Of a stretch of 46,116 nucleotides of DNA, positions 1 through 46,116 are shown in pieces (position 1 is the stretch's first letter; the number at the start of each line of letters is the position of its first letter). The stretch is from Patescibacteria group bacterium (GTDB taxonomy: Bacteria; Patescibacteriota; Minisyncoccia; HO2-45-28), in assembly GCA_038064075.1 (NCBI GenBank), contig JBBTTU010000017.1, positions 1-46,116 of the forward strand, read 5' to 3'. The notes beneath the pieces are model-generated. The model was given only the letters and a program-made list of their open reading frames with translations. It searched no databases and had not been told where the DNA came from. The translations under genes were made by a program, and so were the position numbers.

Positions 1-557
1 CCGCAGGAGGTGGAAAAGCCTCCTCCTCCTACTCCTCCGCTGCCGCCGATTCCGCCTCCGCTTCCGCTTCCATTACCTCCGCTACTGCCGTTGTTTCCGC
101 CAATACCTCCGCTACTTCCGCCTCCGCCGCCTGATCCGCTTGTGGCGCCTCCGCCATCTCCGCCACCGCCCAATCCGCTGGTGGCGCCTCCGCCGCCTCC
201 GCTGCTGCTTCCTCCGCATAATGGAATAGGTCCTCTGCCTACGGAATTATCGGGGAAAATACACTGGGTTGAAACCGAAGAACCGACAACTGCGCCGGCT
301 ACTCCTCCTGCGATAGCGCCGATGGTAACGGCGCTAAAAAGACCGCCGACACCGGCGCCAGCGCCGACGGTAAAAATGTTACCCGCTATTACAGCGCCGG
401 CTATTCCTCCGGTAGCAGCAACTGCCACAGTGATTACCGCTATTCCAACTATTTGACCAACAGGACTACTTGCCACCCCTCCGGCGTAAGCCGGCTGAAG
501 CCAGCTGAAATAAAAAACAACAGCCAAAATCAAAAATGAAATATAAAGTTTATTCAT
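1..557 (-). CDS. Secreted Gly-rich protein, runs off the left edge: signal peptide, hydrophobic Gly/Ala (glycine-zipper-like) segment, Gly/Ser linker
   Basis: Not in the ORF track. Manual minus-strand translation from ATG at 557: MNKLYISFLILAVVFYFSWLQPAYA|GGVASSPVGQIVGIAVITVAVAATGGIAGAVIAG...CIFPDNSVGRGPIPLCGGSSSGGGGG..., open to the window edge. TAAAAT lies 6 nt upstream. Confidence 0.85.
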   Translation of the reverse strand, partial: MNKLYISFLILAVVFYFSWLQPAYAGGVASSPVGQIVGIAVITVAVAATGGIAGAVIAGNIFTVGAGAGVGGLFSAVTIGAIAGGVAGAVVGSSVSTQCIFPDNSVGRGPIPLCGGSSSGGGGGATSGLGGGGDGGGATSGSGGGGGSSGGIGGNNGSSGGNGSGSGGGIGGSGGVGGGGFSTSC

Positions 558-599
558 ATTATGATTTTAATCCAGCATGGGATATTAATACAAAATAAG

Positions 600-608
600 T
601 TATTCACA
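600..608 (+). promoter_or_regulatory. DnaA-box consensus match
   Basis: TTATTCACA matches TTATNCACA; intergenic, about 30 bp upstream of the -10 of the Gly-rich gene. Confidence 0.45.
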
Positions 609-623
609 GATTTATAAAATAAT

Positions 624-659
624 AAAAGCCCCTTACAATTTGTATGTAAGGGAGCTTTT
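624..659 (-). terminator. Intrinsic terminator after the lipoprotein gene
   Basis: AAAAGCCCCTTACA...TGTAAGGGAGCTTTT imperfect inverted repeat with T tracts on both strands, just past the stop at 669. Confidence 0.7.
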
Positions 660-668
660 TGCTTCCAA

Positions 669-1157
669 TTATAATAATTTTTTAATATCTACGGCGAAAG
701 CGATGGCTAAATTTTTCATCATTTTCTCCAAAAATGATTGTCCCAAAATTTTTGAAATCGAGAAAATTATCTCCATCTTTCCTACCTCCTTCCCTTTTCG
801 GAAAGTAACTCTGTATTTCATCCGTCCGCCGGTTCTTAAACTTAAGAGATTGTATTTTTCACCAATCTCTGTTTCCACTGTTAACGTGTTCTCCGTTGGA
901 ACACTAATAATTTTAACTCCTTTTTTTTCTAATTCATTTTGGAGAGCTTGTCTCCAAAAATTAGCGATGTAATCTTGTCGTTCTTGATCCGCCGGTTCGG
1001 TTAGCTTGAGATTTTTGAATACCCTCACGGCGCCAATCGCTACGCCGTCGGTGTCTTTCTTAAAATATCGCTTTTGCTCCGGCGTTATCTGAATAGAACC
1101 ACATGATAACAACGCCAATACTAACACTACTAATACTATTACTATTTTTAATTTCAT
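669..1157 (-). CDS. Hypothetical lipoprotein
   Basis: MKLK, hydrophobic stretch, lipobox-like LLSC; purine-rich SD (AGGGAGGGAG); own promoter and terminator. Confidence 0.8.
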   Translation of the reverse strand: MKLKIVIVLVVLVLALLSCGSIQITPEQKRYFKKDTDGVAIGAVRVFKNLKLTEPADQERQDYIANFWRQALQNELEKKGVKIISVPTENTLTVETEIGEKYNLLSLRTGGRMKYRVTFRKGKEVGKMEIIFSISKILGQSFLEKMMKNLAIAFAVDIKKLL

Positions 1158-1233
1158 TTTCTCCCTCCCTATTTAATAACTTTCCTCACGATTAAGGAAA
1201 GTTAAAATTTTGTTAAAATTACATTATTTCTGT

Positions 1234-1262
1234 ATTATACACCCTATCTCTAAAAATGTCAA
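1234..1262 (-). promoter_or_regulatory. Consensus sigma70 promoter for the lipoprotein gene
   Basis: Minus strand TTGACA-N17-TATAAT, a perfect match. Confidence 0.8.
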
Positions 1263-1365
1263 ATTGTGCCCTTTAATTAAAGCGCTTATTTGCCAAAATT
1301 GAGGACATGGGCGATACTTTAGAAATAATAGTTTTTGCCGACGTTCTCAATAAAAACCCGACATT

Positions 1366-3213
1366 ATGAATAAAAAACAAAAAACAGACATGAATAAAAT
1401 ACGGCATTCTTTATCGCATTTGCTGGCTATTGCCGTTTTGGAAAGATTCCCAGGCGCAAAATTGGGAATCGGCCCGACCATAGAAAACGGCTTTTATTAC
1501 GACTTCGACTTGTCCGCCGTAGCTTCAGCGAAAGAGGGATTGTCGCGCCAATTAAGCGGCAATGAACTTCCGGCGATAGAAAAAAAGATTAAAGAACTGA
1601 TAAGACGGGATTTAAAATTCAAAAAAAAAATTATTTCATTTGCTGAAGCAAAAAAAATATTCGGCGACCAGCCGTATAAACTTGAACTCATTGAAGAACT
1701 CAATAAAAACAAAAAAAGAATTTCCTTATATAAAACTATTGATAACGACAAAATTTTATTTGCGGACCTCTGCGCCGGACCGCATGTCGTTTCAACCAAA
1801 GAAATAAATCCCGATGCTTTTAAAATTGAAAGAACCGCGGGCGCGTATTGGAGAGGCGACGAAAAAAATACAATGCTCACCCGCGTCTATGGAGTGGCTT
1901 TCAGCTTCAAAAAGGAGCTGGACGGCTATTTGAATATTATGGAAGAAGCCGAAAGACGCGACCATAGAAAGCTCGGCAAAGAGCTGAACCTTTTTCACAT
2001 TGACGACGCCGTCGGGCTCGGGCTTCCGCTTTGGCATCCAAAAGGCGCCATTTTATGGAGAATAATAGAAGATTTTTGGTATAAAAAACATCTTGAAAAT
2101 GACTACGAACTCGTTAGAACTCCGCATATTGGAAGCCGAAAACTCTGGGAGATTTCGGAACACTGGGGATTTTATAATAAATCGATGTATCCCCCGCTTG
2201 AAATCGGCCAGACACTGGAAGAAAAACAGCAGAATAAAAAGGCGGAGGTTTCCGAAGAATACCTGCTCAAACCAATGAACTGCCCGCTTCAAATTCAAAT
2301 TTATAAAAACTCCCCAAAATCATATCGTGAACTTCCCATTCGCTGGGCGGAATGCGGAACTGTTTACCGTTTTGAAAAAAAAGGAGAATTGTCCGGCCTC
2401 ACCAGAGTGAGGGGATTTACCCAGGACGACGCCCATATCATCTGCACAAAAAATCAAGTGAAAGAAGAGTTAAAGCTCGTAATAGATTTTATAGAATTTA
2501 TTTACCGCTCGTTCGGATTTGAAATGAAAAATGTGGGCGTATATCTCTCTCTGCGCGATCCAAAAGACAAAAAGAAATATGCCGGAAATGATGCCGGCTG
2601 GAAATTCACGGAAAATATTTTGAGAAAAGTCGCCAAAGAAAAAAAACTGAAATTTAAAGAAGAAGTCGGTGAGGCCGCCTTTTACGGACCTAAACTGGAT
2701 TTCAAAATAAAAGACGTTCTTGGACGGGAATGGCAATGTTCCACTCTGCAATTTGACTTCAATCTTCCGGAGAAATTTAATATGACCTACACCGATGAAA
2801 AAGGCAAACAAGAAAGACCGTATATGCTTCACCGTGCCCTTTTTGGATCGTATGAAAGATTTATTGGCCTTCTAATAGAGCATTATGCCGGTGATTTCCC
2901 AATCTGGCTGTCACCCGATCAAATTTGGATTTTGCCTATAAGCTCGCGGCACGAAAAATACGCTTTTAAAGTCGCCGAAGCGCTAAAACAACAAGGCTTC
3001 AGAGTTGTTATTAAGAACGAAAATGAAACTATCAGCAAAAAAATCCGTGAAGGCGAGCTTCAAAAAATCCCTTATCTGCTCATTGTCGGAGATAAAGAAA
3101 TGATTTCTGATTCCGTGGCAGTACGCAAGAGAGGCAAGAACGATTTAGGATTGATGAAAATAATCAATCTAATAAATAAGGTTAAAATTGAAATAGAAAC
3201 TAAAAGTAAGTAG
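1366..3213 (+). CDS. thrS: Threonine--tRNA ligase, lacking the N-terminal TGS domain
   Basis: HSLSHLLA, GFYYDFD, DLCAGPH, GAYWRGD, RDHRKLG, KPMNCP, GLTRVRGFTQDDAH, AFYGPK, HRALFGSYERF. Confidence 0.98.
   Translation: MNKKQKTDMNKIRHSLSHLLAIAVLERFPGAKLGIGPTIENGFYYDFDLSAVASAKEGLSRQLSGNELPAIEKKIKELIRRDLKFKKKIISFAEAKKIFGDQPYKLELIEELNKNKKRISLYKTIDNDKILFADLCAGPHVVSTKEINPDAFKIERTAGAYWRGDEKNTMLTRVYGVAFSFKKELDGYLNIMEEAERRDHRKLGKELNLFHIDDAVGLGLPLWHPKGAILWRIIEDFWYKKHLENDYELVRTPHIGSRKLWEISEHWGFYNKSMYPPLEIGQTLEEKQQNKKAEVSEEYLLKPMNCPLQIQIYKNSPKSYRELPIRWAECGTVYRFEKKGELSGLTRVRGFTQDDAHIICTKNQVKEELKLVIDFIEFIYRSFGFEMKNVGVYLSLRDPKDKKKYAGNDAGWKFTENILRKVAKEKKLKFKEEVGEAAFYGPKLDFKIKDVLGREWQCSTLQFDFNLPEKFNMTYTDEKGKQERPYMLHRALFGSYERFIGLLIEHYAGDFPIWLSPDQIWILPISSRHEKYAFKVAEALKQQGFRVVIKNENETISKKIREGELQKIPYLLIVGDKEMISDSVAVRKRGKNDLGLMKIINLINKVKIEIETKSK
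1510..1544. repeat. 30-bp in-frame insert (LSAVASAKEG) in thrS bounded by TTGTC direct repeats
   Basis: TTGTC at 1510 and 1540; removing 30 bp gives FYYDFDLSRQLS, the usual spacing. Confidence 0.65.
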
Positions 3214-3219
3214 TTTTAA

Positions 3220-4425
3220 CTAAACAATTTTCACAAAGTGCCTTTTCCCTTTCTGGATCACGCTGCCGCTTCTGATTATTCCGTCAATTGATTTTATGAT
3301 TTTGCCGTCAACCCTGATGCTTCTTTGATTGATCAACCGGCGGGCATCGCTTTTGCTTTTTGCCAATTTGCTCAAAACCAGCGCATCTATTATGTTTTTA
3401 TTTCCGAACTTCATTTTTTGGATTTGGGCCGGAATTTCTTTTTTTTGAAAAACAGCGACAAAGTGCTTCTTGGACAGCTCGGCATTTTTTTCTCCCCACC
3501 AGATTTTTACGATTTCAAGCGCCAATTCCATTTTGATGTCGCGCGCCTTGCCGGCGCCGCTTTTTAATTCTTCGGCGTATTTTCTAACCTCTACCATCGG
3601 AACTCTGGTGCAATGCTCAAAATAACTTACCATTAAATTGTCAGGCAAGCTCATCACTTTTCCGAAGATATCGCCCGGTTCGTCTAAAATATCAATGGTA
3701 TTGCCGAAACTTTTGCTCATTTTCCGGCCGTCGGTTCCCAAAATAAGATTGGTCATCAAAATGTCTTGAGGCGCTTGCCGGTAATATGACTGAAGCGTCC
3801 GGCCGGCCAAAAGATTAAATCGCTGGTCCGTTCCCCCGATTTCCAAATCGGCTTTGACTGCCGCGCTGTCGTAGCCCTGCATCAAGGGATAGAGCAGTTC
3901 CCGCAAAGAAACCCGTTTTCCGGCGGCGAGGCGCCTTTTTATATTTTCCCGATTGATAAATTCAGCCAGAGAAAATTGATCAGTCTGCTTCCCTATTTCG
4001 GCGTATCCCAATTTTTTAAGCCATTTTGAATTATAATGAATTTCTGTTTTTTTAATATCCAGGATTTTTTCGGCCTGTTTGAGATAAGTTTTCATGTTCT
4101 TTTTGACTTCTTTTTCCGCGAGCATCGGCCGTTCGGATTTTTTGTCGGACGTGTCGCCGATCTGGCCGGTAAAATCGCCAATAATGAAAATTATCTGATG
4201 TCCTAATTCCTGAAAATCTTTTAATTTCAGAAGCGCGACAGCGTTGCCCAAATGAATATTGGGGCTGGTCGGATCAATGCCGAATTTTACTCTCAATTTT
4301 TCGCCGGCCGCGTCAGACGCGGCGCCGGCCAGCAGTCGCTTTTTTAAGCGCATCCGATCAATGACTTCGTTGACGCCGCGAGTCAATAATTCGTCAATTT
4401 CTTTTTCACTAAAATTTATCGCCAT
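3220..4425 (-). CDS. tyrS: Tyrosine--tRNA ligase
   Basis: KFGIDPT, HLGN (HIGH), YPLMQGYD, GGTDQRFN, KMSKS, C-terminal S4-like domain ending KGKRHF. Confidence 0.98.
   Translation of the reverse strand: MAINFSEKEIDELLTRGVNEVIDRMRLKKRLLAGAASDAAGEKLRVKFGIDPTSPNIHLGNAVALLKLKDFQELGHQIIFIIGDFTGQIGDTSDKKSERPMLAEKEVKKNMKTYLKQAEKILDIKKTEIHYNSKWLKKLGYAEIGKQTDQFSLAEFINRENIKRRLAAGKRVSLRELLYPLMQGYDSAAVKADLEIGGTDQRFNLLAGRTLQSYYRQAPQDILMTNLILGTDGRKMSKSFGNTIDILDEPGDIFGKVMSLPDNLMVSYFEHCTRVPMVEVRKYAEELKSGAGKARDIKMELALEIVKIWWGEKNAELSKKHFVAVFQKKEIPAQIQKMKFGNKNIIDALVLSKLAKSKSDARRLINQRSIRVDGKIIKSIDGIIRSGSVIQKGKRHFVKIV
4303..4329. repeat. 21-bp in-frame palindromic insert in tyrS
   Basis: GCCGCGTC-A-GACGCGGC (4307-4323) between GCCGGC direct repeats 21 bp apart. 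Confidence 0.55.
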
Positions 4426-4492
4426 AAAATGACTCCGAGACGCGATTTAGAAGCACTTTGCTTGAAACTTCGGTAAAATCCCATGTTCTTTC

Positions 4493-6391
4493 TCAGTTGC
4501 CGATGGAATAAACTCGAACAATATTATCATACATAATAGATGCATATAGCTTATTGCCATGAACTTCTAAACCCACCGGGTTGTCTGAGTTCAGGGGTAC
4601 AGAAGAACCGATCAACGCGGAGCTAAATGGAAGCTCAAACTTTGTTATGTATACTCCTTCAGAATCATAAACTTGAATTTTGCCGTTAGAGTGATCCGCG
4701 ACCCATATTCTAAATTTGTCATCTACATCAATGAAGTATGGCTGATAATTCAATTGTATCTTTTTAATAAGTTCCCCTTGCGGAGTTTGGATTGTTATAG
4801 AGCTATTATTATCATACACATAATGGTCCCCCGGCGGCGGCAAAGATTGGTTACCCCAATTCGTAAAGTAAACTCGATTATTATTATCTATAGCAACGTT
4901 TCTTGGATAATAATTGCTTCCAAGAGAAAGATTCGTTATTTTCTGCCCCTCCTTATTAAATACTTCTAATTCTCTTCCTGAAACATAAAACAATTTATCG
5001 CTATTAACTGCGATCCCTTGGCGCGCCCGTGAGGAAAATCCGCTTAAATATGTGCCCGCTGGCGAGAATACCTGCACACGATCATTGTTCGTATCAGTTA
5101 TATAGGCATTGCCCGAAGTATCAAAGGCTATATCCCAAGGTTCGCTAAATTGGCCCGGCGCACTTCCGCGCGTACTTCCTAGGGTTCTAAGCAAATTAAA
5201 ATTGGAGTTATAAACTTTAACGTTGTCATTATGATAATCGGCAACATAAATTTCTCCCGCCGGACTTATTGCAACTCCCGCAGGATGATAGAGTCCTGTA
5301 ATCTGCCCGATTGCTTCAATAGAAGGGACCGAGCGGTCATTGGGCGGATTAGAATAAGTTGAAGTTATGGGACTTGAGGGCGTTAATGTAGTAAATGACT
5401 GCTCACTGCTTGTTGCCGCATTACCGCTTCCGTCTTTTGATACCACAATGTAATAATGCACTGTAGAATTGCCAAGACCAGATAGATTTACACTATGACT
5501 TGTCACACCGCCAGACCCAGTTGTTTTTATCGTGGATGTAGCGGGGATTGGAGAGATCAAAGCATAGTACACCTCACTGCTTGCTGATTCATCTGTTGTC
5601 CAAGTGATCGTTACTGAAGTTTCCGCGATGTTCACGGCTTGCACGTTGGAGATTATCGGCAGGGTAGTATCGAGTACTGTTGGCGTAGCTGGCGTTGCGG
5701 GCGTAGCAGATGTAACAGATGTAGCACTGCCACCACTTTCTGATGACGGTATTGCAGATTCAGCGGGTGTTGCTGGAGTAGCCGGAACAACACCGGAAGG
5801 AGTCGAGGTGACTACGGTTGGAGTAGTTGTCGCTTCCTCCGTAGTTGTTGTCGCAATACTTTTTTTGATTCCCGGCGCCGTGGTTAATCCTGGTGGTTTT
5901 ACTCCAGAGCTTCCTGCGCCGTTAGCTCCGAGTTCGTTTAACTTAGCTCTTGTTTTTGGGCCGACCTGTCCGTATCCGGTTGTAACGGGCCCGCCACCGC
6001 TAATTATATTTTCTTTTTCTTGTAATCGCTGCACTGCTGCTTCGGTAAGCCGCCCAAAATATCCCGTAACCAACCCTTCAGGATAAATGTCAGGAAATTG
6101 TTTAAGAAATTCTTGCAGTTCTTTCACTTCGTTTCCACTGACACCCATGTGCAGTGTTTTTGTGAATTTAAGTTCAATTTTTACCTCTTCAAGTTGGGAT
6201 TTTGTAACCGCCAGTTCAGATTTAAGTTTCTCTATCTGTGTTTGTAGTGTCTTAATTTGCTCTTGTAGTTGCAGAATGACAGTTTGTAAATCCTGTTTGT
6301 TGGTTTGCGCGGAAACAAAAATAAATTGGACGCTAAATGTACTGAGCAGAATAACGACAACGATTAAATATGTTTTGATAGCCATTTTCAT
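4493..6391 (-). CDS. Secreted surface protein: signal peptide, coiled coil, peptidoglycan-binding domain, Thr/Pro linker, Fn3-like domain, NHL-repeat beta-propeller
   Basis: GVSGNEVKELQEFL...TGYFGRLTEAAVQRLQ...GQVGPKTRAKLN (PG-binding); ITWTTDE...HSVNLSGL...YYIVVSKD (Fn3); P-G-VA...IYVAD..N and PWDIAFD...YITDTNNDRVQVF (NHL). Confidence 0.85.
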   Translation of the reverse strand: MKMAIKTYLIVVVILLSTFSVQFIFVSAQTNKQDLQTVILQLQEQIKTLQTQIEKLKSELAVTKSQLEEVKIELKFTKTLHMGVSGNEVKELQEFLKQFPDIYPEGLVTGYFGRLTEAAVQRLQEKENIISGGGPVTTGYGQVGPKTRAKLNELGANGAGSSGVKPPGLTTAPGIKKSIATTTTEEATTTPTVVTSTPSGVVPATPATPAESAIPSSESGGSATSVTSATPATPATPTVLDTTLPIISNVQAVNIAETSVTITWTTDESASSEVYYALISPIPATSTIKTTGSGGVTSHSVNLSGLGNSTVHYYIVVSKDGSGNAATSSEQSFTTLTPSSPITSTYSNPPNDRSVPSIEAIGQITGLYHPAGVAISPAGEIYVADYHNDNVKVYNSNFNLLRTLGSTRGSAPGQFSEPWDIAFDTSGNAYITDTNNDRVQVFSPAGTYLSGFSSRARQGIAVNSDKLFYVSGRELEVFNKEGQKITNLSLGSNYYPRNVAIDNNNRVYFTNWGNQSLPPPGDHYVYDNNSSITIQTPQGELIKKIQLNYQPYFIDVDDKFRIWVADHSNGKIQVYDSEGVYITKFELPFSSALIGSSVPLNSDNPVGLEVHGNKLYASIMYDNIVRVYSIGN

Positions 6392-6730
6392 ATTAACTTA
6401 GCTTATTTTAATATCTTAACATTTTTAACAATTTTTGTTAGAACCTCCGTTTTTTCCGTATTTTCGGCGGAAACGAAAACTATGGTATGGACAATAAACC
6501 AACAATTAAGATGGTTAAAAAGACGTATATAAGTTTATTTTTCATAAATTTTAATTAAACGTTAAACTAGTATGGTTTTATTTTACCATAGTTGGAACCT
6601 CTGCAAAATACTGAAAAGATTATTTAATTTTCAGAAGAAATCGGTTTTGATATTCAAAAACTTCTAATTCCCTATACGGGCAACGAGACGATGTTAGAAC
6701 CCGCAAAATTTCTGAAATCCAAAACGGCAA

Positions 6731-6750
6731 TTGGCGCGATTAAGCGCCAA
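6731..6750 (-). terminator. Hairpin downstream of tRNA-Gly, possible terminator
   Basis: TTGGCGC-GATTAA-GCGCCAA, 13 nt after the tRNA 3' end; weak T tract. Confidence 0.45.
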
Positions 6751-6763
6751 AAGTCCAACATTG

Positions 6764-6834
6764 TGCGGGATACCAGAATCGAACTGGCGTTTCTTGCTTG
6801 GGAAGCAAATGTTTTGCCACTAAACTAATCCCGC
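6764..6834 (-). tRNA. tRNA-Gly(CCC), CCA not encoded
   Basis: GCGGGAT/ATCCCGC acceptor stem, TTTGC-TTCCCAA-GCAAG anticodon arm, GCCAG-TTCGATT-CTGGT T arm. Confidence 0.95.
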
Positions 6835-6850
6835 AAACTAATGTCTTTCA

Positions 6851-6932
6851 AATCATTAGAACCAACGTAAAACTTTTTACGGTTTCTCATAATGTCTATA
6901 CAAAATAAAACTTTTGAAAACTTCTAACGGGG
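6851..6932. mobile_element. Degenerate ~82-bp CCCGTTAG/CTAACGGG miniature element
   Basis: Intact end CTTCTAACGGGG (6921-6932) contains the TAG stop of the neighbouring gene; decayed partner AATCATTAGAA at the family-typical distance. Confidence 0.4.
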
Positions 6933-7472
6933 CTTGTCAACCAGCTCGCCGTTTTGCCAAACGTAAGGCAAGTAACGGACTTTTACATCGGCTTTTTGGA
7001 GCCGTTCTTTCAGCCATTCGTTAAAATCTTTTCCGTCTTTTTCCAGCCGCTCGGCCAAAATATCCTGCCGGATCTGAGGCTCAATTAAAAATTTCATTGA
7101 TTCCTGACTAGTCCAACCGTAAAGCTTTTCGGTCGCTTTTTCAAATTTTCCGCCGTCCGGCCGGTTTAGCTCCTTTTCAATCCGGTCTTTAATCTCATTA
7201 TCGGAAATATCAAATTTGGCAAGCTCTTCTTTGATAAGCGCTTCTCTTATCAGCGAAAAAACAATGCCGCGCTTTACGGCATTTTCATCCAGTTCTTCTT
7301 TAGTTGTTCGGCGGTAATGTTCAAACCCGCTGACTCTGCCGAAATAAGCGCCGGTCCTGATCCGAACGCCGTTTACTTTTAAAATATGAAACCAGGCGCC
7401 GGACCAAACCAAAAATAAAGCGGCCGCGCCGATGATAAAAAGAAATATTAAACCCAAAAATGTTTTTTTCAT
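6924..7472 (-). CDS. Membrane-anchored SurA/PrsA N-terminal-domain-like protein
   Basis: Likely start MKKTFLGLIF at 7472 (the longer ORF overlaps the upstream gene); N-terminal TM, KVNG, LI.EALI..E, LYGWT, FNEWLKERLQKADVK. Confidence 0.65.
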   Translation of the reverse strand: MKKTFLGLIFLFIIGAAALFLVWSGAWFHILKVNGVRIRTGAYFGRVSGFEHYRRTTKEELDENAVKRGIVFSLIREALIKEELAKFDISDNEIKDRIEKELNRPDGGKFEKATEKLYGWTSQESMKFLIEPQIRQDILAERLEKDGKDFNEWLKERLQKADVKVRYLPYVWQNGELVDKPR

Positions 7473-7476
7473 CCCG

Positions 7477-7878
7477 TTAGAAGTTTCGGAAGTTAAAGAA
7501 ATTTTTAAAAAAGTCATAAAATTTTTGACGAAGAGTTTCGGATGAACCGGCTTTATTTTCAGGATTTTGAGCTTGTCGATCAACAATAATAGCCAGTTCC
7601 TCGTCCGGTTTTTTCAAGCTGAATCTGCGGCGCAATTCTTTTTCCAAACCGTAAGGACTGGAAAGATACTCGAGGCGGCTTTCCAAATCGTCTTTTTTCC
7701 GGCTGAGTTCTTCGCGATCTTTTTTAACCTTCAAATAAGCTTCGTTGACGGCGCTGAAACTAAGATAATTTTGAAACGCAAAACGGACGATGAACGCGGC
7801 CAAAACCGCAAGCAAAATAATCAGCGGCCGGGAAAAAATTATTTTTCGGATCAAACTCTGCCTTTGAAAACTCCTCAT
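7477..7878 (-). CDS. Septum formation initiator family protein (FtsB/DivIC-like)
   Basis: Single TM, coiled coil, LEYLSSPYGLEKELRRRFSLKKPDEE. Confidence 0.8.
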   Translation of the reverse strand: MRSFQRQSLIRKIIFSRPLIILLAVLAAFIVRFAFQNYLSFSAVNEAYLKVKKDREELSRKKDDLESRLEYLSSPYGLEKELRRRFSLKKPDEELAIIVDRQAQNPENKAGSSETLRQKFYDFFKNFFNFRNF

Positions 7879-7959
7879 CCCATTAGAAATTTGTCTTAAT
7901 TACGCTTTTCGACTAATATTATGGTATCCCCCGCCAGAATAACTTAATTTCTAACGGGA
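7878..7959. mobile_element. 82-bp miniature inverted-repeat element, CCCGTTAG family
   Basis: TCCCATTAGAAATT ... AATTTCTAACGGGA (13/14 inverted match), flanks CTCA/CTCG. Confidence 0.7.
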
Positions 7960-7984
7960 CTCGTTTACTTTTATCATACATTAT

Positions 7985-8101
7985 ATGGCTTTCGGATCCA
8001 AAAAAAGCAAAAGATATCGTTTGATCTGGATGGCAATCAGCATTATCGCGGTTTTGGGCATGATTGCTTATCTTTTCATTCCGTTTATTTCAATTTTTTA
8101 A
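7985..8101 (+). CDS. 38-aa single-TM small protein
   Basis: Manual translation MAFGSKKSKRYRLIWMAISIIAVLGMIAYLFIPFISIF; fills the gap before lepA; below the ORF-track cutoff. Confidence 0.65.
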   Translation: MAFGSKKSKRYRLIWMAISIIAVLGMIAYLFIPFISIF

Positions 8102-8106
8102 CGGAG

Positions 8107-9891
8107 TTAGCCCGGCCTAATCATTTTAATGAACACTTCTTGAGGGATATTGAGCCGGCCCATTTTTTTCAGGCGTTTTTTTCCTTTTTTCTGTTTCTGC
8201 CAAAGCTTCATTTTGCGCGTCCTGTCGCCGCCGTAAAGATAGCCGGTTACGTCTTTGCGCAAAGCCGGCAAAGTTCTGGAGGCCAGTATCCGGCCGCTGG
8301 CGCTCGCCTGTATTTTTAGGGCAAACTGCTCGCGCGGCAAAATGTCATAAAGTTTTTCAACTATCTTCCGGGCTTCCGCGCCGGAGGAACTGCCGGGCAC
8401 GATGCGGCTGAAAGCCGCAACCGCTTCGCCGTGAAGCAAAATATCAAGACGGACCAGACTCGCCGGCCGCCAACCGGCAAAATTGTAGGAAAAAGAAGCA
8501 AAACCGGATGTCGCGCTTTTTATTTCGTCAAAAAAATCGCGCATCAATTCCCGGAGAGGCATTTCGGCTTTCAGCAAATTTCTTTCGGCGCCGAAATTTT
8601 CAGCGGACAAAATCCGTCCGGAATGTTTTTGCAAGATTTTAAAAATCTGGCTGAGTTCTTTTTGAGGCGAAATGATGTCAAGATTCACCCATTGCTCTTT
8701 TATCTCGGCGATTTCACCGTCTTCGGGAAATTCAGCCGGAACATAAACGGTTTTTTCGCTTTTATTTTTTAAAACAACCTGAAAGGCGACTGTCGGACTG
8801 GCCGCGATTGTTTTGACGCCGAATTCCCTACGCAGACGCTCAAGGCCGATTTCCAGATGGAGCATGCCCAAAAAACCGAGTCTCATACCCCGTCCCAATA
8901 CCGGCGACGATTCTTCTTCATAAGAAAAAGAAGTGTCGTTTAAGCGCAGGCGCAAAACCGCTTTTTTAAAATCGTCGTAATCTTCTTCACTTAAAGGATA
9001 AGCGCTGGTCCAAACCGCCGGCTGCGCCTCGTGGTATCCGGTCAAAGCCGACGCCGGCTTGCCGGATAAAGTAACGGTGTCGCCGACTTTAACCGCCTCC
9101 GGGTTTTTGAGATTGGTGGCAATATAGCCGATCTCGCCATCTTTGAGCGCGCGCGCCGGCGCGCGCTCGGGCCGAAAAATGCCGACTTCCTGATTTACAA
9201 ATTTTTCTTTGGCGACCAACAATAAAAGTTCGTCGCCTTTTTTTATTTCTCCGGAAAAAACGCGGACATAAGCGATGACGCCCTGATGAGGCGAGTATTC
9301 GGAATCAAAAATCAGAGCTCCAAGCCGGTCTGACCCGGCCGGCTTGGGCGACGGAACCAGCCTGACAACGGCCTCCAGAAGTTTTTCAACGCCTTGTCCG
9401 GTTTTCCCTGAAATTTCAAAAATTTCCCGGCCGGCTAAATTTAAAATTTTGCGGATCTGTTCTTTAGTCTCCCCGATTCTGGCGGTCGGCAAATCAATTT
9501 TATTGACGGCCGGAATTATGACCAGATTTAAATTTTTGGCCATATCCAGGACCGAAATGGTTTGAGCTTCAATCCCCTGCGAGGCGTCAACCAATAAAAT
9601 CGCGCCCTCAACTGCGGCCAGCGCGCGCGAAACCTCATAAGCAAAATCAACGTGTCCGGGAGTGTCAATCAAATTCAAAATAAAGGGTTTAGCGTTTAGA
9701 GTATAGGCCATGCGGACCGGCTGCATCTTTATTGTTATCCCCCGCTCCCGCTCCAGTTCCATTGAGTCCAGGAACTGGGCGTGCATTTTCCGTTTCGGGA
9801 CGGTTCCGGTCAATTCCAAAAAACGATCGGCAAGCGTGGACTTGCCGTGGTCAATGTGCGAAATAATCACAAAATTCCTGATATTATCCAT
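8107..9891 (-). CDS. lepA: Elongation factor 4
   Basis: IRNFVIISHIDHGKSTLADR, LERERGITIK, DTPGHVDF, GFLGMLH, RKDVTGYLYGGDRTRKMKL. Confidence 0.98.
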   Translation of the reverse strand: MDNIRNFVIISHIDHGKSTLADRFLELTGTVPKRKMHAQFLDSMELERERGITIKMQPVRMAYTLNAKPFILNLIDTPGHVDFAYEVSRALAAVEGAILLVDASQGIEAQTISVLDMAKNLNLVIIPAVNKIDLPTARIGETKEQIRKILNLAGREIFEISGKTGQGVEKLLEAVVRLVPSPKPAGSDRLGALIFDSEYSPHQGVIAYVRVFSGEIKKGDELLLLVAKEKFVNQEVGIFRPERAPARALKDGEIGYIATNLKNPEAVKVGDTVTLSGKPASALTGYHEAQPAVWTSAYPLSEEDYDDFKKAVLRLRLNDTSFSYEEESSPVLGRGMRLGFLGMLHLEIGLERLRREFGVKTIAASPTVAFQVVLKNKSEKTVYVPAEFPEDGEIAEIKEQWVNLDIISPQKELSQIFKILQKHSGRILSAENFGAERNLLKAEMPLRELMRDFFDEIKSATSGFASFSYNFAGWRPASLVRLDILLHGEAVAAFSRIVPGSSSGAEARKIVEKLYDILPREQFALKIQASASGRILASRTLPALRKDVTGYLYGGDRTRKMKLWQKQKKGKKRLKKMGRLNIPQEVFIKMIRPG

Positions 9892-9903
9892 ATCTCATTA
9901 TTT

Positions 9904-10260
9904 ACCAGTATTACAAAATTCATTTTTGTTGACTTGCGGAAAGACTTTAAAAATTAAGGAGTTTTGCGAGGAAAAATAGCGGTCGGAAAACCCAGTCCCG
10001 CAGGTGTTTGCTTGTTCAAACCGGCAGTTCGCTTCTCCAGCGGAAGCGACTGCCTGCGTTCTCGGCGAAAAATCAGCCTCAGCCTTACTAGACATAAGAA
10101 AGAGGCTGAACCCAGCTTTTTCGCCTCCGAAAGCTTTTCACAACCAAACACCTTCGGGACTGGGGCAAACGGGGTACCGCGTTATTTTTCCGATGCAAAA
10201 CGACTATAATTTTCAAGACTTGGAGCGTTGTCATAAGAAAATGAATTTTGTAATACTGGT
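9904..10260. mobile_element. 357-bp non-coding fold-back (MITE-like) element
   Basis: Perfect 23-bp TIR ACCAGTATTACAAAATTCATTTT, imperfect pairing continuing over ~110 bp per arm, TTATTT direct repeats on both flanks. Confidence 0.8.
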
Positions 10261-10425
10261 TTATTTATTTTCCTGAATATACCGTTTTTTAAGATCGGCG
10301 AAATAACGTTCTATTTCGCGCTCATTGTTATTGTAATAATTTAAAAAATAAAGCGTTAAAAACGCCAGAATAACAAGCAGCGCAAAAAGTCCGATGAGCT
10401 TTAAAGATGTTTTATTAACAATCAT
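10261..10425 (-). CDS. Small single-TM hypothetical protein
   Basis: ATG start MIVNKTSLKLIGLFALLVILAFLTLYFL followed by a charged tail. Confidence 0.6.
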   Translation of the reverse strand: MIVNKTSLKLIGLFALLVILAFLTLYFLNYYNNNEREIERYFADLKKRYIQENK

Positions 10426-10445
10426 ATTAAAATATGATATAACTT

Positions 10446-11303
10446 TCACTTTGCATCTGCAAAATATTTTTCGCGATAATCTTTAAAAACCGAACAAATC
10501 TCGTTTATTTTCAAATTATTTTCAAACCGGGCGTTATCAATTTGAGAAACCGGCACCACACCGGTAGTTGAAGTTAAAATCGCGCCGATAATCTCTTTTT
10601 TGGCAATGGAATCGTAAGCAATCGGCGCTTGAACAACGCGCGGACAAAGATTATTTTTTGCAATCAGCTCGCATATTATTTTCATAGTGATGCCTTCAAG
10701 AATTTTATCCGGCGGCGGAACACAAAAAGAGCCGTCGGTCCGAAAAAAACCGATATTGGAACGAGTGGCTTCCAAAATATATTTATTGTCTTCCGTAAAA
10801 AGCACGTCGTCAAAACCGCTTTGGCCGGCCCGGCCGCAGGCGATCTCGGCAAAAAGATAGTCCGGAGATTTAATTTCAGGCAGAGGCCGCAGAAAATTCC
10901 GGGTTGCGAGCTTAACCGGTCCGGTCTTGCGCTTTAATCGGTAAACTTGAGCATAAAGCGAGGGAGCCGCGCCTGCGGCCGGATTGAATCCATCATCAGT
11001 TTGGCCGCGCGAAATATCAATTCTGACGAGCGATTCTTCAAAGCCGCATTTTTCAACGAGAATGCCGAGATTTTCGGACAGAGAACCGAATCCTTCAATC
11101 TGATCAAACGGAATGGCGGCTAAAGTAGCCGATTTTTTTAGACGCTGCAGATGGTCTTCAAGATGAAAAAAAACTTTTCCGCGGGCCTCAACCATGGTGC
11201 AGACCGCCCAATTGCGCAGCCGGCCAAGGTCGCTCGCCGGAGGCGCGGTTTCGCTAAGCGGACCAATATGATTGTCTGCAAGACCAAATTTACCTAATGC
11301 CAT
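10446..11303 (-). CDS. PLP-dependent class IV aminotransferase (IlvE/Dat/PabC family)
   Basis: HLQRLKKSA, catalytic Lys in EIKSPDY, LEATRSNIGF, ILEGIT, LTSTTGVVPVSQID. Confidence 0.85.
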   Translation of the reverse strand: MALGKFGLADNHIGPLSETAPPASDLGRLRNWAVCTMVEARGKVFFHLEDHLQRLKKSATLAAIPFDQIEGFGSLSENLGILVEKCGFEESLVRIDISRGQTDDGFNPAAGAAPSLYAQVYRLKRKTGPVKLATRNFLRPLPEIKSPDYLFAEIACGRAGQSGFDDVLFTEDNKYILEATRSNIGFFRTDGSFCVPPPDKILEGITMKIICELIAKNNLCPRVVQAPIAYDSIAKKEIIGAILTSTTGVVPVSQIDNARFENNLKINEICSVFKDYREKYFADAK

Positions 11304-11343
11304 AATTTATTTAAGCTTCGTTTTTTATACATAATGCCCATAA

Positions 11344-12279
11344 TTATTTTTTGGCCGGGCGAACGCTCCAGCTGACTAAAAACGGGCTGGCCAGACAAAT
11401 TGATGAATAAGTTCCGGCAACAAGGCCGACCAAAAGAGTTAAAGCAAAGAAACGCGTAGAATCGCCGCCAAACCAAAAAAGAAATCCCAATACTAAAAAA
11501 ATGGCAAATGAAGTGGCCAGCGACCGGCCGTAAGTTTCATTTAAACTCCGGCCGACTATGGTTTCAAAATCCGCGTCCCATCCGGATTTGCGCAAATTCT
11601 CGCGAATCCGGTCAAAAACCACAATTGTGTCATGAACCGAAAAACCAAGAATTGTTAAACAAGCGGTAATAAAAAGACTGTCCGTTTCGACTCCTCCAAA
11701 TCTGCCCAAGAGCGAGAAAAGGCCGACCGGCACGATGACGTCGTGGATTAAAGCCAGAACAGCCGCCAAGGCATATTTCCAACCGGAAACTTTTTGCGCG
11801 CCGGCTCCGCCAAACCCGGCCGAAACGGAAACATTGCGGAAAGACCACGTAACAAAAATCAAAATAAGAAAAAGAACCATGCCAACGGCAATAAAAGCTT
11901 TGCGTTTAAGTTCCAAGCCGATTGTCGGACCGATTGAATCAAATCTTTTTTCCTGCAAAGCCTCGCCGGGGACCGCCGCGTCTCCGGCAAGAGTTTTCAA
12001 AATCAAACGATGTTCATCTTCTGAAATACTGCGAAGGCGTATTATCAAACCTTTCTCGCTCGACGGCTGCAGACGCGCCTCCGGAAATCCCAAAGCCGCG
12101 AGATTATTTTTAATTTGCCCGGTGTCCGCCAGCGCGTTCGTAAATTCAACTTCCATGATTGTTCCGCCGGTAAAATCAATTCCCGGTTTCAAACCAAAAA
12201 TGAAAAGAAAAGTCGCGGAGGCCGCAACAACCAGTCCTGAAAAAATATAAAATAATTTTCTATATTTGATAATTGCCAT
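11344..12279 (-). CDS. secF: Protein translocase subunit SecF
   Basis: GIDFTGGT, IGPTIGLEL, ALIHDV, GFSVHDTIVVFDRIREN, GTYSSI. Confidence 0.97.
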   Translation of the reverse strand: MAIIKYRKLFYIFSGLVVAASATFLFIFGLKPGIDFTGGTIMEVEFTNALADTGQIKNNLAALGFPEARLQPSSEKGLIIRLRSISEDEHRLILKTLAGDAAVPGEALQEKRFDSIGPTIGLELKRKAFIAVGMVLFLILIFVTWSFRNVSVSAGFGGAGAQKVSGWKYALAAVLALIHDVIVPVGLFSLLGRFGGVETDSLFITACLTILGFSVHDTIVVFDRIRENLRKSGWDADFETIVGRSLNETYGRSLATSFAIFLVLGFLFWFGGDSTRFFALTLLVGLVAGTYSSICLASPFLVSWSVRPAKK

Positions 12280-13592
12280 TAAATGCCGTAAATTAACCGG
12301 TTAAAGGCGATGCGACGGACGCCCAAGGCTTTTAAAAATATTTTTGAAACAACCAAAGCTGAAAAAATGCTGGCTAAAACTCCGATAGCCAAAGTCAAGG
12401 CAAAACCACGGATAACGCTTGTGCCGAACCAATAAAGAATAACCGAGGTAATGAAAGTTGAGCTGTTTGAATCGCGGATGGAAGGCCAGGCTCTTCGGAA
12501 ACCTTCGGCTAGAGCAACATCAATGCTTTTGCCCTGCCCGGCCTCTTCGCGCATCCGTTCAAAAATCAAAATATTGGCGTCAACCGCCATCCCAACCGAT
12601 AAGATAAAACCGGCGATGCCGGCCGCAGTCAAAGTTACCGGCAAAAGTTTAAAAATGGCGAGTACCAAAACAATATAAAAAGAAAGGCTTAAAACGGCCG
12701 TAAATCCGGCAAGCCGGTAACGAAGAACTAAAAACAAGATTACGGCCAAAATGCCGTAGAGCCCGGCCGCCAAACCCTCGCTAAATGATTTTTCGCCGAG
12801 AGACGCGCCGATGTTTTGCTGTGAGACCAGCCGAATCGGCACCGGCAGGGCGCCGGAGTTAAGATTGCGGACCAAAGTCCTGGCCTCGGCCGGACTGAAA
12901 TTGCCGCTGATCTGGGCCCGGCCGCTTTTAATTTCTTCCCGCACCACCGGCGCGCTTATCGCCAGGCCGTCAAGATAAATGGCAATTCGTTTACCGATAT
13001 TTTCACGGGTTATAGCGCTGAAAATATTCTCGCCTTCTTCATTAAATTCTAAAATAACCGTCGGCTGGCCGGTTGAAGAATCAAAATCCAAAACGGCCTT
13101 GCTTAAAAATCGTCCGGTAAGCGGCGTGGAAACAAAATAAGGATCTTCAGAAAGCCTTTTTTCCGATTTCTGGGCCTCTAAAATGGCTTTTTGTTCGGCT
13201 TCCGGCCTTTCGGTTTTAAATTCAAGATAAGGGGTCTGGCCTATAAAATCCATGGCTTTTTGAGTGTCAAAAATTCCGGCAAGTTCAACAACCAAACGCT
13301 CGCTGTTTCCGGACTGCTGAACCTGAACCACCGGTTCGGTTACGCCAAAAATATTGATGCGCCGCTCAATCAAATCGCGCAGTCCTGCCATTGATTCTGA
13401 AATTTTATCCTTTTCCAGCCCGGAAACATCGGCTTCATAAACCAAGTGCGTCCCGCCTTGAAGATCCAAACCGAGGCGGTAGCCGATGTTGCCCAAAAAA
13501 CCGTCGGGATTAAAGAAACTCGCGCCGGAAAAATAAGCCAATCCCAGACCGGTTAAAAAAATAAATAAGGCAGTTAAACGAATTCGGGTCAT
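12279..13592 (-). CDS. secD: Protein translocase subunit SecD
   Basis: LGLDLQGG, GVTEP, SGALPVP, GMAVDANILIFERMREE, IRGFALTL. Confidence 0.97.
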   Translation of the reverse strand: MTRIRLTALFIFLTGLGLAYFSGASFFNPDGFLGNIGYRLGLDLQGGTHLVYEADVSGLEKDKISESMAGLRDLIERRINIFGVTEPVVQVQQSGNSERLVVELAGIFDTQKAMDFIGQTPYLEFKTERPEAEQKAILEAQKSEKRLSEDPYFVSTPLTGRFLSKAVLDFDSSTGQPTVILEFNEEGENIFSAITRENIGKRIAIYLDGLAISAPVVREEIKSGRAQISGNFSPAEARTLVRNLNSGALPVPIRLVSQQNIGASLGEKSFSEGLAAGLYGILAVILFLVLRYRLAGFTAVLSLSFYIVLVLAIFKLLPVTLTAAGIAGFILSVGMAVDANILIFERMREEAGQGKSIDVALAEGFRRAWPSIRDSNSSTFITSVILYWFGTSVIRGFALTLAIGVLASIFSALVVSKIFLKALGVRRIAFNRLIYGI

Positions 13593-13640
13593 TTAGCGAT
13601 TATAAAATCAGCTGACCGAAAAGTCCACTAACGGGACAAT

Positions 13641-14414
13641 TTATAAAAGAAGACTGGCGGCTCCCAGCGCCGGCCCGGCATCGCCCAATTTTGATTTGAC
13701 TATCGCAATTTGCCGGCCGGCGGGCGATATAACGAATTTCCGCGCCGCTTGCGCCGCTTTGACAATATTAACCGCGCCGCTGATCACTCCTCCCCCGCCC
13801 AAAACAACCATATCCGGATCAAAACTATTGATGATATTCGCTATGCCTATTCCGATAATTTCGCTCCGGTCGCCGTATTTTAAAAACGCTTTCTTGCCGG
13901 CCAAATTTTCAAAAGTGATTACCGGCGCGGCCGAAATAATTGAGTGGCCAAACTCGCCGGCGCCGTTGCGGCTGCCGCAATAAATCTTCCCGCCGATCAT
14001 TATTCCTCCGCCGATGCCGGTGCCGACAGTCATTGCAACGGCGTTCTCGCAGCCCTTAGCCGCGCCCCACAAAACTTCGGCTCTCAAAAAACAGCGGCTG
14101 TCATTGTCAACTTCAACCGGCTTTCGGAATCTTTTAAAAAATTTCTTGACTTCCCAACCGTTTAAAAAAGGAATATTGGGAGCTTTAATCAAAATTTTCC
14201 GTTCAATATCAACAATTCCCGGAACTCCAACGCCTATTCCGGAAATTTTTCTCCCGTTTATGAAAAAATTTATGAATTGCTCCAGCTCAAAGAAGAATCT
14301 TTTCCTGTTTTGAGGAGTGCTGGTTGCCGCAAAATCGGTTTTTTGGTGACTGTCACTTTCAAACAAAACCGCTTTTATTTTGGACGCTCCGATATCAACT
14401 CCTAAATAATTCAT
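13641..14414 (-). CDS. ROK family sugar kinase
   Basis: GVDIGASK, GVGVPG, DNDS, GTGIGGG, GAGEFGH, VLGGG, LGAA. Confidence 0.92.
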   Translation of the reverse strand: MNYLGVDIGASKIKAVLFESDSHQKTDFAATSTPQNRKRFFFELEQFINFFINGRKISGIGVGVPGIVDIERKILIKAPNIPFLNGWEVKKFFKRFRKPVEVDNDSRCFLRAEVLWGAAKGCENAVAMTVGTGIGGGIMIGGKIYCGSRNGAGEFGHSIISAAPVITFENLAGKKAFLKYGDRSEIIGIGIANIINSFDPDMVVLGGGGVISGAVNIVKAAQAARKFVISPAGRQIAIVKSKLGDAGPALGAASLLL

Positions 14415-14433
14415 AATTTATATATTTTACCAA

Positions 14434-16260
14434 TTATTGATTGCTGAATAAATTTTTGGCTTCATTCCAGAACTCGGGATGATTTTGCTTCTCTTTAAGC
14501 CAATACCACCATTCCGCTCCCCAAAAATATACTTCGGGAAAACCGACTTTTTGAGCGTAGACCAAATTTTCCTTAAACTGCTCAAAATCCAGAAAACGAA
14601 ACTGTTCTTCCAAAGAAGACTCGTAAAGCTGTCGGGGACCCCACGGTTCGGCTTGAAACTCAACAACTATGATTTTTTTAATTTTGACCAGAAAATTGAC
14701 CGCATTGGCTTTCAAATGGAAAAAAGCCGGCGGCAAAGGATATTTCAAATAGCCGCCCAGCGGTATCCTTTTGTCCCAAACCGTCCGGTAGATGGTTGTT
14801 CCCAGAATATCCGATTTTTTTGCCGCCGAAACCCAAAAGCTCAATTCTCCGCTGTCGGTGACGATGACCGGACGGCTGTCCAAAGAACGGACCAGACTTA
14901 TTTCTTGATCTAAAAGATCTTCATCCAGTTCCGGACACTGGCCAAATTTTAAAAAGGGCTCATTTTCCACCTGCCAAGCCCAAATCGCGGGACTGGCGCC
15001 GACGCGGGTCACTGTTTTTTCAATGTAGTCCAGCAAAAAAATTTTAAATTCGTCTTTTGGCCGCTCGGCCAGCCAAAAAGGAATATGGCATTCCGGCCAG
15101 CGCGGCAATTTAAAACCTATTGCCGCGATTATTTTGGCTCCTCTTTTTTCAGCCTCGTTAATCTGCCAATCAATATTTTCAAAATAATATTTGCCGGGCT
15201 GTTTTTCAATTTCATCCCAATATAAAGGCAGTCTTAAATTGCGCGATTTTAAATCGTCTAAAACGGCAAGATAAGCTTCCTTTGGATTTAAACCCAGTTT
15301 TTCAGCCCAAGAATAACTGAAAGTCGCGCCGTAACTTTTGACGCCGGGAAAAAGACTTTTATCCTGATCCAAATAAAGAATAAAGAGTCCCAAAAAAACG
15401 CAGAAAATCGCGGCTATTTTTTTGAAAACCGTTCTGCCGGAATCGCCGCCCAGAATTTGCGGCAATCTCCAGGACAATAAACCGGAAAAAATAAGCAGAA
15501 AAACGTACTGCAGGCCGATAAGCGCCTGCGCCAGACTGACGTTTCCCAAAAAAATGGCGTAATTTAGCAAAAGAAAAGAAGAAGCGGCAAGAATCTTATT
15601 TGTCAGAAAAAGGCCGATGCTTTTGGCTTCTATTTGTTTTAAATGATTGAAAAGATCATTTCTCACCGAAGCCAAGCTTATTAAAAATAAAGCGGCTAAA
15701 AATTCGCCGAGGCGGCCGAGAATATAAGCGTTGATAAAACCGGTTTTTAAAAAAGATAATTTTATCAAAATAAAAGAAACGGCAAACAGCAAAGCAGCCG
15801 ACAAGCTGAAAAACATGACTTTGAAAAAATGATTTAAATTTGACCGGCTGAAAGAAAGCAAAAAAACTCCCAAAACCAAAAAGAAAAAAGCGGCCAGGCT
15901 CAATGAAGTTAATTTTTCAACTGAAAACAAATTGCTCAAACCCAAAATAAATACGGCCGTGATCGCTCCAACTAAAGGAGCGACTCTGGAAACATCCCCC
16001 AACTGTTCGGCGCGGTAAAACAAAATCAAAGCCATTATAAAAATAAATCCGCTTGAAAGGCTCAAAATTAAAACCGGCCAGCTGATCAAAGACCAAGAAA
16101 ACCCGAAAGGCGCCAGAAACAAACCGTAAATGCTCAAAAGCCCGGCGTAAAAGGCAAATAAAACCGGCTTGGTGATGGCGCGGCTTAAAATAATTTTGTC
16201 TAAAATAAAAACAAAGGCGGTTAGAAAATAAGCTAAAACGGCAAAAAATATCCAGGACAT
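14434..16260 (-). CDS. Fusion of an EamA/DMT-family transporter with a clan GH-A glycoside hydrolase TIM barrel
   Basis: About 300 aa with ~10 TM helices, then LRLPLYWDEIE, GFKLPRWPECH, WQVENEP (acid/base), EFQAEPW (nucleophile), FWGAEWW. Confidence 0.8.
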   Translation of the reverse strand: MSWIFFAVLAYFLTAFVFILDKIILSRAITKPVLFAFYAGLLSIYGLFLAPFGFSWSLISWPVLILSLSSGFIFIMALILFYRAEQLGDVSRVAPLVGAITAVFILGLSNLFSVEKLTSLSLAAFFFLVLGVFLLSFSRSNLNHFFKVMFFSLSAALLFAVSFILIKLSFLKTGFINAYILGRLGEFLAALFLISLASVRNDLFNHLKQIEAKSIGLFLTNKILAASSFLLLNYAIFLGNVSLAQALIGLQYVFLLIFSGLLSWRLPQILGGDSGRTVFKKIAAIFCVFLGLFILYLDQDKSLFPGVKSYGATFSYSWAEKLGLNPKEAYLAVLDDLKSRNLRLPLYWDEIEKQPGKYYFENIDWQINEAEKRGAKIIAAIGFKLPRWPECHIPFWLAERPKDEFKIFLLDYIEKTVTRVGASPAIWAWQVENEPFLKFGQCPELDEDLLDQEISLVRSLDSRPVIVTDSGELSFWVSAAKKSDILGTTIYRTVWDKRIPLGGYLKYPLPPAFFHLKANAVNFLVKIKKIIVVEFQAEPWGPRQLYESSLEEQFRFLDFEQFKENLVYAQKVGFPEVYFWGAEWWYWLKEKQNHPEFWNEAKNLFSNQ

Positions 16261-16298
16261 AAAAACCAATTATTTTATAACCAATTTATAAAAACCGG

Positions 16299-18089
16299 CT
16301 AAACCCGTTTGCGGCCGGGCCTGAACTGAAAATCGTACAATTTTTTATAGACTCCGTTTTCAATTCTGATGAGATCGTCATGCTTCCCTTCCTCAATTAT
16401 CCGTCCCTTGTCAAATACCAGAATTTTGTCGGCTTCGCGCACGGTGCTTAAGCGGTGAGCAATGATAAAAGCGGTGCGGCCTTCCATCAGCTCTCTTAAA
16501 GATTCCTGGATTAAATGCTCGGATTTGGCGTCAAGGGCCGAAGTCGGCTCGTCTAAAATCAAAATCCTGGGGTCGCGCAGGATTGCCCGGGCAATGGCGA
16601 TTCTCTGTTTCTGCCCCACCGACAGTTTGATTCCGCGCCAGCCAACCGTCTGCTTGTATTTTTTGGGAAAAGATTTTTCAATAAATTCGGCGGCATGAGC
16701 CAGCTCGGCCGCTTTTTTTACTTCTTCTTCCGATTTTTCAAAACTGCCGTAGCGGATGTTGTTAAAAACAGTATCGTTAAAAAGAGTCACCTCTTGAGGA
16801 ACAACTCCTATAAATCCGCGGTAAGCCCTCAAATCCAAATTGCGGATATTATGGCCGTCAATTAAAATTTGCCCTTTTGTCGGAAAATAAAAAGCCATCA
16901 GCAAATCAATAATCGTGGTTTTCCCCACTCCCGATTCGCCGACCAAAGCGATTTTTTCTCCGGCCCGGGCCGAAAACGACACATTTTTCAAAACTTCGCG
17001 CCGGCCGCCCTTGTATCCGAAAGAAACATTTTTAAAAACAATATCGCCTTTGATCGCGCTTAAAATAACCGCGTTTTCAGGAGTATAAATTTCGGGAGGA
17101 GAACTGAAAATTTTTTCAGCTTCGGTGATGGCTACCGCGCCGTTGTGAATGCTCTGCCACTGCATTCCCAGCTGGACAAAAGGCGAAAATAGCATGGCGG
17201 CGTAAGCGTTTAAAGTTACGAGCTGGCCGGGGCTGAGAAAACCGCGGCTAATTAAACTGATGGAGTAGACAAAAATAATAAACTGGGTAGCCGTAATCAA
17301 AACTCTCTGGGAAAAATTGAGTCTGGACCAGATCTTATGAATAGCAATCCAGCTTTTTACCGCGCCTAAAACGAATTTTTTAAAAATTCGTTTTGATTCA
17401 TAGCGCTCGGCGGCGGATTGCTTGACCTCCTTAATGTTGGACATGATATCTCCGGCATCGCCGTAAGCGATGCTGTAATCACGGATCATTTTTTTCTGAA
17501 GAGGAGCCAGTTTCGGGCTTAAAGAACTCAAAAAAACAAGGTAAACGGCGACTGCCGCCATCATAATCAAAGCAATGCCGAAATGAATAAAAAACGAGAG
17601 CGTTAAAGCGGCGACAATGCTTAAAAAAGCCGGAGCAAGACCGATGAAAACCCGGGTCATAACATCGGTAAATTCAGTGACTCTGTGGATGCGCTGATGA
17701 ACCTCTCCGCTTTTGGCTTTTTTGTGGAATTCCAACGGTTTTTCAATCAGGCGCGAAAAAGTTTTATAGACATATTCCGATTCTATTTCGGCGGCGAGTA
17801 TCCCCTGCCTGTAATCAATCCGCCACGAAAGAGCATCTGATAAAATTTTTAAAATGAACCAGACCGCAAGCGGTAAAAAAATCAAAGCCAGCTCGCCACC
17901 ATCGTAAATTGCAATCAGGCCGTCAAAAAATCTTCCGGCAAAAAAAGGAATCAAGGCGTCCGAGGCGGCGACGACCAAAGAAAAAAACGCAACAACAAAA
18001 AGAACCTTTTTGTGCGGCGAAAAAATGCTTTTGATTATAGGCGCCAGTTTCCTAAAAATAGGCGGAGCGTTTTTTTTATTTTTTTCCAT
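16299..18089 (-). CDS. ABC exporter with fused permease and ATPase (MsbA/MdlB-like)
   Basis: N-terminal TM domain, GESGVGKT, LSVGQKQR, ILILDEPTSALD, IAHRLST. Confidence 0.95.
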   Translation of the reverse strand: MEKNKKNAPPIFRKLAPIIKSIFSPHKKVLFVVAFFSLVVAASDALIPFFAGRFFDGLIAIYDGGELALIFLPLAVWFILKILSDALSWRIDYRQGILAAEIESEYVYKTFSRLIEKPLEFHKKAKSGEVHQRIHRVTEFTDVMTRVFIGLAPAFLSIVAALTLSFFIHFGIALIMMAAVAVYLVFLSSLSPKLAPLQKKMIRDYSIAYGDAGDIMSNIKEVKQSAAERYESKRIFKKFVLGAVKSWIAIHKIWSRLNFSQRVLITATQFIIFVYSISLISRGFLSPGQLVTLNAYAAMLFSPFVQLGMQWQSIHNGAVAITEAEKIFSSPPEIYTPENAVILSAIKGDIVFKNVSFGYKGGRREVLKNVSFSARAGEKIALVGESGVGKTTIIDLLMAFYFPTKGQILIDGHNIRNLDLRAYRGFIGVVPQEVTLFNDTVFNNIRYGSFEKSEEEVKKAAELAHAAEFIEKSFPKKYKQTVGWRGIKLSVGQKQRIAIARAILRDPRILILDEPTSALDAKSEHLIQESLRELMEGRTAFIIAHRLSTVREADKILVFDKGRIIEEGKHDDLIRIENGVYKKLYDFQFRPGRKRV

Positions 18090-18107
18090 TTTATTAAATA
18101 AGAAGGG

Positions 18108-18590
18108 TTATTTTCTTTCCAAAATCATAAAAGTATAATGACAAGGGTTTTTTTCATCGGCCTCGCGATCTTCGCGGCTTACGGTCTTCCAGGCGTCAAG
18201 ATTAAAATCCGGGAAAAAAGCGTTGCCTTCAAATTCAGCGCCAATGTCGGTCAAATAAATCCTTTGGGCCAAAGGCAGAAACTCTTTATAAACCGACGCG
18301 CCGCCGATAACCATAATTTCTCCGGCGTTGCCGGCGGCTTTAACAGCTTCTTCGGGCGAATTAACAACAATCGCGCCTGCGGACTTGAAATTTTTATCGC
18401 GAGTTATGACTATATTGGTCCGTCCAGCCAAAGGTTTGCCTATTGATTCAAAAGTTTTCCGTCCCATTATTACCGGCTTGCCAAGAGTCAATTCTCTAAA
18501 TCTTTTTAAATCCGCCGGCAGTTTCCACGGCAGTTTATTGTCTTTGCCAATGACTTTATTTTTGGCCCAGGCCGTAATTATTGAAATCAT
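18108..18590 (-). CDS. folA: Dihydrofolate reductase
   Basis: VIGKDNKLPWKLPADLKRF, IMGRKTFESIGKPLAGRTNIV, VIGGA; start set at MISIIT. Confidence 0.97.
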   Translation of the reverse strand: MISIITAWAKNKVIGKDNKLPWKLPADLKRFRELTLGKPVIMGRKTFESIGKPLAGRTNIVITRDKNFKSAGAIVVNSPEEAVKAAGNAGEIMVIGGASVYKEFLPLAQRIYLTDIGAEFEGNAFFPDFNLDAWKTVSREDREADEKNPCHYTFMILERK

Positions 18591-18600
18591 TTTATTTCTC

Positions 18601-19446
18601 TTATACCGCCATTGGCGCGGCAATTGCCGGATGATATTGATAGTCTATTAACTCTATATCGCCCATTGTGAATTTATCAATGTCTTTGATTTCGGGATTA
18701 AGCCGGAGTTTCGGCAACTGGTAAGGCTCGCGGGAAAGCTGCTGGCGCACTTGCTCAAAATGATTGCAGTAAATATGAGCGTCATTTAGCGTTAAAATCA
18801 CTTCATCCGGCTCCAAATCCGTAACTTGGGCAACCATATTTAAAAGCAGGGCGTAAGAAGCAATGTTAAAAGGTACTCCCAAAAACATATCGCAGGAGCG
18901 CTGAGTCATAGCCAAAGATAATTTGCTCTTCGCAACAAAAAACTGAAAAAGCATATGGCAAGGCGGCAAAGCCATTCGGTCCAGTTCTCCGGGATTCCAG
19001 GCCGAAACGATAAGCCGGCGGTCATACGGATCTTTCTTGATTCTTTCAATCACATCTTTTAACTGGTCAATTTCCCGGCCGTCGGATATTTTCCACGATC
19101 TCCACTGAACCCCATACACTCTTCCCAAGTCGCCCGCGAATCTTGCTTTAGGTTTCCAAAATGGCGCTTGGGCATTGGCCGTCCATATCGTTGTCTTAGC
19201 GGAGTCTCTGGAGCCGTGAAGTATTTCGGACAGACGGCGTTCATCGCTTGATCCTTCAATAAACCACAAAAGTTCGCTTACTACGCTCTTCCACGCCAGT
19301 TTTTTGGTGGTCATTGCCGGAAAACCATCGGCCATTTTAAATCGCATCGGCATCGCAAATACTGACCGGGCGTCAATGCCGGTGCGGTTGGGTTTATCAA
19401 TTCCATTTTCCATTATGTATTTTAAGACTTCCAGATATTGACGCAT
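18601..19446 (-). CDS. thyA: Thymidylate synthase ThyA
   Basis: ELLWFI, YGVQWR, RRLIVSAWNP, LPPCH, QRSCDMFLGVPFNIASY, DAHIY, C-terminal MAV. Confidence 0.98.
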   Translation of the reverse strand: MRQYLEVLKYIMENGIDKPNRTGIDARSVFAMPMRFKMADGFPAMTTKKLAWKSVVSELLWFIEGSSDERRLSEILHGSRDSAKTTIWTANAQAPFWKPKARFAGDLGRVYGVQWRSWKISDGREIDQLKDVIERIKKDPYDRRLIVSAWNPGELDRMALPPCHMLFQFFVAKSKLSLAMTQRSCDMFLGVPFNIASYALLLNMVAQVTDLEPDEVILTLNDAHIYCNHFEQVRQQLSREPYQLPKLRLNPEIKDIDKFTMGDIELIDYQYHPAIAAPMAV

Positions 19447-19456
19447 ATTTTTATTG

Positions 19457-20152
19457 TTATTTTTTAAGTTTGGCCAAAAGCGGCCCGACGGCCTGCCAGA
19501 CTTTTCTGCTGATTTCTTCCGGAGATAAGAGCCGGCTTTGACTTAGGCATTCAATCAAAATATGTTCGTCCGGATATTTTTTTGCCAGCCAAAGATAGGA
19601 ATTTTCAGCCGCCTTGAGATGGCCAAAATCAGCTTCGTGGCCATCGTGTTTTTTTCCGCCGGCGACATAATCCCGTTTTTTCCTTTGCTTGATGAGCTTC
19701 TGCCCGATCTCGGCCGGCACATGCAAAATTATGGCCAGATCGGGCTTGGGAATGTTTAAAATTCCATATTCAATGCCGTAAAGCCAAGCAATAAATTTAA
19801 CCCGTTCTTTTTCATCTTTAATTTTACCGCCCTGGTGTCCGGCGTTTGAATCAACGTACCGGTCAGCCAAAACAATCCAGCCGTTTTCAATCTTCTCTCT
19901 GATTTTTGCTGAAAAATCAAATCGGTCCAAAGCGTAGAAAAGCGACGCGGCGTAAGGATTTAATTTGTCCGGCGAGCCGTATTTGCCGTTAAGATATTCT
20001 TCCACCGGTCCGGCTGATTTGCTGCCGTACTGCGGAAAAGATATTTTCAGAACCTTAAAACCTTTCTTTTTAAGTTTTTCATAAAGAATTTTTGCTTGCG
20101 TGCCTTTGCCGCTGCCGTCAGTGCCTTCCAGAACAATAAAAACGCCTCTCAT
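19457..20152 (-). CDS. tmk: Thymidylate kinase
   Basis: LEGTDGSGKGTQ, ISFPQY, ADRYVDSN, PKPD; start set at MRGVFIV. Confidence 0.93.
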   Translation of the reverse strand: MRGVFIVLEGTDGSGKGTQAKILYEKLKKKGFKVLKISFPQYGSKSAGPVEEYLNGKYGSPDKLNPYAASLFYALDRFDFSAKIREKIENGWIVLADRYVDSNAGHQGGKIKDEKERVKFIAWLYGIEYGILNIPKPDLAIILHVPAEIGQKLIKQRKKRDYVAGGKKHDGHEADFGHLKAAENSYLWLAKKYPDEHILIECLSQSRLLSPEEISRKVWQAVGPLLAKLKK

Positions 20153-20205
20153 CTTGCCTCCATTATAACACGGAGGCAAAAAATAATTTATAATCGGGTC
20201 AAAAA

Positions 20206-20631
20206 TTACTCTCTAATTTCTATGCCCATTGAGCGGGCAGTGCCTTCAATGATTTTTATCGCGCCTTCCAAATTTTTGGCGTTTAAATCTTCCATTTTTT
20301 GTTCGGCAATTTCTCTTATTTGAGTTTTGGTTACTTTGCCGACTTTAGCGACGAGCGGATTAGCCGCGCCTTTTTCAACGCCGGCGGCTTTTCGCAAAAG
20401 ATCGGAGGCCGGCGGAGTTTTTAATTTAAAATCGTAACTGCGATCCTCATAGACCGTAATTTCAACCGGAATGATGCTATCGCCTTTGTCTTTGGTGGCA
20501 TCGTTGAATTTTTTGACAAATTCGCCGATATTGACGCCGTGCTGGCCCAAAGCCGGTCCGACCGGAGGAGCCGGAGTGGCTTTAGCGGCCGGAATTTGAA
20601 GTTTAATTATGATTTTGACTGGTTTTGACAT
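20206..20631 (-). CDS. rplK: 50S ribosomal protein L11
   Basis: [32 protein letters not shown]. Confidence 0.98.
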
Positions 20632-20680
20632 GGTTGAATTAGTTTGTTAGTTGACTAGTTATCTAGTTCATTTAAAAATC

Positions 20681-21229
20681 TTAGAGTTTCTTAATCTGCA
20701 GAAAATCAAGCTCAACCGGAGTTTCGCGGCCGAAAATTGAAACCAAAATTTTAACTTTGCCTCTGGCCGCGTCAACTTCAGCCACTTTGCCTTCATAATC
20801 CTTAAACGGTCCGTCGGTTATGCGGACGGTGTCGCCGACGGAAACGTCAATGGTGTATTTCGGCTCTTTTTCGGCGCGCATCCGCTTGAAAAGAATGTCT
20901 ATTTCCTCGCGGGAAAGAGGGGTCGGCGTCACGCCTGAGCCGACAAAACCGGTCACCCGCGGGGTGTTGCGAACAACATACCAGGAATCGTCGGTCACAA
21001 TCATTTCAACCAAAACATAACCGGGATAAATTTTTTCTTCAACTGTCTGGCGCCGGCCGTTCTTGATTTTAATCTTTTTCTCTTTGGGAACCAAAACTTC
21101 AAAAATCTTGTCTTCATAGCCCAAAGATTCAACGCGCTGTTTTAAATTGCGCGCTACTGCGTCTTCATAGCCGGAATAGGTATGAATGGCATACCAGTTT
21201 CGTCCGGATTCGGCTATTTGCTTTGTCAT
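20681..21229 (-). CDS. nusG: Transcription elongation factor NusG
   Basis: WYAIHTYSGYE, YPGYVLVEM, VRNTPRVTGFVG, KOW motif DGPF, IFGRETPVEL. Confidence 0.98.
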   Translation of the reverse strand: MTKQIAESGRNWYAIHTYSGYEDAVARNLKQRVESLGYEDKIFEVLVPKEKKIKIKNGRRQTVEEKIYPGYVLVEMIVTDDSWYVVRNTPRVTGFVGSGVTPTPLSREEIDILFKRMRAEKEPKYTIDVSVGDTVRITDGPFKDYEGKVAEVDAARGKVKILVSIFGRETPVELDFLQIKKL

Positions 21230-21417
21230 AAAACAAATCTTTCCAATAAATTAACGAAAATAAAATCCAGAAATCCCAGATAAACCGCGACGGCGACTGA
21301 AATTCCGATCACCAAAAAAGTGAAACGCACGGTTTCGCGGCGGGTCGGCCAATTTACGTTTTTGGTTTCAAGCCGCGCTGATTTGATATAATCGCTGATT
21401 TTTCGCAAAAAATCCAT
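21226..21417 (-). CDS. secE: Preprotein translocase SecE
   Basis: ETKNVNWPTRRE plus one TM; directly upstream of nusG. Confidence 0.93.
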   Translation of the reverse strand: MDFLRKISDYIKSARLETKNVNWPTRRETVRFTFLVIGISVAVAVYLGFLDFIFVNLLERFVL

Positions 21418-21543
21418 CTTATTTAAAAAGCCCTCGCGGGGCTTATAAAATCAATATACCAAATTGACGATTTAAGTCAAGAAATAATAAATAGATTCTC
21501 TTTGCTCCGGATTGGTTGTTTTGTTAATATATCTATATCCAAA

Positions 21544-21894
21544 ATGAGAAAACTCAAAGACAGTTTCAAAGCGGCGTTCAGCGGCTTTGCCGAAACGCTG
21601 ATATACGAAAGAACTTTCAAAATAATGTTCGCGGCTGCTTGCTTAGTAATCGCGGGGATGTTTTATTTTCCAACCAGCCGGCTGGAAAAAATCGCGCTTT
21701 TGATAACGATATTTTCAGTTTTAATTCTTGAACTCATCAACTCGGTCATTGAACGGATGATGAATTTCATCCAGCCTCAAAAAAACACGCAAGTCAGGAT
21801 AATTAAAGACTTGGCGGCGGCGGTTATTCTTTTGGCCAGTTTCGGCGCCGCGATTATCGGAGCAGTAATCTTCTGGCCATATTTATTTAAATAA
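21544..21894 (+). CDS. dgkA: Diacylglycerol/undecaprenol kinase (DgkA family)
   Basis: SFKAAFSG, ERTF, LELINSVIE, IKDLAAAVIL; start set at MRKLK. Confidence 0.9.
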   Translation: MRKLKDSFKAAFSGFAETLIYERTFKIMFAAACLVIAGMFYFPTSRLEKIALLITIFSVLILELINSVIERMMNFIQPQKNTQVRIIKDLAAAVILLASFGAAIIGAVIFWPYLFK

Positions 21895-21903
21895 TCCCCA
21901 CGC

Positions 21904-22470
21904 TTATGCATAAGCGTGGGGATTAAAATCAATACTCAAACTTGAAATGGCTTTAAACCCGAAAATATCAGAAGCGATATTTCTGATATTTTCTGAATCG
22001 TCAATAATCAAAACCATTTGCTCAGATATTCCCAAAACTATCCTAAAAAGTTCAAGCCGGGCAAAAATATGAATATGCGGCTTGACTTTCGAGCATCGCC
22101 GGATCCGATCGTCAAATCTGATGTTCCGGTTTAATTTATCCAGCATACTTTTCCTTACTTGGATAAATTCAAACTGATTAAAAAATATCTTGTTTTTTTT
22201 ACAAATTTTCAGAAGTGACAGATAGCTGCGATCGGTAATAATTCCGATCTTATAATCGCCGCGTCCTCTTGTTTTTAACTGCTCAAAAAAATTAACAGCT
22301 TCAGGCTTGAGCGAAGGCGTTTTGATAAAATCTATCGCTTCCTTAATTAAGAAAAAAAACTTGGGAGTTGATTCAATACCCAGAAATCTTTGAACTTTCA
22401 TCCAGATTTTTTCAAGCCAGCCGCTATCAACCAATACTCCGTCAACATCCAAAACCAAAATTCTTTCCAT
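21904..22470 (-). CDS. HAD-superfamily hydrolase-like protein
   Basis: LDVDGVLVD motif I, IITDR, KP, IIDDS motif IV; SD AAGGAGG. Confidence 0.75.
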   Translation of the reverse strand: MERILVLDVDGVLVDSGWLEKIWMKVQRFLGIESTPKFFFLIKEAIDFIKTPSLKPEAVNFFEQLKTRGRGDYKIGIITDRSYLSLLKICKKNKIFFNQFEFIQVRKSMLDKLNRNIRFDDRIRRCSKVKPHIHIFARLELFRIVLGISEQMVLIIDDSENIRNIASDIFGFKAISSLSIDFNPHAYA

Positions 22471-22521
22471 TCAAACCTCCTTTCTGAATCTATATCTATA
22501 TATTAGATACCATGATTTTCT

Positions 22522-25634
<3,113 letters not shown>

Positions 25635-25731
25635 AATAAAGATTAAAGAGGCTCCAATTATTTATTTTCAGCAATACATATATTATAGGCCAAAATGAAG
25701 CCAAAAGCAATGAATTTTAATCAATAAAACG

Positions 25732-25771
25732 CGAACTCGACCGGATATTTGAACCGGCGATCTTTCCTTGT
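25732..25771 (-). pseudogene. Degenerate tRNA 3'-half fragment
   Basis: ACAAGGAAAGATC-GCCGG-TTCAAATAT-CCGGT-CGAGTTCG: variable loop, T arm with 2 extra loop nt and an acceptor-like strand; no 5' half. Confidence 0.5.
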
Positions 25772-25789
25772 AATCCAACACTGATTTTG

Positions 25790-25864
25790 CGCGGGCGATG
25801 GGATTTGAACCCACGACCTTCCCCGTGACAGGGGGACACTCTAACCAGGCTGAGCTACGCCCGC
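25790..25864 (-). tRNA. tRNA-Asp(GTC), CCA not encoded
   Basis: GCGGGCG/CGCCCGC acceptor stem, TCCCC-CTGTCAC-GGGGA anticodon arm, GTGGG-TTCAAAT-CCCAT T arm, G73. Confidence 0.95.
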
Positions 25865-25962
25865 AAAAGCATAAAAAGTATTCTATATCATGTTATAATT
25901 ATGTTATATTTAAAGCAAACTTAAAATTATTTTAAATTATCATTAATAATTAAAATAATAAA

Positions 25963-28473
25963 ATGATTAAGTTAATAACAAGATTAACAAGATTTTACCG
26001 CGTTTTGTTGTTTTCATGGATATTTTTATTTGTCCCTTTTTTCGCTTTTGCCGACCATAATCTTTCTCACACCATTGAACAATTAAACGCCCAAATAAAA
26101 ACGCTGCAAACCCAAGTAAATACCCTGCAGAATCAAATAAATGTTTTGCAGCAACAGGAAACCGCTGCCGCTCCCAAACCGATCGCGTCTTTGCCGGAAA
26201 TTGCTCCAACAACCGTTTCCGAAACCGCAACCGCTCCGTTTCCAACAATCAATTCTTCATCTTTTGTCGGAACCTCCATTTTAAGGCCCGATGTTTATGA
26301 TTACGGCCCTTCAATCATAAACGACGGCGGAATTTATCGGATGTATTGGTGTTCGGCGCGGATCGGCGGAGGAGATTCTATTTGGTATGCCCAATCTTCC
26401 GACGGCGTTAACTGGTCGGATTTGCGCGTAATTCTTAACCCGACGCCGAACTCGGAAGAAACCGATTTTAACGCCGACGGCCATATTTGCGATCCATCGG
26501 TCGTAAAAACCGGCGGAATTTACTATCTTTATTACACCGCCGCTTCGTTTTCCGGCAAAAACAACAGAATTTTTCTGGCCAAATCTACGGACGGCGTTAA
26601 TTGGATAAAATATCCTTCCAATTCCAACCCAAAACCGGTGATCCAAAACACAATTCGTTCCCAAGGTTATGGAATCGGACAATCAGCGGTCTTTTTCTTA
26701 AACAACAAATTTTACCACTACTTTACCAACACCGACTTAAACGGAGAAATGCTCGCTTTTTCAACAGACGGCATTAACTGGACAATTCAAAACAATAATC
26801 AGCCAGTTTTCACAACGACCAATTTCGTTCCGGTTTATCTTAAAGATTACAATGTTTTCTTTGCGGTCTACGGCCACAACGAGCTTAATCATAACGACCT
26901 TTATTATTCATTTTCAAAAGACGGCATAACTTGGAATTCCAAAACTTTTTCCGATTCGCCAAAAATAGCCGTCGGCGGCAACCGGGGCTCTATCCATAAC
27001 GCCGGCATTTTAACCGATATTGCCGGAAATGTTTCCGGTTCGTCCTTTTTGGTTTATTACGGCGCCGGAGACGCCGGAACGGTCCAAAACGGCGGATTTA
27101 CCAATGCCGCCAGCTGGAACATAGACATTACCCGAATTAATTTTTCAGTTCCTCTCAAACCGGGAACAATTCAAGGCTTTAAACTGAAAATGCCGGGAAA
27201 TCTGGCGGCTACTCCTCCGGGAGGAGAAACCGTCCGGCTTGACGGCGGATCGCCGACTGCGGCCAATCCGTATTTTTTCACCGGCGTTTCCGCGGGAACG
27301 CACACTGTTTCGGTTTCGGTTCCGTCAGGCTGGTCAGCCGGCTACACGCTTTGCTATTCCACCCAGACCAACTGCGGCGCGGCTAACGACCCGAACAATT
27401 ACCACGGCGCTTCTCCGATTTCCGGAAGCTCGATAAGCATCAGCGTCCCATCGGGCGGATTTGCTGATTTGTGGTGGCATTTTACGGCGTCTGCCAAAAC
27501 GCCTCCACCGCCTCCTCCGTCTCCTACTCAACCGCCTTCAGGCCCACCCGGCATCATTCAAGGCTTTAAACTGAAAATGCCGGGAAATCTGGCGGCTACT
27601 CCTCCGGGAGGAGAAACCGTCCGGCTTGACGGCGGATCGCCGACTGCGGCCAATCCGTATTTTTTCACCGGCGTTTCCGCGGGAACGCACACTGTTTCGG
27701 TTTCGGTTCCGTCAGGCTGGTCAGCCGGCTACACGCTTTGCTATTCCACCCAGACCAACTGCGGCGCGGCTAACGACCCGAACAATTACCACGGCGCTTC
27801 TCCGATTTCCGGAAGCTCGGTGAGCGTCAGCGTCCCATCGGGCGGATTTGCTGATTTGTGGTGGCACTACACGCTTTCTACTTCCGAAACGCCTCCGCAA
27901 ATACCTCCGGCTGATTCCACATCTCCTCCAAAAACTCTGCCCGCAAAATTTCCGCTTTATCGCCTCTATAATCCCGCGATATTAAAACATCTTTATACAA
28001 TAAACGAAAACGAAAAAAATTATTTAATTAAAAATTCGGGCTGGGTGTACGAAAATGTGGCCGGCTACCTCTATGAAACCCAACAAACGGAAACCTATCC
28101 TCTCTATCATCTCTATAATCCGGTTTCTTTTGACCACCTCTACACTATGAGTTCCGCCGAAAAAAAAGCCGCCGAGAACGCCGGCTATGTTTATCAAGCC
28201 GTCAGCGGCTATCTTTATTCAACTCAACAATCGGGAACAGCCCCTTTTTATAGGATGTTTTCAGTGCCCGGCGGCCATTTTTACACGATGAACGCCGCTG
28301 AAAAAAATAATGCAACACAAAATTTAGGCTATATCTACGAAGGAATAACCGGCTTTATGCATGTTTTCCAAGATACAAGCCGTAGAGCTCAAAATATGCA
28401 ATTGGCGAACGCGTTGGAATCAATCCGGGGAAAACTTGAGTTGATTTCAATAATGATTAAAAATTTAAAATAA
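25963..28473 (+). CDS. Secreted multidomain protein: signal peptide, coiled coil, five-bladed beta-propeller glycosidase-like domain (GH43/GH32-like), two duplicated ~104-aa beta domains, DUF5648-like repeats
   Basis: YGPSII...YRMYW, AQSSDGVNW, CDPSVV...YYLYY, STDG.NW Asp-boxes; LYRLYNP...HLYT...E....GY.YE three times. Confidence 0.85.
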   Translation: MIKLITRLTRFYRVLLFSWIFLFVPFFAFADHNLSHTIEQLNAQIKTLQTQVNTLQNQINVLQQQETAAAPKPIASLPEIAPTTVSETATAPFPTINSSSFVGTSILRPDVYDYGPSIINDGGIYRMYWCSARIGGGDSIWYAQSSDGVNWSDLRVILNPTPNSEETDFNADGHICDPSVVKTGGIYYLYYTAASFSGKNNRIFLAKSTDGVNWIKYPSNSNPKPVIQNTIRSQGYGIGQSAVFFLNNKFYHYFTNTDLNGEMLAFSTDGINWTIQNNNQPVFTTTNFVPVYLKDYNVFFAVYGHNELNHNDLYYSFSKDGITWNSKTFSDSPKIAVGGNRGSIHNAGILTDIAGNVSGSSFLVYYGAGDAGTVQNGGFTNAASWNIDITRINFSVPLKPGTIQGFKLKMPGNLAATPPGGETVRLDGGSPTAANPYFFTGVSAGTHTVSVSVPSGWSAGYTLCYSTQTNCGAANDPNNYHGASPISGSSISISVPSGGFADLWWHFTASAKTPPPPPPSPTQPPSGPPGIIQGFKLKMPGNLAATPPGGETVRLDGGSPTAANPYFFTGVSAGTHTVSVSVPSGWSAGYTLCYSTQTNCGAANDPNNYHGASPISGSSVSVSVPSGGFADLWWHYTLSTSETPPQIPPADSTSPPKTLPAKFPLYRLYNPAILKHLYTINENEKNYLIKNSGWVYENVAGYLYETQQTETYPLYHLYNPVSFDHLYTMSSAEKKAAENAGYVYQAVSGYLYSTQQSGTAPFYRMFSVPGGHFYTMNAAEKNNATQNLGYIYEGITGFMHVFQDTSRRAQNMQLANALESIRGKLELISIMIKNLK
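27169..27866 (+). repeat. Intragenic direct repeat, 311 bp x2 (27169-27479 and 27556-27866)
   Basis: Period 387 bp; only 3 mismatches seen (ATAAGCATC vs GTGAGCGTC); Pro-rich linker between the copies. Confidence 0.95.
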
Positions 28474-28534
28474 AATTTTCAGGAAAATCAAAGAATATCT
28501 GGGGAAAAATAATGTCTGAAATTCAAAATTAAAA

Positions 28535-29473
28535 TCACATCACGACGATTTCTTCTTCCAAATCCAGATTAAATTTTTCCCGCGTTTTTTGTTTGCATAA
28601 ATCAATCAGCTTCATCACATCGCCGGCTTTGGCTCCTCCGGCGTTAACGATGTAATTGGAGTGTTCTTCGGCTATTTTAGCGCCGCCGATTTGTTTGCCT
28701 TTCAATCCGCAATTCTCTATCAGCCAGCCGGCCGGAAATTTGCCGGCTTTGATTTTTTGCGGAGGAATCAATTTTAAAAATTCTTTTTTATTTTTCAGTT
28801 CATCAATGATTATATTCTTAAATGAACAACCGGCCGAAGGATAAGGAACAAATTTATTTTTCCTTTTTTCCAATGTTTCTTTAATTATTTTTTCGCTTTT
28901 CTCCCTGTCCCCTTTCACCAAATTAAATTCAATCTCCAAAATAATTTCGTTATTGTCCGGTTTTTTAAATCTGCTTGCGCGATAAACAAAATCGCATTGT
29001 TCCGGCGGATAATTTTTAATCTGCCGGCCGCCGGAGCCACTGCGGCTTAAAACCGCGATATTTTTTACAAATTCGGATATGGAATGGCCGTAAGCGCCGG
29101 CGTTGCCGGCGGCCGCGCCGCCGACCGTGCCGGGAATGCCGGCTGCCCATTCCAAACCGGCCAGTCCGGCGCCGATGGATTCATTAATTAATCTGCTTAA
29201 AGCCAAACCGGCCGCGGTAAACATCTTAAAATTTTCAATGCGGATATCTTCTATCTGCATTTTAACGGCAAGGCCGCCATATCCTTTATCGCCAAACAAC
29301 ACATTGCTTCCCTCGCCAAAAACGAAAAACGGCAAATTTTTTTTCTCGGCGAAATTGAGCGCCTCAATCAATTCTTTTTTTGACCTTACGACGGCGAAAT
29401 ACTTGGCTAACCCGCCGATTTTAAAAGTGGAATAATCGGCTAATTTTTCGTTTTCTCTTATCGCCAACATCAT
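28535..29473 (-). CDS. murB: UDP-N-acetylenolpyruvoylglucosamine reductase
   Basis: TFKIGG, GEGSNVL, GIPGTVGGA..GNAGAYG, SAGCSFKN, HSNYIVN, LEEEI. Confidence 0.96.
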   Translation of the reverse strand: MMLAIRENEKLADYSTFKIGGLAKYFAVVRSKKELIEALNFAEKKNLPFFVFGEGSNVLFGDKGYGGLAVKMQIEDIRIENFKMFTAAGLALSRLINESIGAGLAGLEWAAGIPGTVGGAAAGNAGAYGHSISEFVKNIAVLSRSGSGGRQIKNYPPEQCDFVYRASRFKKPDNNEIILEIEFNLVKGDREKSEKIIKETLEKRKNKFVPYPSAGCSFKNIIIDELKNKKEFLKLIPPQKIKAGKFPAGWLIENCGLKGKQIGGAKIAEEHSNYIVNAGGAKAGDVMKLIDLCKQKTREKFNLDLEEEIVVM

Positions 29474-29524
29474 AAATTATCGTTAGATTAATTTGGAAAT
29501 GATTTAAAAATAAATCATTTATGA

Positions 29525-29598
29525 TGCCAGGGGTGGGAATCGAACCCACGACCTGAGCTTTATGAGTGCTCCGCTCTAACCGACTGAGCTACCCTGGC
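29525..29598 (-). tRNA. tRNA with CAT anticodon (elongator Met or Ile2)
   Basis: GCCAGGG/CCCTGGC acceptor stem with paired 1:72, loop CTCATAA, GTGGG-TTCGATT-CCCAC T arm. Confidence 0.92.
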
Positions 29599-29632
29599 AA
29601 AATCTTATTTAAAACCATTTTACGGCCAAAAT

Positions 29633-29660
29633 TTGCAAAAATCAAACCAAACGTTATAAT
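29633..29660 (+). promoter_or_regulatory. sigma70 promoter for tRNA-fMet
   Basis: TTGCAA-N16-TATAAT, 9 nt before the tRNA. Confidence 0.6.
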
Positions 29661-29669
29661 TTATTTCAT

Positions 29670-29741
29670 TGCGGGGTGGAGCAGCGGTAGCTCGCCAGGC
29701 TCATAACCTGGAGGTCGCCGGTTCAAATCCGGCCCCCGCTA
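29670..29741 (+). tRNA. Initiator tRNA-fMet(CAT), CCA not encoded
   Basis: (T)GCGGGGTGGAGCAG...GGTAGCTCG initiator signature, 1:72 mismatch, CCAGG-CTCATAA-CCTGG. Confidence 0.93.
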
Positions 29742-29909
29742 CAACAAAAATCTCAATGTTTGAAAATTTGGGCCGGATTTGAACGGGAAAGGGGTCGGGA
29801 AAACGGGAGTTTTCCCGCAGTGGAAACAGGGAGCGAAGCGACCGCCAGAACCGCAAGGGTCTGGAGCGCAGCCGAAGGCGAGCAGTGAAAATCCGGCCCC
29901 CGCTACAAC
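29725..29909 (+). repeat. tRNA-fMet-linked structured element bounded by a 21-bp direct repeat of the tRNA 3' end
   Basis: AAATCCGGCCCCCGCTACAAC at 29725-29745 and 29889-29909; GGGCCGGATTTGAAC (29770-29784) is the reverse complement of the T-arm region. Confidence 0.85.
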
Positions 29910-29950
29910 TTTATTTTTTATAAAATTAACTAACACACCAAGTGTGTCAG

Positions 29951-31396
29951 TTAACGATGGGCTTCAAGCTGGCGGCCGATTTCAAAAAGAGTTGATTCTG
30001 AAAACCATTGCCCGATAAGCTGGACGCCTACCGGCAATTTCCGATTGTCGCGCTTGACATATCCGAAAGGCAGTGAAAGAGCCGGGACTCCGGCTAAATT
30101 GACCGGCACCAGAAAAATATCTTCAAGATACATCGCAAGCGGGTCATTAATTTTCTCTCCGATTTTAAAGGCCGGCTGGGGCGAAACCGGAGCAATCAAA
30201 GCGTCAACTTCTTTAAAAACATTTTCAAAATCTTTTTTAATCAGCATCCTGATTTTGCCGGCCCGGCCGTAATAAGCGTCGCGAAATCCTACTGACAAAA
30301 CATAAGTTCCTAAAATTATCCTTCGCTTGACTTCCCTGCCCAAACCCAACGCCCGGGTTTTAAAATAATCATCAATCAGATCTTTGCCAGATTTATACAG
30401 GCCGTAGCGCACTCCGTCGTAGCGCGCCAAGTTGGCCGAGACTTCGGCCGGCACGATTATATAATAAGCCGCGAGGGCATACGGCGCGCGGGGCAAATGA
30501 ACCTCTTTAATTTCATGGCCAAGACCTTTTAAGGTATCAATCGCGTCATCCGTTATTTTCCGGACATCTTCGTCAATGCCTTCGCCGAAAAATTCTTTTG
30601 GCACTCCTATTTTAAATTTTGAATCGTCAATTTTCTTGCCGCGCTTGTCGCTTTGTTCGTCATAATCAACCGATGACGCGTCTTTCGGGTCTTTGCCTTT
30701 AATGACGTTAAAAACGAGTTCGGCGTCGTCAACTGTTTTTGCGAGCGGCCCGATCTGATCCAAAGAAGAAGCCATGGCAATCAAGCCGCTTCGGGAAACC
30801 GCCCCGTATGAAGGCTTCAAACCGACCAATCCGCAAAATCCGGCTGGCTGGCGGATTGATCCGCCGGTATCGGAGCCGAGAGCGGCCAAAGCCATATTAG
30901 CCGCAACCGCGACGGCCGAACCGCCGGAAGAGCCTCCGGGTACACGCAAGACATCGTAAGGATTGCGCGAAATTCCAAAAGCCGAATTCTCGGTTGAAGA
31001 ACCCATGGCAAATTCGTCCATATTGGTCCGGCCAAGAAAAATGGCTCCGGCTTCTTTTAATTTTTCAATGACATAAGCATCGTAAGAGGCGGTGTAATTT
31101 TGGAGCATCCGCGATCCGGCCGAACAAATTTTATCTTTGATCAAAATATTGTCTTTAATCGCGAACGGTATTCCTTCAAGAGCTCTCGGCTCTGCTCCCT
31201 TTTTTAAATTTTCATCAATTTCCTCGGCGGCCTCAAAACTATCGCTGAAAATTTCAAGATAAGCGTTAAGTTCCGGATTTTTGTTTTTAATCTCGCTCTG
31301 ATAAGCGCTTAGCAGTTCCCGCGACGACAATTCGCCGCGGCTCATTAAATTTTTGGCTTCGGCAATGCCCAATCCGGCCAAATCAATTTTTGTCAT
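29951..31396 (-). CDS. gatA: Asp/Glu-tRNA amidotransferase subunit A
   Basis: IKDNI, NMDEFAMGSSTE, PGGSSGGSA, GSDTGGSIRQPA, ARYDGVRYG, EVKRRIILGT; start set at MTKIDL. Confidence 0.97.
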   Translation of the reverse strand: MTKIDLAGLGIAEAKNLMSRGELSSRELLSAYQSEIKNKNPELNAYLEIFSDSFEAAEEIDENLKKGAEPRALEGIPFAIKDNILIKDKICSAGSRMLQNYTASYDAYVIEKLKEAGAIFLGRTNMDEFAMGSSTENSAFGISRNPYDVLRVPGGSSGGSAVAVAANMALAALGSDTGGSIRQPAGFCGLVGLKPSYGAVSRSGLIAMASSLDQIGPLAKTVDDAELVFNVIKGKDPKDASSVDYDEQSDKRGKKIDDSKFKIGVPKEFFGEGIDEDVRKITDDAIDTLKGLGHEIKEVHLPRAPYALAAYYIIVPAEVSANLARYDGVRYGLYKSGKDLIDDYFKTRALGLGREVKRRIILGTYVLSVGFRDAYYGRAGKIRMLIKKDFENVFKEVDALIAPVSPQPAFKIGEKINDPLAMYLEDIFLVPVNLAGVPALSLPFGYVKRDNRKLPVGVQLIGQWFSESTLFEIGRQLEAHR

Positions 31397-31679
31397 TTTT
31401 AAAAACGCTCTTGACTTTGATAAATCCTTTTTGGGTTTCAGGCGCGGCTGAAAACAGCGGCTTTGGATCAAAAATCTCTTTGGGCCGGATATCCTGCCGA
31501 AAATCATTAAAATGGGAAAAAAGCTCGGACTGGCTTAATCCCGAGACATCAACTTCTTTTAATTTTTCAATATAGTCAAGCACGCTTTCCAAATCCGCGG
31601 CCAGTTTTTTTTCTTCTTCCGAACTCAATTCAACGCGGCTAAGCTCCGATATTTTTTTGATGTCTTTGGGACTGATCAT
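31383..31679 (-). CDS. gatC: Asp/Glu-tRNA amidotransferase subunit C
   Basis: LSRVELS.EE, VLDYIEKLKEVD, RQD, AP....FIKVKSV; upstream of gatA. Confidence 0.92.
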   Translation of the reverse strand: MISPKDIKKISELSRVELSSEEEKKLAADLESVLDYIEKLKEVDVSGLSQSELFSHFNDFRQDIRPKEIFDPKPLFSAAPETQKGFIKVKSVFKNDKN

Positions 31680-33705
31680 TTTTAATTATTTTTAAAAATT
31701 CTTCTTCGTTTATTATTTTAATTCCCAATTTCCGTGCTTTTTGCAATTTGAAACCCGGCTCTTTGCCGGCTACCACAAAATCCGTGCTCTTAGAAACTGT
31801 TTCAGATGAATCCGCACCAAGCCGGCGAATCCGGGCTTTGGCTTCCGCACGGCTCATTGATTCCAGAGAGCCGGTCAAGACAAAAGTTTTGCCATATAAT
31901 TTGCCTGCTTTGATTCTCGGCGGATTTTTGATTTTAACATGTTCCATCAACCTTTTCAAAAAATTAAGATTGATCTGGTTATGGAACCAATCAAAAACGC
32001 TTTTGGAAACCGCTTCTCCGATATTGGGAACGGCCTCTAAAGAATCGCGACTGACTTTTTGAAAATTTTCAACGCTGCCGAAGTGATTTGCCAGATCAAT
32101 TGCCGTCTCTTCGCCGACATGAGTAATGGAAAGGCTGATAATAAAACGGGCGAGATCAATCTGCCGGCGGGCATTTACGGCTTTGATAATATTTGACGCT
32201 GATTTCTCGCCGAAACGCTCAAGACCCGCAAGATCCCCTTCTTCCAGTTCAAACAAATCAGCGGCGTCGCGGATTAAAGCGTTTGCCAAAAGAGCATCAA
32301 TTATTTTCGGGCCCAATCCCTCAATGTCAAAAGCCTGTTTTGAAACAAAATGATAAAGAATCTCTTTTTTTCTTGAAGGACATTTTGTATTGGAACAGCG
32401 ATGGATCGCGCCGTCTTTTATGACCGGCCGGCCGCAAGCCGGACAATTTTCCGGCATATGAAATTCTTTGACGCCTTGCTTTCTAAGTTCCTTAACCACG
32501 CTTCGGATATCAGGAATGACGTCGCCGGCCCGGCCGACCACAACCGTATCGCCGACTCTGGCGTCAAGACGTCTTATTTCATCTTCGTTGTGGAGTGTGG
32601 CCCGGCTGACCACTACCCCGCCAATTTGGACCGGTTTTAATTTAGCTACCGGAGTGAGTGAGCCGGTCCGGCCGACTTGCACTATAATATCTTCTATAAC
32701 GGTCGTTGCTTCCTGCGGCGCAAATTTAAAGGCAATTGAACCGCGGGGGGCTTTGCCAACCACTCCCAAACGCCCAAAAAGATCATTGTCATCAACGCTA
32801 ACCACAATGCCGTCAACATCATAATCGTAGCGCGGACGCTCGCTTGCGATTTTTTTCTGAAAAACAAAAAGTTCTTCAAGATTATCAATGATTTTTGCTT
32901 TTTTATCAGTTTTAAAGCCAATCGCCCTTAAAATTTCATGCTCTTCACTGTGCCTGGTCTGGCCGGCGCCAGCCAAAAGATCATAAGCGTAAAAATCAAG
33001 GCGCCGCAATCGGGTAACGGCTGGATTCAACTGGCGCACCGATCCGGCGGCGAGATTACGGGGATTGGCAAAAGCCGGCAAACCGGCTTTGAGCTGACCT
33101 AAATTAATTTTTTCAAAATCTTTTTTGGCAATAATAACTTCGCCTCGTGCTTCAATGACTCCGCCGGCAATGAGTTTTTCAATATTTCTTCTGAAATTTT
33201 CAGGAAGGTCATCATGTATTTCAAGTTTTAACGGAATTGACTCAATGGTTTTGGCATTGACGCTGACATCCTCGCCGATCCGGCCGTTGCCGCGGGTGGA
33301 AGCCCGATTCAAAACGCCGTTTTTGTAAACAAGGCTGAGCGCCAGCCCGTCAAACTTCAATTCGGCAAAAAGGCGCGGGTTTCCGGCTTTCGGTTCAATT
33401 TTAAGATTGCGCATCGCCCATTCCTCAACTTCTTCGGGTGAAAAAACATCTTCCAAAGAAAGCATCGGCAAAGCATGCCTGACTTTTTTGAATTTTTTAA
33501 GCGCCGCGCCGCCGACCCGCTGGGTCGGCGAATCGGGAGAAACCAAATCTGGGAACCCATCCTCCAGTTTTTTAAGCTCATGTTTTAACGAATCAAGCGC
33601 GGCATCGGAAATTTCCGGACGATCAAGGATATGATAAAGATAACGGTGGCGGTTAATCGCCTTTTTTAATTTTTCTATTCTTTTTTTAGCTTCAAACCTG
33701 TCCAT
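31639..33705 (-). CDS. ligA: NAD-dependent DNA ligase
   Basis: ELKFDG, TRGNG..GEDV, NPRNLAAGS, QVGRTG, RAGDVIP, C4 Zn finger, HhH, BRCT. Confidence 0.98.
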   Translation of the reverse strand: MDRFEAKKRIEKLKKAINRHRYLYHILDRPEISDAALDSLKHELKKLEDGFPDLVSPDSPTQRVGGAALKKFKKVRHALPMLSLEDVFSPEEVEEWAMRNLKIEPKAGNPRLFAELKFDGLALSLVYKNGVLNRASTRGNGRIGEDVSVNAKTIESIPLKLEIHDDLPENFRRNIEKLIAGGVIEARGEVIIAKKDFEKINLGQLKAGLPAFANPRNLAAGSVRQLNPAVTRLRRLDFYAYDLLAGAGQTRHSEEHEILRAIGFKTDKKAKIIDNLEELFVFQKKIASERPRYDYDVDGIVVSVDDNDLFGRLGVVGKAPRGSIAFKFAPQEATTVIEDIIVQVGRTGSLTPVAKLKPVQIGGVVVSRATLHNEDEIRRLDARVGDTVVVGRAGDVIPDIRSVVKELRKQGVKEFHMPENCPACGRPVIKDGAIHRCSNTKCPSRKKEILYHFVSKQAFDIEGLGPKIIDALLANALIRDAADLFELEEGDLAGLERFGEKSASNIIKAVNARRQIDLARFIISLSITHVGEETAIDLANHFGSVENFQKVSRDSLEAVPNIGEAVSKSVFDWFHNQINLNFLKRLMEHVKIKNPPRIKAGKLYGKTFVLTGSLESMSRAEAKARIRRLGADSSETVSKSTDFVVAGKEPGFKLQKARKLGIKIINEEEFLKIIKNDQSQRHQKNIGA

Positions 33706-33737
33706 GACTTTACTTGCGGCTCATTCTAATCCGGTTG

Positions 33738-34160
33738 TTAATACCTGACTTCAAGTCCTCTTTCCACTCTTTTTACTCCCGCACACGGACTTCGGCCGAT
33801 TGAAGTGACTATCGTTAAATTGGGATCGGTTTTATCAACATCAATCGTGGCGCAGGAACCATTGTCAAAATCCAAACTAAATGAGCTGACCAGTCCCCCG
33901 CCGACTGAACGGCTCTGGCCGGCGCAGGTGATGGTTGAAGGACTGGAAGTTGAAAATTTGATTTCCGAAATCCAATAAATATCCCAGTAAATCACGCATT
34001 CGGCCGCGGAATCGGCGGCGTAAAAAGCGATTTGCGAATCGCGGCCGATGCCGGAAAGCCTGATTCTTCCCAAAACCAATCCTGAAATGCCCAAAGAAAC
34101 CGAAAGAGCGGCGGCGATGAACAAAATGGAAAACAATAATGAAAAGCCTTTATTTTTCAT
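33738..34160 (-). CDS. PilX-like minor pilin
   Basis: MKNKG|FSLLF lacking Glu5, SQIAFYAADSAAEC. Confidence 0.8.
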   Translation of the reverse strand: MKNKGFSLLFSILFIAAALSVSLGISGLVLGRIRLSGIGRDSQIAFYAADSAAECVIYWDIYWISEIKFSTSSPSTITCAGQSRSVGGGLVSSFSLDFDNGSCATIDVDKTDPNLTIVTSIGRSPCAGVKRVERGLEVRY

Positions 34161-34774
34161 GGCGCTAATTTTCTTTGGGAAACCAAAGTTTGCAAACTAA
34201 GCTCTTTTTTGGTTCCTTTGGTCTGAACCGAAGCTTTAATGCTGATTAAAATTCTTGGCTGCAAACTGTCGCCGCTGGCCGCGCCTGATACAATAAACGC
34301 CAAATCTTCAATTAAAACATCGCCCGAAGTCAAAGGTTGGAAAGAAGCGCCGCCGTCAGTGGATTTTTGGATGCGACTGTCAATTTGGCGGTAAATGACG
34401 CTTTGAAGCTGGGTGGTCTGAAAAGTAAGCGAAGAATCTCCGGCCGGACAGTCAAGCGGTCCGACACCGGCCGAAAAACCGCAATGATAATCGCGGCCGG
34501 TCCGTATTTCTTTAGCCATCATCTCAAGCCCGAAACGCAGATTGTCCTGCAAATTCACTTCGTTCTGGACTTTTCTCTCGGCATTCTGCAAATTTAAAAA
34601 TGTTGAAGTGGACATAAAAATAGCAACGGAAAAAACGCCTAAAGCGACTATCAATTCAATCAATGTGAACCCCGTTAGTAAGTTAATTTGTTCAGCTTTA
34701 TTGTTGATATTTTTGTTTTTTGCCATATTTTGACGGCTTACTGACAGGGTGAACCCTCGTTTATCCATAATCAT
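34157..34774 (-). CDS. PilW/PulJ-like minor pilin whose leader is extended by an 80-bp element
   Basis: G|FTLIELIVALGVF, LEMMAKEIRTG, C-terminal LQTLVSQR. Confidence 0.88.
   Translation of the reverse strand: MIMDKRGFTLSVSRQNMAKNKNINNKAEQINLLTGFTLIELIVALGVFSVAIFMSTSTFLNLQNAERKVQNEVNLQDNLRFGLEMMAKEIRTGRDYHCGFSAGVGPLDCPAGDSSLTFQTTQLQSVIYRQIDSRIQKSTDGGASFQPLTSGDVLIEDLAFIVSGAASGDSLQPRILISIKASVQTKGTKKELSLQTLVSQRKLAP
34670..34749. mobile_element. 80-bp miniature inverted-repeat element, copy A, in frame in a prepilin leader
   Basis: CCCCGTTAGTAAG...CTTACTGACAGGG flanked by TGAA/TGAA. Confidence 0.85.
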
Positions 34775-34777
34775 AAT

Positions 34778-35323
34778 TTATTCAAAAGACAAATTTAAAA
34801 GATGTTCTTCTAAAGTAAAACTCTGGGTGCCGTTTCCCTGCGGCCAAGAAATGTTTACGTCAAGTTTTATTTCCCGCGACGGCTCAACCTCGGTTATCAA
34901 AACCTGCCGGGAAAAAATGGTTTCATTGCCTGACGAATAATTAAATAAATTATTTGAAGAATCAAACTTGATTTCGGGACAAGCCGCCGCGCAAGGAGTA
35001 ATAGCGGCGTTGACGGCGTCAACATAGCAGCCATTCACGGCTTGGCAATCGGCCAAACCGTCAAGCCAAGAATTTCCGGCTAAAACATTGGAATCCCTGA
35101 CGTTGCGGATATATTCCACGGCTTCGCTCGCCAAAAAAAAGGCCGTGACTTGATTGGAAATGCGCACGGCTGAACGCACTCCCATTGATGAAAGCGACAA
35201 AATGCCGGATAAAGCCATGGCTAAAAGGCCGATTGAAACGATGCTTTCAAGAAGCGAAAAACCTTGGTGGAAGGATTTATTGGTATTTAGCGTTGATTGT
35301 TTGGTAAAGTTCATTTTATTCAA
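34778..35323 (-). CDS. PilV-like minor pilin
   Basis: G|FSLLESIVSIGLL, AFFLASEAVEYIRNVRD, FSRQV. Confidence 0.85.
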   Translation of the reverse strand: MNKMNFTKQSTLNTNKSFHQGFSLLESIVSIGLLAMALSGILSLSSMGVRSAVRISNQVTAFFLASEAVEYIRNVRDSNVLAGNSWLDGLADCQAVNGCYVDAVNAAITPCAAACPEIKFDSSNNLFNYSSGNETIFSRQVLITEVEPSREIKLDVNISWPQGNGTQSFTLEEHLLNLSFE

Positions 35324-35939
35324 TTGAAAGCTGGCCGGTCTGCCAGATGACGATGCGGCGCTCAGCGCCTTCGGGCGACTTTATTATAATTTCGGCGTCG
35401 GTGAACTCTACTCCATCAGCGCTGATCACAATATCCGGATTGGGCCTGACAAAAACAACATCAAGCCGGGCGATGGAACAATCCCCCGGCGGAGCCGATT
35501 TGGCGCCGGCGCAAACTTGAATAATTGATGGAAGATTTTGAATAAAAAACGTATCTGCCAGTTCAGCCGGAGCGTCATATTCCCGGTCGCCGTTGACATC
35601 GGCAAAAAGAATATAGGATTTTGCCGGAAAATTTTCAAAGTGAAGGCCGTAAGCCGGAAAAATTCCGGACCCGAATTCCCGCACCGCCAGCGCGGCGCCT
35701 TCGGCTTCGCGAAAAGAAAAAGCTATGGCTTGGGCGGTTCGCGAAAGCTCAAGCCGGCGGAAAAAATCCGGAAAATCAGCCAAAATCAGAGCCGATATCA
35801 TAAGAATGATTCCGACCGATATCATCATCTCAAGCAAAGTAAATCCCGCTGGTAAGTTAATTTGTTCAGTTTTATTGTTGATATTTTTGTTTTTTGCCAT
35901 ATTTTGACGGCTTACTAACGGGATAAACCCCTTGTTCAT
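35316..35939 (-). CDS. FimT/FimU-like minor pilin whose leader is extended by an 80-bp element
   Basis: G|FTLLEMMISVGII, YGLHF, LFAD, C-terminal TGQLSIE. Confidence 0.85.
   Translation of the reverse strand: MNKGFIPLVSRQNMAKNKNINNKTEQINLPAGFTLLEMMISVGIILMISALILADFPDFFRRLELSRTAQAIAFSFREAEGAALAVREFGSGIFPAYGLHFENFPAKSYILFADVNGDREYDAPAELADTFFIQNLPSIIQVCAGAKSAPPGDCSIARLDVVFVRPNPDIVISADGVEFTDAEIIIKSPEGAERRIVIWQTGQLSIE
35844..35923. mobile_element. 80-bp miniature inverted-repeat element, copy B, in frame in a prepilin leader
   Basis: TCCCGCTGGTAAG...CTTACTAACGGGA flanked by TAAA/TAAA; 73/80 identical to copy A. Confidence 0.85.
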
Positions 35940-35960
35940 TTTTTAATTATAACAAACCTG

Positions 35961-35982
35961 GTTAGAAATAACGATTTCTAAC
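35961..35982. repeat. Short hairpin made of the family end motif, containing the pilD stop codon
   Basis: GTTAGAAAT-AACG-ATTTCTAAC, perfect 9-bp inverted repeat. Confidence 0.6.
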
Positions 35983-36736
35983 GGAGCAGGGAAAAATACC
36001 AGGAAATAATTTTATTTCCCCACAGAAAAGCGCTAAGGCTCCCTAAAAATAAAAATGGGGCAAACGGAATCTGGATCTTCAGATTCTTTAATTTTTTGAC
36101 AAATACCAATGCCAGGCCGAAAATCGCTCCGATCCAAAAAGAAAATAAAAGCGCGAGCCCTCCCTCGGGCCAGCTGAGCATTAAACCGATCGCCAAAGCC
36201 AGCTTGGCGTCGCCAAAACCCATCCAGCGGCCGCGGGATGCCAGCCACAACCCGGCGAAAAAAATAAATAATCCGGCGCCGGCGAGCAAATGAATTATGA
36301 ATAAATAACGGGGAATTAAAAATAAGGAAAGAATAAAAGCGGTGAAAATCGCAATGTAAACCAAGCTGTCAGGGATTATTTTATGGCGGATGTCATAAAC
36401 CGAAATCATAAGCAAAAGCCAAAAAAATAAAATTGCTGTTCCGGTCAGAATCGGATTCTGAAATCCCAGCCGGTAATACACCAGCAGAAATATGAAAGCG
36501 CTGGCAATCTCAAAAAACGGATACTGGCGGGATATTTTGCCCAAGCATGTCCGGCACCGGCCTTTTAAAAATAAAAATGAAACAACCGGAATCAGTTCAA
36601 GCCAGCCGAGTTTCCGGCCGCAAAAAAAACACCGCGAGCCTCTAAAAATTAGAGACTCGCCGGTGTTTAAATTGAATATGATTACGTTTCCGAAACTTCC
36701 GAAAATCAGCCCTAAAACGAAAATCAAAACTGCCAT
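35978..36736 (-). CDS. pilD: Prepilin peptidase/N-methyltransferase (A24)
   Basis: GSFGNV, SRC..C, ELIPVVS...GRC..C...IS.QYP, YDIRH, MGFGDAKL, IPFAPFL; start set at MAVLIF. Confidence 0.95.
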   Translation of the reverse strand: MAVLIFVLGLIFGSFGNVIIFNLNTGESLIFRGSRCFFCGRKLGWLELIPVVSFLFLKGRCRTCLGKISRQYPFFEIASAFIFLLVYYRLGFQNPILTGTAILFFWLLLMISVYDIRHKIIPDSLVYIAIFTAFILSLFLIPRYLFIIHLLAGAGLFIFFAGLWLASRGRWMGFGDAKLALAIGLMLSWPEGGLALLFSFWIGAIFGLALVFVKKLKNLKIQIPFAPFLFLGSLSAFLWGNKIISWYFSLLR

Positions 36737-36765
36737 AAACCAGGGACTAGTGACTGGCAACTAGT

Positions 36766-37269
36766 TTAAGGCGTCACGTCATAACAATATCGTCCGGTTT
36801 CGTCAGTGCAGCCGTCGGCATCCGGACCGTCTACAACATCGCCGTCAACATCCCTGTCGCCGTTGAGCGCCGGATTGGTGCTTTCTTCCAAATTGCCTCC
36901 TAAATGATAATAAAGGCAGGTTTCACTGGCCTCGGCGCAATCGTTTGAAGCGTCAATAGTCGTTGAAATATAAGAATTATAAGGATAAACGGCTTGAGCC
37001 ACCGGATCGGTCGGCACCGTCGGAATATAATCGGGATCAAGATTGCTGGTTACGTCCGGATATTCGCCTTTGGAATCAAAATATAGTTCAAGAGCCAGCT
37101 GAATTTGCTTGATGTCAGCCACTCGGCGGGCATCGCGCGATTTTCGGCGGGCGCTGTTTAAGGAAGCCAGAACCACCGAAGCCAAAACGCCGATAATTGC
37201 GATAACGACTAAAAGTTCAATGAGAGTAAAACCTCTTTTGGCGCCGGATCGCGATTTTAATTTAAACAT
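36766..37269 (-). CDS. Probable major type IV pilin (GspG-like)
   Basis: G|FTLIELLVVIAIIGVLASVVLASL, RDARRVADIKQIQLALELY; own intergenic promoter region. Confidence 0.9.
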   Translation of the reverse strand: MFKLKSRSGAKRGFTLIELLVVIAIIGVLASVVLASLNSARRKSRDARRVADIKQIQLALELYFDSKGEYPDVTSNLDPDYIPTVPTDPVAQAVYPYNSYISTTIDASNDCAEASETCLYYHLGGNLEESTNPALNGDRDVDGDVVDGPDADGCTDETGRYCYDVTP

Positions 37270-37371
37270 AAATAGTATTTGCTAATTATAAGACATCAAT
37301 AAGATATCAATAAAATTCGACCGCATATAACTTAAATTATAGAATAACCGGCTAAATTAACCAAAAAACAA

Positions 37372-37380
37372 TGTGTATAA
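37372..37380 (-). promoter_or_regulatory. DnaA-box consensus match upstream of the pilin promoter
   Basis: TTATACACA on the minus strand, 30 bp upstream of TATAAT (37336-37341). Confidence 0.45.
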
Positions 37381-37382
37381 CT

Positions 37383-38591
37383 TTAAATGCCGCTTGAAAT
37401 TGAGTAGATCGGCACAAAAATAGTCGCGACAATGATGCCTACACCCAAACCCAAAGCAACGATTAAAGCCGGCTCAATTAAGCTTACCATCCGGTCAAGA
37501 GTATTGTTGACTTCGCGGGTATAAAAACGGGCCAGCGTTGATAAAATTTGATTAAGCTTTCCGGTTTCCTCGCCGATCTTGATCATTTGAGTGACAAGCT
37601 GGGGAACATCTTCATAACGGCCGAACGCGTCGGATATGGACGATCCGGATCTGATGGCTTCGGCGGCTTCGCGGATAATTTCGGAGTAAATCGCATTGCC
37701 GACAACATCGGCCGAAATTTCAAGAGCTCTGATCGCGGCTACTCCGCCCGAAAGCATTGTCTGGAGATTATCGGCAAAACGGGCCAGGTAAATCTGACGG
37801 TAAAAATCTTTGACAACCGGAATGGAAAGCTGGATTCTGGCCAAACTTTTATTTCCAGCCGGCGTCCGGAAATAGCGCCACAGAAAAACCGCGCCAAGCG
37901 CGATTAAAACCAAAAAGAAAACGCCGAAACTTCTGATAATGTTGGAAATTCCGATTATGACGCGGGTATAAACCGGGACGCTCGCCTGCAGATCGGCGGT
38001 GATTGACGAGATGCGCGGCACGACCACAACCAGCATAACGACAACCACGATTAAAAAGGCGCCGAGAACAAAAGCCGGATAGATCATGGCATTTTTGGCT
38101 TTTGAAGACAAATCGTAGGAACGCTCCAAATGATCGGCTAAATAATCAAGCACGTTGTCCAGTTTTCCCGACTCTTCTCCGGACCGAACCATCTGGACGT
38201 AAAAATTTGAAAATATTTCGGGGTGCCGGCCAAAGGCCTGCGACATCGGGAGCCCCCCCTGAATGTCGTCGGCAACTTCAGTTAAATTTTTGCGAAAAAC
38301 TTCGCTTGGCGATTCGGCTATTAAAATGCGCAGGGCGTCCACCACCGAAACTTTGGACGCGAAAAGCGTGGCCAGCTGGCGCGAAAATATGACGACATCG
38401 CGGTCTTTGATCTTTTGAAAAACGGCTAAAAATTTTTGCCATAAAGACTGGCGCTCTTCGGCCGATTTAAGAGAAACAATGACAAAACCTCTTCGCTGCA
38501 AAGCGGCAACGGCTAAATCGTGGCTGGCGGCCTCAATTGTGCCGGATTTTTCCTCGCCTTCCTGGGTTTTGGCCTGATAATAAAAAATCAT
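37383..38591 (-). CDS. pilC: Type IV pilus platform protein (PilC/GspF)
   Basis: FSRQLATL, GEESGKL, AMIYP, IGEETGKL, LIEP. Confidence 0.95.
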   Translation of the reverse strand: MIFYYQAKTQEGEEKSGTIEAASHDLAVAALQRRGFVIVSLKSAEERQSLWQKFLAVFQKIKDRDVVIFSRQLATLFASKVSVVDALRILIAESPSEVFRKNLTEVADDIQGGLPMSQAFGRHPEIFSNFYVQMVRSGEESGKLDNVLDYLADHLERSYDLSSKAKNAMIYPAFVLGAFLIVVVVMLVVVVPRISSITADLQASVPVYTRVIIGISNIIRSFGVFFLVLIALGAVFLWRYFRTPAGNKSLARIQLSIPVVKDFYRQIYLARFADNLQTMLSGGVAAIRALEISADVVGNAIYSEIIREAAEAIRSGSSISDAFGRYEDVPQLVTQMIKIGEETGKLNQILSTLARFYTREVNNTLDRMVSLIEPALIVALGLGVGIIVATIFVPIYSISSGI

Positions 38592-38601
38592 CTTGTAAAA
38601 A

Positions 38602-39669
38602 TCATCCCATTAAATGTTCAAGACCCTTAACGTTGAGCGAATAGTCTTTGGCCGATTCCATCGTGATCTGGCCTTTGCGCACCAAATCAATGAGCGACTG
38701 GTTCAGGCTGGTCATCCCCTCCTCGGAACTGGTTTCAATGAACAGATCAATTTCATGAACCTTGTTTTCGCGGATTAAATTTCTGACGGCGGTATTGGCG
38801 ATTAAAAGTTCATGAGCCGGTATCCGGCCGCCCGAAATCCGAGGAACCAGACGCTGGGAAAAAACGCCCAAAAGAGCGCTGGCCAGCTGGGTGCGAATCT
38901 GATTTTGCTGGCCGGACGGAAAAGAATCTATAATCCGATCTATGGTCTGGGAAGCGCTGTTGGTATGGAGCGACGAAAAAACAAGGTGTCCGGTTTCGGC
39001 GGCGGTTACGGTCGTGGAAATTGTTTCCGGATCGCGCATTTCGCCGATCATGGCGACATTGACATCCTGACGGAACATTGAACGCAGAGCCGAAGCAAAA
39101 TTAAGAGTATCGCGCCCGATTTCTCTCTGCTCAATTAAGGATTTGTCGGGGATGAACAAATATTCAATCGGATCTTCAATGCTAATGATGTGTTCAAACC
39201 GCTCGCGGTTGATTATGTCAATCATTGAAGCCAAAGTGGTTGACTTGCCGTGCCCGGTCGGTCCTACCACCAGAAAAAAACCTTGTTCTTTGCGCGTAAA
39301 TTCGGCCAGAATCGGCGGCAGATTCAAATCGGCCAAAGTCGCAATCTCAACCGGAATAAGACGGAACGCGGCGGCGACATAGCCGTGCTGGAAATAAATA
39401 TTGACCCGGAATCTGGCCTTGTCTTGGTAAGTGTAAGAAAAATCCAGTGTTTTTTCTTTAAAAAATTCATTTTTTTGTTCTTCGGAAATAATTGAAAAAA
39501 TCATGCCTTCAATGTCAGCCGGCGTAAGCACCGGCATTTTGAGGAGCGCGATAAGTTCTCCTGAAATCCTTAAAATCGGACGACGGCCGGACGAAATATG
39601 AAGATCCGAAGCCTTCTCTTTGGCCACCAGCATAATCAGCTCTTCAAATTGTTTTTTATAATCATTCAT
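38602..39669 (-). CDS. pilT: Type IV pilus retraction ATPase
   Basis: ASDLH, GPTGHGKSTT, IEDPIE, IGEMRD, AAETGHLV.SSLHT; start set at MNDYKK. Confidence 0.95.
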   Translation of the reverse strand: MNDYKKQFEELIMLVAKEKASDLHISSGRRPILRISGELIALLKMPVLTPADIEGMIFSIISEEQKNEFFKEKTLDFSYTYQDKARFRVNIYFQHGYVAAAFRLIPVEIATLADLNLPPILAEFTRKEQGFFLVVGPTGHGKSTTLASMIDIINRERFEHIISIEDPIEYLFIPDKSLIEQREIGRDTLNFASALRSMFRQDVNVAMIGEMRDPETISTTVTAAETGHLVFSSLHTNSASQTIDRIIDSFPSGQQNQIRTQLASALLGVFSQRLVPRISGGRIPAHELLIANTAVRNLIRENKVHEIDLFIETSSEEGMTSLNQSLIDLVRKGQITMESAKDYSLNVKGLEHLMG

Positions 39670-39673
39670 TGAT

Positions 39674-40123
39674 TTAAGGACTGGCCTCTTGCCAGCCGGG
39701 CGATTTGCCCAAAATGGAATCGGTTTCCAAATAATAATGCAAAGTGTAGGCTTCGGGACTGTCCGATTCGTAGCAATAAACATATGAACCGGCTGCCAAA
39801 CAAACTCCGCTCCCGCCTCCGAGAGGATCAACCGCCAGCGACGAACTGACCACTCCTTCATTAATTAAAGCTTGAGACAAGCAGTCGCTTGTGCCGTTGA
39901 TTACCGCAAGAGCGCAAACCGGATACTGCCTACGATTGACATGATAAATATCAAGCATATTTTGAATCTGTTTGATGTCTTCGGCCCGCCGGGCGTCGCG
40001 GCCGCGGGCTCTGGCGCCGGTAATTGAAACAAAAATAATGGATAAAATAAAACCGGCGATTGCCAAAACCACCAGCAACTCAACAATAGTAAATCCTCGT
40101 TTAATTGAAAATTTTTTATTCAT
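39674..40123 (-). CDS. Type IV pilin-like protein (GspG-like)
   Basis: G|FTIVELLVVLAI, RDARRAEDIKQIQ. Confidence 0.88.
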   Translation of the reverse strand: MNKKFSIKRGFTIVELLVVLAIAGFILSIIFVSITGARARGRDARRAEDIKQIQNMLDIYHVNRRQYPVCALAVINGTSDCLSQALINEGVVSSSLAVDPLGGGSGVCLAAGSYVYCYESDSPEAYTLHYYLETDSILGKSPGWQEASP

Positions 40124-40136
40124 AATTCTTAATTCA

Positions 40137-41849
40137 TTATATTTGAATTAACTGTTCAAAGCCGACCCGGCCGTCAAGCAATTTCAAAATTCCGTCTTCA
40201 TGCATGGTAATCATGCCTTGGCGCCTTGCTTCTTTTTCCAGCGCTTCCGGACGGGAATCGTTTAAAATAACTTTTTCCAATTCTTTGGTCGCGCTTAAAA
40301 CCTCAAAAACCCCGATCCGGCCGCGCGTGCCTTTGGGACAGGCGGCCGACGGCATGGCTTCATAAATTTCCTTCGGCCATTTTATTTTTCTTTTGACAAC
40401 TTCGGACACGTCTTTCAATTCCCGATCCAGTTTTTCTTTGAGTTCATCCGTCATTTTCAAAGCTTTGCGCGACTCGGGACAAAGAGTCTGAATCAAACGC
40501 TGGGCAACCACCGCCGCCATAGTCGGAGCGATCAGATACGGATCAATGCCCATGTCCATCAGCCTCGGTATGGCTCCGATGGCATTGTTGGTGTGAAGCG
40601 TTGACAAAACCAGATGTCCGGTCAGGGCGGCGTGAATCGCCAAAGCGGCAGTTTCCTTGTCCCGTATCTCGCCTACCAGTATTATATCAGGATCCTGGCG
40701 AAGTATGGAACGGAGTCCGTTGGCAAAATCATATCCGATTTCCGGCCGGACTTGAGACTGATTGACGCCTTTAATGTTGTATTCAACCGGATCTTCAAGA
40801 CTGACTAAATTTGACCGCTCGCTGTTAATGGTCTGAAGCATGGCGTAAAGGGTGGTGGTTTTTCCGGAGCCGGTCGGACCGGTCAGCAAAATCAATCCGT
40901 ACGGCCGCTTAAGCGCGTTTTCTATTTCTTCCAAATTGCGGCCTTCCAGGCCCAGACTTTTTAAGTCATAAACATTTTTTTCCGGATCTAAAATGCGGAT
41001 CGCCACTTTTTCGCCGAAAGACGTCGGCATGGTGGAAACCCGAAAATCAATTTCACGCTCGCCGACTTTGGCTGAAAATCTTCCGTCCTGCGGTTTTCTT
41101 TTTTCATCCAACTGCATATTGGTCAGAATTTTGATCCGGGAAACAACCGCTTCGTGCATTTTAAGCGGCAGCCAAAGGCTGGTGTAAAGAATTCCATCCA
41201 CTCTGAATCTAACCCGCAGTTTGTCTTTGGAAGGTTCAATATGGATGTCAGAAGCCCGGCCCTCGGTGGCGTGCTTGATGATCACCGCGACCATCTTGGT
41301 TACCGGCGCTTCTTCAACAAAAACTCCTTCTATGACCGTTCCCGGAGCGACCAAAACCGGTTTTTCCTCCTGTAAAGCTATTTCAAATTCGGAAAGAACG
41401 CCGCTTACTTCTCCGCCAAGGCTTTTATATTCTTCCAAAACCGTTTCAAGATCGGCGCCTGAAATAACGTATATTTTAAAAGGAATGTTTGTTTTGGAGG
41501 CGATAAACTTTATGGCTTCTCTGGCTTCAATATTGGCCGGATCAAACATTCCGATTTCCAAAACTCCGTCTTTTACGCCAAGCGGGGCAAATTGATAAAG
41601 GCGCGCCGACTCCTCGGGCAAAAATTTCAGCACTTCAACATCCACTTTCTGGCCTTTCAATTCATAAACCGGAACGCCGTAAGTTTCGCTTTTGGCCGCG
41701 AGTATCTCGCCGGGCGCGATGCCGCGGCTTTCCAAAATTTTATCAACCGGAACGCCGCTGGACGCTGATTCGTTTTTTATTCTCGCGGCGGCGTTTGCGT
41801 TGATTAAACCCTTCTCGGTCAGACGATCAATAAAATAAAGATCGGGCAT
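40137..41849 (-). CDS. pilB: Type IV pilus assembly ATPase (PilB/GspE)
   Basis: ASDIHIEP, RFRVDG, PQDGRF, GPTGSGKTTTLY, LRQDPDIILVGEIRD, TGHLVLSTLHTN. Confidence 0.95.
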   Translation of the reverse strand: MPDLYFIDRLTEKGLINANAAARIKNESASSGVPVDKILESRGIAPGEILAAKSETYGVPVYELKGQKVDVEVLKFLPEESARLYQFAPLGVKDGVLEIGMFDPANIEAREAIKFIASKTNIPFKIYVISGADLETVLEEYKSLGGEVSGVLSEFEIALQEEKPVLVAPGTVIEGVFVEEAPVTKMVAVIIKHATEGRASDIHIEPSKDKLRVRFRVDGILYTSLWLPLKMHEAVVSRIKILTNMQLDEKRKPQDGRFSAKVGEREIDFRVSTMPTSFGEKVAIRILDPEKNVYDLKSLGLEGRNLEEIENALKRPYGLILLTGPTGSGKTTTLYAMLQTINSERSNLVSLEDPVEYNIKGVNQSQVRPEIGYDFANGLRSILRQDPDIILVGEIRDKETAALAIHAALTGHLVLSTLHTNNAIGAIPRLMDMGIDPYLIAPTMAAVVAQRLIQTLCPESRKALKMTDELKEKLDRELKDVSEVVKRKIKWPKEIYEAMPSAACPKGTRGRIGVFEVLSATKELEKVILNDSRPEALEKEARRQGMITMHEDGILKLLDGRVGFEQLIQI

Positions 41850-41852
41850 ATT

Positions 41853-42158
41853 TTACTGTTTTTCTAACGGGGCGAAAGGATTCGGACGGCCTTTTTCGGC
41901 CGGTTCGGCGATATTGGGAGTGAAGTCCTGAAAACTGCGGTAGATCGGTCCGGCAATAAACTCAAAATCAAATTTAAGCCCTTCCAGCGACTCAAGCAAA
42001 GTCAAAAGCGAACGGTTGCTGACATCCGCGCTTGCGGCCATTTTGGCGACCGGCTGGCTGGGCTCTGAAGCCAAAAAACGATACCAAATAAACGCCGAGC
42101 CGATAATGGCGACCGCGATCAGAAAAGTTAATATGGCCGATTTAAATTTCTGGCTCAT
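41853..42158 (-). CDS. Small membrane-anchored pilus-locus protein (PilP position)
   Basis: N-terminal TM, C-terminal GRPNPFAP; follows pilO. Confidence 0.7.
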   Translation of the reverse strand: MSQKFKSAILTFLIAVAIIGSAFIWYRFLASEPSQPVAKMAASADVSNRSLLTLLESLEGLKFDFEFIAGPIYRSFQDFTPNIAEPAEKGRPNPFAPLEKQ

Positions 42159-42703
42159 TTTATTCCTAAAATATAGCTGTTAACCGTCAAAGAAAAATCA
42201 TACAAATCTTTGTCTCCGCCGGATGAAAAAGAAACATCGGTTATATCAATGATCCTCAGGCTCTTTTCAAGTTCTTTGATAAAATTAATAAAATTCTCAT
42301 AATTGCCGGAAACGGAGAATGTCAGCGAAACAATATTATCCTTATTGTCTTTGTTTTTATCGCTTTTTGATTTCGGCAATGTTTTGGCGTCGGCAACATT
42401 GATATTTTTAAGAAAAAGATTGTTTTGGCTTGCCATATTGGCCAGCTGGACGACCAGAATTCCGGATTTCGGAATTTCGGGCACGGCATTTTTTATTTTT
42501 TTCAATTCCTCATCCGGTATGGTATTGTAGCTTTGCAAAAGAGCGTCGCGGGTTTTGCGCAAAACATTGACGCGGGCGATAACCGATTCAAAATTCTGTT
42601 TTTCAACTCCAAGCTCGCGGATCTCGCTCCGCATCGGCTGGCTCCAGAAAAAAAAGAGCGAAAAGGCCGCGGCCAACAAAATTATAGCGAAAAAAAATCT
42701 CAT
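42155..42703 (-). CDS. pilO: PilO-like protein
   Basis: TM, coiled coil, SGNYENFINFIKELEKSLRIIDI; M-N-O gene order. Confidence 0.85.
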   Translation of the reverse strand: MRFFFAIILLAAAFSLFFFWSQPMRSEIRELGVEKQNFESVIARVNVLRKTRDALLQSYNTIPDEELKKIKNAVPEIPKSGILVVQLANMASQNNLFLKNINVADAKTLPKSKSDKNKDNKDNIVSLTFSVSGNYENFINFIKELEKSLRIIDITDVSFSSGGDKDLYDFSLTVNSYILGIK

Positions 42704-42707
42704 AAAA

Positions 42708-43265
42708 TCATTCGGGTTGATAAAAAATTAAATCCGGCTGGACGGTAAAGATCGTGTTGAAATTGACGAGCCCGCCGGAGCTCAAAACAAAATTTGAAAA
42801 AGAAACATCCTTGATCAAACGGCTCTTTTCAAAAATTAAAGACTGCTCGGCCAAAGCGACGTACGAGCGGGCCGTGCCGGTCAGGCCGACTTTGCCGCCG
42901 TTATAGCTGAAATTGGAAAAACGGACGCTGGCAATGGTGTTTTCTTCCAAAAATTTAAAAAGGCGCGACAGGGCGACATGTTTTTGAGTCAGGTTTTTGA
43001 TGGAATTGATTGCCAAAGCGGTCTGCTGTAATTCAACGATTAGAGCCGGTTCAAATTCGCCTTCCACTTTTTGAAGCGTGGCCGAAAGATTATTAATCTG
43101 CCCCCGGATCAAACCGCGGTAAAAAAAGAGTCCGACCGAAATCAAAAGAGATATGGCGAATAAAATAAACGCCCCGGTGTTGAGCCAGCCGATCCCGCGC
43201 GCCTGATACAGCGTTTTTTCGGCCATCGGCGCAATTTTGGGAATAAATGTTTCTTTTTCAACCAT
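42708..43265 (-). CDS. pilN: PilN-like protein
   Basis: TM, coiled coil, LTGTARSY..LAEQ; lies between pilM and pilO. Confidence 0.75.
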   Translation of the reverse strand: MVEKETFIPKIAPMAEKTLYQARGIGWLNTGAFILFAISLLISVGLFFYRGLIRGQINNLSATLQKVEGEFEPALIVELQQTALAINSIKNLTQKHVALSRLFKFLEENTIASVRFSNFSYNGGKVGLTGTARSYVALAEQSLIFEKSRLIKDVSFSNFVLSSGGLVNFNTIFTVQPDLIFYQPE

Positions 43266-43286
43266 TTTTATTTTTTATATTTAATA

Positions 43287-44419
43287 TTATTTTAATCCTC
43301 TTAAAGCCAGACCTATGGCCGTGGCAAACGACGGCCCGACTTCTTTGACTGCCGGCTGGACCAAAGACGGGAATTCCAAACGGTTAAACGGCTGGCCCAG
43401 ACTGGTTTCAAGACCGAAACGTTCGGCTGCTTTTTCCACTAAACCTTTTAGCAGTCCGCCACCGCCGTAAATAATCACCCGGCTGATGGATCGACCTGAT
43501 TTGCGCCGGTAATCCAAAAGCGCCGGCCGGCTTCGGAAAACAAACGGTCAACCAGCGGCTCAATGATGCTTTTGATTTCCTGATGCTCCGGCTTGTCCGA
43601 AAGGCCAATGACGCGCTTCAATTCTTCGGCTCGGGCAAAATTAACATTCAAAGATCTGGCCAAAGTTTCGCTGATTTCCTGCGATCCGCGCTCATAAGCG
43701 TAAACCATGCGGACGATTCCGTAATCAACCGCGGTGATTTTGGCGCTGGCCGCTCCGGCGTCAATCAAGAGCACCGGCGCCAAGTCACTGGCCAAAATCG
43801 ACCTCGCCGCGCTGAATATTTCTATTTCAAAAGCCAAAACCTGAAGACCGGCTGATTTTAAAATGGAACGGTATTTATCCAAAATTTCTTTGTGGATCGC
43901 CACCAAAAGCACTGACATAAATTTCTTTTTCTTGACCAGTCCCTCGTTGTCATTCGCGCTTGGATTCGCGCTGAAACCTTCGGGAATAATCCACCAGTCG
44001 AGCGTAACATCGGCTATCGGCACCGGCACGTAGCGACGAGCTTCAAATTTTATGGCCTCGCCCAATTCCCTCTCGCTCATCAGCGGCATGTCAATTACGG
44101 TAACAAAACTGGAATGCATCGGAACGTTAATTACGGCGTCTTTGGATTTGATTCCGGCTTCTTTAATAAGATCCGAAATCGCCTCTTTGGCTTTGGCGTC
44201 GTCAATCTTTGCAGCCCGGCCGACCTCTACTCCTCCGTAAGGCCCGGTGGCCAACTCGCCGTAAGTTTCCAAAATCGCCCGCTCCTTAAACCGGCGAAGC
44301 TGCACCATTTTAATTGAAGAAGAACCGAAATCAACGCCTAAAACGCTTTCAGCCTCTTTTTTCCACGGCCAAAAGCTTTTCGGCAGCGTCAAACTCTTGA
44401 AAAATGATAATTCCGACAT
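43287..44419 (-). pseudogene. pilM: PilM split by a 1-nt frameshift near 43522 (pseudogene or assembly error)
   Basis: ORF 43475..44419 has GVDFGSSSIK and EARRYVP but loses similarity after SEAGR; the actin-like C-terminus (IIYGGGGLLKGL...PF...ATAIGLALR) lies in ORF 43287..43517. Confidence 0.85.
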
Positions 44420-44490
44420 GCATTATGTGGCTTTGCCTTCCCAGGTTTGCCTCTTTCATTATATCATAAGATAATTTTTACTAATGCCAC

Positions 44491-44499
44491 TTATCCACA
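44491..44499 (+). promoter_or_regulatory. Perfect DnaA box in the divergent pilM/comF intergenic region
   Basis: TTATCCACA; minus-strand TATAAT at 44458-44463. Confidence 0.55.
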
Positions 44500-44523
44500 A
44501 ATTAGTTTATCCGGGAACGAAAC

Positions 44524-45159
44524 ATGTTTGACTCTCGCAAAATTGTTCCGTTTTTAATTGAAATTATTCTGCCCAAGAAATGCCTGTCCTGCGGCCGATT
44601 CGGCAAATATATTTGTCCGAAATGCTTTGATAAAATTTTTGAACCGGAAGCGCGGTCGCTGCCGTCATTGAATATCGTTATTTCAGCCGGCGCTTACGCC
44701 AACCCCATTCTCAAAAGGATTTTACGCCAGTTCAAATTCCGCCGCAGCCAGGCTTTGAAAGACGATCTGGCCGATCTGATGCTGAAAGCGGCCGGTTCCA
44801 ATTTGACAGCCGGCTCTCAAATTCTGGCAATACCGATGACGGCCAAAAGAAAAAGAGAACGGGGATTCAATCAGGCCGAGCTTTTAGCCAAAACTTTGGC
44901 TCAAAAAACAAATTTGCCGCTGGCAGACGGCTTGGTTAAAATTAAAAAAACAAAGCCGCAAGCCGAAATAAAAATTCGCAAAGAAAGATTGGAAAACGTG
45001 AAAAACGCTTTTGGTTTGAAACCCGGCTTCAAGCCGGCCGAGACCGTAATTTTAATTGACGACATCTCAACGACCGGCGCGACCTTGAGCGAAGCGGCGC
45101 GGGTCTTAAAAAAAGCCGGAACCAAAAAAGTAATCGGATTAGTGGTTGCCGGAGGGTGA
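44524..45159 (+). CDS. comF: ComF family competence protein (Zn ribbon plus PRTase)
   Basis: C..C......C..C, ERGFNQAELLA, RLENVKNAF, LIDDISTTGATL. Confidence 0.93.
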   Translation: MFDSRKIVPFLIEIILPKKCLSCGRFGKYICPKCFDKIFEPEARSLPSLNIVISAGAYANPILKRILRQFKFRRSQALKDDLADLMLKAAGSNLTAGSQILAIPMTAKRKRERGFNQAELLAKTLAQKTNLPLADGLVKIKKTKPQAEIKIRKERLENVKNAFGLKPGFKPAETVILIDDISTTGATLSEAARVLKKAGTKKVIGLVVAGG

Positions 45160-45231
45160 AAAGTGTAATCAGCGATGTTCTATAAACAGATTATCTCAAG
45201 AAGACCGACTCAAGAGAGCTTCTAACGGGGG

Positions 45232-45261
45232 TTGACACTACTGATACACTTTTGATACACT
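45232..45261 (+). promoter_or_regulatory. Toxin-antitoxin promoter with direct-repeat operator
   Basis: TTGACA-N18-TACACT; TGATACACT repeated at 45242 and 45253 (11-bp period). Confidence 0.65.
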
Positions 45262-45289
45262 AAATATATTATTGGTTAACGTATTGTTT

Positions 45290-45511
45290 ATGTCAACGAC
45301 AAAAACAAGAATAAACATAAGTCTGCCGGATAAAATGCGCCGCGTCCTTTCCAAAATCGCGGAGCGCGACCGTGTGCCCGAGGCGACGAAAGCGGCCCAT
45401 CTTATTGAAAACGCGCTCGAACTTGAAGAAGACATGATGTGGAATAAAATTGCCGAAAAGAGAGACAAAGATAAAACGAAATTCGTGCCTCATCAAAAAG
45501 CATGGAGGTAA
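45290..45511 (+). CDS. Ribbon-helix-helix antitoxin
   Basis: MSTTKTRINISLP beta ribbon, acidic ALELEED, overlaps the toxin start. Confidence 0.85.
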   Translation: MSTTKTRINISLPDKMRRVLSKIAERDRVPEATKAAHLIENALELEEDMMWNKIAEKRDKDKTKFVPHQKAWR

Positions 45512-45783
45512 GATTTTCGATTAAATATCACTATTTGGTCGTTAAAAACGATATTCCAAAACTGCCCTTGTTGTGGAAAAGAAAGATTAAAACGGCTATT
45601 GAAGAAAAGCTTGCAACATTGCCGGAACTTTATGGAAAACCGCTTCGTTATTCACTCAAAAATTATAGAAAGCTCCGCGTAGGAGATTATCGCGTTATCT
45701 TTCGGATTGAAAAATGGATGGTGAAAGTTTTGGTTATTCAGCACCGTTCAGCCGCGTATAAATCCGCTGAAAAAAGAGCATAA
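45502..45783 (+). CDS. RelE/ParE family toxin
   Basis: GKPLRYSLKNYRKLRVGDYRVIF...IQHR...Y. Confidence 0.92.
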   Translation: MEVRFSIKYHYLVVKNDIPKLPLLWKRKIKTAIEEKLATLPELYGKPLRYSLKNYRKLRVGDYRVIFRIEKWMVKVLVIQHRSAAYKSAEKRA

Positions 45784-45847
45784 ATCTTCGTCTTATTGCA
45801 AAAGATATAAAAATTAACTTAATATTAATTTAATATAATGCCATTAA

Positions 45848-45937
45848 GGAGGCGTGGCTGAGTGGTTGAAAGCGGCACCGTGCTAAGGTGTTAAGGGAGC
45901 AATCCCTTCATAGGTTCGAATCCTATCGCCTCCGCCA
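45848..45937 (+). tRNA. tRNA-Ser(GCT), CCA encoded
   Basis: GGAGGCG/CGCCTCC acceptor stem, GCACC-GTGCTAA-GGTGT, long variable arm AAGGGA-GCAA-TCCCTT, G73. Confidence 0.94.
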
Positions 45938-46062
45938 GTTGGGAAATGAAGTCATTGGCTCGCCCGCTACGCGGGCTCGCCAGCCGTTTTTCGGGGAAAT
46001 TTCAAGCCGTTTTGAATTCAGTAAGGCCAAAAGCGGGCTTTTCTTGAATAAAATCAAAAAAT

Positions 46063-46116
46063 ATGACCACATACAAACACACTCAAATTGGTTACCTGAT
46101 GCTGGTTGTCACGCTG
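46063..46116 (+). CDS. Start of a hypothetical membrane protein, truncated by the window edge
   Basis: MTTYKHTQIGYLMLVVTL after an A-rich leader; only 18 codons visible. Confidence 0.5.
   Translation, partial: MTTYKHTQIGYLMLVVTL

Follow-up and report, generated by a model that had tools for sequence, protein, structure and literature searches.

Bacterial MITEs and their parent IS (the Correia/NEMIS elements of Neisseria, and the IS5 group with its 4-bp duplications) have inverted ends and a fixed short duplication, occur as many short non-coding copies together with a longer enzyme-coding copy that has the same ends, and insert beside promoters and genes. The repeat family described here resembles them in all these respects, but its complete unit is only ∼282 bp long, and in place of a DDE, HUH, serine, or tyrosine transposase it encodes a 93-aa GIY-YIG nuclease, in an ORF that often has no start codon of its own and uses that of the host. 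GIY-YIG homing endonucleases, free-standing or intron-encoded (I-TevI, T4 Seg), are likewise selfish genes between host genes and have catalytic motifs in common with the 93-aa protein. However, homing genes have no terminal inverted repeats, target duplications, or non-coding derivatives, and they have one cognate target and extra DNA-binding domains, whereas a bare catalytic domain and many targets were found here. REP/REPIN sequences and their RAYT (Y1) genes also form dispersed inverted doublets with a mostly single-copy, motif-flanked enzyme gene; the present family differs in its enzyme fold, its 4-bp duplications, and the presence of the enzyme unit at many loci. Rickettsia palindromic elements (RPEs) insert in frame into coding genes and add a peptide, as in two pilin leaders described below, but their end sequences and host group differ, and we know of no encoded or associated enzyme. 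The nearest solved relatives of the protein are the UPF0213/YhbQ-like and Slx1 URI-domain nucleases, whose stand-alone size of ∼100 aa fits; to our knowledge, neither inverted-repeat borders nor mobility have been reported for them. In the literature, we found no description of a ∼282-bp inverted-end element with only a 93-residue GIY-YIG gene. Judged by its sequence, the family would be classed as a transposable element with derived MITEs, as it has shared terminal repeats, a 4-bp duplication, filled and empty sites, and a variable copy number. Other assignments were rejected: an integron attC or other site-specific recombination site (no linked recombinase, no single crossover core), membership of the REP/REPIN-RAYT group (the Y1 genes are not flanked by the repeats), and a homing endonuclease gene, which has one cognate target and no element repeats (many targets and conserved inverted ends here).

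The window analyzed is a stretch of 46,116 nt (positions 1–46,116 of contig JBBTTU010000017.1, assembly GCA_038064075.1) from a Patescibacteria group bacterium. The genome under study is called G000 and C4 and C2 are its contigs; other G numbers denote relatives, and L numbers denote loci. A preliminary description of the window had reported a recurrent motif, CCCGTTAG/CTAACGGG, and this recurrence proved to be real: eight exact copies (at 6924, 7473, 7951, 13628, 34671, 35915, 41864, and 45222) were found against 0.79 expected (standard deviation 0.96, largest 4), and 0 of 100 shuffles of the window reached eight exact copies of CTAACGGG. When one mismatch to CTAACGGG was allowed, there were 18 matches against 25 expected, so the signal is confined to the exact core plus flanking bases; of the one-mismatch sites, those of relevance are 7879 (CCCATTAG) and 35978 (TCCGTTAG). 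The genome-wide count against a Markov background that the description had proposed gave 24 exact copies of CTAACGGG in the 558-kb genome (2.5–9.4 expected, Markov orders 1–4), 18 of TTCTAACGGG (0.30 expected), and nine of ACTTCTAACGGG (0.01 expected), and no 8-, 10-, or 12-mer of the genome is more over-represented than the forms of the motif CTAACGGG, TCTAACGGGG, and ACTTCTAACGGG, respectively. A terminal inverted repeat, with the consensus YCCCGTTAGARRY, has the motif as its core. We consider it probable that this core marks the inverted ends of very small mobile elements that are widely distributed among Patescibacteria, with the GIY-YIG unit as the complete form and its protein as the putative mobilising nuclease. 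This reading builds on the repeats, the duplications, an empty site, the spread in copy number, and the linkage to the nuclease gene.

A larger enzyme-bearing element with the same ends, which had been suggested as something to look for, was found outside the window at G000:C4:68028-68309; it carries a GIY-YIG gene rather than the recombinase or transposase that had been envisaged. In this 282-bp unit, CCCCGTTAGAAGTC and GACTTCTAACGGGG surround a 93-aa nuclease ORF that is the sole content; the left repeat contains the first codons of this ORF (Pro-Val-Arg) and the right repeat its TAA stop. G000 has one such complete copy. The long copy has CCCCGTTAGAAGT, the same 13 nt are carried by the short G000 copies, and all four well-preserved copies of the genome are flanked by TGAA. 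The unit lies at the junction of a hisF-like and a hisH-like gene (Pfam), which is empty in two relatives (L122 and L123), where the two genes meet in a plain ...TTATGAAAAA... overlap; the G000 junction minus the element and minus one TGAA matches this empty site. Similarly, the ftsB/surA junction has no motif in 8/8 family relatives, and a bare ATGA stop/start overlap occurs in six of them. Since a metagenome scan returned only relatives at 43–45% identity, these filled/empty comparisons are between species.

The 93-aa ORF matches Pfam GIY-YIG (PF01541) over residues 8–74 (E = 1.3e-15; 57.9 bits, cut-off 22.6), and its nearest solved structures are UPF0213 BH0048 (1ZG2, E = 2.8e-6) and SLX1. 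An alignment of 20 homologs shows no variation at residues Y12, Y23, G25, R33, H37, N38, E69, and N83, and by analogy with I-TevI we take these residues to play catalytic roles (GIY Tyr, YIG Tyr, Arg, His/Asn, Glu, and distal Asn). The protein is a predicted nuclease of the GIY-YIG superfamily, UPF0213/Slx1-like by sequence. A two-copy structure model scored 0.78 against 0.02 for the best control, a mark reached by 20 of 30 proteins solved as one-chain pairs and by one of 23 solved as single chains; the runs agreed in 100% of contacts, with a pLDDT of at least 86, and the model supports self-binding of the nuclease.

Among the best 80 of the 429 homolog loci found, 65 had both repeat cores at the ends of the ORF, and in these loci, from many lineages, the nuclease ORF was the sole content between the ends and was fitted to the repeats; because possession of the core was the criterion by which these 65 were chosen, the selection itself accounts in part for the invariant CCGTTA of the consensus. 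The units are 274–312 bp long (median 282). Their outermost bases are complementary (C..G in 44 loci, T..A in 16, and G..C in four, with one exception), and because the ATG of some loci comes only after the left repeat, it is the DNA rather than the protein that is constrained. Exact 4-bp flanking repeats were present at 40 of the 65 nuclease loci, all in other genomes, with seven more one mismatch off, against 0–2 of 65 in shifted controls, and at 16 of 20 short copies in G017. The flanking 4-mers have the form TNNA/G (TGAA, TATG, TTGA, TCAA, TTCA, TGGA, TTTA, and others), with at least 13 different ones across loci and five within one genome. The preliminary description had favored site-specific recombination, and this was not upheld: 4-bp flanks of so many different sequences point to staggered-cut insertion, not to a fixed crossover core. 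The nuclease unit occupies different loci in different genomes and occurs more than once in some (L049/L050, L058/L061).

Across 41 genomes (G000 and 40 relatives, one class), the 11-mer TTCTAACGGGG occurred 0–75 times per genome, mostly in inverted pairs 54–124 bp apart, whereas the reversed-pattern control occurred 0–3 times. The end type often accompanied the nuclease type: in G000 the nuclease unit and 12 ends are of the AGAA type and no end is of the AGAG type, and G015 and G016, with AGAG-type units, have 6 and 31 AGAG-type ends, respectively; as a counter-case, G009 has an AGAG-type unit, yet most of its ends are AGAA-type. Other GIY-YIG genes have other repeats. The second such gene of G000 carries a different inverted repeat (a 28-nt pair at 89%), and in G036 (28 ends), where only the variant repeat was found, a more distant GIY-YIG gene carries ACCCCGTGAAATA (13/13). 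A repeat-flanked nuclease gene was not found in the assemblies of G017 (75 ends), G033 (20), G028 (15), and G021 (14), whose best GIY-YIG matches are without these ends. Another point against our reading is that, for the most part, short-copy interiors align neither with one another nor with the nuclease gene; that the short copies descend from the complete form can therefore be presumed at most.

The window contains two 80-bp inserts, one 82-bp copy, one 30-bp mini-copy, four solo ends, and one uncertain site. The preliminary description had placed several of these at gene boundaries, and its positions held with the exceptions given below. An inverted-repeat end, CCCCGTTAGAAG, at 6921–6932 (minus strand) provides the last codons (..KPR) and the TAG stop (6924–6926) of a SurA-like gene. 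Here a decayed insert of ∼85–90 bp has kept one end intact; it fills 6835–6932, between the SurA-like stop and a tRNA-Gly (6763–6834), and its second end is degenerate (TTCTAATGA, near 6840–6848). In eight family relatives only a few bases separate this stop from the tRNA, and in G005 the same surA-like codon has a 15-bp palindrome with a CAAG duplication. A solo right end, AACTTCTAACGGGA, lies at 7472–7484 (minus strand) between the ftsB/DivIC-like and SurA-like genes (Pfam names): its TAA (7477–7479) is the ftsB-like stop, CGGG-ATG of the next gene follows, and the SurA-like ATG (7470–7472) consists of the last base A of the end plus TG. Directly upstream of the ftsB/DivIC-like start codon is a complete 82-bp non-coding copy (7878–7959, minus strand) with the ends TCCCATTAGAAAT and AATTTCTAACGGGA and a 31-bp inner palindrome (7929–7959). 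It is flanked by CTCA (7874–7877) and CTCG (7960–7963), or TGAG/CGAG on the gene strand, and the lepA-ftsB spacer is ∼85 bp longer than that of G002.

At the site previously given as ∼13628, in the ROK-SecDF spacer, the 8-mer is present within an isolated TCCCGTTAG (13627–13636, minus strand), but no extended consensus, partner end, or duplication was found; it may be a decayed solo end or may have arisen by chance, as one chance 8-mer per window is expected (0.79). The 30-bp mini-copy at 35957–35986 (no strand assigned) consists of two decayed ends, CCTGGTTAGAAAT and ATTTCTAACGGAG, around a 4-nt spacer, and its TAG (35978–35980) is the stop of the prepilin peptidase PilD, identified by its Pfam A24 domains. 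A solo end, CCCCGTTAGAA, at 41862–41872 (minus strand) lies within the final codons of a 101-aa ORF, with the start codon of a PilB-like ATPase 12 nt farther downstream, and a solo right end, TTCTAACGGGG(G), at 45220–45231 (plus strand; the 11-mer at 45220–45230) adjoins a TTGACA −35-like hexamer (45232–45237) upstream of a ParE-like gene. Partner ends were sought for both and none was found. Ten TTGA/TCAA insertions were examined in G017, and nine of them show the same end-to-TTGAC arrangement, as do several nuclease loci (L012, L018, L024, L034, and L047). The solo ends are 13–15 nt long and count against the explanation that we prefer, which gives them no origin.

The pilin genes, which had been proposed as targets, are real targets with the sequence GG(G/T)-TTYA-C, although the exact copies at 34671 and 35915, the ends of the two pilin inserts, had been left out of the earlier list. 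An 80-bp in-frame copy at 34670–34749 (minus strand) lies in the leader peptide of a type IV pilin gene (ORF 34157–34774). It has a decayed left end (CCCTGTCAGTAAG), the right end CTTACTAACGGGG, and a TTCA duplication (34750–34753 and 34666–34669); its deletion in silico recovers the leader MDKRG|FTLIEL, and the Pfam N_methyl motif of the ORF starts only at residue 35. A second 80-bp in-frame copy of the same subfamily, with the ends TCCCGTTAGTAAG and CTTACCAGCGGGA, occupies the same position in another pilin gene (35844–35923, minus strand; ORF 35316–35939), with a TTTA duplication (35924–35927 and 35840–35843); its deletion in silico recovers MNKG|FTLLE, and the N_methyl motif is at residues 31–52. 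A third insert of 80 bp, with a TTTA duplication, was found at the same pilin position in G017. All three copies share the length and a Lys/Asn-rich interior; instead of three independent insertions, recombination between the 5′ ends of pilin genes may have spread them.

We also weighed other explanations of the repeats. It is rather unlikely, though the strongest of the competing views, that another enzyme mobilises the short copies and that the GIY-YIG gene is a passenger, or a homing-endonuclease gene that colonised the element. The many-ended genomes without a repeat-flanked nuclease gene and the unrelated interiors of the short copies would fit such a history, and no GIY-YIG nuclease is known to us as a transposase; against it stand the 65 of 80 loci in which the nuclease ORF alone was fitted between the ends, the different inverted repeats of other GIY-YIG subfamilies, and the absence from G000 of both a longer unit bearing these ends and any match to DDE_Tnp_1, rve, DDE_Tnp_4, DDE_3, or resolvase. 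We regard as improbable a REP/REPIN-like system, in which palindromes are kept by a domesticated single-copy enzyme for host benefit (transcript ends, mRNA stability). Its enzyme could be one of the Y1 (IS200/RAYT-like) genes of G000, where three Y1_Tnp-like matches were found; RAYT genes are flanked by REPs, much as the single-copy nuclease gene of G000 is flanked by its repeats, and mini-palindromes occur at gene ends, such as the PilD stop. However, no CCCGTTAG ends were found near the three Y1 genes. Elements of the Y1 type lack terminal inverted repeats and leave the target unduplicated, whereas 4-bp duplications prevail in the present family. The nuclease unit also changes loci between genomes, sometimes with more than one per genome.

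Slightly less credible still is conservative site-specific recombination, in which a circle with joined ends (CTAACGGGR-N4-YCCCGTTAG) would integrate at a shared 4-bp core in an integron- or Xer-like manner. A shared crossover core would also yield flanking 4-mers, TGAA is common to all four intact G000 copies, pilin targets recur, and G000 has one Phage_integrase-family gene. Nevertheless, the number of flanking 4-mers, both across loci and within one genome, does not suit a shared core, and none of the 80 loci examined has a recombinase next to the ends or between them. The resemblance to integrons noted earlier thus did not hold, as no resolvase was found in G000, its lone tyrosine recombinase is on another contig (C2) with no repeat end nearby, and the ends are linked to a nuclease instead of a recombinase. 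We give hardly any credence to the motif being an immobile host expression signal (translation-coupling or promoter-proximal) kept by selection: many copies do adjoin start codons (TAA-CGGG-ATG/GTG) or TTGACA boxes, but within one class the genomes carry anywhere between 0 and 75 copies, relatives manage without the motif at the orthologous junctions, and copies are also found at the 3′ ends of genes, within pilin-coding sequence, in both orientations, and in inverted pairs with flanking duplications.

We therefore return to small mobile elements with a GIY-YIG complete form. Our results agree with the earlier proposal of a scattered family, mobile now or in the past, whose members share their ends but not their interiors and whose short copies depend on an enzyme acting in trans; no such enzyme is encoded in the window. 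The complete form would be ∼282 bp with one ORF, a stand-alone GIY-YIG nuclease of ∼93 aa, and the short derivatives of 30–117 bp, which the window holds together with solo ends, would retain only the ends. The sequences support mobility by cut-site duplication: insertion would generate a 4-bp target duplication, TNNA or less often TNNG, which would imply a 4-nt offset between the cuts and subsequent fill-in or ligation. The linkage suggests that the nuclease may catalyse this movement, probably acting as a symmetric dimer that recognises the ends and cuts for both complete and short copies. Against this role, the GIY-YIG family consists of hydrolytic nucleases for which we know of no strand-transfer chemistry, and the characterised members known to us leave 1–2-nt 3′ overhangs, not a 4-nt stagger.

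The choice of targets is far from random, with start codons, TTGAC boxes, and the pilin cleavage site recurring, and surviving insertions would cluster where the duplication repairs what the insertion breaks. At A|TGAA start codons, the left copy would give the host ribosome site and ATG to the element ORF, so that nuclease expression may be driven by start-codon capture, and the right copy with the last base of the element (G/A) would remake the host GTG/ATG, 4 nt past the element TAA. TTGA|C −35-like boxes would be restored in the same way, and at the prepilin cleavage site, GG(G/T)|TTYA|C, an insertion of 80 + 4 bp would stay in frame and rebuild Gly|Phe-Thr-Leu.

The recurrence of the end motif claimed in the preliminary description was confirmed: the 46-kb window contains eight copies of the exact 8-mer where 0.79 would be expected, a count not attained in any of 100 shuffles that preserved dinucleotides. 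The reported overlaps of the motif with stop and start codons were also correct when checked against the window sequence. When one mismatch was allowed, the 18 matches in the window fell below the 25 expected, which places the signal in the exact core together with the conserved sequence flanking it. An 11-mer with two mismatches gave 101 matches, compared with about 106–148 in shuffles; such relaxed scans were dominated by noise and served only for locating partners of exact ends. In the source genome (G000; 557,881 bp in 32 contigs, with the window as contig C17), we counted 24 exact 8-mer copies (2.5–9.4 expected under Markov orders 1–4), 18 copies of TTCTAACGGG (0.30 expected), and nine of ACTTCTAACGGG (0.01 expected). 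The top over-represented 8-, 10- and 12-mers were forms of the motif; a DnaA-box-like word, TGTGGATAAC / GTTATCCACA, with 10 copies against 0.32 expected, also stood among the top 10-mers. Comparison of oriented contexts showed that many of the 24 copies are inverted pairs. Across G000 and 40 relatives, the 11-mer TTCTAACGGGG ranged from 0 to 75 copies per genome and was present in 27 of the 41 genomes (reversed-pattern control, 0–3 per genome), mostly as inverted pairs 54–124 bp apart.

One inverted pair, at 68028–68309 of G000 contig C4, encloses an ORF of 93 aa; the unit starts as ATGAAC/CCCGTTAGAAGT and ends as ACTTC-TAA-CGGGG. The ORF encodes a GIY-YIG nuclease domain alone (Pfam PF01541, E 1.3e-15), its closest solved relatives are UPF0213 BH0048 and SLX1, and its catalytic positions are invariant across 20 aligned homologs. 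It has 670 homologs at E ≤ 0.001, mostly in Patescibacteria, with 65–92% identity among the matches listed. We then took the best 80 of 429 genomic loci encoding relatives of the nuclease, a few of which were from Bacteroidota (Brumimicrobium) and one of which was labelled Scalindua. Both repeat cores were found at the ORF ends in 65 of the 80; among the other 15, inspected by eye, most had one-mismatch variants or were cut by contig ends, and about four had no repeats. The units were 274–312 bp long (median 282) with the end consensus YCCCGTTAGARRY, and their outermost bases were complementary in 64 of the 65 loci. Because the left repeat lies upstream of the nuclease ATG in several loci and the right repeat runs beyond the stop codon, the constraint acts on DNA.

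With element boundaries set at [Y]CCCGTTAG...CTAACGGG[R], the 4-mers immediately outside the two ends were identical in 40 of the 65 loci and differed at one position in 7 more, compared with 0–2 matches in 65 when one window was slid by 1–3 bases. The duplicated 4-mers were TGAA (22), TATG (6), TTGA (2) and ten others; over both ends, position -4 was T in 87 of 130 flanks and position -1 was A in 101 of 130. Exact 4-bp duplications also flanked 16 of 20 short copies (65–117 bp) in the relative G017 (TCAA, five; TTGA, four; TTCA, four; TGGA, two; TCCA, one), and all four well-preserved pairs on C4 of G000 (108, 80, 282 and 108 bp) had a TGAA duplication. The nuclease units of two loci, L026 and L056, are placed precisely at the 5' ends of tRNAs (GGGCTATAG.. 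and GGGCTGTAG..), and 6-bp repeats flank them. Immediately upstream of the L026 unit is an older solo right end, which suggests that one site was struck repeatedly.

Comparison with relatives revealed empty sites. The His_biosynth and GATase genes of G000 are split by the 282-bp unit, and L122 and L123, whose HisH proteins are the two closest relatives (79% and 74% identity), have these genes overlapping as ...AGA(C/T)TATGAAAAA...; the G000 junction minus the element and one TGAA equals this junction. The order lepA-ftsB-surA-tRNA-Gly is kept in eight family relatives. In six of these, ftsB and surA simply overlap by ATGA at their junction; none of the eight has the motif there, and in all of them a few bases separate the surA stop from the tRNA. 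In G000, there are 13 excess nt at the ftsB/surA junction and about 89 between the surA stop and the tRNA, and the lepA-ftsB spacer is ~85 bp longer than in the relative G002. A metagenome scan with the ftsB-like protein for strain-level empty sites returned only three loci, all distant at 43–45% identity. In two relatives (L103 and L105), the tRNA-Gly region downstream of the surA-like gene seems interrupted by ~45 nt after the anticodon-loop region; next comes TCCCGTTAAAATTTT, immediately ahead of a second tRNA-like start. An insertion or intron, together with a variant end next to a tRNA 5' end, could account for this arrangement.

Two pilin genes in the window each carry an 80-bp insert between the codons for Gly(-1) and Phe(+1), at the prepilin cleavage site, with perfect duplications (TTTA and TTCA). 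The right end, ...ACGGG(G/A) followed by TTYA, re-encodes Thr/Ala-Gly/Phe, and 80 + 4 nt equal 28 codons, so that a lengthened leader is followed by a reconstituted cleavage motif. Removal of the copies restored the leaders MNKG/FTLLE and MDKRG/FTLIE, and the Pfam N-methylation motif of the two proteins begins only at residues 31 and 35. A third case, in G017 (a different family), has 80 bp and a TTTA duplication at the same pilin position. An 82-bp copy at 7878–7959 abuts the ATG of the ftsB-like gene, with its last base as the A of that codon (flanks TGAG/CGAG), and a 30-bp mini-copy supplies the PilD stop codon. Solo ends lie at 6921–6932, 7472–7484, 41862–41872 and 45220–45231; the site at 13628 is doubtful. 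Pfam matches were clear for the PilD A24 peptidase, pilin N_methyl and the PilB-like ATPase, and weak, below the cut-off, for the SurA-like and DivIC/FtsB-like proteins. We considered whether the FtsB C-terminus (..FFNFRNF) is derived from an element; since homologous tails occur in relatives (..FFNTGQ, ..LFNFNR), only the last 13 nt are foreign in G000. A ParE-toxin-like ORF (45502–45780; Pfam E 7.8e-8) lies downstream of the promoter-like TTGACA that the 45220 solo end adjoins.

The insertions occupy particular positions relative to host genes. The last base of the element and the duplication together form ATG or GTG in 29 of the 65 nuclease loci, followed in 23 of these by an ORF of at least 60 aa, and in a crude classification of starts and stops, the in-frame nuclease ATG consists of a host A and the duplicated TG in 22 of the 65. 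From these patterns, insertion at A/TGAA would have two effects: the nuclease ORF would gain the ribosome site and start codon of the host, and the host gene would regain a start 4 nt beyond the TAA. What is rebuilt in the AGAG subfamily, which differs in its ends, is an ATGA overlap. Insertions of a second class are found immediately upstream of TTGAC(A): they comprise 9 of 10 TTGA/TCAA insertions inspected in G017 (the ten being nine exact duplications plus a near-match), several nuclease loci and the window site at 45220. We infer that the target preference is TNNA-biased and that selection has then retained the harmless or expressed insertions. At G000 C24:7519, C26:28080, C31:17808 and C4:15674/73311, the ATG is directly followed by a 15-nt in-frame block, AAAAYTTCTAACGGG, giving several proteins, one of them FolD-like by eye, an N-terminal MK[TI]SNG tag. 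One-sided deletion or an excision footprint are candidate origins of such solo ends.

The anatomy of inverted ends, fixed duplication and short derivatives is that of insertion sequences and MITEs; however, the enzyme differs, belonging to a class known from homing endonucleases, Slx1 and UvrC. Site-specific recombination resembling that of integrons had been proposed, but this reading failed: the 4-mers beside the elements vary, and the ends have no linked recombinase. A REP/RAYT system would not account for the duplications, and the three Y1_Tnp-like genes are not flanked by the ends, whereas a classical homing endonuclease gene is at odds with the many targets and with repeats borne by the element itself. 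The in-frame pilin inserts recall the Rickettsia palindromic elements. As a Shine-Dalgarno-like or leaderless-promoter signal, the motif would have GGG directly against ATG and a poor -10 in TTCTAA, and its copy number among relatives rules out this function. We likewise rejected a hairpin resembling a tRNA anticodon loop, since the flanks are not complementary, and an invertible promoter switch, which leaves the 4-bp direct repeats and in-frame pilin copies unexplained.

Several other palindromic repeats were observed. In L103 (G005:C3), the surA-like gene is followed at once by a 15-bp palindrome, CCCCGCTAAGCGGGG, with a CAAG duplication; it occupies the C-terminal surA codon at which the end lies in G000, and it turns ..IDK* into ..IDKPR*. 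The same hairpin, as (T)CCCGCTAAGCGGG(A) followed by a T-run, resembles a terminator at other places, namely downstream in L109 and in the interior of L083; it may represent a related mini-element family. The perfect or near-perfect palindrome ACTTGGGAGTCGGACTCCCAAGT has six copies in G000 (C6:42094–42788, C2:30768 and C8:14479), four of them around a Y1_Tnp-like (IS200/RAYT-like) gene at C6:42334–42558, and may belong to a separate REP/RAYT-like system. Hairpins with GC stems, CCCC(G/A)CGCTTATGCATAAGCG(C/T)GGGG, at window 21893–21924, G000 C5:838–870 and C23:3422–3454, are probably terminators or another small palindromic repeat.

The proposal of a dispersed family mobilised in trans is supported by these data, and the candidate enzyme is the GIY-YIG nuclease. 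We regard a mobile family with inverted-repeat ends as highly probable, the combined claim of such a family moved by its own nuclease as quite likely, and the assignment of the mobilising role to this enzyme, taken by itself, as reasonably probable. The nuclease is the sole content of the long form in many lineages, and searches of G000 yielded no DDE, rve or resolvase gene. A different GIY-YIG subfamily in G036 has another inverted repeat (13/13 ACCCCGTGAAATA), and a second, distant GIY-YIG gene of G000 (C19:400–695, L121) has its own 28-nt inverted repeat, CCCCCACACTAATTAAGGATT..., 89% complementary, of which no dispersed copies were found in G000. The end subtype tends to match the nuclease subtype within a genome: G000 has an AGAA-type unit with 12 AGAA-type and no AGAG-type ends, and AGAG-type units occur in G015 and G016, alongside 6 and 31 ends of that type. 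A two-copy model of the nuclease scored 0.78 against 0.02 for the best control. Among proteins of solved structure, this mark was attained by 20 of 30 that were pairs of one chain and by 1 of 23 that were single chains; all contacts (100%) agreed between runs, with pLDDT of at least 86. The model supports, without establishing, self-binding, and the pass may reflect likeness to solved complexes; a symmetric dimer would fit the inverted ends and near-palindromic TNNA target. Against a mobilising role, G017, G033, G028 and G021 have 14–75 ends yet no repeat-flanked nuclease gene in their assemblies, and G009 has an AGAG-type unit yet mostly AGAA-type ends. The 4-nt stagger is also unlike that of characterised GIY-YIG members, which are hydrolases for which we know of no strand-transfer activity. 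More tentatively, and with slightly less than even chances, the 93-aa nuclease may be the sole protein needed to move the 282-bp element and its non-coding derivatives; the element would have no start codon of its own and be expressed only on landing at a host A/TGAA start codon, where the 4-bp duplication would rebuild the host start.

In the full-text literature searched, from which subscription journals are largely absent, so that an earlier description is possible, we found neither GIY-YIG genes with inverted repeats at their borders nor a GIY-YIG transposase, nor any mention of this end sequence. The portion consulted of the 2006 GIY-YIG survey (PMC1564403) is likewise silent on inverted repeats beside such genes.

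If the nuclease is the mobilising enzyme, the GIY-YIG class would be added to the prokaryotic transposases, and an extremely compact selfish element would be defined. Should the tentative sole-protein reading hold, this would be a new enzymatic class of prokaryotic DNA transposon and, to our knowledge, the smallest that is autonomous, at 282 bp. The tag YCCCGTTAGA offers a short handle for locating these elements in metagenomes. The family explains annotation oddities of small Patescibacteria genomes, namely GTG starts directly after CGGG, N-terminal MK[TI]SNG tags, long pilin leaders and stop codons donated by repeats, and it shows how start codons, promoters and a signal-peptide cleavage site can take up an element and yet be preserved.

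Follow-up and report, generated by a model that had tools for sequence, protein, structure and literature searches.

Two minor pilin genes within the 46,116-nucleotide stretch of DNA analysed here (the window: contig JBBTTU010000017.1 of the Patescibacteria group bacterium assembly GCA_038064075.1) each carry an 80-bp insert at the codons of the prepilin cleavage site. We favor the possibility, with a probability of roughly two in three, that these inserts are non-autonomous, MITE-like members of a mobile family that landed on TTYA and rebuilt the Gly-Phe-Thr site, and that removal of the inserted peptide by the prepilin peptidase PilD makes the insertions near-neutral. Because the insert rebuilds the trimming site, the host peptidase is probably able to trim off the inserted peptide. 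That a mobile element had been made harmless through leader cleavage was first put forward from the window's sequence alone; the comparison with other genomes supports this reading, with translation through the insert and its removal by PilD being the steps that we infer.

Two 80-bp inserts in minor pilin genes

The features that bear on this reading are the following:

34157..34774, minus strand: minor pilin A, 205 aa, with a 34-aa leader from the original start; prepilin motif begins at residue 35
34666..34669, minus strand: 4-bp duplication of copy A, right in gene sense; TGAA on the plus strand, TTCA in gene sense
34670..34749, minus strand: copy A of the 80-bp element, within minor pilin A; gene sense CCCTGTCAGTAAG...CTTACTAACGGGG
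34750..34753, minus strand: 4-bp duplication of copy A, left in gene sense; TTCA
34778..35323, minus strand: pilin-like gene between A and B, uninterrupted, with a Gly-Phe-Ser motif
35316..35939, minus strand: minor pilin B, 207 aa, with a 32-aa leader from the original start
35840..35843, minus strand: 4-bp duplication of copy B adjoining the rebuilt site; TAAA on the plus strand, TTTA in gene sense
35844..35923, minus strand: copy B of the 80-bp element, within minor pilin B; gene sense TCCCGTTAGTAAG...CTTACCAGCGGGA
35924..35927, minus strand: 4-bp duplication of copy B, upstream side in gene sense; TTTA
35978..36760, minus strand: PilD-type prepilin peptidase / N-methyltransferase (PF06750 E 3.8e-28, PF01478 E 1.2e-14)
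36766..37269, minus strand: major-pilin-like gene (GspG/PilA-like), Gly-Phe-Thr site unoccupied
39674..40123, minus strand: second major-type pilin, Gly-Phe-Thr site unoccupied

Copies A and B are identical at 73 of 80 positions and differ at element positions 1, 6, 8, 27, 74, 77 and 80. Since six of these seven differences fall within the 13-nt ends, the copies may no longer be mobile. Inside each copy the inverted ends are complementary at 11 of 13 positions, the consensus of all four ends being YCCCGTTAGTAAG, and the sole open frame is the read-through frame of 26-27 codons, with no gene for a mobility enzyme. All features of the repeat given in the original prediction were checked and hold: the two 80-bp copies, their degree of identity, the inverted ends and the separate 4-bp duplications (TGAA/TGAA and TAAA/TAAA flanks on the plus strand). 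A and B are the only full-length copies of the 80-bp sequence in the whole genome (557,881 bases, 32 contigs). We rejected a chance origin of the repeat, as a 27-mer from the element core has two matches in the window but is absent from all of 100 shuffles, and two of the four Gly-Phe-Thr prepilin sites in this genome, which has 42,183 TNNA positions, are occupied.

No full-length match to the 80-bp element was found in 8 family genomes (the order consists of the same 9 genomes), 400 other class genomes gave only short A-rich partial matches of 17-53 bases, and the exact 27-mer had 0 matches across species genomes. Rfam holds no family for the pilin copies, the 108-bp and 282-bp units or G007 elements described below, or five other family members; its lone match, to a snoRNA model (E 0.84), is noise. 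The locus is contained in eight sequencing runs from two studies, all groundwater metagenomes and seen as contigs only. Contigs of the second study (runs X5 record 10 and X7 record 21) bridge the filled site of copy B without difference, and metagenome contigs stop inside or next to copy A, as expected of a repeat. Contigs from four groundwater metagenome runs contained no empty-site form, joints or differences, and are uninformative on mobility or expression.

Both copies sit directly 3' of GGG TTY A in their minus-strand pilin genes. Element and duplication together add 80 + 4 = 84 bases, which keeps the reading frame, and the Gly codon ahead of TTY ACN is supplied by the element's final bases (GGG or GGA). 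In pilin A the Phe codon of the rebuilt cleavage site, and the first base of its Thr codon, come from the duplication at 34666..34669; the duplication at 34750..34753 is part of the original Gly-Phe-Thr, now upstream. The rebuilt second site has, in both genes, Gly at -1, Phe at +1 and Glu at +5, followed by a hydrophobic helix, and it is at this second Gly-Phe that Pfam N_methyl (PF07963) and TIGR02532 (above cut-off) match (residues 35-54 and 31-53). When the element was flipped in silico, a stop appeared at the fifth codon in both genes. The proposal of an in-frame insertion inside Gly-Phe-Thr, with a new Gly from the element end and an opposite orientation that runs into a stop, was thus confirmed for both genes. 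The predicted adjacency of pilD also stands: the gene directly upstream of pilin B, in the same row of genes, matches A24_N_bact (PF06750) and Peptidase_A24 (PF01478), which identifies 35978-36760 as a PilD-type prepilin peptidase. The pilin-like gene between A and B has a weak Pfam N_methyl match (E 8.1e-4, under the cut-off) and its ends abut or overlap its neighbours, so that the genes are packed as in one operon.

In protein alignments, exactly the 28 inserted codons are missing from the nearest orthologues of both pilins. For pilin A these are P0002 and P0003 (86-87% identical) and for pilin B P0122 (86-88% identical by two measures), all without the insert; residues 8-35 of pilin A are absent in 12/12 aligned homologues (P0002 to P0016). 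The empty alleles of these closest orthologues were seen at the protein level, and a metagenome search with P0002 for their DNA returned distant pilins only. Reading of the family loci revealed that both pilin sites are empty in six of the eight family genomes; in G004 the locus that we read includes only the pilin B orthologue, with its site empty, and in G007 the sites are filled. Both pilins of the window are full length and align to the last residue of their orthologues with no frameshift or stop. Copies A and B appear to have inserted independently, as had been predicted. This is supported by the empty sites in orthologues (P0002, P0003, P0122 and the six family genomes) and by the finding that the duplication at each copy is taken from the Phe codon of the gene in which it sits (TTCA versus TTTA), and the coding sequence flanking the two copies is unrelated except for the pilin motif.

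A wider element family and its GIY-YIG unit

The inserts belong to a family with ends YCCCGTTAG...CTAACGGGR and 4-bp TNNA duplications, of which this genome holds at least six complete same-ended units, pilin copies included. The units beyond the pilin genes are:

C4:15575-15682, 33093-33172, 68028-68309 and 73212-73319: four further units with ends YCCCGTTAGAAG..CTTCTAACGGGR and identical TGAA flanks

Each of the four occupies an ATGAA start codon, which in three cases is part of an ATGA stop/start overlap. At each, the right end plus TGAA rebuilds ATG or GTG, and these start-codon units also have an in-frame ATG 18 nt ahead of their end. One of the four, 282 bp long, has as its sole product a 93-aa ORF that matches Pfam GIY-YIG (PF01541, E 1.3e-15) and comprises the catalytic domain only, without an added DNA-binding domain. 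TIGR01453 gave 23.8 bits against this protein, far under its 56-bit cut-off, and the nearest solved sequences, UPF0213 BH0048 (1zg2) and SLX1 (4xlg), are both weak matches. The first 9 bases of this unit's ends are common to the pilin copies and 13 or more to the 108-bp units, and its empty site is uninterrupted in G004 and G001. The 80-bp pilin copies encode no GIY-YIG domain.

GIY-YIG homologues are present in 101 of 151 class genomes, with as many as 10 matches in a single genome. At 17 of the 29 best homologue loci, and at the unit's own locus, we found a 275-284-bp unit with such ends; 12 of these 18 units have identical 4-bp flanks and 10 lie on an ATG. For the short members, a search for YCCCGTTAG-N36-66-CTAACGGGR gave 374 occurrences, spread over 117 of 401 class genomes (backwards control, 0). 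Among the 79 short elements listed of the 374, identical flanks were seen at 53, of which 46 are TNNA, and TGRA flanks are preceded by A in 22 of 25 cases versus 23.6% of all TGAR in this genome. Family sites are mostly start codons and gene boundaries, but the elements also occur in frame inside ORFs. On our reading of the class sample, pilin sites hold only 2 of the 374 exact-ended elements, which makes this leader a minor refuge of the family. The original view of pilin leaders as a safe haven is supported by comparison: unrelated elements whose ends are of the same kind occupy the same codon elsewhere. The leader is, however, neither the only nor the main refuge.

A plausible scenario is that the GIY-YIG nuclease mobilises the family. 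To our knowledge no GIY-YIG domain of this size (about 90 aa) has been established as a transposase, and the protein could be cargo. The DDE transposase families PF01609, PF00665 and PF13358 had no match in this genome, which is 96.65% complete, so that the missing matches do not prove absence. Y1 (RAYT-like) transposases, for which three genes are present, were rejected as the mover; the palindromes adjoining them are unrelated to the CCCGTTAG ends.

A tentative extension of these findings, whose chances we put somewhat below even, is that the family constitutes an undescribed class of bacterial DNA transposon, with a roughly 90-aa Slx1-like GIY-YIG protein as its sole product and ends shaped for gene repair. 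The YCCCGTTAG end would open the nuclease ORF on a host start codon, and the CTAACGGGR end, which would carry the stop codon, would remake the host start together with the duplicated TGAA; on prepilin genes the latter end would instead remake the Gly-Phe site, and the host peptidase would remove the insert. In the literature outside subscription journals we found no description of elements at prepilin cleavage sites, nor of GIY-YIG units with inverted ends and duplications. The small GIY-YIG gene is widespread and multi-copy, and its link with inverted ends, duplications of 4 bp and short derivatives in the hundreds makes DNA movement by a bare GIY-YIG nuclease directly testable.

Recurrence at prepilin sites and competing explanations

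In G007, from a related genus, the same codon of both orthologous pilins is occupied by a different element, which is palindromic, 62 bp long and has a 20-nt TIR. Its flanks are TTTA and TTCA, and these two are its only copies; in G006, of the same genus, the pilin sites are empty. We found no GIY-YIG unit in G007 with ends matching the 62-bp element, and the single GIY-YIG gene of that genome lies inside a tRNA gene, with a roughly 60-nt duplication. In the class sample, all elements at the pilin codon with a TIR of at least 12 nt (12/12) or with shorter ends (3/3) are in frame and open, while pattern matches without such ends are in frame in 7 of 26 cases. The exact pattern also matched 115 stretches in species genomes; the labels of these genomes assign them to several phyla, and major-type pilins are occupied in them as well. 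Among the 84 matches listed (80 of the loci), 77 are in frame and open, and 68 have identical flanks.

The orientation of these elements is also constrained. As found, none of 76 distinct in-frame elements contains a stop; flipped, 31 would have one. The mean net charge of the 76 as found is +2.2, and the 45 that are still open when flipped have a mean of -0.76 in the flipped reading. For cluster representatives that are open both ways, the native reading has the higher net charge in 32 cases and the lower in 4 (p about 2e-6). Internal sequences are unconserved (67 clusters from the 76 elements) and Met occurs in only 17 of the 76. The rules of frame, stop and charge at pilin sites indicate selection on the translated product and, with the scarcity of Met, support translation of the insert as leader.

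We envisage the following sequence of events. Elements with inverted ends YCCC...GGGR insert at TNNA with duplication of 4 bp, and would be moved by the roughly 90-aa GIY-YIG nuclease of the Slx1/UPF0213 kind that longer members of about 280 bp encode as their only gene. Where an element lands on TTYA within GGN-TTY-ACN, its final GGR and the duplicated TTYA would remake Gly-Phe-Thr directly before the untouched hydrophobic segment. An element length of 2 modulo 3 keeps the frame, and the survivors are those in the stop-free, positively charged orientation only. Translation of the pilin would then begin at the original start, coupled within the operon, and produce a leader of 32-34 aa, and the neighbouring PilD would cut after the rebuilt Gly to yield the pre-insertion form of the mature pilin. 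As the mature pilin would be unchanged, the insertion should be close to neutral and persist.

The strongest competitor, although we think it unlikely, is that the internal ATG (Met-Ala-Lys-Asn-Lys...) acts as a new start, giving a leader of about 19-21 aa that PilD still cuts after the rebuilt Gly and leaving the old start and first Gly-Phe as an untranslated remnant. Both window copies have the in-frame ATG, so that the upstream start need not be used for pilins A and B; moreover, the public call for pilin B (P0121, 194 aa) begins there, and the ATG 18 nt before the end of the start-codon family members fits the same idea. However, Met is present in just the 17 elements counted above and in none of G007's, the original starts touch or overlap the genes ahead of them, a layout that favours coupled initiation at these starts, and an internal start would make frame continuity needless, yet 77/84 matches and 15/15 elements keep frame. 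We are still more doubtful that the insertions are useful, with an mRNA hairpin tuning the amount of minor pilin or a long leader tuning the timing of processing. Such a role might explain why the same two minor pilins are filled in two genera by different elements while the two major-type pilins are not, and the predicted RNA hairpins are stable, at -41 kcal/mol for G007 (z -6 to -8) and between -20 and -21 kcal/mol for the window copies (z -2.3 to -3.0). Two of four sites being common to two genera is nonetheless weak evidence, since chance would produce this about 1 time in 6, and in other genomes the major-type pilins are occupied too. Furthermore, the closest relatives and six of eight family genomes lack the insert, its internal sequence is unconserved, and the family is also found at start codons, at gene boundaries and within other ORFs.

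It seems improbable that the insertions disable the pilins, through an overlong leader, a first Gly-Phe that acts as a decoy or a hairpin block, and that the genes are being lost. At 32-34 aa the leaders are indeed longer than those of the aligned orthologues, where approximately 4-22 residues precede the Gly; type IVb pilins, for their part, can have leaders of 15-30 aa. Against gene loss, both genes are full length and intact to the final residue, the copies have kept open frames while diverging at 7 of 80 bases, and the constraints on frame, stops and charge at sites of this kind point to selection on the translated product. Finally, we give almost no credence to a history without transposition, in which the 5' end of one pilin was duplicated or gene-converted onto the other. 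The copies lie only 1.1 kb apart in paralogous genes and have no other copies in the genome, as conversion would have it, but conversion would not create each gene's own tetranucleotide (TTCA or TTTA) on both sides. Similarity ends at the element boundaries, empty sites are seen in separate sets of orthologues for the two pilins, and same-ended elements with 4-bp duplications occur at unrelated loci. The gene-specific tetranucleotides, unrelated flanks and empty orthologues together rule out a duplicated pilin 5' end, a case that the original prediction itself had named as one that would refute it.

If the reading we prefer is correct, in which PilD would remove the inserted peptide, these insertions illustrate a route by which selfish DNA could be carried within the coding sequence of very small, gene-dense genomes, namely insertion at a point where host processing, or the element's own end, restores the gene product. 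Tandem arrays at the rebuilt site, together with an approximately 50-fold excess over random TNNA, would be indicative of a true hot spot and not only a survivor site. Prepilin peptidase would have to tolerate 20-30 extra residues if leaders carry inserts. There are also consequences for annotation: many of the pilins and pseudopilins annotated with odd long leaders or shifted starts (P0121 being an example) may be insert-bearing ordinary pilins, and insertions can shift start-codon calls, for example by a six-residue extension before the true start.

Comparison with known systems

Several known elements share individual properties with this family. piggyBac, a eukaryotic element, always targets TTAA and relies on a large DDE transposase. 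The elements described here resemble it in having a 4-bp T..A target duplication and short inverted ends, and excision could restore the site exactly, but there is no DDE gene within these units. In the case of REP/REPIN sequences with RAYT (Y1) and of IS200/IS605, short palindromes are moved in trans by a small enzyme that has one or a few gene copies per genome. Y1 elements are not known to duplicate their target, however, whereas the flanks of our elements are variable and identical on both sides of each element.

There is precedent for GIY-YIG nucleases as components of selfish elements. In PMC1564403, homing endonucleases are described as having DNA-binding domains, recognising the empty allele instead of ends of their own, and leaving neither inverted ends nor a duplicated target. 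A GIY-YIG domain is what the 282-bp unit has in common with free-standing I-TevI/Seg-type genes and Slx1/UPF0213 proteins. Unlike homing genes, these units of about 280 bp are bounded by inverted ends of 13-19 nt, have duplications of 4 bp and are accompanied by gene-less short derivatives.

With regard to insertion within genes, PMC10969869 and PMC2229807 describe RPE, ERIC, YPAL and the 107-bp Correia form as lying in frame within genes. Like RPE and other MITEs as portrayed there, our elements are small, palindromic or TIR-bounded, transposase-free and tolerated in frame in conserved genes; unlike those cases, in which the peptide is kept in the mature protein, they lie within a normally cleaved leader and their end rebuilds the motif. 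Yersinia YPAL has formed a fusion that is part of a predicted signal peptide, but PMC2229807 reports no repeated hits on a cleavage site, unlike what we see here. The 4-bp TNNA duplication, the YCCC/GGGR tips and the ends common to GIY-YIG units further distinguish our elements from RPE and the MITEs, and the likeness to RPE is one of behaviour only.

Inteins and self-splicing introns are selfish inserts too; they lie in essential or conserved genes and do no harm because they are removed after transcription or translation. The inserts described here have no catalytic role and no homology to either. Inteins and introns remove themselves, whereas removal of the pilin inserts would simply be the ordinary job of the host's PilD.

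Two insertions in a row of pilin genes

The two 80-bp elements lie in minor pilin genes A and B, which are tightly packed with three other genes on the minus strand. The order is pilD, pilin B, a Gly-Phe-Ser gene, pilin A and a small pilin-like gene; the adjacency of pilD had been noted earlier and is borne out by its domain matches.

Pilin gene row and the two element copies (window coordinates)
35978-36760, minus strand: PilD-type prepilin peptidase (Pfam A24_N_bact, E 3.8e-28; Peptidase_A24, E 1.2e-14)
35316-35939, minus strand: pilin B, carrying copy B
35844-35923: copy B, 80 bp, in pilin B
34778-35323, minus strand: Gly-Phe-Ser pilin-like gene, between pilins B and A
34157-34774, minus strand: pilin A, carrying copy A
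34670-34749: copy A, 80 bp, in pilin A
33738-34160, minus strand: small pilin-like gene, beyond pilin A

Copies A and B are identical at 73 of 80 positions, with six of the seven differences falling inside the 13-nt ends; the ends are complementary at 11 of 13 positions in either copy and the consensus from all four is YCCCGTTAGTAAG. In gene sense, copy A is flanked on both sides by TTCA and copy B by TTTA, and both are inserted directly after GGG-TTY-A. The insertion adds 84 bases and keeps the reading frame, and the terminal GGG or GGA of the element forms a new Gly codon before the second TTY-ACN; the prepilin models PF07963 and TIGR02532 (the latter above its cut-off) fit this second, rebuilt site in both pilins. 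When the element was flipped in silico a stop appeared at the fifth codon in both genes. The paired copies with 13-nt inverted ends, the 4-bp duplications, the in-frame 84-bp insert with its new Gly codon and the stop in the opposite orientation were all part of the original prediction, which proposed a mobile element at prepilin cleavage codons that is silent because PilD removes the inserted peptide, and each held up. The pilin copies exceed chance expectation because a 27-mer from the element core, present twice in the window, occurred in 0 of 100 shuffles, because copies A and B are the only full copies in the 557,881-base genome, and because two of its four Gly-Phe-Thr prepilin sites are occupied among 42,183 TNNA positions.

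Between pilD and pilin B there is also a 25-base palindrome (window 35960-35984) composed of two abutting halves that resemble element ends, CCGTTAGAAAT and ATTTCTAACC, with 4 bases between them; the pilD TAG stop lies inside its CCGTTAG half. Candidate readings are a minimal element, a decayed one and a terminator hairpin.

Alignment of orthologues, proposed earlier as a way of finding empty sites, did find them. The best homologues of pilin A, P0002 and P0003 (86-87% identical), lack exactly the 28 inserted residues, as do all of the ten further pilin A homologues aligned, and the insert is absent from the best pilin B homologue, P0122 (86-88% identical by two measures). Among relatives in the same family, both orthologous sites are empty in the loci read from G001, G002, G003, G005, G006 and G008, and the locus read from G004 holds the B orthologue alone, with its site empty. 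It had been allowed that the two copies might descend from duplication of one pilin 5' end. The duplicated tetranucleotide, however, is in each case that gene's own Phe codon, and similarity between pilins A and B stops at the element ends; together with the empty orthologues this excludes a duplicated or converted 5' end. The comparison argues that the units in pilins A and B are insertions, independent of each other, as had been supposed.

The element family, its GIY-YIG units and its target

Four further complete units, with ends that begin YCCCGTTAGAAG and identical TGAA flanks, are present on contig C4 of the same genome.

Complete family units on contig C4, all with TGAA flanks
C4:15575-15682: 108 bp
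C4:33093-33172: 80 bp
C4:68028-68309: 282 bp
C4:73212-73319: 108 bp

All four sit at ATGAA start codons, three of them at ATGA stop/start overlaps. The left TGAA copy preserves the stop of the upstream gene, and the start of the downstream gene, ATG or GTG, is formed jointly by the element's final base (A or G) and the right-hand TGAA. The 80-bp unit lies at the N-terminal end of a Rossmann-fold gene, whose frame runs through it.

Another family member (82 bp, ends TCCCATTAGAAATT...AATTTCTAACGGGA) occupies window 7878-7959, on the ATGAG start of a minus-strand gene that is septum-formation initiator-like as judged by eye; its flanks are CTCA and CTCG, one duplicated base being altered such that the upstream ATG is now ACG on the gene strand. 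Lone ends (CCCGTTAGAA...) with no recognisable partner occur in the window at 7474 (plus) and at 6930, 41870 and 45228 (minus), and elsewhere in the genome at C24:7520, C26:28081 and C31:17809. Several abut gene starts, where they give an apparent extra peptide, Met-Lys-Thr/Ile-Ser-Asn-Gly, before the real Met or Val, and lone ends in this position could shift automatic start calls.

The single ORF of the 282-bp unit encodes 93 aa and matches the Pfam GIY-YIG domain at E 1.3e-15; the nearest solved sequences, UPF0213 protein BH0048 and SLX1, are both weak matches. The ORF begins on the host ATG (ATGAA, then CCCC...) and stops at a TAA that the right inverted end supplies. The empty site of the unit is seen in G004 and G001, where the ATGA overlap of this gene pair is uninterrupted. 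Homologues of the protein were found in 101 of 151 genomes of the class (maximum 10 matches per genome), and a 275-284-bp unit with such ends is present at 17 of the best 29 homologue loci in addition to the original one. Twelve of these 18 units have identical 4-bp flanks and ten are positioned two bases past an ATG.

The genome has a second small GIY-YIG gene (C19:402-693, L060) just past a smpB-like gene; its 86-aa product shares 39% identity with that of the first. It is bracketed by perfect inverted repeats of about 20 nt and of other sequence (CCCCCACACTAATTAAGGAT), and one more lone end-like match is present at C2:11263. On either side of the sole GIY-YIG gene of G007 (L330, G007:C11:4931-5970) stands a copy of roughly the first 60 bases of a tRNA-like sequence, as though a tRNA gene had been the target and its 5' part had been rebuilt, a style of insertion unlike that of the inverted-end units.

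The class genomes contain 374 short elements of the form YCCCGTTAG-N36-66-CTAACGGGR, spread over 117 of the 401 searched, and the backwards control gave 0. We examined 79, the first few per genome among the matches listed. Flanks are identical in 53 of the 79 and conform to TNNA in 46 of these 53. For the 25 with TGRA flanks, A precedes 22 (A precedes 23.6% of all TGAR in the original genome), and at least 50 open codons follow from the rebuilt ATG or GTG in 18. Nine of the 79 are within ORFs that have 60 or more open codons to either side, and 39 have a frame-keeping length. The family thus targets TNNA, duplicating 4 bp, and occurs mainly where its own ends restore the interrupted feature.

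A G+C-rich subfamily of about 70 bp, which has two hairpins in its interior (GTAGCCCCGCC...GGTCC...GGAC...GCGAGAC) besides the family ends, is present in many genomes of different families (L145-L148, L150, L152-L155, L157, L158 and other loci), often at a frame-keeping 71 bp; three copies compared with Rfam (L145, L152 and L157) had no match.

Recurrence at pilin sites and reading of the insert

G007, from another genus of the same family, has a different 62-bp element with 20-nt terminal inverted repeats (YCCAGCACTACA...) at the same codon in both the A and B orthologues. These elements (flanks TTTA and TTCA) are in frame, have no internal ATG and are the only two copies in that genome; the pilin sites of G006, congeneric with G007, are empty. 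The pattern GGNTTYA-N50-80-GGNTTYACNYTNNTNGAR, which takes no account of frame, hit 45 of the 401 class genomes, and the control gave 3 matches. We read 41 of the 55 places listed (30 loci and nine stretches chosen for YCCC after TTYA); none of the other 14 starts YCCC after TTYA. Inverted repeats of at least 12 nt are present in 12 of the 41, each of these being in frame and open with identical flanks; three further places with short or gapped ends likewise keep the frame and are open. Among the remaining 26, seven keep the frame, a proportion expected by chance. Several unrelated end families are represented at pilin sites in the class (CCCCGCACCTTTT, CCCCGTTACTCCGC, TCCCACACGTAAAA, CCCCGTTAGAG and others), with only YCCC...GGGR tips in common.

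The exact pattern CCCGTTAG-N36-66-CTAACGGGR-TTYACNYTNNTNGAR gave 115 stretches in the species-genome collection, and the 80 loci listed, which we read, contained 84 matches. Labels at these loci include 30 CPR/Patescibacteria lineages, 28 Planctomycetota, 13 Omnitrophota, three from one Aegiribacteria genome, one Nitrospirae and one Pseudomonadota; Saccharibacteria is among the labels of the species-genome hits. Seventy-seven of the 84 matches are in frame and open; of the other seven, all out of frame, six are open and one closed; flanks are identical in 68, and the upstream codon is GGN in 58 and mostly GCN in the rest. At eight loci (L215, L261, L263, L268, L226, L232, L252 and L084) a single pilin leader contains two or three elements, in tandem or one within another, with a rebuilt Gly-Phe-Thr after each; the tandem copies are identical in L215 and diverged in L261.

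The old upstream codon is non-Gly, mostly Ala (GCN), in 18 of the 68 identically flanked insertions (for example L217, L221, L230, L233, L234, L239, L240, L246, L247, L250, L270 and L287). Either relaxed constraint on a former cleavage residue or selection disfavoring a decoy site would fit this change. A 190-base groundwater metagenome contig from another organism (run X6, record 14) matches the copy A junction over 34 bases with 4 differences, the rest being different and ending ...TTCTAACGGGGT; this is probably another pilin with another family member, from the same groundwater.

A cytoplasmic prepilin leader is expected, under the positive-inside rule, to be positively charged and non-hydrophobic at its N-terminus. 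None of 76 distinct in-frame pilin-site elements contains a stop as found and 31 acquire one when flipped. Net charge as found averages +2.2 and is positive in 67 of the 76, and for the 45 that are also open when flipped the flipped reading averages -0.76. When the elements were grouped into 67 clusters, native charge exceeded flipped charge in 32 of the 39 representatives open both ways and fell below it in 4 (p about 2e-6). The stop and charge bias suggests that the insert is translated as a positively charged cytoplasmic leader. Since Met is present in only 17 of the 76, most inserts must be read from the original start; the original starts of the window pilins abut or overlap preceding genes, which fits coupled translation.

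Model and comparison with known systems

The finding is genuine and no artefact; the anatomy, empty sites, family, target rule, frame and orientation rules and recurrence are matters of observation. Comparative evidence supports the mobile-element interpretation, which is general well beyond the original genome; cleavage by PilD is an inference. In our model the GIY-YIG protein would mobilise the family, PilD would cleave behind the rebuilt Gly, and the first Gly-Phe, with no hydrophobic segment after it, would be skipped. The main known requirement of PilD is a Gly at -1 adjoining the membrane segment.

We favor the GIY-YIG protein as the mover because it is the sole gene of the long units, three common DDE transposase families have no match in the original genome, and the palindromes flanking its three RAYT-like Y1 genes are unrelated to the family ends. 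Each Y1 gene has a short palindrome on both sides, different from those of the other two.

Y1 (IS200/RAYT-like) genes of the original genome, 216-232 aa
C2:46322-47011
C6, Y1_Tnp match at 42334-42558, minus strand
C9:11629-12279

Counting against the GIY-YIG protein is the absence from G007 of a GIY-YIG unit matching its pilin element. With regard to target choice, 2 of the 374 exact-ended class elements are at pilin sites by our reading, roughly a 50-fold excess over the random TNNA expectation of about 1 in 10,000 (4/42,183). This excess and the tandem arrays seem to point to an insertion hot spot, but selection in gene-dense genomes and slippage between 7-8-bp direct repeats could give both.

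A literature search covering few subscription journals and no supplements did not find prepilin-site elements or inverted-end GIY-YIG units described. Inteins and introns offer a functional analogy, in that the insert is gone after expression, without homology to the pilin elements. Closest in behavior are the Rickettsia palindromic elements and other MITEs that sit in frame in genes (PMC10969869, PMC2229807), and the pilin elements are best filed as a variant of in-frame MITE insertion. The pilin family differs from those in using a cut-off leader as its site, in having ends that rebuild cleavage and start signals and in its link to a GIY-YIG gene. GIY-YIG homing endonucleases have the catalytic domain in common with the 282-bp unit but neither inverted ends nor duplications (PMC1564403). 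Chances are considerable that the GIY-YIG element behind the family represents a new transposon class.
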